NCBI GenBank assembly: GCA_005879985.1
Contig: VBIA01000173.1
Coordinates: 1,562-65,561 of the forward strand
Source: Chloroflexota bacterium
GTDB lineage: Bacteria; Chloroflexota; Dormibacteria; Dormibacterales; Dormibacteraceae
Direction of reading: 5' to 3'
Length of the DNA: 64,000 bases
Under the pieces are notes generated by a model, which ran no database searches, was not told where the DNA came from, and saw nothing but the letters and a program-made list of their open reading frames with translations. The position numbers were made by a program, and so were the translations under genes. Shown here in pieces: positions 1 to 64,000 of this stretch. Within the stretch, counting starts at the first letter, position 1, and each line of letters opens with the position of its first letter.

Positions 1-2
1 GC

Positions 3-578
3 GAGAAACAGGCCCTGCGCCGGCGCTTCGGCCTCGATGAGGGTCGTTTCACCGTGCTCGTGATGGGCGGCGCGGCCGGCGTCGGCGGTCTGCTGAACCA
101 GGTGCGCGCGCTGGCGTGGGATCCGCACCAGTGGCAGCTCATCGTCGTCTGCGGACGCAACGAGCGCCTGCGAAGCCACCTCTCGCGGCTTCGATACGCG
201 ACGCCGACCCTGGTGCTGGGCTTCATCGACAACATGCCGGAGCTCATGCGGGCTTCCGATGTCGCCGTCACCAAGGCTGGGCCTGGCGCGATTGTCGAGG
301 CGCTGGCGACCGGGCTGCCTTTGATCATCACCGGCTACCTGCCCGGACAGGAGACTCCGAACGTCAACTTCGTGGTCGAATCCGGCTTCGGCATGTACGC
401 GCCGCGCGCCGACGACATCGTCGAAGAGGTGCGCGTGCTCGCGGAGGGCGGACCCACATGGCAGTCGATGTCCCGACGCGCGCGCGAGTTCTCCTATCCG
501 TACGCGTCGCAGGACATCGCGCGGGAATGCCTGCTGCTGGCCGGACGCTACAGGGCTTCCGCGCAGGCGAGCCTGTAA
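3..578 (+). CDS. Glycosyltransferase family 28 C-terminal domain protein (MGDG synthase / UgtP-like), 5' end cut by the window edge
   Basis: The frame is open from base 3 (EKQALRRRFGLDEGRFTVLVMGG...). Motifs VTKAGPGAIVEALATGLPLII and PGQETPNVNFV are typical of the MGDG-synthase/MurG-like C-terminal domain. Confidence 0.7.
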   Translation, partial: EKQALRRRFGLDEGRFTVLVMGGAAGVGGLLNQVRALAWDPHQWQLIVVCGRNERLRSHLSRLRYATPTLVLGFIDNMPELMRASDVAVTKAGPGAIVEALATGLPLIITGYLPGQETPNVNFVVESGFGMYAPRADDIVEEVRVLAEGGPTWQSMSRRAREFSYPYASQDIARECLLLAGRYRASAQASL

Positions 579-2113
579 GGGCACAGCCGGCACTTTCTGC
601 GCTCGGGCTGCGGATCGAAGCGGCCGGCGCGGATCTTTTCCGCCACTTCGATCGCGATCGTCCGAGCTTCGGCCTGCAGCTTCGGCACGCCTTCGAGGCG
701 AATCGCCGAGCCCTCCGCGAGGTAGACGACCTCGAGCTCGATCGGGTCGAGGCTCAGACCTGTCGACGCGCCGAGGGCGTACAGCGCCACCTGGAGGTCG
801 CGCCTGGCGCGCGCGAGCGGACGCCCGCTCTTGTAATCGATGATGAGCCAGCCCTCGTCGGTGCGATCGACCCGGTCGATCACTCCGTGCAGCGTGAAGC
901 CGTCCACCGCGGCGGAGAATTCCCGCTCCAGCAGATCTGGCGTGCGCTCGAATCCGCCGCTCGCGCGGAAGGCCTCGAGCTGCTCGAGGCCCAGGCGCCG
1001 AAAGGTGGCTGCGCGACGTGCATCCGGGAAGCCGGACGTCTCCCACACCTCGGCGTGCATCGCGTGCAGCCGTTCGGGCGTGATGGCGTTTCCAAGGCGC
1101 CGCTCCTCGCCGGCGCGGCGCAGCACCTCGTGCAAGATCGTGCCCTGCACAGCCTCGGCGTTCTGGGCCGCCGGCAGCCTCTCCCGATAGCGAAACCAAT
1201 ACTGCCGAGGACAATCCCGATAGCTCTGGATCGCACTGAAAGAAAGAACAAGGTCGCCCTTATCAACCTCGGCGCGGCTATTGACCTCCCCGCGAGCGGG
1301 GAGGGTCAGGGTGGGGAGAAACGCACTTGCTACAGAGCGTTCCAGCACAGCGCCCGACGCTCGGAGCTCCGCCAGGAATCGCGATTCCCGCCACCGGCGC
1401 CCTCCCTCGTAGTGCTCGGCGCGAGTCAGATACAGGCGCTTGCGCGCTCGCGTCATCGCCACGTAGAGCAGCCGCCGCTCCTCCGCGACCACGTCCTCTC
1501 GCCCGCGCACGAGCGGCTCGAGTACCGCCGGCGGCAGCACGAATCGCTGCGACCGTCCTGACTGCGGCAGCCTCCCCTCCACCAGCGACGGCACGAACAC
1601 CACATCGAACTCGAGTCCCTTGGCCTGATGGATGGTCATGACCGAGATCGCGTCGCCGCCGCGCTCGGGCGCCGCCGGCGCCTCGTCCTCTCCGGATAAA
1701 AGGACGAGGTCGAGATGAGCCATGTACGCGGCAAGTGAGTGGTTTGGACTTGAGTCGCAGAACTCCGCGATCGCCTCCGCCAACCTGCTGACATTGGCCG
1801 CCACGCGCGCCGCTTCGCTCGACTCAATGGTGGCGGACCGCCGGTCCAGGTAGCGCGTGCCGTTCATCAGCTCGAAGAGGAGATCGCGCACATCCATCGA
1901 CTGCGCAAGCGAGCTCAGCGCATCAACGAGCGCTTCCGAGCATTCGGGCGTCCGGGTTTTCACTCGGAACGCGGCGACCTGATCACTGGGGTCGTGCAGC
2001 ACACGCAGCATTGCGATGACGTCGCGGATCTCCGGCCGGTCGTAGACTCGGCAAGACGCCTCGCCTCGGCGGCGATCGCCCCGGCCTCGCCCACGCCATC
2101 CTCGCATCGCCAC
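548..2113 (-). CDS. C-terminal fragment of a UvrD/PcrA-type helicase fused to a PD-(D/E)XK (RecB/Cas4-like, 4-Cys) nuclease domain
   Basis: Helicase motif V (VMTIHQAKGLEFDVVFV) and motif VI (RRLLYVAMTRARKRLYL). Nuclease motifs GVIDRVD, IIDYKSG and QVALYALG, plus Cys in YRDCP and CRLCPYRLAC. Homology begins near YDRPEIRD (about 2050), not at the listed Met. Confidence 0.8.
   Translation of the reverse strand: MAMRGWRGRGRGDRRRGEASCRVYDRPEIRDVIAMLRVLHDPSDQVAAFRVKTRTPECSEALVDALSSLAQSMDVRDLLFELMNGTRYLDRRSATIESSEAARVAANVSRLAEAIAEFCDSSPNHSLAAYMAHLDLVLLSGEDEAPAAPERGGDAISVMTIHQAKGLEFDVVFVPSLVEGRLPQSGRSQRFVLPPAVLEPLVRGREDVVAEERRLLYVAMTRARKRLYLTRAEHYEGGRRWRESRFLAELRASGAVLERSVASAFLPTLTLPARGEVNSRAEVDKGDLVLSFSAIQSYRDCPRQYWFRYRERLPAAQNAEAVQGTILHEVLRRAGEERRLGNAITPERLHAMHAEVWETSGFPDARRAATFRRLGLEQLEAFRASGGFERTPDLLEREFSAAVDGFTLHGVIDRVDRTDEGWLIIDYKSGRPLARARRDLQVALYALGASTGLSLDPIELEVVYLAEGSAIRLEGVPKLQAEARTIAIEVAEKIRAGRFDPQPERRKCRLCPYRLACAEAL
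1285..1318. repeat. Copy A of a dispersed hairpin plus G-tract repeat, lying inside the helicase-nuclease ORF
   Basis: Perfect 9-bp inverted repeat CCTCCCCGC-GA-GCGGGGAGG (1285-1304) runs into GGGAGGGTCAGGGTGGGGAG. Related copies are at 17238, 17289 and 55326. Confidence 0.75.
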
Positions 2114-3081
2114 AGCTCGACGCGCCGGCCGGATCTGGTGGCCGACAGCTCCTTGGCAAGGCGCTCCGCGTTGTTGCCGATCAATGCCGCCGCGGCGGCG
2201 ACGATTCTCGCCGAGCTCCGCTGATTCTTGCCCAGCGTCACCGTCCGCGCATTCGAGAACCGGTCCAGGAACCGCTCCAGGCTCGCGCGCGACGCGCCAC
2301 GGAACCGGTAGATGCTCTGGTCGTCGTCGCCGACGACGAACGGCGCGCCGCCGAACGATACGAGCTCAACCAGCCGCTCCTGCGCGAGGTTGAGGTCCTG
2401 GTATTCGTCGACGAGCACGTGCGGGTACCGGCGGCGATACGCGGCCGCCACGCGCGGGTCGCTCGACAGCATCGCGACCGATCGCTCGAGAAGATCGTCG
2501 AAATCAAGCAGGCCGCGCTTGCGGCACTCGAGCTCGTAGGCCCGAAATAGGCGCACGCACGCATGCATGAGCGCGGCCCGCTCTGCGTCGTCCGCTGAGT
2601 CGGCCCACTCGTCGAGCCGTCGCAACGGGACCAGCTCTTGCTTCAGGCGCTCGAGCATCTGCAGCGCCGGCGCCACCAGGTCGTCCGGCCGCTCGTCACC
2701 GACCAGCGCCGCATCGCCGAGCTCCCACATGAGCTCCCGCGCGAGGATCCACCGCTCGGCGCCGCTCACGATCCGGAACCCTGCTGGCACCCCGACGCGC
2801 CAGCCGTCCGCGCGCAGCCAGCCCAGCGCGATCGCATGCACCGTGCCCACCGCATGCGCGTCCGCCCCGGCGAGGTCCTCGATGCGCTGGCGCATCTCCT
2901 GGGCGGCACGATCGGTGAAGGTCATGACCAGAATGGACGATGGGTCCAGTCCCGCGGCCACGAGCCGCCGGAATCTCTCGGCGATGACCGCGGTCTTGCC
3001 GGTGCCCGCTCCGGCGATGACGCGGACCGGCGTCGGGCTCAGCGCGGCGGCTTCGCGCTGACGCGCATCCAGACGCGTCAC
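1960..3081 (-). CDS. N-terminal fragment of the UvrD/PcrA-type helicase (motifs I-IV)
   Basis: AGAGTGKT (motif I), VDEYQD (II), VGDDDQSIYRFRGA (III), GKNQRS (IV). A GTG at 3081 overlaps the DUF721 stop as GTGA. Homology ends at about 2050 (..ARRLAES), after which the frame is junk until the stop at 1960. Confidence 0.8.
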   Translation of the reverse strand: MTRLDARQREAAALSPTPVRVIAGAGTGKTAVIAERFRRLVAAGLDPSSILVMTFTDRAAQEMRQRIEDLAGADAHAVGTVHAIALGWLRADGWRVGVPAGFRIVSGAERWILARELMWELGDAALVGDERPDDLVAPALQMLERLKQELVPLRRLDEWADSADDAERAALMHACVRLFRAYELECRKRGLLDFDDLLERSVAMLSSDPRVAAAYRRRYPHVLVDEYQDLNLAQERLVELVSFGGAPFVVGDDDQSIYRFRGASRASLERFLDRFSNARTVTLGKNQRSSARIVAAAAALIGNNAERLAKELSATRSGRRVELWRCEDGVGEAGAIAAEARRLAESTTGRRSATSSQCCVCCTTPVIRSPRSE

Positions 3082-3383
3082 GTCGGGGTCGAGCGCCCGA
3101 TGCGCACGCGCAGGATGCGGACGCGCCGGCCCAGGTCCATGCCGTTGAGCCGGGCGATCACGGTCTCGGCATCCAGCCGCAGCTGGTGCGCCAGCGCCGG
3201 GCTCGATGTGGTCACCATCAGCACGCCCGACTTGAGCTCGACCGCCTCGCAAAGCCGAGCGGGTTCTGGGCCGATCACGATGCGAAAGGCGACGGCCACC
3301 CGCATGCCCAGGAGCCGTCCTCCGCCCGGCTGGCGCCGGACCACCGTGGGGAGGATATTGCCCAGCTTATCCACAGGCTTCAA
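3078..3383 (-). CDS. DUF721 domain protein (DciA-like), in the usual position after recF
   Basis: About 100 aa, with the pattern ..IVIGPEPARLCEAVELKSGVLMVTTSSPALAHQLRLDAETVIARLN.. typical of DUF721. Its start overlaps the recF stop. Confidence 0.7.
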   Translation of the reverse strand: MKPVDKLGNILPTVVRRQPGGGRLLGMRVAVAFRIVIGPEPARLCEAVELKSGVLMVTTSSPALAHQLRLDAETVIARLNGMDLGRRVRILRVRIGRSTPT

Positions 3384-4452
3384 TTCGCCCCGAATTCACG
3401 CTCCACACGCGTGCACCCGTGATGAGATCCGCCGGAAACGGACCCATCTCGGCCGACGTGATGATGACCTGACCCTCGCCCGCCACTCTGCGCAGAAGGG
3501 CGGCGCGCCGCTCGGCGTCCAGCTCCGACAGGACGTCGTCCAGCAGGAGCACGGGCCGTTCACCGGCGCGCCTCGTGACGAGCGCCGCCTCAGCGAGCTT
3601 GAGGCTCACCACCGCGGTCCGCTGCTGCCCCTGGGAGGCGTAGCTTCGAGCGTCACGCCCGTCGAGCCGGATGAGCAGGTCGTCGTGATGAGGACCGATC
3701 GTTGTCGACCCCCTCCGCAAGTCGTCGCCAAGCGACTTTTCCACAGCATCTCCGAAGTTCTCGGGGGGTCCGATGTAGGCGATTTCGAGCCGTTCGCCGG
3801 CCGCGATTTCAGCGTGGCTTTCTGCCGCGTACGGCCGCAGCTCCTCGACCGCCCTGGCACGCGCGCCGGCTATGTCCGAGCCGTAAGCCACGAGCTCGGC
3901 GTTCCAGGCTTCCAACACGCCCGGCGCCTCCTCGCCGGCGGCGATCCTCTTGAGCAGGCTGTTGCGCTGCTCGAGCACCCGCCGGAGGGCGGCCAGGTTG
4001 CGCGCGTAGCCCGGCTCGACCTGCACCAGCATCTGGTTGAGGAAGCGGCGGCGCTGCTCGGGCCCCGCCTTGACCAGGCCGAGGTCGTCGGGCCAGAAGA
4101 GCGTCACCCGGAAATGGCCCGGCAGGTCGAAGCCACGGCGGCGGACACCGTCGACCTCGATGACGCGCCGCACTCGTTCGCCTTCTCCCTGCAGGGTGAT
4201 CGTCACCTCGAGCCCGCGACCCGCCGACTCCACCTCGGCGTGGATGCGGGCAGCAGGCGTCACGGGTCCGAGCAGCTCCTGGTCGCGCCTGGCGCGCGGC
4301 GACGAGGACAGCGCGAGCATCGCCACTGCCTCCAGCAGGTTGGTCTTGCCCTGCCCGTTCGCACCCACGAAAACGTTCACGCCGGGTCCAGGCTCCAGGT
4401 CGAGGTGTGCGTAGTTGCGGTGGTTGTTCAGTTCTAGGCGCTTGAGCTCCAC
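3367..4452 (-). CDS. recF: DNA replication/repair protein RecF
   Basis: N-terminal Walker A (VFVGANGQGKTNLLEAV), signature ASQGQQRT and Walker B (LLLDDVLSELD). Sits between dnaN and DUF721. Confidence 0.95.
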   Translation of the reverse strand: MELKRLELNNHRNYAHLDLEPGPGVNVFVGANGQGKTNLLEAVAMLALSSSPRARRDQELLGPVTPAARIHAEVESAGRGLEVTITLQGEGERVRRVIEVDGVRRRGFDLPGHFRVTLFWPDDLGLVKAGPEQRRRFLNQMLVQVEPGYARNLAALRRVLEQRNSLLKRIAAGEEAPGVLEAWNAELVAYGSDIAGARARAVEELRPYAAESHAEIAAGERLEIAYIGPPENFGDAVEKSLGDDLRRGSTTIGPHHDDLLIRLDGRDARSYASQGQQRTAVVSLKLAEAALVTRRAGERPVLLLDDVLSELDAERRAALLRRVAGEGQVIITSAEMGPFPADLITGARVWSVNSGRIEACG

Positions 4453-4465
4453 GCCGGAAGCCCGA

Positions 4466-5542
4466 CTACGACATGGCCACCCGCACAGGCATGATCACGT
4501 AGAGGTAGTGCTCCTTGCCCGGCGGGCGGATCAGCCCTGGGCTGAGCGGACCGTCGAAGAGCAGCTCGACCTGATCCTCGCCGATCACCCCCAGGGCGTC
4601 TAGGACGTAGCGGGCATTGAACGCAATCTGGATCTCCGATCCCTCGACGTCGGCAGGCATCTCGGCCTTGCTGTCCCCCACCTCGTTCGTCGTCGCCGAC
4701 AAAACGACGGCGCCGGCGTGGGCTTTGACGCGGATGACGTTGGCGCTGTCGCGAGCGAAAAGCGACACCGCTCGCACGGTTTGCGTCAGCTCAGACGTGG
4801 CCAGCCGGACCTTGGTCGAGCTCTTGCTGGGGATAACTTGTGAGTAATTTGGATACTTTCCGTCGATAAGCCGAGACGTCAACTCCGAGTTGCCGGCTTT
4901 GAAGAAAATCTGGTTGCGGGCCTTCGAGATGATGATCTCGACCTGGCCAGGCTCGCCCTTCAGCACGCGGCTCAGCTCGGCCAGCGCTCGTGCCGGCACG
5001 ATGAGACTTGCGTCGAGCTCAGCGCCGCCGCTCGCCGGAAGCTTGCGCACCGCGAGCCGGTGCCCGTCGGTGGCGGCCAGCGTCAGGTTTCCCTGCTCGA
5101 CCGCCTTGATCAGCTCATCGAGCGGCACCTGCAGCCGGTCGCCCTCGTCCGGTCGCGGACCTGGCGGGAACTCCTCGGCCTCGATGCACTTGATGTGGGT
5201 GTCGAAGCGTGCGCATCGCAGTGAAAGTGACTGCGTCGCGCCGTCGAGCGTCATCTCGAGTTCCTCGTCGGGAAGCGTGCCCACGAAATCGGTGAGCAGG
5301 CGCGCCGGAGCGGTGGTGCTGCCCTCCATGGCGACCTCGGCCGGCACCAGCTTGCGGATGCCGATCTCGAGGTTGGTCGCGCTGAGCGCAAGTCCTTCAG
5401 GCGTGGTCTCGATGAGGATGTTGTTCAGGATAGGCAGCGTCGTCCGGCTCGAGATCGCGCGCGACACGACCTGAAGCGCCTGCCCTAGCACTGAGGGTCT
5501 GCAGGTCACCTTCATCTGCGTTGCGATGGCTTTAGCACTCAC
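4466..5542 (-). CDS. dnaN: DNA polymerase III beta sliding clamp, with an apparent internal gap of about 20 aa
   Basis: SSRTTLPILNNILIE, ATDGHRLAVRK, SRLIDGKYPNY and MPVR are clamp signatures. The GTG at 5542 has a GGGGGA Shine-Dalgarno 8 nt upstream; an alternative ATG is at 5515 (MKVTCRP). Confidence 0.9.
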   Translation of the reverse strand: MSAKAIATQMKVTCRPSVLGQALQVVSRAISSRTTLPILNNILIETTPEGLALSATNLEIGIRKLVPAEVAMEGSTTAPARLLTDFVGTLPDEELEMTLDGATQSLSLRCARFDTHIKCIEAEEFPPGPRPDEGDRLQVPLDELIKAVEQGNLTLAATDGHRLAVRKLPASGGAELDASLIVPARALAELSRVLKGEPGQVEIIISKARNQIFFKAGNSELTSRLIDGKYPNYSQVIPSKSSTKVRLATSELTQTVRAVSLFARDSANVIRVKAHAGAVVLSATTNEVGDSKAEMPADVEGSEIQIAFNARYVLDALGVIGEDQVELLFDGPLSPGLIRPPGKEHYLYVIMPVRVAMS

Positions 5543-5783
5543 GACAGTTGTCCCCCGTTGTTTCCGGTCTTACTAATTGATTCAATCCGTAACGGATAAC
5601 AGTAAGCGCTGTGGGTACTGTGGATATAGAGATCCTTTACAGATCGCGACTCGCCGTGGATAACCGCTTCGGAGCCGGTGCGCATCCCCCTGCGGGCTGT
5701 GGCACTGGTGGGAAAAAGACGCCGGCGGGCCGATAATCCAATCGCTTTCCCCACCACTTCGGAAGAAGATGTGGAAACGCGCA
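5543..5783. promoter_or_regulatory. dnaA-dnaN intergenic region with DnaA-box-like 9-mers and the most AT-rich stretch nearby (possible second oriC module or DUE)
   Basis: TGTGGATAT at 5619-5627 and CGTGGATAA at 5655-5663 each have one mismatch to TGTGGATAA. ACGGATAA lies at 5592-5599. The flanking sequence cttactaattgattcaatcc is AT-rich. Confidence 0.5.
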
Positions 5784-7166
5784 TCACTCTGCGTAGAGGT
5801 GCTCGCGGATTGCCTGGACCTCGAAGCGCAACCTCTCGTCCTCCTTCAGCTCATTGGCGATCTTCTCGATCGAGTGAAGCGCAGTCGTGTGGTCCCTGCC
5901 TCCGAACGCCTTGCCGATTGCAGGAAGTGACGACGGCGTCTCCTCGCGAACCAGAAACATCGCCACCTGGCGGGGGAAGACGATGTGCTTGTCTCGGCGC
6001 TTGCTCTTCATGTCCTCGAGGGTGATGTTGTAGAAGTCGGCGACGAGCATCTGGATGCGGTCGACGTTGATGGGCTTGCGCGTGCCGGCCGGGATGATGT
6101 CGGCCAGCAGCCGCGCCGCCTCGTCCTCGTCGACGGACCGCTGATGAACCGCGGCAAATGCCTGCACCCTCGTCAACGCCCCCTCGAGCTCGCGGATGTT
6201 GCGTTGCACCTTGTGCGCGATGAAGTTCAGGACTTCCTCGGGGACGAGGCTCGTACGGCCGCCCAGCTTGGAGTGGAGGATCGCGAGTCGAGTTTCGAAG
6301 TCTGGCGGCTGGATGTCGGCGATGAGGCCCCACTCGAATCGCGACCGCAGCCTGTCCTCCAGCGTTGGAATCTCTTTCGGCGGACGATCGGACGAGATGA
6401 CGATCTGCTTGTTGATCTCGTGCAGCGCGTTGAAGGTGTGGAAGAACTCTTCCTTCGTCCTGTCCTTTCCGGCAAGGAACTGGACGTCGTCGATGAGCAG
6501 CACGTCGACCGTGCGGTACTTGTGCCGGAACTCGCCCATTCGCGCGGTGGCGATGGAGCTGATCACCTCGTTGGTGAACTGCTCGGACGTCAGGTAGACG
6601 ACGCGCTTGCGCGGGAAGCGGTCGTGCACCTCATGGCCGATCGCGTGCATCAGGTGCGTCTTGCCCAAGCCCACGCCTCCGTAGAGGAACAGGGGGTTAT
6701 AGCTGTCGCCCGGCGCTTCGGCCACGGCCTTGGCGGCCGCATGGGCGAACTGAGAGTTGTGACCGACGACGAACGACGAGAAACGAAAGCGCACGTTGAG
6801 CTCTGATGGGGCAGGCGCGATGTCCGGCTCCGCTCCCTTCTCGGGCCCATTCTCATGACCGTTCGCGCTGAGGCCGTCGTCATCCTCGCCATCGGTCGCT
6901 ACCAGCGGCGGTCGATGGCTGCTCGGCGAGATGACGAAGTCGATACCGACCTCGGCGCCGGTCACAGCCTGCAACGTCTCCTGGATGAGGCCCGAGAAAC
7001 GATCCTCGAGCCAATCCTTCGCGAGCTTGCTCGGGACTCCGATGCGGAAAGTGCTGCCGTCCGCCGACACGACCGACGTGTTCTTGAGCCACATGTCGTA
7101 CGTGCGCTTGGCCAGCTGGAACCGGAGCTCCTCCTGGACCTGGGACCAGATCTGATCCTGGTTCAC
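5784..7166 (-). CDS. dnaA: Chromosomal replication initiator protein DnaA
   Basis: AAA+ Walker A (LFLYGGVGLGKTHLMHAIG), Walker B (LLIDDVQFL), sensor and box VII (IVISSDRPP) and the C-terminal DNA-binding domain (IVFPRQVAMFLVRE..GGRDHTTALHS). Confidence 0.97.
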   Translation of the reverse strand: MNQDQIWSQVQEELRFQLAKRTYDMWLKNTSVVSADGSTFRIGVPSKLAKDWLEDRFSGLIQETLQAVTGAEVGIDFVISPSSHRPPLVATDGEDDDGLSANGHENGPEKGAEPDIAPAPSELNVRFRFSSFVVGHNSQFAHAAAKAVAEAPGDSYNPLFLYGGVGLGKTHLMHAIGHEVHDRFPRKRVVYLTSEQFTNEVISSIATARMGEFRHKYRTVDVLLIDDVQFLAGKDRTKEEFFHTFNALHEINKQIVISSDRPPKEIPTLEDRLRSRFEWGLIADIQPPDFETRLAILHSKLGGRTSLVPEEVLNFIAHKVQRNIRELEGALTRVQAFAAVHQRSVDEDEAARLLADIIPAGTRKPINVDRIQMLVADFYNITLEDMKSKRRDKHIVFPRQVAMFLVREETPSSLPAIGKAFGGRDHTTALHSIEKIANELKEDERLRFEVQAIREHLYAE

Positions 7167-7727
7167 GTCACACCCTCCCGCAATTGGTTGCCCGCCGGCT
7201 CGTCATCAGAAAGCGCACCAATGCGCTCGCCGCCGCCTGGGAACAATGGGCCGCCGACTTATGCATATGCTGTGGATAACCTGGGTCAAACCGGGGGTCC
7301 GAGCTCGCCGCCTGCCGGCGTCCCGAACGGCGTTTTCGCCCTGGATTCGCGCGCTCACGTTCAGCCGAAGATCTTCGACTCTCCAGGACCGCCTCCAATG
7401 TATCTGTGGATAAGATCGGAGCAGATTTCCACAGGCTGGGGCCGCCCGCCAGCATGAAATCTCCCTACCGACCAATGTCTTTTATGGAAGCGGTGTTGTG
7501 CGCTTTAGCCCTAATCCTGATCGAGGATAAGGCCTAAGTACTGGTGGGAGACCTGTACTGGGACTTGGTGAGGAGGGCGCTTGCCTTGCTTCCGGGGCGG
7601 GATTGTAGCACCGGCCCAGTGGTGTCGCAAGGCATTTTGGAAATTCGATGAAGTGATAGCGATGGTGTAGCGCTCGCGCAGCCTTTCCGATCGCAGATTC
7701 CGCCGTTCGGTACACTACCGCGGTCAC
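7167..7727. promoter_or_regulatory. Putative oriC / dnaA promoter region in the dnaA-rpmH spacer
   Basis: Perfect DnaA boxes TGTGGATAA at 7271-7279 and 7405-7413. Weaker boxes ATTTCCACA (7425-7433) and CGAGGATAA (7522-7530). Relatively AT-rich segments at 7455-7540 and 7630-7650. Confidence 0.65.
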
Positions 7728-7862
7728 ATGAAGAGGACCTTCCAGCCCAAGAAGCGATACCGCCGCCGCGTGCACGGATTCCTGCGCCGGATGAGCAGCA
7801 AGGGCGGGGCGCACGTCATTCAGAACCGCCGCCGCAAGGGTCGCCACCGGCTGACCAAGTAG
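7728..7862 (+). CDS. rpmH: 50S ribosomal protein L34
   Basis: Hand translation gives [44 protein letters not shown] (44 aa). It is too short for the ORF track and lies directly upstream of rnpA. Confidence 0.95.
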
Positions 7863-7874
7863 CCGGCCGCCCTC

Positions 7875-8234
7875 GTGAAGAGGCGGTTCCGGCTCCGCCG
7901 TAAATCGGATTTCGACGACGCCATGCGGGGCAAGCGTGTTTACAGCGGTCAAGGCCTGCTCGCGCTTGCGGTCCCCAACGGCGGCCCTGAGACAAGAGTC
8001 GGAGTCACCGTCAGTCGACAGTTGAAGGGAGCGGTCGATCGCAACCGCGCCAGGCGCCGGGTGCGGGAAGCGGCGCGAGCCTCCCTCTTCGAGGGAGATT
8101 CAGGCGCCGAGCAGCGGGGAATACGATATGACGTGGTCCTGATCGCCCGGCCCGCCGCGCTGACCCTGCGGTTCGCCGACCTTAAAGAGGAGACCGAACA
8201 GGCGGCTCTCCGGCTCACCGAGCGCATCCGATGA
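7875..8234 (+). CDS. rnpA: Ribonuclease P protein component
   Basis: GTG start; basic protein ([13 protein letters not shown]..., [11 protein letters not shown]) between rpmH and yidD. Confidence 0.85.
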
Positions 8235-8440
8235 CACGTGTGGTGCTGGCCGCAATTCGCGGTTACCAGATGTCGTTCTCGAAGGTCCTCCCGCCCTCGT
8301 GCCGCTACTACCCGTCGTGCTCTCACTACACGTACGAGGCGATCGAGCGTTACGGCTGGTGGAAGGGTGGCTGGATGGGGGCCGCGCGAATCGCCAGGTG
8401 TCATCCGTTCGCCAAAGGCGGCTACGATCCGGTCCCCTGA
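8231..8440 (+). CDS. yidD: Membrane protein insertion efficiency factor YidD
   Basis: [19 protein letters not shown]...RCHPF signature. ATGA overlap with the rnpA stop. Confidence 0.9.
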
Positions 8441-8521
8441 TCACGTTCTAGGAGAATTCAAGCCATCTATCTGAGCTCGATCCTCGATATCTTTCAGCCG
8501 ATCGTCAAGCTCTGGGAGCTG

Positions 8522-9403
8522 GTGATCGAGCACCCGCTGGGCTCGCTGCTCAGCTGGATGTACGACCACCTGGTCGGGGTACCGATCATCGACACCATCG
8601 GCGCGTACGGCGTCGCGATCATCGCGGTGACCATCCTCATCAGGCTGGCGCTTGCGCCGCTGCAGCAGTTCCAGCTGGTGACCCAGCGTCGCACCGTCGC
8701 CGAACAGCGAAAGCTCGCGCCCCAGGTGGCGCAGCTGAAGAAGAAGTTCGGCAAGGACACGCAGAAGCTGAACGCCGAGATGATGAAGCTCTACCAGGAG
8801 CACGGCGTCAACCCGCTCGGCGGGTTGGTGGGCTGCCTTCCGCTGATCGTCCAGATCCCGGTGCTGACGGCCTTGTACTGGGTCTTCCGAAACGCGCATG
8901 TCGGCTCGCCGCACTTCCTGTTCGTGCCCAACCTGATGGCCTTCCCCACCCAGGTGCCCATCCTGGCGGGGCTGCCGATCCCGGCCGTCGCCTACCTGAT
9001 CTTCCCGCTGCTCGCAGCGCTCACCACCTTCGTGCAGTCGAAGATGCTGCAGGCGCCCGCCCCGCCGAACCCGACCGAGCAGGAGCGGCAGACACAACAG
9101 ATGCAGCGAATGATGGTCGTGATGTCGCCGCTGATGATCGGGTACTTCGCCCTGCAGGTTCCGGCCGGCCTCGGGCTGTACTGGTTCATCGGCAACTGCG
9201 TCAGTATCATTCAGCAGTACTTCGTGGTCGGGTGGGGGAGCCTGCGGCCGAAAGGAGGCAGCTCACCGGTCATCCAGCCGAAGGGAGCGGGTCCGCCTAA
9301 GAACGGCGGCGGCTCCGGCAACGCGAAGCAGATGCCGAGACGCGTGCAGGGTGGCCGGGCCAGGGCCAAGGATGCGAAGGACGCGAAGAGGCGCGCGTCC
9401 TAG
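8522..9403 (+). CDS. yidC: Membrane protein insertase YidC (short, monoderm type); true start probably upstream
   Basis: LAPLQQFQ..., [25 protein letters not shown] and [10 protein letters not shown] motifs. The frame is open back to 8441 (..ILDIFQPIVKLWELV..) but has no ATG/GTG/TTG there. Confidence 0.85.
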   Translation: [293 protein letters not shown]

Positions 9404-9448
9404 CAGGGCGGGGGGTTCAGGACTAATCGAGATGAGGTCAACAAGACG

Positions 9449-10087
9449 ATGAGATCTGCAGAAGGTCGAGGGCGCACTCTCGACGAGGCGGTTGACGCCG
9501 CCCTGATCGAGCTGGGGGAGACGCGACGCGACGTCGACGTCAGGGTCATTAGGGAAGCCCCCGACGAGACCGTGGTCGAGGTGACGGTGATGGAGGCGTC
9601 CCCGGCCGCCGGCGCGTCGCCGGTCAACGGCAAGGCGGAGACCGTGCGAACGCTGCTGGAAGGCCTGCTCAAGCACATGGGCGTGCGTGCTTCTGTGCAG
9701 GTGCGCGCCGGCAGCGACCCGATCACCCTGGACGTCACCGGTCGCGATCTCGGCGCGTTGATCGGCTGGCGCGGCGAAACGCTGCGGGCTCTGCAATCAG
9801 TGACGAACGTGATGGTGGGTAAGCACCTCGACGAGGGCGAGCGCGTCATCGTCGACGTCGAGCGGTACCGGCAGCGACGCGAGCACACTGTGCGCGAGAT
9901 CGCGCTGCGCGCTGCGCGCCAGGTGAAGATGACCGGCGATGCGATCACGCTCGACGCGATGCAAGCCTTCGAGCGGCGCGCGATCCACTTAGCGCTCGAG
10001 GGCGATCCTGACGTGACCAGCTCCAGTATCGGCGAAGACCCCGATCGCCGCGTCGTCGTCGGGCCGCGCAAGCCGGCCGACGCGTAG
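9449..10087 (+). CDS. jag: Jag/KhpB-type RNA-binding protein (Jag_N, KH and R3H domains)
   Basis: GRTLDEAVDAALIELG (Jag_N), IGWRGETLRALQ (KH GXXG-like) and AFERRAIHLAL (R3H). Conserved position after yidC. Confidence 0.85.
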   Translation: MRSAEGRGRTLDEAVDAALIELGETRRDVDVRVIREAPDETVVEVTVMEASPAAGASPVNGKAETVRTLLEGLLKHMGVRASVQVRAGSDPITLDVTGRDLGALIGWRGETLRALQSVTNVMVGKHLDEGERVIVDVERYRQRREHTVREIALRAARQVKMTGDAITLDAMQAFERRAIHLALEGDPDVTSSSIGEDPDRRVVVGPRKPADA

Positions 10088-10098
10088 CCGCCGCTGAC

Positions 10099-10371
10099 AT
10101 GTCGGCCCGGTCCGCGGCGCAGCGGATCCGGAAGGCGATCGCCGTCGTGAACGCCGTCGCGGACGGCGCCGGTGACGAGGAGATCACGCCGACCGAGATC
10201 GCGGAGGCGATCCGCGACTGCCTGGAGATGTCTGAGATCGCGGCGGTGCCCAACGTTCGCAAGTACCTGAGCGAGGCGCTCGACGCGACGTCGGACGGCA
10301 TGCCCGCGGACTTCGTCGCCATGACTCTCTACGCAGCGCTCGGCGCGCTGCAGGAAGGACTACCGTCCTGA
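10099..10371 (+). CDS. Hypothetical acidic protein (90 aa)
   Basis: ORF only, tightly packed between jag and the M16 peptidase. No recognisable motif. Confidence 0.4.
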   Translation: MSARSAAQRIRKAIAVVNAVADGAGDEEITPTEIAEAIRDCLEMSEIAAVPNVRKYLSEALDATSDGMPADFVAMTLYAALGALQEGLPS

Positions 10372-11636
10372 CAGCTCCCCACCGCATCCAGGTCCTTCCC
10401 GGCGGCGCGCGCCTCGTCACTTCGTCGATGCCGCAGCGGCTCTCGGCGAGCCTCGTGTTGATGTTCGGCGGTGGTTCGCGCCTGGAAGACGATCGACTCG
10501 CCGGCGTGTCGCATTTCATCGAGCACCTCTTTTTCAAGGGCACACAGCGCCGGCCGACATCGAAGGAGATCGCTGACGCCATCGAGGGAATCGGCGGGTT
10601 CATCAACGCGTCCACCGACAAGGAGCTGACCGCGTACTGGGCGCGCGTGCCGGCCGAGCACATGGAGCTCGGGCTCGACGTGCTGTTCGACATCGTTTCG
10701 AACTCGAAGCTCGCGCCGGCGGACATCGAGCGCGAACGGTCGGTGATCCTCGAGGAGCTGAAGATGTACCAGGACCAGCCGCAGGAGCATGTGCAGAACC
10801 TGCTCGAAGAGCTGATCTGGCCGGGCCACCCGCTCGGCCGCGACATCGCCGGCACGCTCGCGTCGGTGGCGAAGCTGACGCGCGACGACATCCTCGAGTA
10901 CGCGAACTCGCGCTATCGCATGCCGAACCTCGTCATCGGCGCGGCCGGCATGATCGACGACGCGGTGGTCGTCGCCGCGGTCAGCTCGAAGCTGTCGTTG
11001 CCGCGCGAGCTGGACGGCGCGGAACAGCCTGAACCACCCGGTCCATTGAGCAGCCCAAACCTCGCGATGCGTCGCCAGCGAACCGAGCAGGCGCACATCT
11101 GCCTGGGCGTGCGGGCACTGAGCTACATGCACCCCGATCGCTACGCGCTGGACCTGCTGAACACGGTTCTCGGCGAAGGAATGAGCGCGCGTCTGTTTCT
11201 CAACATCCGTGAGCGGCTCGGTCTCGCCTACGACGTGCACAGCTTCACGCAGAAGCACCGCGACACTGGCTACCTCGGGCTGTACCTGGGAGTCGATCCG
11301 AAGAACGCAATCCGGGCGGTGGAGGCGGCGATCTCGCAGCTGCGGAGGCTGCGCGAGGAGGACGTCGAGCCGGAAGAGCTCGCGCGCGCGAAAGAGTTCA
11401 CCAAGGGCCGGCTGCGCCTCGACCTCGAGACCACGAACGGCGTTGCTTTCTGGCTCACCTACCAGCAGCTGGTGATGGGCGAGGTGCGAACGATCGAGGA
11501 CGAGCTTGCTCTTGTCGACGCGGTCACGGCCGCCGACATCCGGCGCGTGGCAAACGAGGTTCTCTCAGGCCCGATCCAGATGGCCGTCATCGGGCCGTTC
11601 GCGAAAAGCGCAGGTTTCCAGGCGGCTATCTCGTAG
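10368..11636 (+). CDS. M16 family zinc peptidase (pitrilysin-like); start probably CTG at 10368
   Basis: HFIEHLFFKGT (HxxEH zinc motif). The conserved N-terminal block IQVLPGGARLVTSSMPQRLSASLVLMF lies upstream of the first canonical start (ATG 10428). The CTG at 10368 overlaps the preceding stop as CTGA. Confidence 0.8.
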   Translation: MTAPHRIQVLPGGARLVTSSMPQRLSASLVLMFGGGSRLEDDRLAGVSHFIEHLFFKGTQRRPTSKEIADAIEGIGGFINASTDKELTAYWARVPAEHMELGLDVLFDIVSNSKLAPADIERERSVILEELKMYQDQPQEHVQNLLEELIWPGHPLGRDIAGTLASVAKLTRDDILEYANSRYRMPNLVIGAAGMIDDAVVVAAVSSKLSLPRELDGAEQPEPPGPLSSPNLAMRRQRTEQAHICLGVRALSYMHPDRYALDLLNTVLGEGMSARLFLNIRERLGLAYDVHSFTQKHRDTGYLGLYLGVDPKNAIRAVEAAISQLRRLREEDVEPEELARAKEFTKGRLRLDLETTNGVAFWLTYQQLVMGEVRTIEDELALVDAVTAADIRRVANEVLSGPIQMAVIGPFAKSAGFQAAIS

Positions 11637-11649
11637 AGGCGCCTCGTCT

Positions 11650-12249
11650 CTAGCCGACGAAGACGGTGCTCGACTCGAGCGAGGGCTGCTCGTCGTAGAT
11701 GTTGCCGAAGTGGCCCAGCGGCCAGATGCGGAACCACGCGCGCCCGTCGATTCGGTCGCGGCTGATGGACCCGAACGTGCGTGAATCCTGTGAACGGTTG
11801 CGGTTGTCCCCCATCACGAAGTAGTCGTTCGGAGGTATCAGCTTGCCGCTCGGGCCGCCCCATTCGGTGTTGACGGTCCAGGCTTCAGGCAGGTACGGCT
11901 CGTCCAGCTTGTGTCCATTTATGTAGACGATGCCGTCGTGAATGAGCAGGCGCTCACCGGGCAGCGCGATCACGCGCTTGATGTAGTCGGTGGTGCTGAG
12001 CGTCGGCGGCCGCAGGATCACGATGTCGCCGCGCTGCGGCGGGTGCAGCTTGTAGTCGATCTTGTTAGCGATCAAGTAGTCGTTGTCGTCGAGCGTCGCG
12101 AACATCGACAGGCCTTCGACGTGCACGGTCTGCACGGCGAAGCTGATGCCGAAATAGAGGATGACGGCCAGCACGACCACCTCGAACAGCTCTCGGAGGA
12201 TCGAAGCGCCGGTCGAGGGTGCGTCGTCACGCGATGCAGGCACGGCCAC
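11650..12249 (-). CDS. lepB: Signal peptidase I
   Basis: N-terminal TM segment, catalytic-Ser box EGLSMFATL, Lys box YIKRVIALPGE and GDNRNRSQDSR. Confidence 0.9.
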   Translation of the reverse strand: MAVPASRDDAPSTGASILRELFEVVVLAVILYFGISFAVQTVHVEGLSMFATLDDNDYLIANKIDYKLHPPQRGDIVILRPPTLSTTDYIKRVIALPGERLLIHDGIVYINGHKLDEPYLPEAWTVNTEWGGPSGKLIPPNDYFVMGDNRNRSQDSRTFGSISRDRIDGRAWFRIWPLGHFGNIYDEQPSLESSTVFVG

Positions 12250-12256
12250 AGTGAGA

Positions 12257-13099
12257 TTAGGTGGTGACGAGCTTAGCGCAGACCCGTTCGAGCTCTTCGC
12301 GGCTGGAGTAAAGGATCTGTAACCGGCCGCGGTTGGCCGTTCCCATCATCCGCACCGGCAGCCCGAGGGTCTTCTCAATGTCCGCCGCCAGCGCCCGAAG
12401 CTCTGTGCTCTCGCCGCGCGCCGCGCGTCGGGGCCGGTATGCGCGGACCCAGTTCTCGGTCTGCCGGACTGACAGCCTGCGCGCGAGCACGACCTTCAAG
12501 CCGTGCTCCTGGCTGGTCACGCTGTCGAGCGCGACCAGTGCACGTGCGTGGCCTGCTGTGATGGCGCCGGCGCTCACCGCGGACTGCACCGCGGGGCAAG
12601 CACTGAGAAGTCGCATTGACTGCGTCACAGACACTCGGTGCTTGCCGATGCGCTGGGCGACCTCGTCGTGAGTGAGCCCGAACTCCTCGGTGAGCCGATG
12701 GAGACCGCGCGCAGCCTCGATTGGATCCAGGTCGGAGCGCTGCAGGTTCTCGATGAGACCGAGCACGAGCTGCTCGTCGCTGCCTGTGTCGGTACGGACG
12801 ACGGCAGGCACGCTGGTCAGACCCGCAATGCGCGCGGCGCGCCACCGGCGCTCGCCGGCGATGAGCTCGTAGCCGTCGAGATGCCTGCGGACGAGCAGAG
12901 GCTGCAGCACACCGTGAAGACGGATCGACTCCGCCAGCTCGCCGAGCGGCTCCGCGTCGAAGCGCGCGCGCACCTGCATGTGCGACGGGCGGATCTGATC
13001 GATCGCGATCATCTGCGGCACCATTGCGCCGCCGTCGCGCGACATTGGGATGAGCGCCTCCAGCCCGCGACCGAGGCCTCGAAATCGTGACTGCGTCAT
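12257..13099 (-). CDS. parB: Chromosome partitioning protein ParB
   Basis: GLGRGLEALIP, LIAGERRWRAARIAGL and an HTH. The ATG at 13099 overlaps the parA stop as ATGA; the longer ORF to 13285 overlaps parA out of frame. Confidence 0.9.
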   Translation of the reverse strand: MTQSRFRGLGRGLEALIPMSRDGGAMVPQMIAIDQIRPSHMQVRARFDAEPLGELAESIRLHGVLQPLLVRRHLDGYELIAGERRWRAARIAGLTSVPAVVRTDTGSDEQLVLGLIENLQRSDLDPIEAARGLHRLTEEFGLTHDEVAQRIGKHRVSVTQSMRLLSACPAVQSAVSAGAITAGHARALVALDSVTSQEHGLKVVLARRLSVRQTENWVRAYRPRRAARGESTELRALAADIEKTLGLPVRMMGTANRGRLQILYSSREELERVCAKLVTT

Positions 13100-13920
13100 G
13101 GCCTGCTCCTTGACATGAGCTCGTGCGCCAGCTCGCGGTACGCGGCGGCGCCGCGGCATGTGGGGTCGTACTGCGTCACCGGCTTGCCGTGGCTCGGCGC
13201 CTCGCTCAGACGGACGTTGCGAGGGATGAGAGTCTTGAGCAGCTCGTTCGGGTGCGACCGGCGCACCTCCGCGAGCACGTCCCATGCGAGCGTGGTGCGT
13301 GCGTCAAATTGCGTCATTAGGATGCCGCCGACCTCGAGCTGCGGATTCAGCTGCGAGCGCACGAGCTGCTGCGTGTAGAAAAGGTGGCGCAGCCCCTCGA
13401 GGGCGAAGTACTCGCACTGCGTGGGGATCAGCATCTGCGTGGCCGCCGCGAGCGCGTTGAGCGTGAGCAGCCCCAGGGATGGCGGACAGTCGATGATCAC
13501 CAGCTCGATGCCGTCGGGGGCATTGGTGAGCGCTTTGCGAAGCCGCGTCTCGCGCTCTGTCATGCCGGCCAGCTCGACCTCGGCGCCGGCAAGGTCGACG
13601 TGCGAGGGGACGAGCTGAAGGCCGGGCGCACCTGATGGCACGGCGGCCTCGCTGAGCGTGCATTCGCCCGCCAGCACGTGGTAGATCGTCAGCCGGGCGC
13701 GTGCCGGGTTGAGGCCAAGGCCCGACGTGGAGTTGGCCTGGGGGTCGAGATCGATAAGCAGCACCGGGTGACCGAGCTCGGCCACTGCGGCGCTGAGGTT
13801 GATGGCGGTGGTGGTCTTGCCGACGCCGCCCTTCTGGTTGACGACGGCCACGATCGGAAGAGGCGATGAGCCCAATATGTTGGGCAGGCGAACTGTGGAA
13901 GTAGCTATATCTTGGGCCAT
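13096..13920 (-). CDS. parA: Chromosome partitioning ATPase ParA/Soj
   Basis: Deviant Walker A (NQKGGVGKTTTAINLS), then LLIDLDPQANST and IIDCPPSLG. Confidence 0.92.
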   Translation of the reverse strand: MAQDIATSTVRLPNILGSSPLPIVAVVNQKGGVGKTTTAINLSAAVAELGHPVLLIDLDPQANSTSGLGLNPARARLTIYHVLAGECTLSEAAVPSGAPGLQLVPSHVDLAGAEVELAGMTERETRLRKALTNAPDGIELVIIDCPPSLGLLTLNALAAATQMLIPTQCEYFALEGLRHLFYTQQLVRSQLNPQLEVGGILMTQFDARTTLAWDVLAEVRRSHPNELLKTLIPRNVRLSEAPSHGKPVTQYDPTCRGAAAYRELAHELMSRSRP

Positions 13921-13953
13921 TGCAGAGACGTGTGGTGAACCGCTGGTTAGATT

Positions 13954-15042
13954 CTAACGCACCGCCTTCTCGGCGGCGGCTTCCTCGTCGGATCCCGAGG
14001 TCGTGTTGACCCGCCGGCGCCGCCACATCGCGTACGCCGAGACCCCGAGCAGGGCAGCGGTGACCACGTACACACCGACATGGAACGGGCCGGCGAGGGT
14101 GAGGCTCGCGAGCAGGTTGTATGCCACGTGGCATGTGATCGTTGCCGTCGTGTTCGCGTAGCGGCGGATGAGGCCCAGCCCGATCGCGATCACAAAGATC
14201 GTGACCACGTCGATCGAAAGGCCGTACTCGGTGTGGATGGCCGCGAAGAGGAGGGAGGTGGCCAGCAGGCCGAGGCGCGGCTGCAGGGCGCCGCGGAACA
14301 GAACCTCCTCGCAGATTCCGGGCAGGAGCGCGAGCGCGGCAATGCCCGCCGGCCCGCCCAGGCCGCCGAAGAGGTGGTTCGACGTGTTCTGGACTTTGGC
14401 CGTGACGTCGGGTGTGTACATCTGGCTCAGCCACAGCGAGACGTCGCCCAAGACCCAGAAAGCGCCGGCGGCTCCCAGGGCGAGCGTGATGTGCCACCAC
14501 GCCGGGGTCACCAGTCCGAGCCGGTCGGAGGACGCCGCGAACGAGCGCCGGATGTAGAGCCCGACCCCGGCGAACGCCATGACGGCAAAGGGGGCCTCCT
14601 GGGCCGTGAGATCGCCGATCGTGAGCGGAGGGATCTTCAGGTCGGCCGCGAGCACGTCGGTGAAGGCGATCGCGGACACCTGCGTCCCAAGGAGGATCAC
14701 CGCCAGCACGAGCGCGAGCGAGTGCACGGGATTGTCCGGGTCGATCGGCATGTAGCGCGAGAGCCGCTCCCGCACCGGCTTCGATACGAGCGTCGCGGCG
14801 ACCAGGCCCGTGACCATGTACCCGATGTCGACGGCCGCTGGATTGCGCGGGCCGCTCGCCGGTCCGGTGAGCTCGAACGCGCCCAGCAGGAAGGTGGCTC
14901 CGGCCGTGAAGCCGGCAAGAATGGCGGTGACGTGCGGAGCCCAGCTCCTGCCGATCACGGCGTTGGCTGTGATCACAAGCGGCAGTGGCGTCAACAGCGT
15001 GACCGCCTGTTCGGCGGCGTCGAGGAACGGGTTGTGGGTCAG
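13954..15042 (-). CDS. CPBP (CAAX/Abi) family intramembrane glutamic endopeptidase; start uncertain
   Basis: Polytopic membrane protein with the EEVLFRG and FAAIHT motifs. Candidate starts are CTG 15042 (CTGA overlap with the SPFH stop), TTG 14994 or a GTG just downstream. The rest of the 702-aa ORF is out-of-frame shadow of the SPFH gene. Confidence 0.7.
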   Translation of the reverse strand: MTHNPFLDAAEQAVTLLTPLPLVITANAVIGRSWAPHVTAILAGFTAGATFLLGAFELTGPASGPRNPAAVDIGYMVTGLVAATLVSKPVRERLSRYMPIDPDNPVHSLALVLAVILLGTQVSAIAFTDVLAADLKIPPLTIGDLTAQEAPFAVMAFAGVGLYIRRSFAASSDRLGLVTPAWWHITLALGAAGAFWVLGDVSLWLSQMYTPDVTAKVQNTSNHLFGGLGGPAGIAALALLPGICEEVLFRGALQPRLGLLATSLLFAAIHTEYGLSIDVVTIFVIAIGLGLIRRYANTTATITCHVAYNLLASLTLAGPFHVGVYVVTAALLGVSAYAMWRRRRVNTTSGSDEEAAAEKAVR

Positions 15043-15854
15043 GCCGGAGTCCGCTTCGCCGGCGGCGGCGGCGGCTTGGTCCCCGTGCGGAGGCCTTCGG
15101 CGTCGAGGATGGGCCGGATCAGCTCCAGCGGGATGGGCAGGATGATCGTCGTGTTTTTCTCGACGCCTATCTCGACCAGCGTCTGCAGGAAGCGCAGCTG
15201 CAGGGCGCCCTGCTGCGACGAGATCACCTGAGCCGCGTTGGCCAGCGTCTGCGACGCCTGGAACTCGCCGTCGGCGTTGATGATCTTTGCCCGCTTCTCG
15301 CGCTCGGCCTCGGCCTGCTTGGCCATGGCGCGCTGCATTGTGCTCGGCAGCTCGACGTCCTTGATCTCGACGCGAGTCACCTTGATGCCCCATGGCTCGG
15401 TCTCGTCGTCGATGATCTTCTGCAGCTTCTGGTTGATGACGTCCCGCTCCGCCAGCAGCTCGTCGAGGGTGGACTGGCCCAACACCGCCCGAAGCGTGGT
15501 CTGCGAGATTTGGGACGTTGCGTTGATGTAGTTCAGGACCTGCACGACCGCGCGCTGCGCGTCGACCACCTGGAAGTAGATGACGGCGTTGACCTTGGTG
15601 GTCACGTTGTCCTTGGTGATGATCTCCTGAGGCGGCACCTCGAGCGTGATCACCCGCAGGTCGATCTTCACCAGGCGGTCCACGCCGAACGGGATGATGA
15701 AGCGCAGGCCCGCGCCCCTGATCGGAATCAAGCGGCCAAGGCGGAAGATGACGCCGCGCTCGTACTCGTTGATGATCCGGATGCTCGATACGAACACGAC
15801 CAGGGCGAGCAGGACGATGACCCCGAAGACGATGAGGCTGCCGGTGTCGAGCAC
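15039..15854 (-). CDS. SPFH/band 7 (stomatin-like) membrane protein
   Basis: N-terminal TM segment, then EYERGVIFRLGR..., ITKDNV...V.A.IYFQVVD and a coiled AEAEREKRAKI region. Confidence 0.9.
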   Translation of the reverse strand: MLDTGSLIVFGVIVLLALVVFVSSIRIINEYERGVIFRLGRLIPIRGAGLRFIIPFGVDRLVKIDLRVITLEVPPQEIITKDNVTTKVNAVIYFQVVDAQRAVVQVLNYINATSQISQTTLRAVLGQSTLDELLAERDVINQKLQKIIDDETEPWGIKVTRVEIKDVELPSTMQRAMAKQAEAEREKRAKIINADGEFQASQTLANAAQVISSQQGALQLRFLQTLVEIGVEKNTTIILPIPLELIRPILDAEGLRTGTKPPPPPAKRTPA

Positions 15855-15856
15855 TG

Positions 15857-17236
15857 TTACTTCTCCTTATGTGTCGTGTTCGGCTCCACGGTAGCGGTTT
15901 CGCGAGGAACGACCTCCAGGCGCAGCCCTTTCCGGCCGACGACCTTGATGGGCGTTCCCGCGTGGATCGGTTCTCCCGACGTTGTGGCCTTCCAGAGCGC
16001 GCCGCCAACGAAGACGAAGCCCTCGGGTGCAAGGTCTTGCCTGGCCTCGCCAGAAGCCCCAACCAGCGTTTCGGATCCGGCGGCCGCCGGCCGGCGACGC
16101 GCGATCCAGATGCGCTGCACGAAGAAGACGAAGAAACCGAAGCTGATCAGGCCGGACAAAGCGATCAGCACTGGACTCACCCCGAGCCCTACTGGGCCGG
16201 TGTTGATCAGGAAGGCAAGTCCGAGCACGAGCGCCACGACGCCACCCGCGCTGAGGATGCCGTGGGTATTGGCCTTCAGGTCGGCAACGAAGAGCCCAAG
16301 AGCGACGATGAGCATGAGCGCGCCGGCGATGTTCAGTGGCAGGTTGGCGAGCGAGACCACCGCCAGCACGGCGGCGATGCCGCCGACCACGCCGGGCAGG
16401 ATCGCGCCTGGCGACGTCAGCTCGGTGATGATCCCGTAGGCGGCCAGCAGGAGCAGCAGCGCGGCGATCGTGGGGTCGATGAGCGCGCCGAGGAACACCT
16501 GCCAGAAGGGCATGGGCTCGTCGGTGACGATCGCCCCGGCTGTGTGAATGGTCAGTGTCCCGCTCGGCCTGCTGACGGTCCGGTTGTCGAGTGTTGCCAG
16601 CAAAGAGGGCACATCGTTGGCTTCGAGGTCCGCGACGTGCAGGCGTATCGCCTCCTCGGCGCTGATGTTCACGCTGTGCCGCACCGCGTCCTCGGCCCAG
16701 TCGGCGTTGCGACCGTGCATTGATGCGAGGCTGCGGACGCGCGTCACCGCGTCGTTCAGGACTTTGGCGCCGAGATCGCCGGTCAGGTCGGCACCGGTGG
16801 CGTCGATGGGATGCGCGGAGCCGATGTTGGTGCCTGGGGCCATGGCCACGACGTCCGCGGCTTGCGCGACGAACAGGCCCGCCGAGGCTGCGCGCGCGCC
16901 GCTTGGGTACACGTACACGATGACCGGCACCTTCGAGTTGAGAAGCGACGTGACGATGTCGTCCATCGAGGTGGAGATGCCGCCGGGCGTGTTCAGCACG
17001 AGCAAGAACGCGCCCGATTGGTCGGACTCGGCGCGCGACACCTCGCTGGCCACGTAGGCGGCGGTGATGTTGTTGATGACGCCGTCCAGGTCGGCCCTCA
17101 GGACATGCGGGGTGGCCGCCAGCGACGGCTGCGGCAGCAGGGCCAGCACCGCCACGAACGCCAGCGCGACCCGGACCAGACGCACGCCACGATTATTCGA
17201 CGGATGGATGTAAAACGTGGAACATCCCCCCAACAA
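15857..17236 (-). CDS. NfeD-like membrane-bound ClpP-class serine protease (long form: protease, TM and OB domains)
   Basis: VLNTPGGISTSM and YPSGARAASAGLFVAQAAD (ClpP-like), a central TM block and a C-terminal OB domain (GTPIKVVGRKGLRLEV). A likelier start is GTG 17185, giving the signal peptide VRLVRVALAFVAVLALL. Confidence 0.85.
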   Translation of the reverse strand: MLGGCSTFYIHPSNNRGVRLVRVALAFVAVLALLPQPSLAATPHVLRADLDGVINNITAAYVASEVSRAESDQSGAFLLVLNTPGGISTSMDDIVTSLLNSKVPVIVYVYPSGARAASAGLFVAQAADVVAMAPGTNIGSAHPIDATGADLTGDLGAKVLNDAVTRVRSLASMHGRNADWAEDAVRHSVNISAEEAIRLHVADLEANDVPSLLATLDNRTVSRPSGTLTIHTAGAIVTDEPMPFWQVFLGALIDPTIAALLLLLAAYGIITELTSPGAILPGVVGGIAAVLAVVSLANLPLNIAGALMLIVALGLFVADLKANTHGILSAGGVVALVLGLAFLINTGPVGLGVSPVLIALSGLISFGFFVFFVQRIWIARRRPAAAGSETLVGASGEARQDLAPEGFVFVGGALWKATTSGEPIHAGTPIKVVGRKGLRLEVVPRETATVEPNTTHKEK

Positions 17237-17237
17237 T

Positions 17238-17276
17238 CCCTCTCCCCTCAGGGGAGAGGGTCAGGGTGAGGGGCGT
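17238..17276. repeat. Copy B of the hairpin plus G-tract repeat
   Basis: CCCTCTCCCC-TCA-GGGGAGAGGG perfect inverted repeat (17238-17260), followed by TCAGGGTGAGGGGCGT. Confidence 0.8.
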
Positions 17277-17288
17277 AAGAAAGGCTCA

Positions 17289-17315
17289 GGGGGAGAGGGT
17301 CAGGGTGAGGGGCGT
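17289..17315. repeat. Copy C of the G-tract repeat (tandem to copy B, without the left hairpin arm)
   Basis: GGGGGAGAGGGTCAGGGTGAGGGGCGT matches copy B exactly over the G-tract box. Confidence 0.8.
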
Positions 17316-17344
17316 CAAAAAGGCCTCCGCGTAAAATCGCGGAG

Positions 17345-17902
17345 ATGGCCAAATCGCTCGATGCCGCGGAGCAGGACGAGCTCCTGCGCCGCGCCGGCGG
17401 CGGCGACAAGGCGAGCCAGGACCGGCTGGTCGAGGCCTTCATGCCGGCCGTCGTGCGCCTGGCCGCGGCCCGCGGTGAGAAGGGCATGGAGATCGGCGAC
17501 CTGGTGCAGGAGGGCTCCATCGGGCTCATCGAGGCCATCCGGACCTTCACGGCCAGCGGCGAGTCTGATTTCAGGCGCTTTGCCGAGGTCCACATCGCGG
17601 CTCAGCTCACGGCCGCGATCGACGCTGAGGCTGCGGCCGCCCGCGAGGCGCAGCTGCTCGTGACGGCCTCCGCGGACTACGACCGCCTCGAGATGTTGCT
17701 GCGCCGGGAGCTGCATCGCGTACCGACAGAGGTCGAGATGGCGCGGAAGCTCGAGTGGACGGTGGAGCGCACGCGATACGTCGCGCAGATCGTGACCGAG
17801 GCGAGGCGCCGGCACGACGAGGAGCTGCTCGCGTACATCGACCCTGAAACGCTGGTCATAGAAGGCGATGTCGAAGCCGAAATCGATCCCAACCTGAACT
17901 AG
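17345..17902 (+). CDS. Sigma-70 family-like protein with regions 2 and 3 but no region 4
   Basis: DLVQEGSIGLIEAIRTF (region 2.2-like), FRRFAEVHIAAQL (2.3/2.4-like) and RVPTEVEMARKLEWTVERTRYV (region 3). The ORF stops 2 nt before gcvT. Confidence 0.6.
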   Translation: MAKSLDAAEQDELLRRAGGGDKASQDRLVEAFMPAVVRLAAARGEKGMEIGDLVQEGSIGLIEAIRTFTASGESDFRRFAEVHIAAQLTAAIDAEAAAAREAQLLVTASADYDRLEMLLRRELHRVPTEVEMARKLEWTVERTRYVAQIVTEARRRHDEELLAYIDPETLVIEGDVEAEIDPNLN

Positions 17903-17904
17903 CG

Positions 17905-19029
<1,125 letters not shown>

Positions 19030-19061
19030 CCAGCCGCATGTGAAGAAGGGGAGAGTGGTCG

Positions 19062-19439
19062 ATGGCTGAGCGGCGCTACAGCAAAACCCACGAATGGGTC
19101 ACAGTCGATGGCAAGACCGCGACCGTCGGCATCTCGGATTTCGCGCAGGCACAGCTCGGCGATGTGGTTTTCCTGGATCTGCCCAAGCCGGGCCGCAAGG
19201 TCGGCAAGGGTGAGGCCTTCGGCGTGATCGAATCGGTGAAGGCAGCGAGCGATCTCTACTCGCCCGTCAATGGAACGGTCGCGGCTGTCAATGAGAACTT
19301 GACCTCGCATCCCGAGCTCGTGAACTCCGACCCGTATGGCGAGGGCTGGATCCTGAAGGTAGACCTCGCCGGCGCGGTGCCGACAGACCTCATGGACGAA
19401 GCCGACTACAAGAAAGCGGCGGAGGCCGGCGCCCACTAG
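19062..19439 (+). CDS. gcvH: Glycine cleavage system H protein
   Basis: YSKTHEWV... and the lipoyl-lysine motif IESVKAASDLYSPV. Confidence 0.93.
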   Translation: MAERRYSKTHEWVTVDGKTATVGISDFAQAQLGDVVFLDLPKPGRKVGKGEAFGVIESVKAASDLYSPVNGTVAAVNENLTSHPELVNSDPYGEGWILKVDLAGAVPTDLMDEADYKKAAEAGAH

Positions 19440-20731
19440 TGCCCTACCTGGTCCATTCGCCGCAAGAGCGCGAGGAGATGCTGGCGGCGATCGGAGTCGA
19501 ATCGATGGACGCGCTCCTCGGCGACATACCGCCGTCGCTCCGCATTCACGATCTGAAGCTCGCGCGGGGCCTCTCCGAGTTCGAGACGATGGCCGCCGTC
19601 CGCGATCTCGCGGCGGCGAACCGAGTCTTCGCGGATCGATTGACCTTTCGGGGCGGCGGCATCTACAAGCGGTTCATCCCGACGGCGGTTGCCGCCGTCA
19701 CCGGCAAGCCGGAGTTCTACACCGCGTACACGCCCTACCAGCCCGAGGCTAGCCAGGGCACGCTGCAGGCGATCTACGAGTTCCAGACGCTCATCGCCGA
19801 GCTCACCGCGATGGACGTCGCGAACGCATCGCTCTACGACGGCGCGACCGCCGTCGCAGAGGCTTCGATGATGGCTCGCGTCCACACCGGCCGCGACGAG
19901 ATCCTTGTCGCGGGCTACGTGCACCCCGAGTCCATCGAAGTGCTGCACACCTTCAGCGAGGGCCGCGGCATGAAGGTGAAGCGCGGCGACCAGCCCACCA
20001 ACAAGACGGCAGCTGTCGTCTTCCAGCAGCCGGACTTCCTTGGTCTGCTCGTCGATGCCAGGGGCCTCACGGAAAGGGCGCACGCCGCCGGCGCGCTGGC
20101 CATCGCGTGCGTCGACCCGATCAGCCTCGCCATCCTTGCCCCGCCCGGTGAGTACGGCGCCGACATCGCCGTCGGTGAGGGACAGCAGCTCGGACTCAGC
20201 GCCAGCTATGGCGGCCCGCACGTCGGCTTCATCGCATGCACGAAGGAGCTCGTGCGCCGGCTTCCCGGGCGCCTCATCGGCAGCTCGCATGACGCTAAAG
20301 GCAGGCGCGGTTTCGTGCTCACGCTCACCGCGCGCGAACAGCACATCCGCCGCGAGAAGGCCACCTCCAACATCTGCACGAACCATTCGCTGTGCGCGCT
20401 GGCCGCGGCGGTCTACATGACCTACATGGGAGAGGCCGGCATGCGCCAGGTCGCGGAGGTCAGCTTCAAACGCGCGCACGCGCTGGCCGATCGGCTCGCG
20501 GCGCTGCCCGGCTGGGAGCTCGCTTTCCCCGAGCGCCAGTTCGTCAACGAGTTTCCAATCATCGTGCCGAAGCCCAAGCCGCTGCTCCGCAAGCTGGCGA
20601 GGAAGGGAATCCTCGGCGGGCTCGAGGTCGGACGCTGGTTCCGCGACCTGAGAGGCGTCCTCACGTTCACCTGCACCGAGGTCAACGACCCGGCCGCGAT
20701 CGACCAGCTGGTGGAGGCGCTGAGCGCGTGA
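19439..20731 (+). CDS. gcvPA: Glycine dehydrogenase (decarboxylating) subunit 1
   Basis: FRGGGIYKRFIP, YTPYQPEASQGTLQAIYEFQT and TAREQHIRREKATSNICTN. Confidence 0.92.
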   Translation: MPYLVHSPQEREEMLAAIGVESMDALLGDIPPSLRIHDLKLARGLSEFETMAAVRDLAAANRVFADRLTFRGGGIYKRFIPTAVAAVTGKPEFYTAYTPYQPEASQGTLQAIYEFQTLIAELTAMDVANASLYDGATAVAEASMMARVHTGRDEILVAGYVHPESIEVLHTFSEGRGMKVKRGDQPTNKTAAVVFQQPDFLGLLVDARGLTERAHAAGALAIACVDPISLAILAPPGEYGADIAVGEGQQLGLSASYGGPHVGFIACTKELVRRLPGRLIGSSHDAKGRRGFVLTLTAREQHIRREKATSNICTNHSLCALAAAVYMTYMGEAGMRQVAEVSFKRAHALADRLAALPGWELAFPERQFVNEFPIIVPKPKPLLRKLARKGILGGLEVGRWFRDLRGVLTFTCTEVNDPAAIDQLVEALSA

Positions 20732-20895
20732 CCGAGCCTCTTTCTTTCGAGCTCAGCCGCCCAGGCGCCGAGGCGCCGCGTCTGCCGGCCGCAGGTGTGC
20801 AGGCTCCCGCACCGGAGGACGCGCTCTCCAAAGATGCGCTCCGCGCGCATCCGCCCGACCTACCGCGTCTCAGCGAGCCCGAGATCATGCGCCAC
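20728..20895 (+). CDS. gcvPB: N-terminal fragment of glycine dehydrogenase subunit 2 (first ~56 codons, frame 1)
   Basis: A GTG at 20728 overlaps the gcvPA stop. [13 protein letters not shown]...[12 protein letters not shown] matches the usual GcvPB N-terminus. Homology then jumps to another frame at about 20896. Confidence 0.6.
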
Positions 20896-22129
20896 CAACG
20901 AGGCGGCGGCCGCGCTGCCGGGATTCGCCGGACTGCATCCGTATCAGGACGAGGAGACGGTGCAGGGCGCGCTCGAGCTCATGTACCGGCTGGAGCGCGC
21001 GCTGTGCGCGATCGTCGGCGTCGACCGGGTGACGCTGCAGCCGGCTGCCGGCGCCCACGGCGAGTGGACGGCCCTCCGGATGATCCAGGCATATCACCGC
21101 TCGCGCGGCGACAAGCGCTCAGAGGTCCTGGTCCCGGACTCGGCGCACGGAACCAACCCGGCGAGCGCGGCACTGAGCGGCTTCCAGGTGGTCGAGGTGC
21201 GCTCGGGGCCTGACGGCCGCATCAGCCTGGCCGACCTGGAGTCGAAGCTGTCGCCGCAGGTCGCGGCCCTGATGCTGACAAACCCCAACACCTTGGGGTT
21301 GTTCGAGCGCGAGATCCTGGATGTAGCCGAGATGGTTCACGCCACCGGGGCGATGCTCTACTACGACGGCGCCAACCTCAACGCCTTCATGGGCGTGGCC
21401 CGGCCGGGCGACATGGGCTTCGACGCGGTGCACATGAACTTGCACAAGACGTTCACCACCCCGCACGGCGGCGGCGGCCCCGGCGCAGGCCCGGTGGGCG
21501 TGAAGGCCGACCTCATCCCGTTCCTCCCACACCCGACGGTCGAGCAGTCCGACGGCCACTACACGTTTGATTTCAAGCGGCCGAAGTCGATCGGCCGCGT
21601 GCGCAGCTTCTACGGCAACTTCGGAATGCTCGTCCGCGCCTACACGTACATCCTGGCCATGGGCGGCGACGGCCTGACGCAGGCATCGCTCGACGCTGTT
21701 CTGTCCGCGAACTACCTGCGCAAGCAGGTCGAGGGCGTGCTCGACCTGCCCCATGAGGGCCCGTGCATGCACGAGTTCGTGGCCAGCGCGCACAACCTGG
21801 CGCCGCAAGGCGTGAAGGCCCTGGACGTGGCCAAGGGGCTGCTCGAGAGGGACTTTTATGCCCCCACGGTCTACTTCCCGCTCGTGGTGGCGGAGGCAAT
21901 CATGGTCGAGCCGACTGAGACCGAGAGCAAGGCCACCCTCGACGCCTTCGCGGCCGCCCTGAAGGAGATCGTGGAGCAGGCTCGGACCGACCCCGCGGCG
22001 CTCCACGCCGAGCCCCACAGCCTGCCCGTCGGGAGGCTCGACGAGGTGGGCACGGCGCGCCGGATCACGGCTTATCTGACCGGCCAGAGCGAGGATCCGG
22101 TTTTGAGGTGGAAGCGAGTTCAGAAATAG
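20795..22129 (+). CDS. gcvPB: Glycine dehydrogenase (decarboxylating) subunit 2, main fragment (homology from about 20897)
   Basis: [52 protein letters not shown] (PLP-Lys region) and the C-terminal domain are present. Residues before NEAAA in this ORF are out-of-frame junk. Confidence 0.85.
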
Positions 22130-22312
22130 GCCTGTTAAGAGGGGTCCCGGAGGCCATTTCCGTATTCGAAATCCGGTAAAATTCAAAGCCTGAAACTCTC
22201 CCCAGTTGACCCCTACGAGTTCTCCACGCTGGGAGGCCTGATTTCCGGATAAATGGCAGTCCGAAAACCCCTGCCTGAACCTTCCCGCAGGTCCAAATCC
22301 CTTGGCGCGGAC

Positions 22313-23671
22313 ATGGCGTACACAGCCGAGCAGATCCAGGTCCTCGAGGGCCGCGAGCACGTTCGGCGGCGTCCGAGCATGTACATCGGCTCGACCAGCG
22401 CGACCGGTCTTCACCACCTGGTCTACGAGGTGGTCGACAACGCAGTCGACGAGGCTCTGGCGGGCTACTGCACGCGCATCGTCGTCACCCTCCACAAGGA
22501 CGGCAGCTGCTCGGTCGATGACAACGGCCGTGGCATCCCGGTGGACGTCCATAAGAAAGAAGGTCTCTCCGCGCTCGAGCTGGTGATGACTCGGCTTAAC
22601 GCCGGCGGCAAATTCGGCGGAGGCGGCTACAAGGTTTCGTCAGGCCTGCACGGCGTGGGCGTCTCGGCAGTGAACTTCCTCAGTGCGAAGCTGGAGGTAT
22701 GGGTCCACCTCGGCGGCAAGATCTACCACCAGGCCTACGAGCGGGGCGTGCCGAAGGCCCCGGTCAAGGCCATCGGCAAGACCGACCACCGCGGCACCAT
22801 CGTGCGGTTCTGGCCCGACCCGCAGATCTTCCCCGACGTCACCCTCGACCGCGAGGTCATCCGCCACCGCCTGCGCGAGATGGCCTATCTGAACAAGCGG
22901 CTGGAGATCGCACTCTCTGAGGAGGAGCTCGCGATCACGAGCACTTTCTACTTCGAGGGTGGCATCGTCTCGTTTGTCCGCGCGCTCAACCGCGGCAAGG
23001 CCGTCGTGAACTCGATGCCTTGCTATGTCGACCGCGAGATCGAGGGCACGCAGGTCGAAGTCGCGCTGCAGTACAACGACACGTTCGTCGAGAACGTGAT
23101 CGCCTTCGCAAACACCATCCACACCATCGAGGGCGGCAGCCACCTCACTGGTTTTCGCTCCGCGCTCACCAACGTCCTGAACCGCTACGCGCGGAAGGCC
23201 ACCATCCTCAAGGAGTCCGACCCGAACCTCACCGGTGACGACGTGCGCGAGGGATTGACGGCGGTCATCAGCGTCAAAGTGCTCGAGCCGCAGTTCGAAG
23301 GTCAGACCAAGGGAAAACTTGGCAACGCCGAGGTGCAGGGCCACGTTTCGCTGGCGCTGACCGAGGGACTCACGCAGTACCTCGAGGAGAACCCGTCAGA
23401 AGGCCGGCGCATCGTCGAGAAGTCGCTGACCGCTTCGCGCGCGCGTGAGGCGGCGCGCAAGGCGCGCGATCTGGTGCAGCGCAAGAGCCTGCTCGAGTCG
23501 AGCACGCTTCCTGGGCGATCCTCCCGATGCGCGGCAAGATTCTCAACGTCGAGAAGGCGCGCCTCGACAAGGTGCTGGGCTTCGAGGTCATCCGCGACCT
23601 CATCACCGCGATGGGCGCAGGCATCGGCGACAACTTCAACATCGAGAAGATGCGCTACCACCGGATCGTGA
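22313..23671 (+). CDS. gyrB: DNA gyrase subunit B, N-terminal fragment (ATPase and transducer); homology ends at about 23515
   Basis: [54 protein letters not shown] and [12 protein letters not shown]. After ..ESSTLPG the frame no longer resembles GyrB. Confidence 0.9.
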
Positions 23672-24090
23672 GCATGACCGACGCCGACGTCGACGGCAGT
23701 CACATCCGCACGCTGCTGCTCACATTCTTCTTCCGGCATTTCCCGGAGGTCATCGACCGGGGCTACCTCTATATGGCGCAGCCGCCGCTGTACAAGGTGT
23801 CGAAGGGCAAGCAGGTCGTGTGGTGCCGGTCCGAGGCCGACCGCGAGCGCGCGCTGAAGCAGCTCGGCAAGAACGCAGAGGTCCAGCGCATGAAGGGACT
23901 CGGCGAGATGAACGCCAATGAGCTTTGGGATACCACCATGAACCCGGAGACGCGCGTCCTTCTGCGTGTGCAGGTCGACGACGCCGCGGCGGCCAACGAG
24001 ATATTCGAGAAGCTGATGGGCCCTGAGGTCGAGCCACGCAAGAAATTCATCCAGGCGCACGCCAAGAGCGTCCGGAACCTAGACATCTAG
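23527..24090 (+). CDS. gyrB: DNA gyrase subunit B, C-terminal fragment (rest of Toprim plus tail), in a different frame
   Basis: (AILP)[49 protein letters not shown] and ..NLDI terminus. Confidence 0.9.
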
Positions 24091-24115
24091 TGAGCGTCCG
24101 GGCCCGGCCGCTCTA

Positions 24116-25090
24116 ATGCGAATCGCTGTCGACGCAATGGGCGGCGACAACGCGCCGGAGCAGGTGCTGCAGGGCGCGACTCAAGCCGCCGAGGAGATGG
24201 GCATCGACATCGCGATTGTCGGGCTGCCCGGCTCGGTGCAGCCGCTGCTGGAGAAGCATCCGAAGCTCGTTCTGGTGCCCTGCACGCAGGTCATCGGAAT
24301 GGACGAGCATCCGGCGCAAGCGGTGCGATCGAAGCCCGACTCATCGATGAGCGTATGCGCGCACCTGTGCAAGGCAGGAAAGGCGGACGGCTGGATTTCG
24401 GCAGGCAACTCCGGAGCGATCATGGCCACAGCCCTCTTCGTGCAGGGCCGGATCAGAGGAGTCGAGCGCCCCGCCCTCGGGTCGGTGATTCCGACCCGCG
24501 ACGGCTTCGCTTACTTCCTCGATGTGGGCGCCAACGTTGACTCGAAGCCCGAGTACCTCGTGCAGTTCGCAACGATGGGCGCGGTGTACGCGCGCGAGAT
24601 GATGGGCCGGCCTGAGCCGCGAGTGGGTCTGCTCAGCAACGGCGAGGAGGACGGCAAGGGCAACGAGCTGGTGCGCGAGGCCGGGAGACGACTGAAGGGC
24701 ACGATGCGCGGGTTCGTCGGCAACGTGGAGCCGAAAGACCTGTACGCGTCAAAGGCCGACGTGGTCGTGGCGGACGGCTTCGTCGGCAACGTGGCCATCA
24801 AGATGGCGGAGGCGACGGCCGAGTTCCTGTTCCGCAACCTGCGCGACGAGATCCCTCGCACGACGCGCGGAAAGCTGGGCGGACTGCTCATCCGGGACGG
24901 GGTGCGGCAGCTCCGCGCGCGCATCGACTGGCGCGAGTTCGGAGGTGCCCCGCTGCTGGGCATCGACGGCGTCGCGGTCATCGCCCACGGCCGTTCTGAC
25001 GCGCGCGCCATAAAGAACGCCATCCGCGTCACGCGCGAGGCGGTGGAAAACAAGCTCGTCGGTAAGATTCGAGCTGAGGTGGGCAGGTGA
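24116..25090 (+). CDS. plsX: Phosphate acyltransferase PlsX
   Basis: MRIAVDAMGGDNAP, GNSGA, GNVEPKD, DGFVGN and GAPLLG signatures. Confidence 0.92.
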   Translation: MRIAVDAMGGDNAPEQVLQGATQAAEEMGIDIAIVGLPGSVQPLLEKHPKLVLVPCTQVIGMDEHPAQAVRSKPDSSMSVCAHLCKAGKADGWISAGNSGAIMATALFVQGRIRGVERPALGSVIPTRDGFAYFLDVGANVDSKPEYLVQFATMGAVYAREMMGRPEPRVGLLSNGEEDGKGNELVREAGRRLKGTMRGFVGNVEPKDLYASKADVVVADGFVGNVAIKMAEATAEFLFRNLRDEIPRTTRGKLGGLLIRDGVRQLRARIDWREFGGAPLLGIDGVAVIAHGRSDARAIKNAIRVTREAVENKLVGKIRAEVGR

Positions 25091-26343
25091 ATAGGAAGAA
25101 CGGGCGCACGCGCGTCGTCATCACCGGCATGGGCACGATCAATCCGCTCGGCAAGAACCTCGACGAGTACTGGGACGGGCTGATCGAAGGGCGGAGCACG
25201 GCGCGCACCGTCGAGGGCACCTATCCGACCGACAAGCTGACAACCAAGTTCGCCTGCGAGATCCAGGGCTACGACCCGACGACATACCTCGACCGCAAGG
25301 CGGCGTCGCGCATGTCGCGGTTCGCGCAGATGGCCGTCATCGCGTCAAACATGGCGCTGGAGGATGCGGCACTCGACGTTTCGAAAGAGGAGAGCTTCCG
25401 CGTGGGTGTCGACCTTGGCACCGGCATCGGCGGGTTCATCGAGATGACGTCGGGTGCCGGGGCGTTCGCGATGAAGGGCCGGTTGTCGAATCCGCTTTAC
25501 GCGGCAGTGATCCTCCCCAATATGGCGGCCGCGTCGGTGGCCATGCACTTTCGGGTCCGCGGTCCCAACACCACAATGACCACCGCGTGCGCAGCGTCGA
25601 CGCATGCAATCGGCGACGCCGCACGCATCATCGAGCACGGCGACGCTGACGTGATGCTGGCGGGCGGCACCGAGGCCGGGCTTTGCGAGATAGGCATCTA
25701 CGCCTTCGGCGTCATCAAGGCCCTGTCTACGCGCAATGACGCGCCGGAGAAGGCGAGCCGGCCGTTCGATCGCGACCGCGACGGGTTCGTGCCTGGCGAA
25801 GGCGCCGGCGTGCTGGTGCTCGAGTCACTTGAGCACGCGGTCAATCGCGGAGCGCGCATATACGGCGAGGTGCTCGGCTTTGGGCTCACCTGTGATGCCT
25901 ATCACCAGGTCGCGCCCGATGCGACCGGTGAGGCGCCCGCTCAAGCGGTGACACTGGCGATGAAGGACGCGGGGGTCGAGCCGGCCGACATTGACTACAT
26001 CAACGCCCACGGAACCTCGACGCAGCTCAACGACGCCGGGGAAACCAAGGCTTTGAAGATCGCGCTAGGCGAGCACGCATACAAGATCCCCATCAGCAGC
26101 ACTAAGTCGATGATCGGACACCTGCTCGGCGCGGCCGGTGCCGTGGAAGCGATCGCGACGATCCTCACGATCAACCGCGGAATGATCCACCCGACCATCA
26201 ACTACGAGAACCCCGACCCGGAGTGTGACCTCGACTACGTTCCGAACACAGCGCGGCGCAAGGACGTGCGCATCGCGATGTCGAACGGATTCGGTTTCGG
26301 CGGCCACAACGCGGTCGTGGTTCTCGGCAAGTACGAGGAATAA
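25087..26343 (+). CDS. fabF: Beta-ketoacyl-ACP synthase II
   Basis: RVVITGMG, the active-site region TTACAAS, INAHGTSTQLND and SNGFGFGGHNA. Confidence 0.92.
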   Translation: MNRKNGRTRVVITGMGTINPLGKNLDEYWDGLIEGRSTARTVEGTYPTDKLTTKFACEIQGYDPTTYLDRKAASRMSRFAQMAVIASNMALEDAALDVSKEESFRVGVDLGTGIGGFIEMTSGAGAFAMKGRLSNPLYAAVILPNMAAASVAMHFRVRGPNTTMTTACAASTHAIGDAARIIEHGDADVMLAGGTEAGLCEIGIYAFGVIKALSTRNDAPEKASRPFDRDRDGFVPGEGAGVLVLESLEHAVNRGARIYGEVLGFGLTCDAYHQVAPDATGEAPAQAVTLAMKDAGVEPADIDYINAHGTSTQLNDAGETKALKIALGEHAYKIPISSTKSMIGHLLGAAGAVEAIATILTINRGMIHPTINYENPDPECDLDYVPNTARRKDVRIAMSNGFGFGGHNAVVVLGKYEE

Positions 26344-26349
26344 CCGCAA

Positions 26350-28763
<2,414 letters not shown>

Positions 28764-28767
<4 letters not shown>

Positions 28768-29048
28768 GCTCCGTCGGCCCCTGGCTTCTGGTGTTCGGCG
28801 CGGCCGTGATCGTGGTGGAAGGCACGATCAGCGCGGTATGGAGCGTCAAGCTGGCAAGGCAGGGCCGGGCGCTGGCGGCGATGCTCGAACGCGAACGCGG
28901 CCTGGTCCAGGGCGACGTCGCACGCCTGCATGACACGCTTGAAGAGACGCGCCGCCTGTGGGAGCCATGGCGGCGGGCGTTGCGCTGGCTGCGACATCCG
29001 TTCGTGGCCGCTCTGCTTGCCTCGTTCTGGAGGCGTGTGGCGGGCTAG
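28764..29048 (+). CDS. Hypothetical small membrane protein
   Basis: GTGA overlap with the gyrA stop; one N-terminal TM segment ([12 protein letters not shown]). No recognisable motif. Confidence 0.4.
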
Positions 29049-29084
29049 CTGACGCCGGGTCCGTTAGGCCAAACTACTGGCGGC

Positions 29085-29732
29085 ATGCGTGAGGTAGAGA
29101 GCCACGATCCCGCCACGTCCCTGAAGCTGGCCGAAGAGTCGGCGGTGGCGAGGGAACGAGCCCGGATGGCCCGCGAGCTGCACGACGGCCTGGCAACGGA
29201 CCTGGCCGGGGCGATCTCACTCTTCAAGGTCTACCTCGAGGGCCACCGCGAGGCGAGCGACACGACACTTCGCAATGTCTTCGAGATCCTCGAGCGGATG
29301 CTGAAGCAGGTGCGGGAGACCCTGGCGGAGCTGCGGCCGCGGCCGATTGGGCCAGAGGGCCTCGTGGGCGATCTGCGCCACCAGGCCGAAGAGTTCGCGC
29401 GCCTGTACGCGATCCGCGTCGAGATTGCGACCAGCGGCACCGAGGACATGCTGCCGCATCCGCAGCGCGAAGTCGTCAACCTGGTGGTCCGTGAGGCGTT
29501 GACCAACGTCCGAAAGCACTCCGGTTCGTCGATCTGCCGGGTGCGCATGCATTTCGCCGCGCGACCGTTCCTTGTCGAGGTCTCGGACGAGGGCAAGGGA
29601 TTCGTATCGTCACAGGCCCACGGCTACGGGCTGGTGGGAATGCGCGAGCGCGCCGCGGGCATCGGAGGCAGGCTCGAGGTGGTGAGCACGGAAGGTCGCG
29701 GCACGACTGTGTTTCTCTTCGGACCGCACTAA
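29085..29732 (+). CDS. Soluble histidine kinase core (HisKA_3 plus HATPase_c), with no sensor domain
   Basis: H-box ARELHDGLATDL, N-box REALTNVRKH and GYGLVGMRERA (G2 box). Confidence 0.8.
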   Translation: MREVESHDPATSLKLAEESAVARERARMARELHDGLATDLAGAISLFKVYLEGHREASDTTLRNVFEILERMLKQVRETLAELRPRPIGPEGLVGDLRHQAEEFARLYAIRVEIATSGTEDMLPHPQREVVNLVVREALTNVRKHSGSSICRVRMHFAARPFLVEVSDEGKGFVSSQAHGYGLVGMRERAAGIGGRLEVVSTEGRGTTVFLFGPH

Positions 29733-29850
29733 ACAGAGCAGCGCGGCCGAGCGCCACGACTTTCCTCATCGTGGTGCTCGGTGTGTGTTTGCCGGCCTTC
29801 TGGTGGTCCCCGACCGCGTGGTCGTTCGGACCGCACCAGACATCCACCCC

Positions 29851-30459
29851 TCACCACACGCATACCGGTATCCGGTGCGGCGCTCGCTGGTTCAGCTTCC
29901 GCTTCACCGAGCTGATCAGCGCATCCGTCTCCACGTGACCTGCTTTGATCGCCCGAGCGATCTCCTCGCGTGACAGGCCGCAGCTCATGAGCTGCACAAC
30001 CTCAGCTTCGGCCTCGGTCATCCGGCCGAGCGGACCGCGCAGCGCCGAGATGATCGGGACCAGTGCGGTGCCCAGGCCGATCGCGTACTGCACGTCTTCT
30101 TCCGAGTACCAGTAGTCGCGCCTGCAGCCGAGCACAAGCAGGCCGATGGGCCGCTGCCCGGGCTCACCGATCGGGGTGTACATGATGGCGGGCCAGTCGA
30201 GCTCCCAGTCGAAGCCGGCGGCGGGAGTTGTGTAGGGAAAGACGGAGTTGACGACCACCGGCCGCTGCTCGAAAAGCGCGCGGCGTGACAGCGGCTGCAG
30301 GGGATGAGCCTGCAGCAGCCGCCGCGATATCTCTGATGCTGCAACCGGCTGCAGCGCCCCTCCGCGTAGGAAGCCGACGACCCAGCGGTCGTGGGACAGG
30401 ACTTCGAGGGCCAGCCCCAGTCGGCGCCTGGCTTCCTGTAAATCAAGGAGCTGGCCCAT
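29851..30459 (-). CDS. LuxR-family transcriptional regulator with a GAF-like N-terminal domain
   Basis: C-terminal HTH: MTEAEAEVVQLMSCGLSREEIARAI...SSVKRKL. About 140 aa of N-terminal sequence is not a receiver domain; the GAF-like assignment is a guess. Confidence 0.6.
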   Translation of the reverse strand: MGQLLDLQEARRRLGLALEVLSHDRWVVGFLRGGALQPVAASEISRRLLQAHPLQPLSRRALFEQRPVVVNSVFPYTTPAAGFDWELDWPAIMYTPIGEPGQRPIGLLVLGCRRDYWYSEEDVQYAIGLGTALVPIISALRGPLGRMTEAEAEVVQLMSCGLSREEIARAIKAGHVETDALISSVKRKLNQRAPHRIPVCVW

Positions 30460-30593
30460 GCAGCGAGGCTATGCACATCCGGATTCGCTGACCTCAGCCC
30501 AGCTTCATCGTTTCCTCAGGAATCGCTGAACTTTTGGCGCGCCGGGCGCGAGCCGGTTGGGCCTCACTGAATTCTGTTAGCGTCCTGCCGGGG

Positions 30594-31277
30594 ATGGGCG
30601 CGCCCGCCAGGTTGCTCGTCGTCGACGACGAACCGCGCACGGCAGAGGTCACCGCGGAGCTGCTGAGGCGCGCGGGTTACGCGGTGGACGTTGCGCTGAG
30701 CGGCACTGAAGCGCTGTCGCGGGTGAGGTCGGAAACGCCTGACCTGATGCTTCTGGACTACGAGATGCCTGACATGGACGCGCCCGAGGTGCTGGACCAG
30801 CTGCGGTCGGGATCCGATCGCCTTTCGTTTCCCGTGATCATCTTCACCGGCGCGCGGCCGTCGCCGGGCGACCAGGTGCTGAGCATCGAGCGAGGGGCGG
30901 CCGACTACATCGCGAAAGGCACTGACCGCCAGGTGCTGCTCGCGCGCGTGCGTGGTGCGCTGCGCGACCGCACGCCTGCAGGCCGCGCGCTGGTACGAGG
31001 ACGCTTGCGTGTCGACCTCGCGCGCATGTCCGCCACCCTGGACGGCCGCGAGCTGCATCTCGAGGGACGACCGCTCGTCACGCTGCACATCCTGGCCGAG
31101 AAGCCGGGTGAGGTCGTGTCGCGCAACGAGCTGCTCGAGCGCGCGTGGGGCACGAACTACGCAGGGTTCGAGCACAGCGTCGAGCAGGCGGTGCACGAGG
31201 TGCGGCGCGCGCTGCGCGAGCCGGGCTGGATCGAGACGGTACGTGGGATCGGATACCGGTTCGTCACGCAGGCCTGA
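30594..31277 (+). CDS. OmpR-family response regulator (receiver plus winged-helix domain)
   Basis: LLVVDDEP, LMLLDYEMPDMD, IIFTG, YIAKG and the C-terminal GIGYRFV. Confidence 0.88.
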   Translation: MGAPARLLVVDDEPRTAEVTAELLRRAGYAVDVALSGTEALSRVRSETPDLMLLDYEMPDMDAPEVLDQLRSGSDRLSFPVIIFTGARPSPGDQVLSIERGAADYIAKGTDRQVLLARVRGALRDRTPAGRALVRGRLRVDLARMSATLDGRELHLEGRPLVTLHILAEKPGEVVSRNELLERAWGTNYAGFEHSVEQAVHEVRRALREPGWIETVRGIGYRFVTQA

Positions 31278-31338
31278 ACGCCCGGCGGCTCTGCACCGCC
31301 TGCGCTCGACGCTCGCGCGATTGAAGGCCGAGCTGGAG

Positions 31339-31767
31339 ATGTCCGAGGCTGACGGCACCGCACCGCCGGTGGAGAGGCTACTCGAGGACATCGACGAGGC
31401 GTTCGCGCATCTGAGCGACGCGGAGGAGGCCGAGCATCCGACGGTTCGGGTGTTGGTGGTGGATGACGACGAGCGCCTCGCGGAGATCACGGCCCGAGGT
31501 TTGCGCCGCCTGGGCTTCGAGGCCGACTCATCGTCCAGGCTGCCGAGCTCATTTGGCGGTGCGGTCCCGGTGGTCGACCTCGGGATCCTGGAAAGCGCGG
31601 GCAACGATGTGCTGGCGGCGGTGCGAGCGGCCCGGCCGATCGTGGTCACCGGCGCGACCGACCGCGCTTCGCGCGCGATGGCGGAGAATCTCGCCGCGAC
31701 CGACTATCTGCTGAAGCCGGTCGAGCTCGATGAGCTGGCCGCGGCGATCAAGCGCCGGATGAAGTAG
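31339..31767 (+). CDS. Single-domain (CheY-like) response regulator with an acidic N-terminal extension
   Basis: VLVVDDDE, VVDLGIL (candidate phospho-Asp), IVVTGAT and YLLKPV. An alternative TTG start is at 31321. Confidence 0.6.
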   Translation: MSEADGTAPPVERLLEDIDEAFAHLSDAEEAEHPTVRVLVVDDDERLAEITARGLRRLGFEADSSSRLPSSFGGAVPVVDLGILESAGNDVLAAVRAARPIVVTGATDRASRAMAENLAATDYLLKPVELDELAAAIKRRMK

Positions 31768-31796
31768 GCGGGGTCAACCCAGTCGGCCCGCCGCGC

Positions 31797-33140
31797 TTAC
31801 GGGTTGAACGGAGGCAGCGACACCGTGAAGACGGCGCCTCGGCGGCCACCCTCGTACGTCAGCTGGCCCTGGTGTTCCCGGACGATGCCGTATGACATGA
31901 AGAGGCCGAGGCCGGTGCCGCCTTCCTTGGTAGTGAAGTGCGGCTCGAACAGGTGGTGCCGGTTGTCGTCCGATACGCCCGGGCCGTTGTCCGCCACGCT
32001 CACGTACGGCCATCCGTTGTTGCGGCGGCCGGTCGAAATCTCGACGCGCCCTCCGAGGGTGACCGCGTCGATGGCGTTGTTCAAGAGGTTGGTCATGACT
32101 TCGCGCATGAGTAGCGGATCGGCCTTCACCCCCACATCCGTCGGTGCTTCATGCACGGCGAACTGGACCTCTTTGCCGCGTGCGCGCGGTCGCGCCATTC
32201 CGACTGCGCGGGTGACAAGCTCGTTGAGGTCGACCGGATTGGGTGCGTAGCTGACCTTTGGCGTCGCCCCCTGCGCGAGGTCCCGAAGGACGGCGACCGC
32301 GTCGTTGGCGGCGTCAGTCGCTGTCTCGAGGCTCTCTCGGTCGGGGCTTTCGAGCTTCCGAGTGTCGATCTCTTTGAGATACGCCAGGGCCGTGGCCATG
32401 TGGTTGCGAAGGTTGTGAACCACACCCTCGACCGCGCGACTATGGAAGAGGTGGCGATCGGCGTCGGAGAGCTCCGACTCGAGCACACGGCGGACGCGCC
32501 TGCCGGCGATGGTGTCCGTGAGCGCCAGAGCCAAGACACAAACGATCGTCGCGAGGAAATAGCCAAGTAGGGAGCCATCCAATACGTAGCTGATCAGAAG
32601 GCCAGCAAGAGCGAAGTAGCCGAAGGCTACGAAGAAGGAACTAGTGACGTTGTGTCGAAGGACTGCGGCCGGAGATTCTCGCCTTAGCAGCCCAAGCGCG
32701 ACCGACGCAAGCACCAGGTTCGCCAGCGTCACCGTGAGCAGCACCAAGAGTCGCCCAGCGAACGCGGGAGGATGAACGCCACCCATCGCAACCGAAACGA
32801 GCGCTCCCGCTGAAGTTGCCAAAGCGAAAATCAGAAAGTTGCCAAGCAACGGCCAGGGCGCCCGCAAATTTTCTATCCCGACCAGCAATGAGACCAGGGT
32901 CGCGTCCAAGGGATTGAGCAATATCGCAGCGGCCACCGCAATGATTCCTGTCAGGGTGAGTCGGCCTCGCTCGAGCTTGACGACTGGGAGGCTCATTAGC
33001 GCAGCGGCGGCCGCCAGGTAGACGACATTCGTCACAAGATCGGTCCGGACGGCGTCATCATTGCGGAAAGCGACGTTCATGCCGACCAGCAGTGCGATAA
33101 GTCCGAGCAGGAATGCCCAAGCAGCTGTAAAGCGCTTCAT
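31797..33140 (-). CDS. Membrane sensor histidine kinase (polytopic N-terminus, HisKA and HATPase_c)
   Basis: H-box VVHNLRNHMATA, N-box NLLNNAIDAV, ADNGPGV and TKEGGTGLGL. The N-terminal ~200 aa are hydrophobic and encoded by lower-GC DNA. Confidence 0.85.
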   Translation of the reverse strand: MKRFTAAWAFLLGLIALLVGMNVAFRNDDAVRTDLVTNVVYLAAAAALMSLPVVKLERGRLTLTGIIAVAAAILLNPLDATLVSLLVGIENLRAPWPLLGNFLIFALATSAGALVSVAMGGVHPPAFAGRLLVLLTVTLANLVLASVALGLLRRESPAAVLRHNVTSSFFVAFGYFALAGLLISYVLDGSLLGYFLATIVCVLALALTDTIAGRRVRRVLESELSDADRHLFHSRAVEGVVHNLRNHMATALAYLKEIDTRKLESPDRESLETATDAANDAVAVLRDLAQGATPKVSYAPNPVDLNELVTRAVGMARPRARGKEVQFAVHEAPTDVGVKADPLLMREVMTNLLNNAIDAVTLGGRVEISTGRRNNGWPYVSVADNGPGVSDDNRHHLFEPHFTTKEGGTGLGLFMSYGIVREHQGQLTYEGGRRGAVFTVSLPPFNP

Positions 33141-33198
33141 ACCTAGTTGCTAAGCTGCTCCCATCGATAAGTCGACTCCGACCGCTCGGGCCCTACGG

Positions 33199-33840
33199 GT
33201 GCTGGTCGTAGACGATAGCGTGGTGCCCCGCGCAGCGGCAAAGAGCTTGCTTGCAGCCGCACATGGTCTTCGATTCGTCGGAGAAGCCGCATCCGCGCAG
33301 GAAGCCTTTCGGCAGGTCGTCGCCCTCAAACCCGACCTCGTCTTGATGGATGTTCACATGCCAGACGTCGATGGGCCGCAGGCGACTAGGGAACTTCTAG
33401 CCCGGCACCCTTCAGTGAAAGTGATTGCGTGGACCGTGTCCGAGTCGAGCGAGGACCTTCTGCGAATGATGCAGGCAGGGTGCTCTGGATACGTCCTGAA
33501 AGAGGCGGGTCCTGCCGAACTCCAAAACGCGCTACTGGCGGTCGCGCGAAGCCAAAGTCCGGTTCCACGGCGAATGATTCCCGAGGTCCTGCGACGAATA
33601 GGCGAGCGGACCCCGTTATCCCAGAGAACGACGGTTTCCCTCACCTCTCGCGAGATGCAGATCCTGAGAGGTATCGCAAAGGGGCATACGAGCAAGAAGC
33701 TTGCACAAGACTCAGGGCTAGCCGTTCCGTCGGTCGAAACGCACCTCCGAAACATCTTCCGGAAGCTCGATGCGAGCAACCGAGGCGAGGCCGTAAGTAC
33801 GGCTCTCAAGTTAGGGCTGGTCACTCTGGCCGACCTTTGA
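33199..33840 (+). CDS. NarL/FixJ-family response regulator (receiver plus LuxR HTH)
   Basis: LVVDDS, LVLMDVHMPDVDG, AWTVS, YVLKEA, LTSREMQILRGIAKGHTSKKLA and VETHLRNIFRKL. Confidence 0.88.
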   Translation: MLVVDDSVVPRAAAKSLLAAAHGLRFVGEAASAQEAFRQVVALKPDLVLMDVHMPDVDGPQATRELLARHPSVKVIAWTVSESSEDLLRMMQAGCSGYVLKEAGPAELQNALLAVARSQSPVPRRMIPEVLRRIGERTPLSQRTTVSLTSREMQILRGIAKGHTSKKLAQDSGLAVPSVETHLRNIFRKLDASNRGEAVSTALKLGLVTLADL

Positions 33841-34149
33841 CCGGCGGCCGCGCCCCCTCATCAATTTCAATGACGGCGCTTCATTGGATTTGACGATTCT
33901 CAGGTCTGGGTCGCGGGCAGAAACTCTCCCTACGACAGTGACCTGGAAAACGAACGGTTCTGACTCAGTTCGGTAGGGGAGGAGAGGATCGATGGCGCGT
34001 ATGTGGAAGCGATTGATGCGTAGCGCGAGTCGGCCACGAGTCGTCGGAAGCTGGCTGCTGTAGCCTCCTGATCTGGGCCCGCCCGAGGCGGGCATTTTGA
34101 GTGGCTTTGGCGGGGGGAGCCTCCGCCACCGACGGCTAGAATTCGAACG

Positions 34150-36714
34150 TTGCAGCGATTTCGAGGTCTGCCTTGGAAGGCAAGACTTTACGTAACGACG
34201 GCTGTAGTTGTAAGCGCCGTAGGCATCAGCCTTGGGTGGCACTTGCGACCGCTCACGCTGGCGGACGCGCCAATGTTGCTGTATCTGGCTGTCGGCACGC
34301 AGATTGCCGCGTTGCTGCCGATACGGTGGCGTAACGGTGTCCAATCCGTTGTCGATCCTCTCCTCCTAGCGACAGGCCTCTTTGCACCAGGCGCCGGAGT
34401 CGGGCTCCTCGCCTGGCTAGCGACCTTTGACGGGCGTGTTCCCGGTCGAGGTACAACGTGGTGGATCCTGGCGTTCAACCGAGCGATGCTCTGCATTGCT
34501 CACGCCTTTCCATCGATGCTGGTCGCGTACATAGCCCCAAGTAGTCCTTGGAGCCTGCCAGTCAAGACGGGCGCATATGTCCTCATGTCGGTCGCGGTGA
34601 ATTACCTTATGGCAGCCCGCGCCCTGTCTTTCGTGAGTCGGACGAGTTTCTGGGCCACTCTCGAACAAAACGTTGGCGGCCTTCCGACCTTGACATCGAC
34701 GGCGATTCTGAATTTTTCGGGTGGGATTCTCTACTTAGTCCTTGCGAAGACTCCCGACAACATCGGGTACTTGATGGCGCCGGCCCTTTTCGGGTTCATC
34801 CTCGCTGTCAGAGGAAACGTCGCCGACGCGCAACGCCAGACCGAGCTCAAAGATCAGACCCTCGAGCTGGCCGCTCAGGCGCTCGACGCTCGAGACCGTT
34901 ACACCGAGTCCCACTCGATTCGAGTGGCCGAGCTTTCCGGCCGCCTGGGCGAACACCTCGACCTTGGTGGTCGCGAGTGCGATCTCCTACGGACCGCCGG
35001 ATCGCTTCACGACCTCGGAAAGATCGGGGTTAGGGACGACATTCTCAACAAACCGGGGCCGCTCACCGACGAAGAGTGGGAGGTCATGCGGAAACACCCC
35101 GATATCGGGGCCGACATGATCGGCCAACACTCAGCGCTGACGGAGGTTGCGCCCCTCGTGCGTTACCACCACGAACGTTGGGACGGCAGTGGTTATCCGG
35201 CCGGGCTCAAAGGTGAGGTAATCCCGTTCGGCGCGCGGATCCTATCAGTCGCTGACTCGTTCGACACAATCACGGGGACCCGTTTGTACAGGCGATCGCT
35301 GATGACTCCACTTGAAGGAGTCGAAGACATTAGCCGCCGGGCCGGCCAGTGGTACGACCCGAACGTCGTCGATGCGCTGCGTGCGCTGCACGGAATGGAA
35401 CCACTTCCGCTCGCAGACCGGCCGCATGTGCCGAGGCGGATCACTGCTTGGAATGTGCTGAGGGTCAATCCCGGCTTTGCGCGGCTGCTTGCCGCGATCA
35501 GCATCTCGGGACTGGGCGATCCGCTCACCCAGGTCGCAGCCTTGGTATCGATCTATGCGGGGACCGGCGGTGACACGCTAGCTGTAGCAGTCGCGTTCAT
35601 CGCGCAGGCTGCGGCCACAATCGTGATGAGTGTCGCGCTTGGGGGCATCGCCGACAGATTCCCCCGCAAGCGCCTCGTCGTTTACCTCGAACTGGCACGT
35701 GCTGCCCTGTTGATCGCGACTCCGTTCCTAGTCGCCTTCTCAATCTGGATGGTCGTCCCGGTCTTGTTTGTGCTCGCGGCCATCAACTCTGTGGTTGCGC
35801 CGGCCAAGCAAGCAGCCGTGCCGACGTTGGTTGCGCCCGGTCAGGTGGGTAAGGCGAACGCCATGGTGACTGCGACGATGACCGCGTGCGGCACCTTGGG
35901 CTTCGGACTCGCCGGCGCAACGCTCGCATTGGCGCAGCAGATCGGGATCCCCCACCCCACAACGGTGCTGTTCATTGGCGACGCGGTGACCTTCGCTGTT
36001 GCCGCGTTGCTGGTGGCGGGAATCCCAAACCTCGGCGGTGGGACGACGACCATGCGCGTCACTGGCGCGTGGCGGCGAACGTGGGCGCTCGACGCGGTCC
36101 GTGCGCACCTGACCGTGGGCGCAGCAGCCGCTTTCCTGCTAGCAATGAGCTTTCCGGCTCTTCTCGCACTGGCATATCGCATCGAGCCGCAGGCAGGAGG
36201 TGCCACCTACTCAGCTCTCGAACTGGTGCTGTCGGCCGGCCTACTTATCGGATCCTTGGTGGTGGGTCGCTCCCAGGCGATCGGATCGATGCGAACCGCG
36301 GGGATTGGCTTGCTTGTGACCGGCGTGTTCGCGCTCGCAATCACTCTGACCAGCGAGGTCTTAATCGTGGCGGCGGCTCTCTTTATCGCCTCCCTGGGCA
36401 ACGCGATCTACTGGGTCGCGAACCAGACAGCCCTGGTTGAGGCCGCCGATGCCTCGAACCGGGGCAGCGTGATGGCGACCCGCTTCAGCCTTGTCCAGAC
36501 CGCAAGCATTGCTGGCGTTGCCGTTGGTGGCTTCGTCACCCACTCGTTCGGACAGAACGGGCCGCTTGTGGCCTACGGCGTGCTTGCGATCGGCCTTATC
36601 TTGCTCGGCATGTTCGCCCTGGCCGCCGGCCGCCGGACCGTCAATCCCCTGCACGGCCTGCAATACGAGGAAGCCATGCTGAGGCCCGCCGGAGCGAGCT
36701 CGCCGGCCGACTAA
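34150..36714 (+). CDS. Fusion protein: ~7-TM N-terminal domain, HD-GYP c-di-GMP phosphodiesterase domain and an MFS transporter domain
   Basis: HSIRVAELS, SLHDLGKIGV and YHHERWDGSGYPAGL (HD-GYP). From ..LRVNPGFARLLAAISISGLGD onward there is a 12-TM-like MFS region (IADRFPRKR loop). One uninterrupted 854-aa ORF. Confidence 0.75.
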   Translation: MQRFRGLPWKARLYVTTAVVVSAVGISLGWHLRPLTLADAPMLLYLAVGTQIAALLPIRWRNGVQSVVDPLLLATGLFAPGAGVGLLAWLATFDGRVPGRGTTWWILAFNRAMLCIAHAFPSMLVAYIAPSSPWSLPVKTGAYVLMSVAVNYLMAARALSFVSRTSFWATLEQNVGGLPTLTSTAILNFSGGILYLVLAKTPDNIGYLMAPALFGFILAVRGNVADAQRQTELKDQTLELAAQALDARDRYTESHSIRVAELSGRLGEHLDLGGRECDLLRTAGSLHDLGKIGVRDDILNKPGPLTDEEWEVMRKHPDIGADMIGQHSALTEVAPLVRYHHERWDGSGYPAGLKGEVIPFGARILSVADSFDTITGTRLYRRSLMTPLEGVEDISRRAGQWYDPNVVDALRALHGMEPLPLADRPHVPRRITAWNVLRVNPGFARLLAAISISGLGDPLTQVAALVSIYAGTGGDTLAVAVAFIAQAAATIVMSVALGGIADRFPRKRLVVYLELARAALLIATPFLVAFSIWMVVPVLFVLAAINSVVAPAKQAAVPTLVAPGQVGKANAMVTATMTACGTLGFGLAGATLALAQQIGIPHPTTVLFIGDAVTFAVAALLVAGIPNLGGGTTTMRVTGAWRRTWALDAVRAHLTVGAAAAFLLAMSFPALLALAYRIEPQAGGATYSALELVLSAGLLIGSLVVGRSQAIGSMRTAGIGLLVTGVFALAITLTSEVLIVAAALFIASLGNAIYWVANQTALVEAADASNRGSVMATRFSLVQTASIAGVAVGGFVTHSFGQNGPLVAYGVLAIGLILLGMFALAAGRRTVNPLHGLQYEEAMLRPAGASSPAD

Positions 36715-36783
36715 GCCGGCCGAATTGCGCCCTGGGGTTAACCGGGACGCCCCCTGAGATGCCTCATTCATACTGCTGCGTAC

Positions 36784-37923
36784 TTGCGCAACCCTCGCCC
36801 GGCAGGCTCCGCGCACGAGCCGGAATCGACCGAGCCGGCAACCCTGCCGACGGCCGTGGCGGTCGCCTGGTCGCTTGATCCGCGCCGCCGCCGCCTGTAC
36901 CTCCAGATCGCGTTTGGGCTCGGCTCGGCCCTGGTCGCCGTGCTTGTCCTTTACCTCATCCGTGACGTGCTTGGCGCCTTCGTCCTGGGCGCGGCGATCG
37001 CATTCCTGATTCAGCCGGCCATCCACCGGCTGACCGAGCTCGGCCTGCCGCGAATCCTGGCCATCGTGCTGATCTTCGTGGCGATCCTGCTGGCGCTTGC
37101 CGGCATCGTCCTGCTCGTCCTCCCGCTCTTCATCGGCGAGGTGGGCCAGCTGCAGTCGCAGGCTCCGAGCCTGGCCACGGAAGCCCAGCGCCGGATCACC
37201 GAGCTCCAGGGCTCGCCCGTGAGCATCTTCGGCATCAACGTCAACCTCGCCAGCTCGGTCGAGACCGTGAGCTCGCACCTGCGCGACTACCTCTTCGGCC
37301 AGTTCGGCAATGCCGTCAGCATCGGCCTCACCGCGCTGACGACGGTGCTCCAGATTCTCTTGATGTTCGTGGCCGCGTTCCTGCTAGCGCTGGACGCGCA
37401 TTCAGTGCGGCGGGTATTGCGCCGCCTGGTGCCCAACGACTACCGCAACGACTTCGACCAGATCTGGCGCCGCGTGCGGCGAATGCTTTACGCGTACGTG
37501 AGGGGCCAGATCATCGTCGCCGGCCTGATCGGCATCCTCAGCGGCATCGGCTGCGCGGCGCTCGGGCTGCCCGACGCCGTTGCGCTCGGCCTGATCGCAG
37601 GCATCACGGCGATCATTCCGTACCTCGGTCCATTCATAGGTGCGCTGCCCGCAGTGCTGGTGGGTCTAGCTTCAGGCGGTCCGTTCAAGGCGTTGCTCGT
37701 GGTGGGCCTCTACTTCGTGGTCTCGAACGTGATACTCAACTTCGTATACCCGAAGGTGATGGGCGACGCGGTGCGACTGCCGCCACTGCTCGTCATCGTC
37801 GCCCTGATCGCAGGGTTCAGCTGGGCCGGAATTCTCGGCATGTTCGTCGCGGTGCCGCTCGCGGCGACGTTGCGAATCGTGTTCGACCACATCTATCCGC
37901 GCCTGTACGAGAAGCCGGCGTGA
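36784..37923 (+). CDS. AI-2E family transporter (PerM/UPF0118)
   Basis: Polytopic membrane protein with YVRGQIIVAGLIGILSGIG and IIPYLGPFIGALP motifs. Confidence 0.8.
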   Translation: MRNPRPAGSAHEPESTEPATLPTAVAVAWSLDPRRRRLYLQIAFGLGSALVAVLVLYLIRDVLGAFVLGAAIAFLIQPAIHRLTELGLPRILAIVLIFVAILLALAGIVLLVLPLFIGEVGQLQSQAPSLATEAQRRITELQGSPVSIFGINVNLASSVETVSSHLRDYLFGQFGNAVSIGLTALTTVLQILLMFVAAFLLALDAHSVRRVLRRLVPNDYRNDFDQIWRRVRRMLYAYVRGQIIVAGLIGILSGIGCAALGLPDAVALGLIAGITAIIPYLGPFIGALPAVLVGLASGGPFKALLVVGLYFVVSNVILNFVYPKVMGDAVRLPPLLVIVALIAGFSWAGILGMFVAVPLAATLRIVFDHIYPRLYEKPA

Positions 37924-38633
37924 AGATCGCAGTCTTCTCGGACATTCACGCCAACTGGCAGGGACTCGAAGCCGTCATGGAGGACTGCCCGCCGGTGGAC
38001 GAGACGCTCTGCCTCGGTGACGTCGTCGGTTATGGCGGCGATCCGAAACGTTGTGTCGACGAGGTGATGGAGAGAGGGTGGCTGACGCTCGTCGGCAACC
38101 ATGACCGCGCTTGCACGGACCCGGAAATCCTGGAATGGTTCAACGACGACGCGGCCACCGTGGTGCGGTGGACGTTCGACGTGATCGGCGCGGAACGTCT
38201 CGAGTGGCTGCGCGATCTACCCGACAGCCACACGAAGGAGAACGTCCTGCTCGTCCACGCCAGCCCGCGCGACCACATCTACGAATACGTCCTCGACAGC
38301 GCGGTCGCTCACGCGAACCTCGAGCTGCTGCGCGGCAAGCTGTGCCTTCACGGCCACACGCACGTGCCCGGCATATTCGGCATCTCGGACGGTCAGGTCA
38401 CCCACGACTACCGCGTGGACACTTTCCGACTCACCGGCCCCGCGCTCGTGAATCCCGGCAGCATCGGCCAGCCGCGTGACGGCATACCGATGGCGAGCTA
38501 CGGCATCTGGGATGTCGACGAGGGGACTTTCGAGTTCAGGCGCGTCGGCTACGACATCGGAGGTGCACAGCAGGCGATACGGCAAGCGCAGCTGCCCGAG
38601 CGCTTTGCGGCTCGCCTAGAAACCGGTCGATGA
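37920..38633 (+). CDS. Metallophosphoesterase (YfcE/MJ0936-like calcineurin-fold phosphodiesterase)
   Basis: MKIAVFSDIHAN, LGDVVGYG, GNHD, HGHTH and NPGS motifs. Confidence 0.8.
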   Translation: MKIAVFSDIHANWQGLEAVMEDCPPVDETLCLGDVVGYGGDPKRCVDEVMERGWLTLVGNHDRACTDPEILEWFNDDAATVVRWTFDVIGAERLEWLRDLPDSHTKENVLLVHASPRDHIYEYVLDSAVAHANLELLRGKLCLHGHTHVPGIFGISDGQVTHDYRVDTFRLTGPALVNPGSIGQPRDGIPMASYGIWDVDEGTFEFRRVGYDIGGAQQAIRQAQLPERFAARLETGR

Positions 38634-40651
38634 AGCGCTGGGCGGCCCATCGCTGGCGGCGCCTCGCATTCGCCGGAGCTGCCGGAGCCGGCCTCGGTTG
38701 TTTCCTCGCATGGGCGGCCAACTGGTTCGTGTTCATCAGCGGCAACCTGCAGGGCCCCGACTTCTTCTCGTTCTACGCAGCCGCCGAGATCTTCGTCAAG
38801 CAGGGTCCGTCGAGCGTTTACGACATCCTCACGCAGAAGCAGTACGAGATCGCGATCACGCAACGTCCGGCCGATACGTTCATCGTGCTGCCGTACTTCC
38901 ATCCGCCGTTCTACACACTGCTCATCGCGCCGCTCGCATTCCTGAGCTATCGCGCCGCGTACTACGCGATGACCGCGTTCAACGTGGCGTTGCTCATCGC
39001 GCTGACCGTCATCCTGGTGCGAGGCAGCCTGCGAGTGCACCGGCGCGCCGTGATCGTCGCAGCGTCGCTCATCGCCGGTTTCTTGCCGGTGTTCGTGACG
39101 ATCCTCCAGGGCCAGTCCGACCTCGTCGTGCTCGTTCCGCTTGCCGGCGCGTACGTGGCGTGGTCGCGCGGACGCACCGGCTGGGCCGGCGTGCTCAGCG
39201 CGCTCGCGTTCTCCAAGCCCCAGCTGCTGCTTCTGATCCCGGTGCTCTTCATCACGCGGCGTTCATGGCGCGCCATGGCCGGATTCGCGGGGACCGTGCT
39301 GGCGCTGGCGCTCGTGTCTATCGCAGGCTTCGGTTTGAACCCGGTGCTCGAATACGTGAGCTCGGTCGGCTCGTGGGCGATCGGCGGGCAGCTGCCGACT
39401 CACGGGCAGGCGGTCTACACGGACACCGCGGTCTACTCGCTGCGCCACATTCTCGAGATCCTGCCGGGAGGCGGAAAGGTCATCGCCTTTGCGATCCTCG
39501 TCGGGCTTCTGGCGCTGGTGGCGGTCTCCTTGAGCTGGCGGCCGGACAAGCCGCGCCTCGACTTCGCGCTGGCGGTTGCAGCATCGCTCGTGCTGAGTCC
39601 ACATCAGAACGTGCACGACCTGGCGCTGCTTGTGATTCCAGGATTCGCGCTGGCCGACCTGGCGCTGGACGGCAGCCTGAGGTGGCCCGGCATGGCGGCG
39701 CTGGTGCTCGGGCTGGCGTACGCCGCCATCAACCTGAGCCTTGCCACCAGCCTCTGGGCTGCAGCCGGCGGCGCACTCGCCATCGCCGCCTTCTTGACCC
39801 TGGAACGGATGGCGGTTCGCCCGGAGCCGGTGGCGCTGACCGAGCATCGCTGGCAGGGGCCGCGACCGCACCGCGTCATCGTGCTGCCTGCCTACCGCGC
39901 GGCCAAGACGCTGGCCGAGGTGGTGGGCGACATCCCGAAGGGCCATGCCGACCGCATCCTTCTTGTCGACGACGCGAGCGCCGATGCCACAGTCAGCGTG
40001 GCGACCGCGCTGAACCTCGACGTGATCCGGCACGCGCGAAACCTTGGATACGGAGGCAATCAGAAGACCTGCTACAGGCGCGCGCTGCAGATGGGCGCGG
40101 ACGTGGTCGTGATGCTGCACCCGGACGGCCAGTACGACCCTGCCATCATCCCGAACCTGTGTCGAGTCATCGAGGATGGCGGGGCCGATATCGTCCTCGG
40201 CTCGCGCTGGCTGGGCCTCGATCCGGCCAAGGCGGGCATGCCGTGGTGGAAGCGGCTCGGCAACAGGTTCCTGACCGCGACCGAGAATCGCATCCTGGGC
40301 CTGAAGCTTTCCGAGTACCACACCGGATACCGTGCTTACTCGCGGCGCTTCCTGGAGACGATTCCCTTTCTCGAGAACAGCGACGACTTCGTGTTCGACA
40401 CTCAGGTCCTCATCCAGGCCGCAACGTTTGGTTTCAAAATCGGCGAGGTTCCCGCAATCGGCCGGTACCACGAGGACGCCAGCTCGGTCAGCTTCAAGAC
40501 TTCAACGGTGTACGGGCTCAAGACGCTGGCGGCGCTGCTGACCTATGTCGCGCACCGCTCCGGCTTTCCCAGCCGGTGGCTCACGCCGCGGTCATATGCC
40601 GACGAACAGCCGCTTGCGGTAAGCAAGGTAGCCCACCACAGCCAGGTTTAG
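38630..40651 (+). CDS. Fusion protein: GT87/DUF2029-like polytopic glycosyltransferase domain plus a GT2 polyprenyl-phosphate glycosyltransferase-like domain
   Basis: The N-terminal ~400 aa are multi-TM (PDFFSFYAAA..., YFHPPFY), typical of DUF2029. The C-terminal domain has VIVLPAYRAAKT, LLVDDASAD, NLGYGGNQK and HPDGQYDP (GT2 DxD region). Confidence 0.7.
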   Translation: MKRWAAHRWRRLAFAGAAGAGLGCFLAWAANWFVFISGNLQGPDFFSFYAAAEIFVKQGPSSVYDILTQKQYEIAITQRPADTFIVLPYFHPPFYTLLIAPLAFLSYRAAYYAMTAFNVALLIALTVILVRGSLRVHRRAVIVAASLIAGFLPVFVTILQGQSDLVVLVPLAGAYVAWSRGRTGWAGVLSALAFSKPQLLLLIPVLFITRRSWRAMAGFAGTVLALALVSIAGFGLNPVLEYVSSVGSWAIGGQLPTHGQAVYTDTAVYSLRHILEILPGGGKVIAFAILVGLLALVAVSLSWRPDKPRLDFALAVAASLVLSPHQNVHDLALLVIPGFALADLALDGSLRWPGMAALVLGLAYAAINLSLATSLWAAAGGALAIAAFLTLERMAVRPEPVALTEHRWQGPRPHRVIVLPAYRAAKTLAEVVGDIPKGHADRILLVDDASADATVSVATALNLDVIRHARNLGYGGNQKTCYRRALQMGADVVVMLHPDGQYDPAIIPNLCRVIEDGGADIVLGSRWLGLDPAKAGMPWWKRLGNRFLTATENRILGLKLSEYHTGYRAYSRRFLETIPFLENSDDFVFDTQVLIQAATFGFKIGEVPAIGRYHEDASSVSFKTSTVYGLKTLAALLTYVAHRSGFPSRWLTPRSYADEQPLAVSKVAHHSQV

Positions 40652-41125
40652 CAGCAGCGCGCCGACGCGAAACAGCGTCACCTTGTGCACGACCTCGTAG
40701 GCCTCGAACGGGATGAGCACGCCCGTTGCGATGACGGTCAGGTACTCGGCCCATCGCCGGCGCATCGCTAGGCCGATGCCTTCGGTGCCTTCGAGCAGCG
40801 AGTACGCAAACGCGCCGATGGCCAGCAGGATCGTGTGAGGAAAGTTGCCGATCATCACCAACAGACGGAAGAACAGCTGCTCGATGATCGTCTCGTCGGT
40901 GTCGAGGTTCAGCTGCTGCTGAGCTGACGCGGCCCACTGGGTGAGCCACCCTTCTTGACCGGCGACCAGCAGGCCGATGCCGAGCGCGATGAGGACCACG
41001 GCCTTGCCGACGCGCTCGACGATGATCACCTTGATGAACGCGTCGTGCTCGCCGCCGATGCTGTTCAGCTCGGCAAGCAGACGGGCGAAGTAGTGCGGTC
41101 TGCGCTTGATGGCCTCGTCGGACAT
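40592..41125 (-). CDS. DUF2127-like membrane protein
   Basis: KVIIVERVGKAVVLIALGIG... with four TM segments and the C-terminus NLAVVGYLAYRKR. Its 3' end overlaps the convergent GT fusion gene by 60 nt. Confidence 0.6.
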   Translation of the reverse strand: MSDEAIKRRPHYFARLLAELNSIGGEHDAFIKVIIVERVGKAVVLIALGIGLLVAGQEGWLTQWAASAQQQLNLDTDETIIEQLFFRLLVMIGNFPHTILLAIGAFAYSLLEGTEGIGLAMRRRWAEYLTVIATGVLIPFEAYEVVHKVTLFRVGALLLNLAVVGYLAYRKRLFVGI

Positions 41126-41268
41126 GGCGAGACGTTAACAAGCTGGGTTGTCGGGTGGTTTTGAAATTTCTAATCTGGGCGGCGGTGTGCAGGCTGGGGG
41201 CGGGAGCCGCACCGGGGGTGGGGGGCGGGCCCGACGGGCGGGATGCGACGAGGGGCCGGCGGGCGCTC

Positions 41269-41724
41269 TTAGGCCTGGTGCTCCCGGTGCTCGCGGAACA
41301 GCAGCACCCGGCAGTTGGCGTTCTTCAGAACGTACGGCACCGTCTTGCCCAGGTTGAACTCGCCGAACCGCCGCTTGTACGGCAGCCCCATCACGAGCAG
41401 GTCTGCGCCCCATTCCACCGCCTCGTCGACCAGCGCCGGACCGGTGTCGCGGGCCTGCACCAGCTCCGTCTCCACGTTCAACTGAGCCTCTGTCGCCAGC
41501 TGTTCGACCTCGTCCAGGATCTTCTCCCCGCGCTCGACCACCTCGTCCATCACCGCGCCCAAAGGCAGCGAGCGGTTGACCTCGATGATGTGCACGCCGT
41601 AGAGCTTCCCGTGCGCATCGGTCATGCTGCACGCGAGCCGCACGACCTCGGCGTCGATGCCCTGGCCGCCGACGGCGACCATCACCTTCTTGGCAACCGG
41701 TCCGTGCGAGTGGTGGTCGGCCAT
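41269..41724 (-). CDS. Universal stress protein (UspA family)
   Basis: KKVMVAVGG..., ADLLVMGLPYKRRFG and GKTVPYVLKNANCRVLL. The ATG at 41724 is chosen because the upstream part of the ORF is shadow sequence. Confidence 0.8.
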   Translation of the reverse strand: MADHHSHGPVAKKVMVAVGGQGIDAEVVRLACSMTDAHGKLYGVHIIEVNRSLPLGAVMDEVVERGEKILDEVEQLATEAQLNVETELVQARDTGPALVDEAVEWGADLLVMGLPYKRRFGEFNLGKTVPYVLKNANCRVLLFREHREHQA

Positions 41725-41732
41725 GTCGGCGG

Positions 41733-41969
41733 CTAGTTGTCCGGGCCGCGCCGCAGCCGGCGCACCAGAACGTAAGCGCCGAACATGAATGCGCCGACAG
41801 CCGTACCAAACGCCAGTCCGGTGGACACCGGGTCCAGCCCCGGATGCCCGGTCAAGTACACAGCCACCCACACCCCGATGGCGATCGCGATAAGGCCCAG
41901 CAGCGTGAACGGGAAGCGCACGGCGAACCATGCTAGCCCACGCGTGACGGGCCCGGATGTCGCCTCCAC
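41733..41969 (-). CDS. Small two-TM membrane protein (78 aa), hypothetical
   Basis: The GTG at 41969 follows a GGGAGG Shine-Dalgarno; two hydrophobic helices (LLGLIAIAIGVWVAVYL, GTAVGAFMFGAYVLV). Lies immediately upstream of the usp gene. Confidence 0.5.
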   Translation of the reverse strand: MEATSGPVTRGLAWFAVRFPFTLLGLIAIAIGVWVAVYLTGHPGLDPVSTGLAFGTAVGAFMFGAYVLVRRLRRGPDN

Positions 41970-41993
41970 GGGCCTCCCTATAATCGATGCGCG

Positions 41994-42413
41994 TTGAAGA
42001 TCGTGATCGTTGGCTGCGGTCGCGTCGGATCCCAGATCGCGGCCGAAATGGACCGCACCGGACACGACGTAACCATCATCGACCGCGACCCCAACCAGTT
42101 CTCGCGGGCGTCGCAGCGAGGCGTCCTGACCAACGACTTCAAGGGCAACCAGGTGGTCGGCAACGGCACCGACGCGGAGGTCCTGCGGAGGGCAGGCGTG
42201 GAAGACGCCGACGGCTTCGTGGCAGTGACCGAAGGCGACAACCGCAACATCATGGCTGCGCAGATCGCCAAGCACGTCTTCAAGGTTCCCCGCGTCGTCT
42301 GCCGCATCTACGACCCGGAGCGCGCGGAGGCCTACGAAAAGCTCGGACTGCACACGATCTGTCCCACCATCGACGGCGCCAAGCGCATCGAGAAGACGCT
42401 GCTGCAGCAGTGA
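41994..42413 (+). CDS. TrkA-N (RCK N-terminal, NAD-binding) domain protein, without RCK_C
   Basis: MKIVIVGCGRVGSQIA Rossmann motif, DAEVLRRAGVEDADGFVAVT. 139 aa. Confidence 0.8.
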   Translation: MKIVIVGCGRVGSQIAAEMDRTGHDVTIIDRDPNQFSRASQRGVLTNDFKGNQVVGNGTDAEVLRRAGVEDADGFVAVTEGDNRNIMAAQIAKHVFKVPRVVCRIYDPERAEAYEKLGLHTICPTIDGAKRIEKTLLQQ

Positions 42414-42423
42414 GGTTGCACTC

Positions 42424-42825
42424 ATGTACGTGATCGTCGTCGGCGGAGGCACAGTCGGCTACTACCTTTCGCGCGACCTGCTGGACCGCGGCCACGAGGT
42501 GACGCTCATCGAGAAAGAAAGCCGCCGCGCCGACTGGCTCGAGACCCAGCTCGGCAGCATCGTCATGCGCGGCGACGGATGCGAGGTGAAGTTCCTATCC
42601 CAGACAGGCATCGAGCGCGCGGATGCGATCGTCGCGGTCACCGCGGACGATGAGGACAACCTCATCGCCCTGCAGATGGCCAAGCGTCACTTCAACGTGA
42701 AGAAGACGATCGCACGCGTGAACAATCCGTCGAACGTTGAGATCTTCAAAATGCTCGGCGTCGATGACGCTGTATCAGCGACCGAGATTCTTCTCGGCGC
42801 CCTGGAACCCCCGATCACCACCTGA
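42424..42825 (+). CDS. TrkA-N (RCK N-terminal) domain protein, without RCK_C
   Basis: MYVIVVGGGTVGYYLS Rossmann motif, GIERADAIVAVTADDEDN. 133 aa. Confidence 0.8.
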   Translation: MYVIVVGGGTVGYYLSRDLLDRGHEVTLIEKESRRADWLETQLGSIVMRGDGCEVKFLSQTGIERADAIVAVTADDEDNLIALQMAKRHFNVKKTIARVNNPSNVEIFKMLGVDDAVSATEILLGALEPPITT

Positions 42826-42846
42826 CGAAACGATCGAAGAGGAAAA

Positions 42847-42868
42847 GGACCGCTGGCCCAAGCGGTCC
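42847..42868. terminator. Intrinsic terminator hairpin between convergent genes
   Basis: GGACCGCT-GGCCCA-AGCGGTCC (8-bp stem). On the minus strand it is followed by TTTTCCTCTT. Confidence 0.65.
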
Positions 42869-42885
42869 CTCACTCCCCCTTTGCT

Positions 42886-43032
42886 TTACACAGTCGCCTT
42901 GCCGATCTTGTAGATCTTCGTGCCGCAATTCGGACACGTGCCTACCGTAGCCGGCTTTCCGTTCTTCATCGTGATGGGCTGAGGGTCCTTCATTTCGACC
43001 TTTCGCTTGTCTTTCAGGCAGTAGCCTTCCAC
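42886..43032 (-). CDS. Small zinc-ribbon protein (DUF5679-like), 48 aa
   Basis: Hand translation gives VEGYCLKDKRKVEMKDPQPITMKNGKPATVGTCPNCGTKIYKIGKATV. It has a C...CPNC pattern and an AGGA Shine-Dalgarno about 10 nt upstream of the GTG. Too short for the ORF track. Confidence 0.65.
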   Translation of the reverse strand: MEGYCLKDKRKVEMKDPQPITMKNGKPATVGTCPNCGTKIYKIGKATV

Positions 43033-43116
43033 TAGTTCACCATCCTTTAATCAGTATCCGTTGCCCGGGCGACTCGGCCCATTCTAGGGGCCCTCCAACT
43101 CGAATTCAACCCGAGA

Positions 43117-43665
43117 TCAGAAGTCATCAGTTTTTTCGTGCCCTACAACGCCGTGGAAAGTGGTCAGAAATGGAGGCTCAAACGCACTGTGCGCGGCCTC
43201 GTCGTAGAGGACAAATCGCACCTCTGACGGCTCCCATCCGTCGTGAAACGCGCTGCTCAGACATGTCGCCATGATGCGCGCGCAATCATCGAGCGGAAAA
43301 CCGGCGATGCCGGTGCCGACCGCCGGCACCGCGACGGTCTCGAAGGCACTGCGGCGTGCAATTTCAAAAGTCGCGGTCATGGATGCTTGCAGCGACGTGG
43401 CGGTCGTGCGTCCGCCCAGCGCCATGCTCGCCGCGTGAATAACGTGGCGCGCCTTCAGCTGCCCGCCGCCCGTGACGGCGGCCTCGCCCACGCGGACCGG
43501 ACCATGCGCGGTGCATTCGTCCTGGATCGATGGACCACCGCGCCGCCTGATCGCGCCCGCCACTCCGCCTCCCAGCACGAGGTCGTTATTGGCCGCGTTG
43601 ACGATGGCGTCGACGTCCTGATCGGTCAGGTCGCCGACGGTGATGACGATTCGCCTGGTAGGCAC
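43117..43665 (-). CDS. Macro domain protein (ADP-ribose / O-acetyl-ADP-ribose processing)
   Basis: DAIVNAANNDLVLGGGVAGAI, HVIHAA and VAVPAVGTGIAGFP. The GTG at 43665 follows a GGAGG Shine-Dalgarno and overlaps the PfkB gene 3' end by 40 nt. Confidence 0.8.
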   Translation of the reverse strand: MPTRRIVITVGDLTDQDVDAIVNAANNDLVLGGGVAGAIRRRGGPSIQDECTAHGPVRVGEAAVTGGGQLKARHVIHAASMALGGRTTATSLQASMTATFEIARRSAFETVAVPAVGTGIAGFPLDDCARIMATCLSSAFHDGWEPSEVRFVLYDEAAHSAFEPPFLTTFHGVVGHEKTDDF

Positions 43666-44528
43666 TCCATCACCTCCTCGACGCGCGAGTCCAGCTGCGC
43701 TCGCGTCGTGCGCGCGATGCTGCGCAGCCCGATGTCTTCGATTGTGATGGATGCGCACGCAACACCCCACACCAGCGCTTCGCGGACGGCTCTGGGCTCA
43801 CCGCCCGATACGAGCCAGTGCGCGAGCATCCCGGCTGCGGTCGCGTCGCCGGCGCCGGTGGTGTCGACGATTGGATGTGTGCCCAGCGCCGGCACGTGCA
43901 CCGATCCATAGTCTGTGTAAGCGGTCACGCCACGCGCGCCACTTTTCAAAACCAGGGCCTCGAGCGACCACTGACGCCGGAACTCCTGCGGCTCGACGCC
44001 ACCCAGCGCAGCGAACTCGTCCTGGTTGCAGAAATACCAGCGCGCACGGCGCAGCACGTCCCTGGCCTCTACAGGCTGAGCTCGAACGTAAGACAGCATC
44101 GCGTCAGCCGCCAAAAGGCTCGAGCCGGCGAGCCCGGAGGCAATTTGCGCCTGCCGGTCAGGCCGCATCGAACCGACGAAGGACCATCCCGAGTAGCCGG
44201 GCGGCAGCCCTGGCTGCCAATGGTCGTAGATCGAGTCCTGGCTGCCGAAATCGATGTTGCGGCCGGCCTCCTGCTGAGCGCGCCAGCGGTACGTCGGCGC
44301 GTCGATCACCTGCAGATGAGTGAGATCGACCGGCCGTGACCCGACGACGTCCTCGACCAGTCGCGTCTGATCCTTGCCCACCGGCGCGACGACTCGGACC
44401 GGCGTGATCAGGCTCGCGGCCAGCGCGAAGTAGAGCGCACTGCCTCCGAGCTCGTCTTCGACGTGACCAAATGACCCGTCGAGCGTGTCGAGCGCGATCG
44501 ATCCCGCGACGAGAAGTTCTGCGCTCAC
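43626..44528 (-). CDS. PfkB-family (ribokinase-like) sugar/nucleoside kinase
   Basis: VAGSIALDT, GGSALYFA and DTTGAGDATAAG (the PfkB anion-hole/catalytic motif). The GTG at 44528 overlaps the PHP stop as GTGA. Confidence 0.8.
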   Translation of the reverse strand: MSAELLVAGSIALDTLDGSFGHVEDELGGSALYFALAASLITPVRVVAPVGKDQTRLVEDVVGSRPVDLTHLQVIDAPTYRWRAQQEAGRNIDFGSQDSIYDHWQPGLPPGYSGWSFVGSMRPDRQAQIASGLAGSSLLAADAMLSYVRAQPVEARDVLRRARWYFCNQDEFAALGGVEPQEFRRQWSLEALVLKSGARGVTAYTDYGSVHVPALGTHPIVDTTGAGDATAAGMLAHWLVSGGEPRAVREALVWGVACASITIEDIGLRSIARTTRAQLDSRVEEVMECLPGESSSPSAT

Positions 44529-45130
44529 GCGCGACGCGTGGTGCCGCTCGCAGAGGTCACGACGTGCCGCGCCCGCCCCAGCTTTTCGAGGAAGTCGGAC
44601 GTCCCCTCGTATTCGTCGATCTCCATCCAGCTGCGCCCGATCTCCTCGATCCCATGCGAGTCCGAGCCCGTGGCCGCGACCTTGCCGAGCTCCGCGGCAA
44701 GCTCGGAGGCGGCGCGATTCGCGCCCGGCTCGGCCCACGGGTTGTACGTCTCGATGATGTCGATGCGATCGGCGAGGTCGACGATGCGCTCGCTGCGAAA
44801 GTGCGATCGGTTGCGGTCGAGCGGATGCGGGAGATACGTGAGGCCGCCCATCTCGTGAATGAGGTCCATCGCCTCCTCAGGTCGCAGGTAAGGGGGCACG
44901 CGTCGCGTGATGAAGAGGCCGATGAGCTCACCCTCTCGTGTCTTCGCCTCTTCGCCGACGATGGTCAGCTCTGGAGCGAGCTTCGCCAGCTCGAGCGCGC
45001 CTTCGGCGGTGTTGTGATCGGTCAACGCGATGCGATCGAGGCCGCATTCGCGAGCGCGCTTGATCAGTGCGTCGAGCGAGGTGAAGCTGTCGTGCGAATA
45101 GCGCGAATGGAGATGCAGGTCGACCCGCAC
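44525..45130 (-). CDS. PHP-domain metal-dependent phosphoesterase
   Basis: VDLHLHSRYSHDS, IALTDHNT and PHP...H motifs. The GTG at 45130 is chosen; an ATG at 45184 would overlap the upstream gene. Confidence 0.75.
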   Translation of the reverse strand: MRVDLHLHSRYSHDSFTSLDALIKRARECGLDRIALTDHNTAEGALELAKLAPELTIVGEEAKTREGELIGLFITRRVPPYLRPEEAMDLIHEMGGLTYLPHPLDRNRSHFRSERIVDLADRIDIIETYNPWAEPGANRAASELAAELGKVAATGSDSHGIEEIGRSWMEIDEYEGTSDFLEKLGRARHVVTSASGTTRRA

Positions 45131-45140
45131 GCGAACGAGT

Positions 45141-45518
45141 CTAAGAGACCTGGGCCGCCTCGCTGAGCTGGCGCCGGCGAGCACCGGCGAACAGTGGAAT
45201 CACGTGAGCCGGGCCGCGGCTCAAGCAGGCCTGCTCCATGAGCGCCGCCTGCGCGTCGTAGATGATCTCCATCACCTGCGTCGGCCTGCGCTCGCGGCCG
45301 AGCCGAGCGGGCAATTCTGGGTGCGCGTGGCGCAGCACGACCACCAAACGAGCAACCAGCCATCCGGGCACGATGCGCATCTCTTGCACCATGCACTCTT
45401 CGACCCAGTAGAGCAATTCATCTGATTCGCGGAGCAAGCGTCGCGGAGTCATCGCCTGCTTGCGCCGTCGATGCCATCTGAAATGCTGGTCTTGCTCTTC
45501 GATCGTTTGCTGGAGCAT
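45141..45518 (-). CDS. Hypothetical protein (125 aa)
   Basis: ORF only; co-directional and tightly spaced with the PHP-PfkB-macro genes. Confidence 0.4.
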   Translation of the reverse strand: MLQQTIEEQDQHFRWHRRRKQAMTPRRLLRESDELLYWVEECMVQEMRIVPGWLVARLVVVLRHAHPELPARLGRERRPTQVMEIIYDAQAALMEQACLSRGPAHVIPLFAGARRRQLSEAAQVS

Positions 45519-45533
45519 TGAAGATCCACTATA

Positions 45534-46076
45534 TCAGCGGCTCCCCGCGCTACTTTTCATTTGCGCGGGGTAATAGAGAGTGCGCCAGCCCCCTGCTGCG
45601 GGGATCAGGTGAACCTGGCGATCCAGCGTCCAATCCTTCCACTGCTCGCGCACGCGATATCGCAAGACCATCTGCGCCACGTTGCTGTACGTGCGCTCGT
45701 GGCGATGGTCGGTCCACGACTCGAGCACTTTCACGTTGAGCACCTGCACGTCGAGCACCTCGGTGTCGTCACCAAGGCGCGGCATGTCGCGGATGAACAT
45801 CTCGCGTCCGCCCCAGGCGCGCTGCGCGTCCTCGGCAATCATCTCCCACATCTCGTCGAAACGGCCCTCGGCGTGCAGCTTCATGAAGCGCATCTCGAAA
45901 GCGGCGGGGGCGATCGACATGGGAGCCGGCGGCCGGAAGGGCTGGCCGATCGGCGGCAGCACGGGCTCGGCGGCGGCCGTGCCCAGGCCCACCGGCGTGA
46001 ACCGCCCCACCAGGCGCAGCAGGAAGGCATTCACAGCCGGCCAACGCCGGAACAGACGCATAAGGGTATTGACCAT
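45534..46076 (-). CDS. Hypothetical protein (180 aa)
   Basis: ORF from ATG 46076 (MVNTLMRLFRRWP...). No recognisable motif; first gene of the co-directional run. Confidence 0.4.
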   Translation of the reverse strand: MVNTLMRLFRRWPAVNAFLLRLVGRFTPVGLGTAAAEPVLPPIGQPFRPPAPMSIAPAAFEMRFMKLHAEGRFDEMWEMIAEDAQRAWGGREMFIRDMPRLGDDTEVLDVQVLNVKVLESWTDHRHERTYSNVAQMVLRYRVREQWKDWTLDRQVHLIPAAGGWRTLYYPAQMKSSAGSR

Positions 46077-46306
46077 TGGGGCTAGATGTAGTGTGATTTC
46101 CCCAGACTGTATACAGAATGTGGGTAACTGGCAACTACAAGCGCCACCCGACCTGTAGCCGTCATTCGAGCTCCAGGGCGAGCTCGCGTCTTCCCCGCTG
46201 CGGCCGCCCACGCCGCCTTCGCACCTGGAAGCTGACAGTCAGGCTGAGGCCGCGCTGAGCCCGTGGTGAGGATGGGCGTCGCGGGCTGGCGGGTGGGACC
46301 TCGCCC

Positions 46307-46702
46307 TCAGCCGACCGCCAGCCGGCGCACCATCCTGGCCACGCCCTCCAAAGGCACTCCCACCGGGCAGGCTGCGGACGCGGCCTCCCAATCCGGTTCG
46401 TCGCCATCGACGTCACCGGCCGCGTCACCGAGGCCTGAGTAAAGGCGCGCGTAGGAAGAAGCCAGGTCCGGTAGGCGCGTGCGCGCCAGCCGTCCCGCGG
46501 CGAAAGCGCACAGCCCGCAGTTGATGCATCCGATGAGCTGAGGGTGCCTCTCCTGTTCCTCAGGCGTCAGCGGCACCAGTCCATCCGCCGCGTACATCTC
46601 GAGCAGCGGCTTCAGCTGCGAGCGCGCGGGCTTCAATCGCCTGCGTGTCAGGTGCATGCCGTACGCGAGCGCGAGCTTGGCGAGCGAATCCGCGCGGCCC
46701 AT
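46307..46702 (-). CDS. Small Cys-rich protein, probable 4Fe-4S cluster protein coupled to the glpA-like oxidoreductase
   Basis: CINCGLC followed by ..ACPVGVP. The ATG at 46702 overlaps the upstream TAA as TAATG. The rest of the 323-aa ORF is shadow sequence. Confidence 0.5.
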   Translation of the reverse strand: MGRADSLAKLALAYGMHLTRRRLKPARSQLKPLLEMYAADGLVPLTPEEQERHPQLIGCINCGLCAFAAGRLARTRLPDLASSYARLYSGLGDAAGDVDGDEPDWEAASAACPVGVPLEGVARMVRRLAVG

Positions 46703-46925
46703 TACGCGAACAGTCCTCGCGTCGCGCCCTGGACGAGCTCTTCCTGCGCCCATCCGGCATGGGTCAGGACGGGCGCGCGTCCAAGCCACGACGATTGCAC
46801 AAAATCGCGGACCGCGTCGAATCGCTGGGACGCGCTCCATCCGAGCTCGCGGCCGATGATCTCGGCGGCGCGCATGACGCACGTCGCGCCGGCGCAAGGT
46901 CCACCCGCAAGGCTGACACGCCGGG
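46702..46925 (-). CDS. C-terminal fragment of the GlpA-like oxidoreductase (end of the BFD-like [2Fe-2S] region plus tail), in a different frame
   Basis: RRVSLAGGPCAGATCVMRAAEIIGRELGW... resembles the RRTRLGMGxCQGxxC segment of GlpA/GlpD-type enzymes. The upper boundary is approximate. Confidence 0.55.
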
Positions 46926-48224
46926 ACGGCCCGCGGCCGCGCCATCGAGGACCTCGGCCGCGCGACATCCGTGCCTGCTCTGCAGCTTGACCGCGGCAAG
47001 CGCAGAGATCCCGCAACGTCTTGCGAGCTCTTCCGCGGGCTCCATGTCGGATTCACTTCCGGGCAGGGGGCGCGTAGCCGTGACGCAGGGTGACTGATGT
47101 CCGAGCTTGCGACAAACCGCGTCCGATGTCTCCTCGGCCATGAGCCGGTACATCGACAGCTTGCCGCCGGCGATGGTGACGAAACCGTCGACGCCATCGG
47201 CCGCGTGATCGAAGATCCGGTACCTGCGCGACAGCTCGTCTTCGTAGCGGCGCCACTTGAAGAGGGTCGGCCGCACACCGGTGGTCGTGCGCACCGGACG
47301 GAACTTGCGAATCGCGGGGAAGACGCGCTCGAAACCCTGCAGCAGGTAGTCGACCTCGTCGCGCATGACCTCGACCGAATCGAGGTCGCCGTAGAAGTCG
47401 TCGTCGGTCGTGCCGAGGAGCGTGAAGCCCGCGTGCGAGACCATCAGCAGGTCGCGACCGTCGATCGACTCCCCGCTGATCGCGAACCGGGAGATGCGGT
47501 GGGGGTAGATGATGTGGATTCCCTTTGCGGGACGCAGCTGCACGTCGACGCCGGCCATGTGCCCGACCTCGGGAACCCACGGGCCGGCGGCGTTCACCAC
47601 GACCTTTGCGCGCGCCTCGCTGTACACGCCGTCCGAAGTCCGGTAGCGCACGCCGATGACGGCGCCGCCATCGCGCAGCAGCTCCACCACCTTGGTGTGG
47701 TTCAAAGCGCGAGTGCCGTTCGAAACCGCGTCCTGAACGTTCGCGAACACGAGCCGGTGCGGGTCGACGCCCCATTCCTCCATGGTCACCGCGCCGACCA
47801 TGTCGCGCGTGAGCCCGGGCTCGATCTGGAGCGCCTCCTCCGGCGTCAGCCGGGTGTGCGGGTGTGACTTCTTCAAGGGCTGGAAGCGGTCGTAAACCTC
47901 CATCGCCGTCTCCATCCGCTCGATGTTGTTCTTGTCGTGCGGAAGGACCGGGATGAGGAAGAGGACGCGATAGACGATGTTGCGCGCGATCGTGACGATG
48001 TGGCCCGCGTCCGTGGTCGAGAGGCGCGTCGTGTCCCAGTCGAACTCGAGGTAGCGCGGCCCGCCGTGGATCATCCAGCTAGACGAGCCGCTGGTGCCCG
48101 CGCCCCAGTCGCCTTTCTCGAGGAGCAGCACCGACAGCCCGCGAAGCGAGAGGTCGCGCGCGATGCCCGCGCCGGTGACACCGCCGCCGATGATCACGAC
48201 GTCGTGAGCAGAGGGCTGGCTCAC
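46764..48224 (-). CDS. FAD-dependent glycerol-3-phosphate dehydrogenase-like oxidoreductase (GlpA/GlpD family), main fragment
   Basis: DVVIIGGGVTGAGIARDLSLRG (FAD motif), GTSGSSSWMIHGGPRYLE and IAGGKLSMYRLMAEE. Homology ends near ..AEVLDGAAAGRPG (about 46925). Confidence 0.8.
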   Translation of the reverse strand: MSQPSAHDVVIIGGGVTGAGIARDLSLRGLSVLLLEKGDWGAGTSGSSSWMIHGGPRYLEFDWDTTRLSTTDAGHIVTIARNIVYRVLFLIPVLPHDKNNIERMETAMEVYDRFQPLKKSHPHTRLTPEEALQIEPGLTRDMVGAVTMEEWGVDPHRLVFANVQDAVSNGTRALNHTKVVELLRDGGAVIGVRYRTSDGVYSEARAKVVVNAAGPWVPEVGHMAGVDVQLRPAKGIHIIYPHRISRFAISGESIDGRDLLMVSHAGFTLLGTTDDDFYGDLDSVEVMRDEVDYLLQGFERVFPAIRKFRPVRTTTGVRPTLFKWRRYEDELSRRYRIFDHAADGVDGFVTIAGGKLSMYRLMAEETSDAVCRKLGHQSPCVTATRPLPGSESDMEPAEELARRCGISALAAVKLQSRHGCRAAEVLDGAAAGRPGVSALRVDLAPARRASCAPPRSSAASSDGARPSDSTRSAILCNRRGLDARPS

Positions 48225-48252
48225 GCCTGAGATGCTAGCGGGGACCCCTTTG

Positions 48253-50277
48253 TCAGGACGCGGCTTCGTGCTGCTTCTGGAACTCTTCGATGATGCCCTT
48301 GGCCAGGTGGGCGGGCATCTCGTCGTAGTGCGAGAACTTCTTGCTGAAGCTTCCTCGGCCCTGCGTGATCGAGCGCAGGTCGAGCGCGAAGCGCAGCATC
48401 TCCGACTCCGGGACCGTGGTTTTCACCTTCTGGTAGCCATCGTCGGGCTCGGTGCCCATGATCTTGCCGCGCCGACCGTTGATGTCCGACATGATGTCGC
48501 CGAGGTTCTTCTCGGGCACCCGGATCTCCGCTTCAACGACGGGTTCGAGCAGCACCGGCCCGGCGTCCAGCGATGCCCTGCGGATGGCGAGAGATCCCGC
48601 GATCTGGAAGGCCATGTCGTTGGAGTCCACCTGGTGGTACTTGCCATCGACGAGCGTCACCTTGACGTCGACCATCGGGTAGCCCGCGACCACGCCCTTG
48701 GCCATGTTATCCACGATTCCCTTCTGCACCGACGCCCGGAAGTTCTGGGGAATGGCACCGCCGAAGATCTTGTCCTCCCACACGAAGCCTTCACCGCGCT
48801 TCGTCGGCGAAACCTCGATGACGCAAATTCCGTACTGGCCATGCCCTCCGGATTGCTTGACGTGCCTACCCTCGGCACGACTGTGGCCGGAAACGGTCTC
48901 GCGGTAAGCCACCTTCGGTGTCGCCGTGGTCGCCTCGACGCCGTACTTGCGCTTCAGCTTTTCCAACGTCACGTCCAGGTGCACGTCGCCGAGCCCCGAG
49001 ATGACCAGCTGGTGCGTCTCCTCGACCCGGTCCACGTGCAGCGTCGGATCCTCTTCAGACAGGCGTGCGAGGCCGCTGGAGATCTTCTCCTCGTCGCCGC
49101 GCGCTTTGGGTGTGATTGCCACGCTGTACGCGAGGCCAGGCAGGTCGATGGGCGCCAGCGGGCCGCCGTCCTTGTTGCCAAGCGTGTCGTTGGTGAGGGT
49201 GTGCGTGAGCTTGGTCACAGCGCCGATGTCGCCGGCATGGATCTCGGTCGCGGCGACGTGCTCCTTGCCGCGTGGGAAGAAGATCTGCGCCAGGCGCTCG
49301 TCGGCGCTGCGGTTGATGTTCGTGAGGTGCTGGTCGGCCTTGACGGTTCCGGCCACGACCTTGAAGTAGCTGACGCGCCCGAACTGGTCGCCGCCGGTGC
49401 TGAAGACGAAGGCTCGCGTGGGTTGCGAGGGGTCGCCTTCGGCGGGCGGCAGCAGCTCGCAGAGTGTCGACATCAGCGTGCGCACGCCGAGCAGCTTCGT
49501 CGCCGAGCAGCAGAGCACCGGGGCCACCTTGCCGGCGAGGATTCCCTCGCGCAAGCCTCGCTGGATCTCCTCCTCGTTCAGCGTGCCGGCGTCGAGGTAC
49601 TTCTCGAGCAGCGAGTCGTCGCTCTCAGCGGCAGCTTCGATGAGCTGCCCTCGGTATTCGTCGACGAGCTTCTGCATGTCGTCGGGGATCGGGACCTCGC
49701 CGCCCTTGCCGTCCTCTGTGGTGACGAAAGCCTTGAGGTGCAGCAGGTCGACGACCCCGCGGAAGTCCTGCTCCGAGCCGATCGGCAGGTGGAGCGGAAA
49801 AGGCCGCGGCGAAAGGTTGTCACGCATCGCTTTGACCGCGCCGTAGAAATCCGCGTGCTCCTTGTCGAGCTTGTTCACGACCACGACGCGCGGCTTGCTG
49901 CGAGCGTTGCACTGCTCCCAGGCGACCTCGGTGCCGACGGCGAGATGGTCGTTCGGTCCGACCACCACCACGGCGCCCTCGGCCGCTCGCAGCCCGCTCA
50001 TGGCCTGACCGGCGAAGTCGAGGAAGCCGGGCGCGTCGAGGATGTTGATCTTGAATCCGTTGTGCTCGGCGAACCCGACACCGAGGTTGATCGAGATCTT
50101 GCGTCTCTGCTCCTCGGGCTCGGTGTCCATGGCGGAGGTGTTCTGGTCGGTGGAGCCCATCCGCTGGAGGCCGCCGGAGGCGAAGAGCATGGCTTCCGCG
50201 ATCGTGGTCTTGCCGTCGTGGGAGTGGCCGAGGAGGACCACGTTTCGGATCTTGTCGGGAGAGTAATCAGCCGCCAT
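48253..50277 (-). CDS. Elongation factor G paralogue (EF-G2/FusA2-like)
   Basis: All five EF-G domains are recognisable: GHSHDGKTT, NKLDKE, domain IV GGHGQYG and the C-terminal SFSKKFSHYDE. The G3 motif reads DAPGFLDF rather than DTPGHVDF. Confidence 0.85.
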   Translation of the reverse strand: MAADYSPDKIRNVVLLGHSHDGKTTIAEAMLFASGGLQRMGSTDQNTSAMDTEPEEQRRKISINLGVGFAEHNGFKINILDAPGFLDFAGQAMSGLRAAEGAVVVVGPNDHLAVGTEVAWEQCNARSKPRVVVVNKLDKEHADFYGAVKAMRDNLSPRPFPLHLPIGSEQDFRGVVDLLHLKAFVTTEDGKGGEVPIPDDMQKLVDEYRGQLIEAAAESDDSLLEKYLDAGTLNEEEIQRGLREGILAGKVAPVLCCSATKLLGVRTLMSTLCELLPPAEGDPSQPTRAFVFSTGGDQFGRVSYFKVVAGTVKADQHLTNINRSADERLAQIFFPRGKEHVAATEIHAGDIGAVTKLTHTLTNDTLGNKDGGPLAPIDLPGLAYSVAITPKARGDEEKISSGLARLSEEDPTLHVDRVEETHQLVISGLGDVHLDVTLEKLKRKYGVEATTATPKVAYRETVSGHSRAEGRHVKQSGGHGQYGICVIEVSPTKRGEGFVWEDKIFGGAIPQNFRASVQKGIVDNMAKGVVAGYPMVDVKVTLVDGKYHQVDSNDMAFQIAGSLAIRRASLDAGPVLLEPVVEAEIRVPEKNLGDIMSDINGRRGKIMGTEPDDGYQKVKTTVPESEMLRFALDLRSITQGRGSFSKKFSHYDEMPAHLAKGIIEEFQKQHEAAS

Positions 50278-50382
50278 TCACACCCCAGATGCAAGCCGGC
50301 CGGTGGATACGACGATTAAGTCTAAGGATCGATTGGGGGCGGCGACTTGGAGGCGCCTGCGCTTCGGTAGAATTCGGGGTCC

Positions 50383-50610
50383 ATGGTCAAGAGGACGGCG
50401 TCGGTCGAAGAGGTGCTGGCCGCGATCGAGGCCGCCCGCGACAAGGTGATGGCCGACGAGGTCAAGTCACTCACGAAGCTGGGGATCCCGAAGGCGATGG
50501 CCTACCAGATGATCGCCAGCCGGTTCCACCAGAAGGTCGGCAACCAGGAGGAGGCCGAGACCGATCCATTCGAGGGCAACGCCACCACGTCCTGGGAAGA
50601 AATCGGCTAA
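50383..50610 (+). CDS. Hypothetical small protein (75 aa)
   Basis: ORF only. Confidence 0.35.
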   Translation: MVKRTASVEEVLAAIEAARDKVMADEVKSLTKLGIPKAMAYQMIASRFHQKVGNQEEAETDPFEGNATTSWEEIG

Positions 50611-50743
50611 GAGGCACGGGTGAGGACGGATGCCTCACTCCCGCGGCTACGCCGCGGTGACCCCAGCGGACGCTTCGCCTTGAGGAGACGCGCAGAACGC
50701 CAGGCGATGATTGGGTTGCGGCCCTACTAGGTCTGGTTAGCCT

Positions 50744-52231
50744 GTGAATCGGGCTGAGCGTCTGGCTCGGCTGCTCAGGGTGCTTGCTGCGATCATCGCC
50801 GAGCCTGGCCTCAACCCGCTCGAGCTGGCAGAGAAGGCAGGCGTCTCCGAGCGCACGCTCCGGCGCGATCTTTCCCAGCTGCGCGAGCTGGGCTACGAGG
50901 TTGCGTACACCAGCGGTTACGAGGTCCAGGAGAAGCTCAACCTCGAAGGCCGCGGGAAAAAGACGACGCGGCCTCGTGGTGATGACGCCCTGCTCCAGGC
51001 CGTGGCGCATGCGGTCGAGGCCGCCGGTCTGTGGCGCGACACCACCCCCGCGAGCGTGGCCACGCCGCGCAAACGGGCGCGCCGCGCGACCGGACCCCGC
51101 CCGCTCGTCCTCATCCCGAGCGGCCACGGCGACGCCGACTTCATCTACGCCACCGGCATGGACGTCGAGAGCGCGCTGTACATCAGGCCCGCCTCGGGCG
51201 ACGACATCCTTGTAGCCAGCCCGCTCGAGATCGACCGCGCGCGAACCGGGTCAAGGGCCGCGCGCATCCTCTCGTTTCGGGACGCGGGCTACGCGGAGCT
51301 GGGTGCGTACAGGTCATATGCGGTGCTGGCGGCCAAACTGCTGCGCGAGCAAGGCCAGGCCGAGGCGCGGGTTTCGCCGCGATTGCAGGCCGGCTATCTA
51401 GAAGGGCTGCGCGACGCGGGCGTCGACGTCGAGGTCGACCAGTCGCTGTTCGAGGCCGAGCGGCGGCACAAGACCCGCGAGGAGGCGGACAAGATTCGCG
51501 ACGCGCAGCGGGCGGCCGAGAAGGCGATGACCGAGATCGTGCGGCTTCTCGCTCAGGCCGAGATTCGCGAGGAACTGCTGTGGGCCGACGGCAAGCCCAT
51601 GACGTCGGAGTGGCTCTACGCGCGCGCGTCTCTTCTGCTGGCAGAGCTCGGGTTTTCGTGCCCCGACATGATCATCGCCGGGTCGCCCGACAACGCCATG
51701 CCTCACTACCGCGGCGAGGGCCAGATCCGCGCCGGCGCGCCGGTGATCATCGACATCTTTCCCGCCAGCCGCGGCAGCCACTACAACGGCGACCTGACGC
51801 GGACGGTGGTCGTCGGCGACATTCCAGAAGAGGTGCGTCGGATGCACGCGGCTACGCTGCAGGCGCTGGACGTGGGGGTCGAGTCGATCAAGGCGGGCGT
51901 GCCGGCCAACGACGTCCATCACGCGGTGTGCCAGGTGCTCGTCGACCGAGGTTATGGCGCCACCACCGATGGCTACGAGGGGCCCGACGGCGTCGCCAAG
52001 ATGAACCACAGCACCGGCCACGGCGTCGGTCTTGAGGTGCACGAGCAGCCGGGCGTGCGGAGCGCCAATGGCGAGCCGCTGGAAGAGGGCGACGTGATCA
52101 CGGTGGAGCCCGGCCTTTACCTGATGGGCTTCGGCGGCGTGCGAATCGAGGACACGGGCATGGTCACGGCGCGCGGCTTCGAGAACTTCACGTCGATAAC
52201 TCGCAGCATCGATCCGAACGACTACCTTTAG
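50744..52231 (+). CDS. Fusion protein: N-terminal HTH (HTH_11/YafY-like) plus an Xaa-Pro aminopeptidase-like M24 peptidase (creatinase-N and M24 domains)
   Basis: VNRAERLARLLRVLA..GVSERTLRRDLSQLRELGY (HTH). M24 metal ligands appear intact (IIDIF, NGDLTRT, HSTGHGVG, LEVHEQP, VRIEDT). Confidence 0.75.
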   Translation: MNRAERLARLLRVLAAIIAEPGLNPLELAEKAGVSERTLRRDLSQLRELGYEVAYTSGYEVQEKLNLEGRGKKTTRPRGDDALLQAVAHAVEAAGLWRDTTPASVATPRKRARRATGPRPLVLIPSGHGDADFIYATGMDVESALYIRPASGDDILVASPLEIDRARTGSRAARILSFRDAGYAELGAYRSYAVLAAKLLREQGQAEARVSPRLQAGYLEGLRDAGVDVEVDQSLFEAERRHKTREEADKIRDAQRAAEKAMTEIVRLLAQAEIREELLWADGKPMTSEWLYARASLLLAELGFSCPDMIIAGSPDNAMPHYRGEGQIRAGAPVIIDIFPASRGSHYNGDLTRTVVVGDIPEEVRRMHAATLQALDVGVESIKAGVPANDVHHAVCQVLVDRGYGATTDGYEGPDGVAKMNHSTGHGVGLEVHEQPGVRSANGEPLEEGDVITVEPGLYLMGFGGVRIEDTGMVTARGFENFTSITRSIDPNDYL

Positions 52232-52238
52232 CCGCGGC

Positions 52239-52688
52239 GTGGCCAGGCTCAGGCTCCAGCACGACGACCAGCAGACCGAGGCGGAGTGCGCGGACTGCGG
52301 CTCGGCCTTCCGCAGCGTGGTGGGCGTCATCTACGAGGACGACGACCCGATCGCGATCTACCGAGCCGACATCTTCGACCACTTCCACCGTGACCCGGAG
52401 CCGCGCGTGCTGCTGTCGATCGCGATGGGTGACTGGGACGATGGCACGGGCAGCGCCGACAGGTGCTCCGCGGCGATTGAGGCGTGGCCCGACGACGGCG
52501 GGGTGCGGATGGCGATCAGCGACCGCGCGGCCTCGCCATGGGACGAGTTGGAGGTCGTGAGCTGGCAGCTCACCGCGAAGGAGGCCGCGGTAAGCCCTCT
52601 GCGCGACGCTTTCTTCCAGATCGCCGACCACATTGCCTACCAGGACCGCAGGCTGCGGAGGGCGCTGACCGTTCAGGACGCCTCGTAA
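52239..52688 (+). CDS. Hypothetical protein (149 aa)
   Basis: ORF with a GTG start 7 nt after the M24 gene; contains CADCG. No family recognised. Confidence 0.4.
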   Translation: MARLRLQHDDQQTEAECADCGSAFRSVVGVIYEDDDPIAIYRADIFDHFHRDPEPRVLLSIAMGDWDDGTGSADRCSAAIEAWPDDGGVRMAISDRAASPWDELEVVSWQLTAKEAAVSPLRDAFFQIADHIAYQDRRLRRALTVQDAS

Positions 52689-52723
52689 AGGCCGACTTGA
52701 CTGGGCGGCAGTATGATGGCTGT

Positions 52724-53341
52724 GTGCCACCAAACGAGGGCGAGTCGCTGGGCACCCGGATCCGGCGCTTGCGGCGCGAGCGGGGCGTCAGCCTGGCCAA
52801 GATCGGCGGCGGGGATTTCACGCGGGCGTTCCTGAGCCAGGTCGAGCTCGGCCGGGCGCAGCCGTCGCTGCGCGTTCTGCGCGTCATCGCCGACAGGCTC
52901 GGCACTCATGTCGACTTTCTGCTCGAGGGGCGATCGCCGGAGGTCGACCGAGAGCTCGCGCTGGAGCGCGCGCGCGTCCTGCTGCTGCGCGGCGAGCCGA
53001 AGCGGGCGCTCATCAGCCTGCGCGGCCTGGACGAGGCAGCGTGGCCGATCGGCACCGACGCCCGGCTCACCGAGGCGGAGGCGCTGGCCCAGCTGGGCCG
53101 GCACGAGCGCGCCCGGAAGGTCCTCGACGCCGAGCGCATGGTGATCAGCAAGCACCGTGACAACCCGCGCATGGACCGCTGGCGCGCGCTGTCCCAGGGC
53201 AAGCGACTCAGCTACGGCGACGGCGACGCGAAAGCGGCGGCCGAAAACCATCTGCAGATCGCCGAACGGGCGACCAGGGCCGGCCGCCCCAAGGATGCCC
53301 TGGAGCACTACCGGTCGGCGAGGACGCTGCTGGAGGCCTAG
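52724..53341 (+). CDS. XRE-family HTH transcriptional regulator with a TPR-like C-terminal region
   Basis: LGTRIRRLRRERGVSLAKIGGGDFTRAFLSQVELGRAQPSLRVLRVIADRLG (Cro/C1 HTH). GTG start at 52724. Confidence 0.75.
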   Translation: MPPNEGESLGTRIRRLRRERGVSLAKIGGGDFTRAFLSQVELGRAQPSLRVLRVIADRLGTHVDFLLEGRSPEVDRELALERARVLLLRGEPKRALISLRGLDEAAWPIGTDARLTEAEALAQLGRHERARKVLDAERMVISKHRDNPRMDRWRALSQGKRLSYGDGDAKAAAENHLQIAERATRAGRPKDALEHYRSARTLLEA

Positions 53342-53351
53342 GCTGAGTCGC

Positions 53352-54056
53352 CTAGAGCCCGTTATTCGCGGTCGACTTCCAGTCGAACGTTGGCGGCGGC
53401 GTCACATCTGGCGGCGTGACCTCGATCGTGATGGTCTCGTGGCTCTTGAGGACGATGGTGCTTGGATCGCCTTCGAACAGCTGCGCGCCCTTGCCGTCGT
53501 CGAGGTTGATGTAGACCTTCATCGACTGGCCTGAACCGACGGTCAGCGTCGAAACGTGCGTCGAGTTCAGCAGCTCGTGCGGGCCGTTGTTGTACGTCGA
53601 CCACGCGTCCCACACCTTGAAGAAGTCACCGAGCGTGAACACGCGATCGGCGGTCGACTCGATGTGGATGACGTTCGGGTTGGCGCTGTGGACGTGCAGC
53701 CAGTAGAAGCACTTCGGCGCGGTCTCGCCGCCCTGGATGCCGATGCCGCCGGGGATTGGATGAACGGAGCCCTGTGCAACGATCTGGATGGCCGCGTGGT
53801 AGTGGACCTGAGTGTGCTCGAGCTGGTCGCAGGCGATGCTGCCGCCCGAGCCCTGGACGGTCGGGACCGGATTGGTGCGGCTGTTGATGGCGCCGTAGAC
53901 GAGCAGCCCGATGAACACGAGCGCCAGGATCGCGCCGACGACGATCGCGAGGATCGGCGTGTCGGTGCTCGACTTCACGGGTGCGCGACGGCTGCCCTTG
54001 CCGCGCACCTGCGACTTGCCGCGGACGTTTTGCTTGCTTCGGCCCTGAGAACGCAT
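53352..54056 (-). CDS. Membrane-anchored extracytoplasmic protein with His/Cys motifs, hypothetical
   Basis: Basic N-terminus, one TM segment (ILAIVVGAILALVFIGLLVYG), then CDQLEHTQVHYHAA...CFYWLHVHS...IHIES. The rest of the 358-aa ORF is shadow sequence. Confidence 0.55.
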   Translation of the reverse strand: MRSQGRSKQNVRGKSQVRGKGSRRAPVKSSTDTPILAIVVGAILALVFIGLLVYGAINSRTNPVPTVQGSGGSIACDQLEHTQVHYHAAIQIVAQGSVHPIPGGIGIQGGETAPKCFYWLHVHSANPNVIHIESTADRVFTLGDFFKVWDAWSTYNNGPHELLNSTHVSTLTVGSGQSMKVYINLDDGKGAQLFEGDPSTIVLKSHETITIEVTPPDVTPPPTFDWKSTANNGL

Positions 54057-54164
54057 AAAAGCGGACTGATAGAATACCCACCTACCCTTTCTGGCCTCGG
54101 CAGGTCGCGCCTGCGTTCCGTTGGACCGGGGCCTGAAAACCCATAGAAAGGAGGAATCGCCCCG

Positions 54165-54563
54165 TTGCGGGATTACGAAATTCTGTACATCGTGCGGCCG
54201 GACCTGGACGACGAGAAGGTCCAGGAAGCGGTCAAGCGGGTCAACACGCTGATCGAGCGATCCGGCGGCAGCGCTGATCACACCAACCTCTGGGGCAAGC
54301 GCAAGCTCGCCTACGAGGTGAAGCACCAGAAAGAGGGCATCTACGTCCTGCAGGACTTCCAGATCGCCCCCGACCGCGTGCCCGAACTCGAGGCTGCGTT
54401 GAAGATCACCGAGGAGGTGCTCCGGCATCTCATCGTGCGCAAGCCCGAGAAGCCCAGCCCGACGACCGTTGCACCGCCGCCGGCGGACGTCGTGCTGGAG
54501 CCCGTTGCGGTCGAGTCAAGAGGCGCGGCGGACGCATCAGCCGGGGATCGGGAGGAACGGTAA
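54165..54563 (+). CDS. rpsF: 30S ribosomal protein S6
   Basis: RDYEILYIVRPDL..., WGKRKLAYEV and GIYVL. Confidence 0.93.
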   Translation: MRDYEILYIVRPDLDDEKVQEAVKRVNTLIERSGGSADHTNLWGKRKLAYEVKHQKEGIYVLQDFQIAPDRVPELEAALKITEEVLRHLIVRKPEKPSPTTVAPPPADVVLEPVAVESRGAADASAGDREER

Positions 54564-55040
54564 ATGTCGAACCTCAACAAAGCACTGCTCATCGGCCGGC
54601 TCACGAAGGACCCCGAGATGCGCTACACGCCTAGCGGCACCGCGGTCACCAGCTTTTCGATCGCGACGAATCGCTGGTCCACCGGTCCCGACGGCGAGCG
54701 CAAGGAGTTCACCGACTACCACAACATCGTTGCGTACCCGATCGGCAAGCGAAATCTCGCCGAGACGGTCGCGCAGTACACGCGCAAAGGCGCGCTCGTT
54801 TTCGTCGAGGGCCGCATCCAGACGCGCTCATGGGAGGGTCAGGACGGCCAGAAGCGGCGCGTGACCGAGATCATCGCGAATGATGTGCAGTTTCTCGAGC
54901 CGCGTGGTGCCGGCGTCGGCGCTGGCGCCGGTGCAAGCGCGAGTGTGGGTGCGGGACGCGCCTCGGGCAACACGACTACCGAAGAAACCACCGGTGACGA
55001 CGTTCCGCGGGACGTCGACCCGGACGACATTCCGTTCTAA
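54564..55040 (+). CDS. ssb: Single-stranded DNA-binding protein
   Basis: NKALLIGRLTKDPEMRYTPSG (OB fold), a Gly-rich linker and the acidic tail DDIPF. Confidence 0.95.
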   Translation: MSNLNKALLIGRLTKDPEMRYTPSGTAVTSFSIATNRWSTGPDGERKEFTDYHNIVAYPIGKRNLAETVAQYTRKGALVFVEGRIQTRSWEGQDGQKRRVTEIIANDVQFLEPRGAGVGAGAGASASVGAGRASGNTTTEETTGDDVPRDVDPDDIPF

Positions 55041-55049
55041 CCAGGAGAT

Positions 55050-55322
55050 TTGATGGCTTCCACTTCACCGGTTCGACCAGCACCGCGAGAGTCTCGCGGG
55101 CCGAAGCGGCAGCACCGCAAGGTCTGCAGCTTCTGCATGGAGAAGGTCTCGTATATCGACTACAAGGAGGTTTCGCGCCTGCGCAGGTTCGTCAGCGATC
55201 GCGGCAAGATTCTGCCGCGCCGCGTGACGGGCACGTGCGCCCGGCACCAGCGGCCGCTGACCACAGCCCTGGAGCGCGCTCGCGCGATCGCTCTCCTTCC
55301 GTACACGACCGAACAGCACTAA
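55050..55322 (+). CDS. rpsR: 30S ribosomal protein S18
   Basis: [34 protein letters not shown]. Confidence 0.93.
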
Positions 55323-55325
55323 CGG

Positions 55326-55361
55326 CCCTCACCCTGCCCTCTCCCGCATGGCGGGAGAGGG
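55326..55361. repeat. Copy D of the hairpin plus G-tract repeat (opposite orientation), just after rpsR
   Basis: CCCTCACCCTGCCCTCTCCCGC-ATG-GCGGGAGAGGG. It has an 11-bp perfect inverted repeat (55337-55361). The reverse complement of the C-rich box is GGGAGAGGGCAGGGTGAGGG. Confidence 0.8.
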
Positions 55362-55380
55362 GATAGCTAGGAGCACGTCC

Positions 55381-56532
55381 ATGACCTTCTCGAGCCAGCT
55401 GCGGATCCCCGGACCTACACCGCTGCCCGAGCGCGTAGTCCGCTCGATGAGCAGGCCGATGGTCGATCACCGCGGTCCGGAGTTCTCCGCCATCCTGGCC
55501 GAGATCACCGCCGGCGCCAAGCGCGTCTTCAAGACGTCCTCCGACCTGCTGTTCCTGACCTCGTCCGGCACGGGCGGCCTCGAGTCGGCGGTCGCCAACC
55601 TCGTATCGCCTGGCGACGAAGTGGTCGTCGCGCTGTGCGGCAACTTCGGCGAGCGATTCGCCGCTCTCGCCTCGGCGTACGGCGCCGACGTCGTGCGGCT
55701 CGAATTCGAGTGGGGCCAGCCCGTCGACGCCGAAGACCTCGCGCTCGTGCTCGAGAAGCACCCGAAGGCGAAGCTGCTTCTGCTCACGCACAACGAGACC
55801 TCGACGGGGCTCACCAACCCTCTGCGCGAGCTCGCTCGCGTCGGCCGCGACGCGGGGCGAGTCGTGGTCGTCGACGGAGTCAGCTCCATCAGCTCGATCG
55901 AGATCGAGACGGATGGATGGGGCATCGACGTCGCGGTCAGCGGCTCGCAGAAGGGATGGATGGCGCCGCCAGGGCTTGCGCTCGTCAGCGTGAGCGAGCG
56001 CGCGTGGGAGATGCAGTCGCGTGCCCGCGCCCCGCGCTACTACTTCGACTGGAAAGAAGCCAAGACGTGGGCCGACAAGGGCATGACGCCGTTCACCACC
56101 GCGGTGAGCGTCGCGTTCGCGCTGCAGGAAGGCATCCGGATGCTCGAGGAGGAGGGCCTCGCCAAGGTCTACGAGCGGCACGCTCGACTCGCGCGGGCAA
56201 CCCAGGCCGGGCTCCAGGCGCTCGGGTTCAAGCTCTTCGCCCGCGACGGCTTCCGCTCGAACACAGTGACCGCTGCGCTGCCACCTGAGGGGCTGAACGT
56301 CGAGCCTTTCCGCAAGCTGCTGCACGACCGGTACGGCGTCGTGATCGCCGGGGGTCAGAACAAGATGGCCGGGAAGATGGTCCGCGTCGGCCACCTTGGC
56401 GCCGTCGGCGAGGGCGACATCGTGCAGGTCCTGTGGGCCATGGAGCAGGCGCTCGAGGAGATGGACATCGCTCCCGCCGACGGGCGTGGCGTTGCGGCGG
56501 TGACGAGCTCGCTGCAGGGCGTCCCCGCCTAG
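55381..56532 (+). CDS. Class V aminotransferase (serine-pyruvate / phosphoserine aminotransferase-like)
   Basis: RIPGPTPLPERV, SSGTGGLE and SGSQKGWMAPPGL (PLP-Lys). The ATG at 55381 has an AGGAG Shine-Dalgarno 8 nt upstream. The listed ATG at 55348 lies in the loop of the repeat hairpin. Confidence 0.85.
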   Translation: MTFSSQLRIPGPTPLPERVVRSMSRPMVDHRGPEFSAILAEITAGAKRVFKTSSDLLFLTSSGTGGLESAVANLVSPGDEVVVALCGNFGERFAALASAYGADVVRLEFEWGQPVDAEDLALVLEKHPKAKLLLLTHNETSTGLTNPLRELARVGRDAGRVVVVDGVSSISSIEIETDGWGIDVAVSGSQKGWMAPPGLALVSVSERAWEMQSRARAPRYYFDWKEAKTWADKGMTPFTTAVSVAFALQEGIRMLEEEGLAKVYERHARLARATQAGLQALGFKLFARDGFRSNTVTAALPPEGLNVEPFRKLLHDRYGVVIAGGQNKMAGKMVRVGHLGAVGEGDIVQVLWAMEQALEEMDIAPADGRGVAAVTSSLQGVPA

Positions 56533-56553
56533 GCGCCCCTAGACTCAGCTTTC

Positions 56554-58137
56554 GTGGCCCGGATCCTGGTCGCTGATCCCCTGGCCGAGGACGGCCTCGC
56601 GCGGCTTCGCCGCGAAGGCGAGGTGACCGTTGCGACGAAGCTCGCCGAGGCGGAGCTGGTGAAGCGCATTCCGGACTACGACGCGCTGGTCGTGCGCAGC
56701 GAGACGAAGGTGACGGCGCCGATCCTCGAAGCCGGCAAGCGCCTGCGAGTGGTAGGTCGCGCCGGAGTCGGTGTCGACAACATCGACGTCGCCGCCGCCA
56801 CGCGTCACGGCATCCTGGTTGTCAACGCGCCGCGCGGCAACATCGTCGCGGCCGCGGAGCACACCATCGCCCTGCTGTTCGCGGTGGCGCGCTGGGTCTC
56901 GCAGGCAGACGCCTCGATCCACGCCGGCGACTGGACGCGCGCGAAATTTCTCGGCGTCGAGGTGCGCGGCAAGACGCTGGGGGTCATCGGTCTCGGCAAC
57001 GTCGGGTCGGAGGTTGCCAAGCGCGCGCATGGACTCGAGATGGACGTCATCGCCTACGACCCGGTCGTCGCGGTCGAGCGCGCCGAGCTCTTCAACGTCG
57101 AGTTGGTCCCGCTCGACGATCTTCTGGAGCGGGCTGATTTCGTCACGGTGCATGTGCCGCTGGTCGAGGCGAACCGCGGCTTGATCGCGGCGCGCGAGCT
57201 GGCGATGATGAAACCGGCGGCCCGCCTCATCAACACCGCGCGTGGCGGCATCGTCGACGAGGCAGCGCTCTACCAGGCGTTGAAAGCGGGGCGCCCGGCC
57301 GCCGCGGCGTTCGACGTGTTCGAGCAGGAGCCGCCGGGCGAGAACCCACTGTTCACGCTGCCGAACTTCGTCGCGACCCCGCACATCGCCGCCTCGACCG
57401 CCGAGGCCCAGGCCTCGGTCGCCTTCGACGTCGCCGAGGAAGTCGCTGCGGTGCTCGCGGGAGAGCTGCCGCGTTACGCGGTCAACGCGCCGGCGCTGCC
57501 GCCGGAGGAGCTCGCGTACCTGCGTCCGTTCGCTCACCTCACGGAGCGCCTCGCGTCGCTGCACTCGCAGCTGTTCGGTGGCCGCGCGGGCGTCATCGAG
57601 CTCGACTTCGAGGGCCAGCTCGCGCAGCACGACACCAACCTCCTGGTCGCCGCAGCGATCAAGGGCGTGATGCAGAACTTCACCGAGGACCGCATCAACG
57701 CCGTCAACGCAAGGCTCATCGCGTCGGGGCGCGGCATGAAGATCGTCGAGCGCAAGGCGGCCGCACGCGGCAGCTACACGAGCCTCATCACGGTGCGAAT
57801 GCACGGCCACGAGCTCAGCGGCACCGTGCTGATGGAGGAGCCGCGCGTAGTGCGCATCGACTCGTTCCGCGTCGACCTCATGCCCGAGGGACGTTTCCTG
57901 GTGAGCAGGCATGCGGACCGGCCCGGCATCGTCGGTCGCGTCGGCACGATCCTCGGCGAGCACGACGTCAACATCGCGAGCATGATGGTCGGCCGCGACG
58001 CGCCGCGAGGGAAGGCGATGATGATCCTCGCGATCGACGACCCGGTCGCGGCGCCGCTGCTGGAACGGCTGCAGCAGGTGGATGGCATGGCCGACCTGCA
58101 CTACGTCGAGCTTCGTAACGGAGGCACCGATAGCTGA
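56554..58137 (+). CDS. serA: D-3-phosphoglycerate dehydrogenase (long form with ASB and ACT domains)
   Basis: GRAGVGVDNID, GVIGLGNVGSEVA, NTARGGIVDE, TPHIAAST and the C-terminal ACT domain (DRPGIVGRVGTILG). Confidence 0.92.
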   Translation: MARILVADPLAEDGLARLRREGEVTVATKLAEAELVKRIPDYDALVVRSETKVTAPILEAGKRLRVVGRAGVGVDNIDVAAATRHGILVVNAPRGNIVAAAEHTIALLFAVARWVSQADASIHAGDWTRAKFLGVEVRGKTLGVIGLGNVGSEVAKRAHGLEMDVIAYDPVVAVERAELFNVELVPLDDLLERADFVTVHVPLVEANRGLIAARELAMMKPAARLINTARGGIVDEAALYQALKAGRPAAAAFDVFEQEPPGENPLFTLPNFVATPHIAASTAEAQASVAFDVAEEVAAVLAGELPRYAVNAPALPPEELAYLRPFAHLTERLASLHSQLFGGRAGVIELDFEGQLAQHDTNLLVAAAIKGVMQNFTEDRINAVNARLIASGRGMKIVERKAAARGSYTSLITVRMHGHELSGTVLMEEPRVVRIDSFRVDLMPEGRFLVSRHADRPGIVGRVGTILGEHDVNIASMMVGRDAPRGKAMMILAIDDPVAAPLLERLQQVDGMADLHYVELRNGGTDS

Positions 58138-59275
58138 CGTCCGGGCGCTGCCCGGGATTCGCTACTCCGACACAGCGCACCTGAGCGAGCTGGTCGCGCC
58201 GCCGTATGACGTGATCCCCGACGCGGACATCGCGCGATACCTGGACCGCTCACCGCACAACGTCATCCGCCTCATCCGGCCGGGCCACGACTACGACGGC
58301 GCAGCGAGGACTCTCGAGGCCTGGCTGCAGGCCGGAACGCTGCGCGCGGACGACCCCTCGATGTACGTGCACGAGGTGGACCTGGGTGACGGCCGCACCC
58401 GCCGCGACCTGCTGGCGGCGCTCCGGCTGGAGCCTTACGAGCGGCGCGTCGTCCTGCCGCACGAGCGCACGCACCGCGGTCCCAAAGAGGACCGCCTCGC
58501 GCTGATGCGCGCGACGCGCGCGAGCCTGGAGCCGCTCTGGTTCGTCTACGACGGCGCCGGCAGCGAGCTGAAGCGGCTGCTGGACGGGGCTGTCGAGCGC
58601 CTGCCCGACGTCACCTTCAACGATCCCGAGGGCCTGGCGCAGCGGCTGTGGGTACTGCCGCGCGGCGCATGGAGCGACGCGGTCACAGCCGAGCTGGTCC
58701 CACTGCAGCTCCTCATCGTTGACGGCCATCACCGCTACGAGACCGCCGTGGCCTACGCGGAAGAGGCGGGCGGGCCGCCGGACGCGGCCACGCGCTTCAC
58801 GCTCGCTCTGCTCACGGACATCGACGACCCGGGTCTCGACGTGCTGCCCACGCATCGGGTCATGAAGGCGGGCATCGCCGTCACCGGCGGGGAGCCCAAA
58901 GAAAGCCTGGAGGAGACGCTGACGTCGATCCGCGGCCAGGTCGCGGCGGGCGTCTACCGCGACGGGCGCTTCCAGGTGCTGCCGCTGGAAGGCGAGGTCG
59001 CGGTCGTCGAGCTGCACCGCCAGGTCATCGACAACATCCTCGGGCGGCGCAGCGCCGAGGATTTCCTGCTCTATACCCGCGACGCCAAGGAGGCGGTCAG
59101 GTTGGTCGACGACGGCGCGGGCGTCAACGCGTTCTTCCTCAACGCACCCGACGTCCGGCAGGTTTTGAAGCTGGCCGCCGATGGAAGAACGTTTCCACAG
59201 AAGAGCACTTATTTCCACCCCAAGCCGCCGTCGGGGATGGTTATCCATCGGCTCGCGGCAGACCTGACCCTATAG
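58082..59275 (+). CDS. DUF1015 domain protein; start uncertain
   Basis: VRALPGIRYS..., APPYDVI, IVDGHHRYETA and QKSTYFHPKPPSG are DUF1015 hallmarks. Family-like sequence starts at IADVRAL (an ATA at 58130 follows GGAGG). The ATG at 58082 would overlap serA by 56 nt. Confidence 0.8.
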   Translation: MAWPTCTTSSFVTEAPIADVRALPGIRYSDTAHLSELVAPPYDVIPDADIARYLDRSPHNVIRLIRPGHDYDGAARTLEAWLQAGTLRADDPSMYVHEVDLGDGRTRRDLLAALRLEPYERRVVLPHERTHRGPKEDRLALMRATRASLEPLWFVYDGAGSELKRLLDGAVERLPDVTFNDPEGLAQRLWVLPRGAWSDAVTAELVPLQLLIVDGHHRYETAVAYAEEAGGPPDAATRFTLALLTDIDDPGLDVLPTHRVMKAGIAVTGGEPKESLEETLTSIRGQVAAGVYRDGRFQVLPLEGEVAVVELHRQVIDNILGRRSAEDFLLYTRDAKEAVRLVDDGAGVNAFFLNAPDVRQVLKLAADGRTFPQKSTYFHPKPPSGMVIHRLAADLTL

Positions 59276-59292
59276 TAGGAAGCCCCACAGAG

Positions 59293-59607
59293 ATGCCCAT
59301 ATACGGATACCGGTGCAGGAGCTGCGGACACGAGTTCGAAGTCCTGCAGAAAATGTCGGACGCATCGCTAAAGACCTGTCCGAAGTGCTCCGGCCAGCTG
59401 GCGAAGATCGTCTACCCGGCCGGCATCGTCTACAAGGGCAGCGGTTACTACAGCACCGACTACAAGAGCGGCGGCAAGGCCGCTTCCGCAGCTTCCGGCA
59501 ACGGGGCCAAGAGCGACTCCGACAGCTCCTCCGGCGCCGACACCAAGCCCGCCAAGACCGAGACGAAGTCGGAATCGAAGGCGTCCGATTCGAGTTCTAG
59601 TGAATAG
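59293..59607 (+). CDS. FmdB-family zinc-ribbon protein
   Basis: MPIYGYRCRSCGHEFEVLQKMSD...CPKCSG, followed by a low-complexity Ser/Lys tail. Confidence 0.85.
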   Translation: MPIYGYRCRSCGHEFEVLQKMSDASLKTCPKCSGQLAKIVYPAGIVYKGSGYYSTDYKSGGKAASAASGNGAKSDSDSSSGADTKPAKTETKSESKASDSSSSE

Positions 59608-59619
59608 GAAGAGGGTTTG

Positions 59620-59949
59620 ATGTCAGACATCCAGACGGTTACAGACAACGACTTCGAAACGGCGGTGCTGAAATCCGACAAGCCGGTGCTCGTCGACTTC
59701 TGGGCAACCTGGTGCGGACCGTGCCGCATGATCGCGCCGATCGTCGAGCAGATCCATGGTGAGCTGGGCGACAAGATCAAGGTCCTGAAGATGGACATCG
59801 ATCAGAACCCGGCGACGCCGATGCAGCTCGGGATCATGTCGATCCCGACGGTGATCATCTTCAAGAACGGCAAGCCGGCGGAGCGGACTGTCGGTTATCG
59901 CCCCAACATGAAGGGCGACCTGAAGGCCAAGCTCGAAGCGCTGATCTAG
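59620..59949 (+). CDS. trxA: Thioredoxin
   Basis: VLVDFWATWCGPCRMIAP active site and MSIPTVIIFKNGK. A TTG at 59617 is an alternative start. Confidence 0.93.
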   Translation: MSDIQTVTDNDFETAVLKSDKPVLVDFWATWCGPCRMIAPIVEQIHGELGDKIKVLKMDIDQNPATPMQLGIMSIPTVIIFKNGKPAERTVGYRPNMKGDLKAKLEALI

Positions 59950-59960
59950 GGTTCTTCGCC

Positions 59961-60572
59961 GTGGCGCCGTTTTACAGCGGCGACGCGGCCGCGCGCGTCC
60001 TGTACGAGCTGGTCCTGGTGGCGTGGCTCGGCAGCGAGTTGTGGCACGGCCTTGGCGTGTTCGCGCGGCGCGTGCGCGCCGGGGACGGCGTGGCCGGCTT
60101 CAGGCAGGACCGGTTTTCGGGACCGGCCCTGATCCTGGGAATCGCGCTGGCCATCGGCCTAGGCATCAGGGCGGCCGTGTTCGTGCCCCAGGCGGCGATC
60201 ACCGTCCTGCGGCCGGAGATCTTTGGGGTCGGGCTCGTGCTGGCGCTGGCAGGAATCGCATACCGCTGGTACGCGATCGCCAGGCTCGGCCGGTTCTTCA
60301 ACACGCGGGTGACGGTCACGTCTGACCAGGTGGTGGTCGACACCGGGCCTTACCGGTTGGTCCGGCATCCGAGCTACAGCGGCGCGCTGCTCACGCTCTT
60401 TGGAATTCTGTTGGCGTCGACCAACTTGCTGTCGCTGGCGTGCTTTCTCCTGGCCCTACCCGGCATGGCGTATCGGATCTCGGTCGAGGAGGAGGCATTG
60501 ACCGTCGGCCTCGGTCAGCCGTACCGCGATTACATGCAACGCACCAAGCGACTCATCCCCTTCGTCCTTTAG
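59961..60572 (+). CDS. Isoprenylcysteine carboxyl methyltransferase (ICMT/PEMT) family membrane protein
   Basis: Multi-TM protein with TGPYRLVRHPSYSGALL and EEEAL motifs. Confidence 0.75.
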   Translation: MAPFYSGDAAARVLYELVLVAWLGSELWHGLGVFARRVRAGDGVAGFRQDRFSGPALILGIALAIGLGIRAAVFVPQAAITVLRPEIFGVGLVLALAGIAYRWYAIARLGRFFNTRVTVTSDQVVVDTGPYRLVRHPSYSGALLTLFGILLASTNLLSLACFLLALPGMAYRISVEEEALTVGLGQPYRDYMQRTKRLIPFVL

Positions 60573-60599
60573 AAAGTCGGCGGCCTAGGATTGGCCGAC

Positions 60600-60699
60600 G
60601 GGGATGTTCGGGGGCTGGTGCCTCCCGCGGTCTTCAAAACCGTCTGCGGGGCGCTGCTGAGGCGTCCTGGGTGGGTTCGATTCCCATCCATCCCCGCCA
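60600..60699 (+). tRNA. selC: tRNA-Sec (anticodon UCA)
   Basis: Hand fold. Acceptor GGGGATG(T)/(C)CATCCCC plus discriminator G and encoded CCA. A 6-bp D stem (GGGGGC/GCCTCC) with the 4-nt loop TGGT. Anticodon loop CTTCAAA, with TCA at 60634-60636. A long variable arm (8-bp stem, 60647-60669). T arm GTGGG-TTCGATT-CCCAT. Confidence 0.85.
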
Positions 60700-60773
60700 G
60701 CCCGGTCCGGCCCCACCGATGAATCTGGGCTCGGACGCACGTCTTACGTGTAGATCAGAAGGGAGGCTGTGAC

Positions 60774-61322
60774 ATGGGCAAGATCGTCGTTCACGAGTTC
60801 ATCTCCCTCGATGGAGTCGTCGAGGACCCGACGTTCACCTTTGACTACCCATTCGTTCCGATGATGGGCGACGCCATCGCGCAGGCGATGGGGTCATGCA
60901 AGGCGATCTTGCTGGGACGTCGCACGTTCGAGATGTTCGCGCCCGCCTGGTCGAAGCGCACGGCCGCCGAAGACCCCGGCGCCCCTTTCATGAACGATTC
61001 TCCGAAGTACGTGGTCTCGAGCACCCTGAAGAACGGCGATATCTGGAAGAACTCGGAGATCATTGGTGCTTACAACGCCGACACCATCCGCGCCCTCAAG
61101 GAGAGCGTGGACGGCGGCATCTACGTCAGCGGCAGTGGGACGCTCGTCCGCGCATTGCTCGCGGACGGGCTGGTGGACGAGCTCCATCTATTTATCTATC
61201 CCGTGGCCCTGGGCAAAGGCGGCCGGCTGTTCGCCGAATCAGGCAACCTCAAGAAGTTCACCATGGTCCGCTCCGAAGCCTTCGAGAACGGAGTCCTGTT
61301 GGCGGTTTACAAGACGACCTAG
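60774..61322 (+). CDS. Dihydrofolate reductase family protein (RibD C-terminal domain-like)
   Basis: MGKIVVHEFISLDGVVE, LLGRRTFE, YVVSSTL, YVSGSGTLVRALL and DELHLFIYPV. Confidence 0.75.
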   Translation: MGKIVVHEFISLDGVVEDPTFTFDYPFVPMMGDAIAQAMGSCKAILLGRRTFEMFAPAWSKRTAAEDPGAPFMNDSPKYVVSSTLKNGDIWKNSEIIGAYNADTIRALKESVDGGIYVSGSGTLVRALLADGLVDELHLFIYPVALGKGGRLFAESGNLKKFTMVRSEAFENGVLLAVYKTT

Positions 61323-61687
61323 CGCTTAGCGCTGTTCTTCGCCACCGCCGCGCGGACGAGCTCTTTCAGCGCCGGCTCGTTGACGCGATCGCCTTTCTTC
61401 AGATCGATAGTTCGCGAAGTCTTGGCGTCAAGGCCGCCGTTGAAAAGGTGATGCGGGTCGGGGAGGCTCGCGCCTTTGAAGAAGTTGATCTTCACCCCCT
61501 CCTTGAAGGCACCCATGGCGACCACATTGCCGTTGGAGCTGAAGACCGGCGTCTCCCACTTCCACTCCTCGGTGAGGCTCGAGTCGGCGGACGTGATGAC
61601 CTTGCGCAGCTTCGACATCATTTCGCCGCGCCAGTCGCCGAGCGACATGATGTGCTGGTCGATGCGGCCCGAAGCGTCACTTGCCAT
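61319..61687 (-). CDS. DUF1801 (YdhG-like) domain protein
   Basis: GDWRGEMMSKLRKVI...EEWKWETPVFSSNGNVVAMGAFKEGVKINFFKGASL pattern. Confidence 0.65.
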   Translation of the reverse strand: MASDASGRIDQHIMSLGDWRGEMMSKLRKVITSADSSLTEEWKWETPVFSSNGNVVAMGAFKEGVKINFFKGASLPDPHHLFNGGLDAKTSRTIDLKKGDRVNEPALKELVRAAVAKNSAKR

Positions 61688-61888
61688 CGCTCTCTTCTAA
61701 ATCATCTTCTTAGACGGCCCGTCTGACAACCTATCCGGCACCTATGACCGAGGCGACCCGCGAGCTCGAACGTTCGATCCGCGGCCTCAACTGGACGTAC
61801 GCGCTGATCGGCGCCGCGAACGCGACCCCGTGAGCCGAAGCTCAGGACGGTAAAAGAGGTCATTCGCGCCGAACCGGTGGCGGCGGCG

Positions 61889-62875
61889 CTAGACGAGTAG
61901 AAGCCGAGTCGCGTTGCCCGCGAAAACGGCAGCACGCCGCTCGTCCGAAGCCTCGCAGGACTCGATATCCGCGATGGTCGCCTCGACGGCGTTGCTGGGC
62001 CCCAACGGCATGTCGGTGCCAAACAGCACGTGGTCGGGGCCGAAGAAGTCCAGCACGCACTGCACCGCATGCGGCGCGCCGAAGAGCGCAGTGTCGGCGT
62101 AGAAGCGCCGGAAGTAGTCGAGGGGCGGCTTCGGCAGCGTGTCCATGACCTGGCGATAGCCGGGACCCATCGCGAGGCGCGCCGAGAAGTGCGGCACCAT
62201 CCCCGCCCCGTGATGCGCCAGCACCTTGAGATCCGGGTGGCGCTCCATCACGCCTGAGTAGACGAGGCGGGACAGCGCCGCCGCGGTCTCGTACGGCCAG
62301 CCCAGCGACCACCACAGCCCGTAATCGGAAGCGACCTCGGTGGGGTAGTCGGTCCAAGTCGCGTTGCGCGTGGGATGGAGCCATGCCGTCGCGCCTAGTT
62401 CTTCGAGGCGAGCGAAGACGGGCTCGAACCGGGGGTTGTCGAGCGGCACGCCGAGCATGTTCGAATAGACCTGGGCGCCCAGCGCACCAAGGTCGGCCAC
62501 GGCTCGATCGAGCTCGCGGAGCGAGGCCTCGGTGTCGTTGAGGGGCAGGGCCGCGGCAAACCCCACAAAGCGATCGTGGTGCGCTCGGACCAGCTCGGCC
62601 ATCTCATCGTTCGCGAGCCGGGCGAACTCGGCCGCCACGTTGGGCGGCCCGATCTCCTCGATGGGCGGCACCGCCAGCACGAGCACCTGCGCGTAGTCGC
62701 CGAACGGCTCGATCGCGCGCCACCTCGCGTCGAGGTCGGTCAGCGCGTCGTCGTAGGTGAAGACGCCCTCGCGGTAGTACCGAAGCTGCCCGGGCGGCAT
62801 CGTGCCGCCGAGGTGCCGCTCGAGCCGGTCGAGGTAGCGGCGCGGAAGGATGTGCGCGAAGGCGTCGATCTTCAG
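61889..62875 (-). CDS. Amidohydrolase 2 family protein (ACMSD-like metal-dependent hydrolase/decarboxylase); probable CTG start
   Basis: WLHP, LAHHGAGMVP and FGTDMP motifs. The family's N-terminal metal motif (KIDAFAHILP) is encoded in frame upstream of the first ATG (62800). The only start-like codon is CTG 62875, 9 nt after GAGGA. Confidence 0.7.
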   Translation of the reverse strand: MKIDAFAHILPRRYLDRLERHLGGTMPPGQLRYYREGVFTYDDALTDLDARWRAIEPFGDYAQVLVLAVPPIEEIGPPNVAAEFARLANDEMAELVRAHHDRFVGFAAALPLNDTEASLRELDRAVADLGALGAQVYSNMLGVPLDNPRFEPVFARLEELGATAWLHPTRNATWTDYPTEVASDYGLWWSLGWPYETAAALSRLVYSGVMERHPDLKVLAHHGAGMVPHFSARLAMGPGYRQVMDTLPKPPLDYFRRFYADTALFGAPHAVQCVLDFFGPDHVLFGTDMPLGPSNAVEATIADIESCEASDERRAAVFAGNATRLLLV

Positions 62876-62889
62876 ATCACAATTTCCTC

Positions 62890-63039
62890 ATGAACTTGAG
62901 CACGCTTGTCCTCATTCTTGCGTTCGTCGTCTTCGTCGCGGCGGCGGTGGGTTGGAAGTGGCGGAAGACGGACCTGATCGCGGTCGGTCTCGCGCTGTTT
63001 GTGCTGGCCAGCCTGATCGGCGGGGTGCATATCGGCTAA
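62890..63039 (+). CDS. Possible small two-TM membrane protein (49 aa)
   Basis: Hand translation gives MNLSTLVLILAFVVFVAAAVGWKWRKTDLIAVGLALFVLASLIGGVHIG. No homology evidence. Confidence 0.3.
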   Translation: MNLSTLVLILAFVVFVAAAVGWKWRKTDLIAVGLALFVLASLIGGVHIG

Positions 63040-63076
63040 AGGCTTGATCCTGTCCTGAGACGTCAGCGGGCGGCGT

Positions 63077-63289
63077 TCACTCGCGCTCCCTCAGCGCGCT
63101 GATGAAATCGCCGAGCCCGCCGAAGAAGTGCTCGAAAGCATCCTGCAGCGAGTTGTGCGGGTGCTCGTCGTCCACGTCTTCCTGGTGGTGGCCGAACGGG
63201 AGGTGGTGGGGCGCATCCACACCGTTGTCCGGTGGGGACCCGGATCGCTTGGGGCCTTGCGGCCGCCGCCGGCGCTTCGAGGCGCCCAT
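63077..63289 (-). CDS. Hypothetical His/Asp-rich small protein (70 aa)
   Basis: ORF only. Confidence 0.25.
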   Translation of the reverse strand: MGASKRRRRPQGPKRSGSPPDNGVDAPHHLPFGHHQEDVDDEHPHNSLQDAFEHFFGGLGDFISALRERE

Positions 63290-63343
63290 CGAAGTGCATT
63301 TTCACCCGTGTCGATCCGGTTGGCGCCACTATCCTTCCACTCG

Positions 63344-64000
63344 ATGAAGTTGGGCCCAGGCGTCCAGGTCGGCCCCTACCAGATCGTCGAGCAGGTAGGG
63401 CGGGGTGGAATGGCCACGGTCTTCAAGGCCTACCAACCGGCCCTGGAGCGCATGGTCGCGCTCAAGGTCCTGCCCGAGGTCCTCGCCGAGGACCCGCAGT
63501 TCCGAGAGCGCTTCCGGCGCGAGGCGGTGGCGATCGCCAAGCTGCGTCATCACAGCATCCTCACCGTCTACGACCACGGCGAGTTCGAAGACCAGCTCTA
63601 CATCGTCACCGAGTTCGTCGAGGGCGGGACCTTCGCCACGGAGCTGGGCAAGCCGCTGGGCGTGCAGCGCTCGACTGCGGTACTGACGTCCATTGCCTCA
63701 GCTCTCGACTACGCGCACAAGCAGGGCGTGCTGCACCGCGACGTGAAGCCTTCCAACATCCTGATCAACAAGGAAGGAGCCGCGGTCCTCGGAGACTTTG
63801 GCCTGGCGCGCATGATGGCGCCGACGGGCGAGCGCCTGACCCGCATCGACATGGTGGTCGGCACTCCCGAGTACATGTCGCCAGAGCAGTGCGCCGGCAG
63901 GGACGCGGGCCCCGCCTCCGACCAGTACTCGCTCGGCGTTGTCGCCTTCGAGGCGCTCACCGGGCACGTCCCGTACGAGGCAGAGACTCCGGCCGCCGTG
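63344..64000 (+). CDS. Hanks-type Ser/Thr protein kinase, 3' end cut by the window edge
   Basis: GRGGMATVFKA, VALKVL, HRDVKPSNILI, DFGLAR and GTPEYMSPEQ. The frame is open to the window end. Confidence 0.9.
   Translation, partial: MKLGPGVQVGPYQIVEQVGRGGMATVFKAYQPALERMVALKVLPEVLAEDPQFRERFRREAVAIAKLRHHSILTVYDHGEFEDQLYIVTEFVEGGTFATELGKPLGVQRSTAVLTSIASALDYAHKQGVLHRDVKPSNILINKEGAAVLGDFGLARMMAPTGERLTRIDMVVGTPEYMSPEQCAGRDAGPASDQYSLGVVAFEALTGHVPYEAETPAAV

What the first reader, a model, noticed from the sequence alone, without database searches (positions are those of the whole stretch)
2030..46940. Recurrent pattern: six conserved genes each lack a 20-40-residue conserved block at a single junction, four with a frameshift
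gyrB (~23515), gcvPB (~20896), the UvrD-type helicase-nuclease (~2050) and the glpA-like oxidoreductase (~46920) each read cleanly up to one point. Each then resumes in another frame, and a stretch that is invariant in characterised homologues is simply absent. dnaN (~5100) and gyrA (~28585) appear to lack about 20 residues in frame. Neighbouring genes (dnaA, recF, serA, fabF, plsX, gcvT, gcvPA, EF-G) look intact. Loss of the GyrB Toprim motif is hard to reconcile with a viable cell, so the simplest explanation is technical: collapsed scaffold gaps, removed N runs or local misassembly. If that is so, the unusual fusions and truncations elsewhere in this window need the same caution. If the gaps are real, this would be striking decay of core genes.
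Basis: partly seen in the sequence, partly recalled or inferred. Interest (0 to 1): 0.75.

Follow-up and report, generated by a model that had tools for sequence, protein, structure and literature searches.

The report
Six collapsed assembly gaps in genes
Six core genes in this soil-bacterium sequence each lack 69-118 bases at one point, but every other public assembly of the same population has those bases, so the gaps are assembly artefacts and not gene decay.

Summary
Compared with 37 near-identical public contigs (97.6-99.96% nt) that tile the whole window, the window has exactly six private indels. All are deletions:
- 118 nt at w2045/6 (UvrD/PD-(D/E)XK helicase)
- 69 nt at w5097 (dnaN)
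- 86 nt at w20895 (gcvPB)
- 109 nt at w23515 (gyrB Toprim)
- 75 nt at w28590 (gyrA)
- 85 nt at w46928 (GlpA-like DAO)

Four shift the frame and two do not. No relative shares any of them, and every relative encodes the full-length protein. The truncated GyrA and DnaN are not on record anywhere, and the gyrB and gyrA junction sequences are absent from JGI metagenome contigs.

The window switches strain haplotype exactly at the dnaN and gyrA junctions. At the DAO junction it carries four private third-codon-position differences within 20 nt.

Sister scaffolds of the same Dormibacterota population have N-run gaps replacing 30-149 nt, plus their own private N-less deletions. Their event density (0.08/kb) matches the window's (0.09/kb). 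Unscaffolded MEGAHIT contigs have none.

Verdict: these are collapsed scaffold gaps, either N runs removed or contig ends merged. They are not biology. The rest of the window is clean. I could not find the source record or reads, so the exact software step is inferred.

The parts
548..3081 (-). UvrD-type helicase fused to a PD-(D/E)XK nuclease. It is 883 aa in relatives. In the window it is broken by a private 118-nt deletion at w2045/2046 (2-nt positional ambiguity) that shifts the frame.
   Evidence: Window ORFs 548-2113 and 1960-3252 are in different frames. L087-L090 and L110 all carry 118 extra nt at this point. The intact 883-aa protein has UvrD-helicase, UvrD_C and PDDEXK_1 domains. The lost peptide is SGVSLAEIAVLCRTNAIAAPVAAALAAARLPHVVFGGHGL.
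4466..5542 (-). dnaN (sliding clamp). It is 358 aa here and 381 aa in relatives. There is a private in-frame 69-nt deletion at w5097/5098 (ambiguity w5093-5097).
   Evidence: L004, L087, L088, L089, L110 and L112 carry 69 extra nt, and L006 reads through intact. The Pfam central-domain match is 34-116/116 in the window and 2-116/116 when intact. Left flank: 0 mismatches to L087 and 26 to L089. Right flank: 0 to L089 and 20 to L087. The strain switch is therefore at the junction. No gene with the 358-aa product is on record.
20728..22129 (+). gcvPB (glycine dehydrogenase subunit 2). It is 495 aa in relatives. A private 86-nt deletion at w20895/20896 shifts the frame.
   Evidence: L001 and L110, two stretches of one contig (VBFT01000146.1), carry 86 extra nt. 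The lost peptide is YSRMASLNYSISEQFYPLGSCTMKYNPVA. The frames are shown.
22313..24090 (+). gyrB. It is 628 aa in relatives. A private 109-nt deletion at w23515/23516 (ambiguity w23514-23515) removes the start of the Toprim domain and shifts the frame.
   Evidence: L001 and L003 carry 109 extra nt and are otherwise identical over +/-400 nt. Alignment to E. coli GyrB shows residues 407-441 are missing. The Toprim profile match is 29-82 in the window and 1-82 when intact. The junction sequence is absent from JGI metagenome contigs. JGI contig L002 starts 12 nt beyond the block.
26350..28767 (+). gyrA. It is 805 aa here and 830 aa in relatives. There is a private in-frame 75-nt deletion at w28590/28591.
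   Evidence: L002 and L103 carry 75 extra nt, and L104 starts 21 nt before the block. Left flank: 0/400 mismatches to L002 and 16 to L103. Right flank: 1/400 to L103 and 44 to L002. The strain switch is therefore at the junction. The 805-aa product is not on record, and the junction sequence is absent from JGI contigs.
46702..48197 (-). FAD-dependent oxidoreductase (DAO plus DAO_C, GlpA-like). It is 526 aa in relatives. A private 85-nt deletion at w46928/46929 (ambiguity w46925-46928) shifts the frame.
   Evidence: All nine spanning relatives (L092-L096, L098, L099, L101, L102) carry 85 extra nt. The lost peptide is LVCRCEPLTEAELSYSARREQVRTLADA. The DAO_C match is lost from the window ORF. Four window-private mismatches, spaced 3-6-3 nt apart, lie within 20 nt of the junction.

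Best explanation
The six junctions are places where separately assembled short-read contigs of one soil Dormibacterota population were joined into a scaffold, and the small unassembled gap of 69-118 nt was closed up. Either the N run was removed, or the scaffolder merged the two ends on a few matching bases.

The organism almost certainly has intact gyrB, gyrA, dnaN, gcvPB, helicase-nuclease and DAO genes.

Shown: the deletions are private to this sequence. The missing DNA exists in every other assembly of the population. Three junctions are haplotype discontinuities. Sister scaffolds have the same kind and density of defects.

Inferred: the specific step (N stripping or zero-gap merging) and the assembler.
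For: 1. Thirty-seven contigs at 97.6-99.96% identity tile w1-64000. The only window-private indels are the six deletions, with no private small indels.

2. Every spanning relative has the block: 5 for the helicase, 6-7 for dnaN, 2 for gyrB, 2-3 for gyrA and 9 for DAO. gcvPB is spanned by one contig, fetched twice. Gene calls in relatives are full length: 883, 381, 495, 628, 830 and 526 aa.

3. A true polymorphism behaves differently. The 49-nt intergenic indel at w48241-48259 is shared with L095.

4. No gene with the truncated GyrA or DnaN product is on record. The gyrB and gyrA junction sequences, allowing 0-30 filler bases, are absent from JGI metagenome contigs.

5. The strain switches exactly at the dnaN and gyrA junctions. 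At the DAO junction four private differences with 3-nt periodicity abut the join.

6. In about 110 kb of scaffold-type sister records (ENA 'CRIT18-1...scaffold' records and NCBI VBFT01000146.1/025.1) there are:
- 7 N-run gaps of 10-136 N. Four could be sized, and they replace 30, 59, 76 and 149 real nt.
- 2 private N-less deletions: 40 nt in dnaN of L004, and 54 nt in the helicase of L110.
That is 0.08 events/kb, against 6/64 kb = 0.09/kb in the window. MEGAHIT k141 contigs show none.

7. The window has no N at all. If it had the same mix of gap types, P is about 0.006-0.01 (and the counts above).

8. Junction microhomology sums to 13 nt against 4.7 expected (P = 0.008). This fits end-merging on short overlaps.

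9. The meadow population was assembled with IDBA_UD at about 10x coverage per sample from strain-diverse populations (PMC7305173).
Against: The source record and reads were not found, so no N run or read pile-up was seen directly at any junction.

Three junctions (helicase, gcvPB, gyrB) show no haplotype discontinuity, because the available relatives are identical on both sides.

Excess microhomology is also what real microhomology-mediated deletions would show.

Most of the lost blocks encode recognisable motifs, which random coverage gaps do not obviously predict. This was measured for only three genes, and gyrA contradicts the trend.
Confidence: 0.92

Rival explanations
1. The deletions were made after assembly by sequence processing. 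Examples are automated excision or masking of stretches, or a reference-guided consensus that drops zero-coverage stretches. On this view they do not come from scaffolding of contigs.
For: The window has no N, while sister scaffolds do. The blocks are short and cleanly bounded. Several encode conserved motifs. The tool description says some public stretches are masked in one collection.
Against: Cutting pieces out of a correct contig would not produce strain switches exactly at the dnaN and gyrA junctions, nor the private variant cluster at the DAO junction. It would not produce excess microhomology either. N runs in the 80 GTDB gyrB loci are ordinary 100-N gaps outside gyrB. The gyrB block is not the most nucleotide-conserved part of the gene, and the gyrA block is poorly conserved, so a similarity-based filter is not indicated. 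A mapping-based consensus could still give strain switches.
Confidence: 0.05
2. All six deletions are real. The sequenced lineage is a recently decaying or defective subpopulation that has lost parts of core genes through microhomology-mediated deletion.
For: Junction microhomology is above chance. The deletions are clean, with no N.
Against: gyrB, gyrA and dnaN are essential in bacteria generally (established knowledge). Four lesions are frameshifts that remove catalytic or structural cores. No second copy of any lost block is in the window. The flanks are 99.5-99.9% identical to intact relatives with no other indels, so there is no sign of relaxed selection. No other assembly or gene catalogue entry has any of the six alleles. 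Two junctions join different strain haplotypes.
Confidence: 0.02
3. Only the two in-frame deletions (DnaN minus 23 aa, GyrA minus 25 aa) are real variant alleles. The four frameshifts are artefacts.
For: In-frame losses could in principle be tolerated. The GyrA block lies in a poorly conserved C-terminal segment (5th percentile).
Against: These are the very two junctions where the strain haplotype switches at the join. The DnaN block is among the most conserved in the protein (97th percentile) and removes the first about 32 positions of the central-domain profile. Neither product is on record. With six deletions of arbitrary length, two in frame is exactly the chance expectation of one in three.
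Confidence: 0.01

Closest known systems
Intra-scaffold gaps and local misassemblies in short-read metagenome-assembled genomes (IDBA-UD-type scaffolds of strain-diverse, roughly 10x populations)
   Same: The missing pieces are short (tens to about 150 nt) and private to one assembly. They fall at strain-variable sites and occur at about 0.1 per kb. The same population's public scaffolds show N-run gaps and N-less deletions of the same size (assembly method from PMC7305173).
   Different: Here no N marks the gaps, so they read as clean deletions and frameshifts. Whether the Ns were stripped or never written could not be determined.
Pseudogenes of reductive genome decay (for example Mycobacterium leprae or recent endosymbionts; from general knowledge)
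   Same: Frameshifted and internally deleted conserved genes lie next to intact neighbours.
   Different: In real decay, close relatives or repeat assemblies share the lesions, many small lesions accumulate, and indispensable genes such as gyrB, gyrA and dnaN are spared. None of these holds here.
Programmed recoding: ribosomal frameshifting or translational bypassing, as in phage T4 gene 60 (from general knowledge)
   Same: The reading frame changes at a single point inside a topoisomerase-subunit gene.
   Different: Recoding keeps all codons in the mRNA. Here 23-39 codons, including the start of the GyrB Toprim domain, are absent from the DNA.

Membership tests
Assembly/scaffolding artefact (collapsed gap) | The lesion is private to one assembly, and independent assemblies of the same population are intact | tested here: met
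   All six deletions are absent from every spanning relative: 5 (helicase), 6-7 (dnaN), 2 (gyrB), 2-3 (gyrA) and 9 (DAO). gcvPB is spanned by a single contig. The truncated products and junction sequences are not on record.
Assembly/scaffolding artefact (collapsed gap) | Sequence context is discontinuous across the join, because different strain consensus lies on the two sides | tested here: met
   Met at dnaN and gyrA. There is a partial signal at DAO, with four private third-position differences within 20 nt. The test is uninformative at the helicase, gcvPB and gyrB junctions, where relatives are identical on both sides.
Assembly/scaffolding artefact (collapsed gap) | The same class and density of defect occurs in scaffolds of the same population made by scaffolding pipelines, and not in unscaffolded contigs | tested here: met
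   Sister scaffolds carry 7 N gaps plus 2 private N-less deletions in about 110 kb. The MEGAHIT k141 contigs carry none.
Assembly/scaffolding artefact (collapsed gap) | The source scaffold has a gap (N run or AGP line) at the position, and reads contain the missing block | not testable with these tools
   The source record was not retrieved. No read data are available.
Genuine pseudogenisation / genome decay | Lesions are shared by close relatives or reproduced in independent assemblies | tested here: not met
Genuine pseudogenisation / genome decay | There are accompanying signs of relaxed constraint, such as other small indels or stops in the affected genes | tested here: not met
   The flanks align to intact relatives at 99.5-99.9% with no gap openings.
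Programmed frameshift / translational bypass | All codons of the full-length protein are present in the nucleic acid | tested here: not met
   Between 69 and 118 nt are absent. E. coli GyrB 407-441 has no counterpart. No copy of any block lies elsewhere in the window.
Insertion in relatives (intein, intron or mobile insert) rather than deletion here | The extra block is absent from distant homologues and from family profiles | tested here: not met
   The blocks align to E. coli GyrB and to Pfam Toprim positions 1-28 and DnaN central-domain positions 2-33. They are present in 79 GyrB, 27 DnaN and 39 GyrA homologues.

The most novel reading that the evidence does not exclude
Some or all of the six deletions are real alleles of a co-occurring subpopulation. 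One example would be microhomology-mediated deletions carried on non-viable or relic DNA, or on a lineage complemented in some unknown way. That would mean soil metagenomes capture abundant genomes with broken gyrase and clamp genes.
Probability: 0.02. Interest if true: 0.55.

Novelty: not a real feature. Interest (0 to 1): 0.06.

Why it matters
It matters as quality control, not as biology. The window should not be read as evidence of core-gene decay, split genes or recoding in Dormibacterota. Gene calls at the six sites should be replaced by the intact forms seen in relatives: 883, 381, 495, 628, 830 and 526 aa.

The check also bounds the damage. The whole 64 kb was compared with independent assemblies, and no other private indel exists. 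Other features of this window are therefore not undermined by the same artefact.

More generally, it shows that N-less collapsed gaps in metagenome scaffolds can mimic clean deletions of conserved motifs. Public sister records of this population, including an NCBI MAG contig, carry similar private defects.

Tried and rejected
1. Hypothesis: the gaps mark de Bruijn-graph crossings at the most conserved DNA blocks shared with other taxa. This was not supported. The gyrB block is not the region sharing the most or longest exact matches with 80 other genomes. The gyrA block is at the 5th percentile of protein conservation. The blocks also vary between strains.

2. Searching for the source record failed by several routes:
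- Exact-protein look-ups returned only other assemblies.
- The truncated GyrA and DnaN are not on record.

3. I looked for provider masking as the cause. N runs in the fetched GTDB loci are two ordinary 100-N gaps, not in gyrB.

4. I looked for translocated copies of the lost blocks in the window and found none.

5. Two look-ups found no exact match:
- w48232-50319(+), which turned out to be an antisense ORF opposite the real EF-G-like gene.
- The long-ORF version of ParB.

6. Contig ends of other assemblies near the junctions are suggestive only. L002 starts 12 nt beyond the gyrB block and L104 starts 21 nt before the gyrA block. That is 2 of about 45 ends against about 0.24 expected, by my own rough count.
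Full report
**What is in the window.**
The window is 64 kb, 66% G+C, and contains no N. It carries a replication-origin neighbourhood and housekeeping genes:
- rpmH-rnpA-yidD-yidC-jag, dnaA, dnaN, recF, a DciA-like gene and a UvrD/PD-(D/E)XK helicase-nuclease
- parAB
- gcvT-H-PA-PB, gyrB, plsX, fabF and gyrA
- an EF-G-like gene and a GlpA-like DAO oxidoreductase

The closest GTDB GyrB is from a Dormibacterales MAG at 73% aa identity. Near-identical contigs come from soil metagenomes. They include ENA records named CRIT18-1_SAMN089028xx and the NCBI MAG GCA_005880815.1.

**Checking the observation.**
Three-frame translation shows gyrB reading '...LLESSTLPG' and then resuming in another frame at '[15 protein letters not shown]'. 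Against E. coli GyrB, residues 407-441 have no counterpart.

I used proteins of the window that are intact (PlsX, DnaA, RecF, the EF-G-like protein and others) as exact-match handles. This fetched 37 public contigs that are 97.6-99.96% identical to the window and together tile it from base 1 to 64000 (blastn).

The census gives exactly six indels that are private to the window, and all are deletions:

| Position | Gene | Deletion |
|---|---|---|
| w2045/6 | helicase-nuclease | 118 nt |
| w5097 | dnaN | 69 nt |
| w20895 | gcvPB | 86 nt |
| w23515 | gyrB | 109 nt |
| w28590 | gyrA | 75 nt |
| w46928 | DAO | 85 nt |

The lost peptides are listed.

Pfam shows the consequences:
- The Toprim match is cut from profile positions 1-82 to 29-82.
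- The DnaN central-domain match is cut from 2-116 to 34-116.
- The DAO_C match is lost.

**Are the deletions real?**
Every relative that spans a junction has the missing block and a full-length gene: 883, 381, 495, 628, 830 and 526 aa. The relatives come from different samples and assemblers: NCBI records, JGI contigs, MEGAHIT k141 contigs and ENA scaffolds.

A genuine polymorphism in the same window behaves differently. A 49-nt intergenic indel at w48241-48259 separates the window from eight contigs but is shared with L095 from GCA_009772695.1.

No gene with the 805-aa GyrA or the 358-aa DnaN product is on record in the gene-position collection. The gyrB and gyrA junction sequences, allowing 0-30 filler bases, do not occur in the JGI metagenome contigs. 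None of the lost blocks occurs elsewhere in the window. Outside the six sites the window aligns to relatives without a single gap opening, so there is no background of decay.

**Signatures of a join.**
- **dnaN:** the 400 nt to the left are identical to L087 (26 mismatches to L089). The 400 nt to the right are identical to L089 (20 mismatches to L087).
- **gyrA:** the left flank is identical to L002 (16 mismatches to L103). The right flank has 1 mismatch to L103 and 44 to L002.
- **DAO:** four differences from all nine relatives lie within 20 nt of the join, spaced 3-6-3 nt. These look like third-codon-position variants of another strain and not random errors.
- **Helicase, gcvPB and gyrB:** the available relatives are identical on both sides, so the test is uninformative.

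So the window changes strain exactly at two junctions and shows a partial signal at a third.

Junction microhomology totals 13 nt against 4.7 expected from random deletions of the same lengths (P = 0.008). This fits merging of contig ends on a short overlap. It would also fit real microhomology-mediated deletion.

**The same artefact in sister assemblies.**
Scaffold-type records of this population contain N runs of 10-136 N. Four of these could be sized, and they stand in for 30, 59, 76 and 149 real bases (L004, L102, L110; L108 also has N runs). They also have private N-less deletions of their own. L004 lacks 40 nt of dnaN, which splits that gene. NCBI contig VBFT01000146.1 (L110) lacks 54 nt of the helicase.

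That is nine events in about 110 kb, or 0.08 per kb, against six in 64 kb (0.09 per kb) in the window. The unscaffolded MEGAHIT contigs show none. JGI contig L099 has one private 57-nt deletion.

The window differs only in having no N run at all. If it had the sister scaffolds' mix of gap types, that would have probability about 0.006-0.01 (counts above). This suggests its gaps were closed up or its Ns stripped.

The population was assembled with IDBA_UD from 2 x 250 bp reads at about 10x per sample, from populations with high within-sample nucleotide diversity (PMC7305173). Those conditions produce many small gaps.

**Why conserved motifs?**
Measured against homologues in 80 GTDB loci, the DnaN block is at the 97th percentile of conservation and the GyrB block at the 91st. 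The GyrA block is at the 5th. The other three blocks contain recognisable motifs, but I could not score them.

I tested whether the gyrB block is where other genomes share the longest exact matches, which would explain graph tangles. It is not. The association with conservation is therefore partial, and I do not rely on it. Local strain divergence around dnaN and the gyrA 3' end (6-10%) is at least as plausible a cause of the contig breaks.

**Conclusion.**
What remains inferred is the exact processing step, because neither the source record nor its reads could be retrieved. No other private indel exists in the window, so the artefact is confined to these six points.

Noticed in passing
L001:9292-9400 and L003 (the block missing at window 23515): The intact GyrB of this population has the Toprim motif VEGLSAGG in place of the usual VEGDSAGG. 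Among 80 GTDB homologues, 72 have D, 3 have E, 2 have P, and A and N occur once each.
   Followed up: partly
window 4700-5950 (dnaN) and 28590-30461 (gyrA 3' end and downstream): These are local hot spots of strain divergence: 6-10% between contigs that are over 99% identical elsewhere. The contigs show mosaic patterns. This fits either recombination in the soil population or chimeric consensus assembly.
   Followed up: partly
window 48241-48259: A net 49-nt intergenic indel lies between the EF-G-like gene and the DAO gene. The window and L095 (GCA_009772695.1) have the short form, and eight other contigs have the long form. It is a real polymorphism and served as a control.
   Followed up: yes
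L110 (NCBI VBFT01000146.1) at window 1878-1931 and 9994-10069; L004 at window 5312-5348 and 4079-4108; L099 at window 51801-51851: Public sister assemblies have private defects of their own. L110 has a 54-nt in-frame loss in the helicase and 22 N standing for 76 nt. L004 has a 40-nt loss that splits dnaN and 20 N in recF. L099 has a 57-nt loss in the M24 peptidase gene.
   Followed up: partly
window 48232-50319 (+) versus 48253-50277 (-): A 695-aa antisense ORF overlaps the real 674-aa EF-G-like gene almost exactly. Long shadow ORFs like this are common in this 66% G+C window and can mislead ORF-based reading.
   Followed up: yes
window 38391: Two independent MEGAHIT contigs (L104 and L105) both end at window position 38391. 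This suggests a recurrent assembly-graph break there, although the window itself is continuous and agrees with L103, L106 and L107.
   Followed up: no
window 3081-3370 (between recF and the helicase gene): Relatives have a small gene with a DciA (PF05258) match between recF and the helicase-nuclease. Its called length varies between contigs: 75, 98, 101 or 105 aa.
   Followed up: no

Follow-up and report, generated by a model that had tools for sequence, protein, structure and literature searches.

Is the gyrB gene of this genome really broken, or did the break arise when its sequence was put together? gyrB is essential, and in the stretch of 64,000 nucleotides analysed here (the window) it appears as two reading frames that do not join, with part of the catalytic Toprim domain missing from between them. 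The gene and its parts are as follows:

22313-24090, plus strand: gyrB as a whole, assigned by ORF reading, Pfam and blastn
22313-23515, plus strand: 5' part of gyrB, encoding the GHKL ATPase and transducer domains (PF02518, PF00204), with ..STLPG as its C-terminal end
23514-23516, plus strand: joint in gyrB, at which 109 nt are absent (the 36 codons KLADC..RFQ plus 1 nt); the contigs L019, L020 and L022 have the block
23516-24090, plus strand: 3' part of gyrB in another frame, encoding the remainder of Toprim and the GyrB C-terminal domain, identical to the intact homologue P0002 at 191 of 191 residues

Genomes, contigs and sequencing runs

The window comes from a soil metagenome-assembled genome (MAG) that is a species representative; it consists of 235 pieces totalling 2.85 Mb, is 88% complete and has 66.9% GC. 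JGI metagenome contigs were searched exactly with the 23 nt to the left of the gyrB joint. Moreover, 20 public soil runs were found to contain the stretch, the best of which (X1) holds 0.95 of the sampled words, and the Logan contigs of the runs were compared with window positions 22300-24100.

The gyrB gene in the window

The first gyrB frame runs from the ATG at 22313 to 23515 and is clean up to ..STLPG, and the second begins at approximately 23516 with AILPMRGK, ends with NLDI and has its stop at 24090. The 5' part is 98% identical to residues 1-409 of P0002, and the fully identical 3' part corresponds to residues 438-628 of the same protein. Pfam analysis of the N-terminal fragment (the product of window 22253-23668) detected HATPase_c (E 5.5e-15) and DNA_gyraseB (E 4.6e-56). 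In the C-terminal fragment, DNA_gyraseB_C (PF00986) was present (E 1e-28), whereas the Toprim match started only at profile position 29, compared to position 1 in P0002. The acidic DxDxD cluster of Toprim is present in the C-terminal fragment; the EGxSAGG motif with the catalytic glutamate was not found in the window gyrB by alignment with relatives or by Pfam, and the Toprim domain is incomplete.

Comparison by blastn with seven relatives located the break precisely, as gene position 1202 (window 23514) corresponds in each of the seven to two subject positions that are 109 nt apart. The 36 residues that relatives encode at the joint read KLADCSERDP..ELYIVEG[D/L/I]SAGGTAKGGRDR..Q, and the position of the joint is uncertain by 2 nt because the GG at 23514-23515 fits both sides. 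The preliminary description of this DNA had reported a split gyrB that lacks about 36 residues, or about 109 nt, with a frame shift of one at the junction. The two frames meeting at approximately 23515 and the break in the alignments bear this out; the figures are exact, and the 109 nt consist of 36 codons plus one base.

The missing segment is not found elsewhere in the MAG. The GyrB transducer profile PF00204 has a single match, the window gyrB itself, and Toprim profile matches are confined to four loci, namely ORFs of 821 aa, 601 aa and 216 aa in addition to the window gyrB, which in this search matches from profile position 24 onward. A search for a second intact gyrB or parE, as suggested in the preliminary description, was run on all 235 pieces with Pfam profiles and with tblastn using the intact homologue, and detected none. 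Similarly, tblastn and blastn searches of the MAG for the 109-nt block returned only this locus and chance matches of 13-23 nt. Displacement of the Toprim block to another place in the MAG is ruled out by the profile, tblastn and blastn searches, and the earlier claim that the EGDSAGG segment lacks a coding counterpart holds for the window as well as for the whole MAG.

Intact gyrB in near-identical assemblies

In all 20 relatives searched, gyrB is one continuous frame of 609-734 aa; among named organisms, Candidatus Dormibacterales have the gyrB closest to that of the window, with 73% identity. The 23-nt left flank was found in four JGI contigs, and all four read on into the KLADC block. One of them, the JGI contig L019, has 99.92% identity over window 20895-23515 and 99.86% over window 23514-27678, with 109 nt extra between these two stretches. 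Exact look-up of the neighbouring PlsX protein led to two further contigs, L020 (NCBI GCA_005880815.1) and L022 (JGI), which are 99.8-99.9% identical to the window; an exact look-up of the window GcvT protein gave no match. Pfam analysis of the intact gyrB of L020 and L022 detected HATPase_c, DNA_gyraseB, Toprim and DNA_gyraseB_C, and in L019, L020 and L022 the 109 nt are in frame and yield a normal GyrB of 628 aa. The deletion was not found in independent data, in which every contig that has the flank is intact. Assembled independently from the same population, L019, L020 and L022 (99.8-99.9% identity to the window) supply exactly the 109 nt that the site lacks, and restoration of about 109 nt there is what the preliminary description had itself named as speaking against its claim. 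The split therefore stands for the deposited sequence and not for the organism, of which near-identical independent assemblies have the intact gene.

Once the 109 nt are put back, as L019, L020 and L022 have them, gyrB encodes the GHKL ATPase, transducer, Toprim and C-terminal domains of a standard GyrB, and the protein differs from ordinary GyrB in that the Asp of EGDSAGG is Leu or Ile in the genus of the window. The motif reads EGLSAGG in six loci of the genus (L019, L020, L022, L007, L008 and L010) and EGISAGG in L012. The variable position of EGxSAGG, compared over 95 gyrB loci, is occupied by D (80 loci), L (6), E (3), N (2), P (2), I (1) and A (1), and the sequences with a residue other than D are mostly from Chloroflexota- or Dormibacterota-like MAGs. 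In E. coli GyrB this Asp corresponds to D426, a quinolone-resistance site, and by analogy the replacement of this residue by Leu or Ile suggests that the gyrase of the genus may differ in drug sensitivity.

Sequencing runs at the gyrB joint

None of the listed Logan records bridges the joint. In X1, record 2, a same-strain contig from a fourth independent assembly (902 nt, depth 3.8), matches window 22775-23515 with 4 differences in 741 nt and continues past 23515 for another 151 nt that do not resemble the window, and the fit of record 4 starts at 23514. In a second run (X2), the codons of ..PGKLADCSER can be read from loose ends at 23508. The summed depth amounts to approximately 4-10 in the flanks versus 292-813 in the bin directly to the right of the joint, which indicates that the sequence there is common to many soil organisms (at least 90% identity). 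A nucleotide comparison of 76 diverse gyrB genes gave an identity of 0.64 for the missing block versus a gyrB average of 0.58; the block ranks 78th among 593 gyrB segments by conservation and is not the single most conserved of these, and segments that overlap its 3' half belong to the ten most conserved of the 593. A minor population of reads in the source sample may carry the deleted junction.

Further joints in the window and in a sister MAG

Alignment of the window with two genomes of the same genus (G002 and G003) revealed six joints in the 64 kb, that of gyrB included, each of them in a conserved gene. The other five are as follows:

2044-2049, minus strand: helicase-nuclease gene, 118 nt absent by alignment with G002 and G003
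5093-5100, minus strand: dnaN, 69 nt absent, in frame, by alignment with the same-genus genomes
20895-20896, plus strand: gcvPB, 86 nt absent (the ..LGSCTMKYNP.. block), which L019 and L020 carry
28589-28590, plus strand: gyrA, 75 nt absent, in frame; the JGI contig L021 carries the 75 nt
46927-46935, minus strand: glpA-like oxidoreductase gene, about 85 nt absent by alignment with the same-genus genomes

Such joints thus occur about once per 10 kb of the window and are hidden, as none of them is marked by Ns. The gaps in dnaN and gyrA are in frame and resemble natural deletions.

At the gyrA joint, the strain identity of the flanking pieces differs: identity to L021 is 99.9% over window 23528-28590 versus 90.0% over 28590-30461. 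A drop of this kind is expected where pieces of different strains meet, and the comparison suggests that sequences of two strains were fused at 28590 into one chimeric contig. A second copy of window 48359-51654, 84-91% identical, is present on another contig of the MAG (C131 of G000); this copy probably stems from a related strain, a fragment of which was binned with the genome.

Gaps of the same kind are present in a sister MAG (G001), which lacks 131 nt at window 4225-4355, 126 nt at 18806-18931, 149 nt at 40704-40852 and about 148 nt at 52092-52235. None of these four sites (L113-L116) has Ns, and there the sequence is complete, and mutually consistent, in the window, G002 and G003. The occurrence of gaps without Ns at other sites in another MAG points to an artefact of a pipeline rather than of one genome. 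The assembly of the window MAG holds ten runs of 3-93 N each, in nine of its 235 pieces, and the presence of these runs indicates that it was scaffolded.

Origin of the gyrB break

The data argue strongly for a local assembly or scaffolding error in the MAG as the origin of the 109-nt gap, and this reading can be held with high confidence. Independent assemblies show that the population has the missing bases, and the error recurs regardless of gene function and also in the sister MAG. Moreover, gyrB is essential, yet the MAG holds neither another gyrB or parE nor a copy of the block, which favours an artefact. The break is thus very probably not a biological feature, the split being a property of the assembly and not of the organism, a soil bacterium related to Dormibacterota that very probably has an ordinary, uninterrupted GyrB of 628 aa. 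The most likely cause of the joint is that contig ends were joined without a gap placeholder. In this mechanism, two separately assembled contig ends would have been joined directly, with no Ns inserted and with loss of the short stretch between them. The contigs may have broken where the assembly graph is entangled by conserved blocks that many co-occurring organisms have in common, after which the scaffolder would have put the gap size at zero or below. Repeat collapse in a de Bruijn graph is unlikely, as GG and an imperfect 7-mer are all that the two sides have in common, and stripping of all Ns from the scaffolds was rejected as the whole account because N runs persist elsewhere in the assembly.

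Errors in MAG assemblies that corrupt gene sequences in public databases have been described by Chen, Anantharaman, Shaiber, Eren and Banfield (2020, Genome Res 30:315; PMC7111523), and include consensus sequence without support and Ns inserted despite overlap of the contigs. The joints described here resemble these errors in that the sequence at a contig join is, over a short distance, incorrect or missing and unsupported elsewhere, which corrupts a protein-coding gene of a public MAG, and in that they recur along scaffolds where the assembly is ambiguous. They differ in that sequence was dropped and no Ns were inserted.

A genuine deletion of 109 nt, which would make gyrB a pseudogene in the sampled population or a sub-population, is improbable. 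It is present in the deposited assembly, and the microhomology of 2 nt (GG) together with an imperfect TTCC[T/A]GG near both ends of the block is compatible with slippage. However, gyrase is essential and the MAG has no second copy, three assemblies of 99.8-99.9% identity are intact, and the X1 contig leaves the window sequence at the joint. Furthermore, the same contig has five more gaps, in dnaN, gyrA, gcvPB and two other genes, and the sister MAG has similar ones elsewhere; a living population could not credibly carry six independent, disabling deletions of core genes within 64 kb. That all six gaps are real deletions in a non-viable or complemented sub-population that dominated the source DNA is more doubtful still and has very little to recommend it; if true, it would imply a lineage that persists with disabled gyrB, gyrA, dnaN and gcvPB.

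Equally slight is the probability that the bases were removed after assembly, by curation, error-masking or gap-closing, and the resulting gap was then closed, which would still make the break an artefact. Curation pipelines that replace unsupported sequence have been described (PMC7111523), and the missing lengths of 69-118 nt are similar to those of the remaining N runs (3-93 N); however, Ns were kept elsewhere in the same assembly.

Restoration of GyrB by a programmed frameshift or translational bypass, or by a Toprim segment supplied in trans, is barely conceivable and is in practice refuted by the gene of the relatives, the intact assemblies and the search of the MAG: the loose analogy with bypassing in T4 gene 60 is all that speaks for it, whereas recoding cannot provide 36 absent residues that include the catalytic glutamate, the MAG does not encode the block at any other locus, and all relatives have a plain, continuous gyrB. 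Translational bypassing is known from gene 60 of phage T4, which encodes a topoisomerase subunit, and both in this gene and in intein-containing gyrB genes extra sequence is skipped or spliced and the coding information is complete. The window gyrB is like these cases in that the frame of a type II topoisomerase is interrupted, and unlike them in that part of the coding information is absent.

Consequences for the use of these genomes

With an assembly error as the preferred origin, the gap in gyrB carries no biological weight, since the gyrase of the organism is normal, and the concern is one of data quality. In this species-representative MAG and in at least one sister MAG, hidden joints remove 69-150 nt from conserved genes, giving rise to false pseudogenes, false split genes and, as in dnaN and gyrA, false in-frame deletions. 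Completeness and contamination scores will miss such joints. Before the loss of a gene, a split gene or an unusual motif is claimed for these genomes, it should be verified in reads or in sibling assemblies.

Other features of the window

Two tandem GC-rich palindromic elements (CCCTCTCCCCTCAGGGGAGAGGGTCAGGGTGAGGGGCG) are located at window 17236-17318, upstream of a sigma-factor-like ORF. Weaker copies of the CCCTCTCCCCTCAGGGGAGAGGGTCAGGGTGAGGGGCG palindrome are dispersed over many contigs of the MAG and its relatives, and the element looks like an intergenic repeat of the REP type. Finally, tRNA and Rfam scans of the window detected nothing besides one tRNA gene, which is unrelated to the gyrB joint:

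60599-60699: tRNA-Sec, detected by ARAGORN and by Rfam (RF01852, 66.7 bits)

The presence of this gene in the sequence makes it probable that the organism uses selenocysteine.
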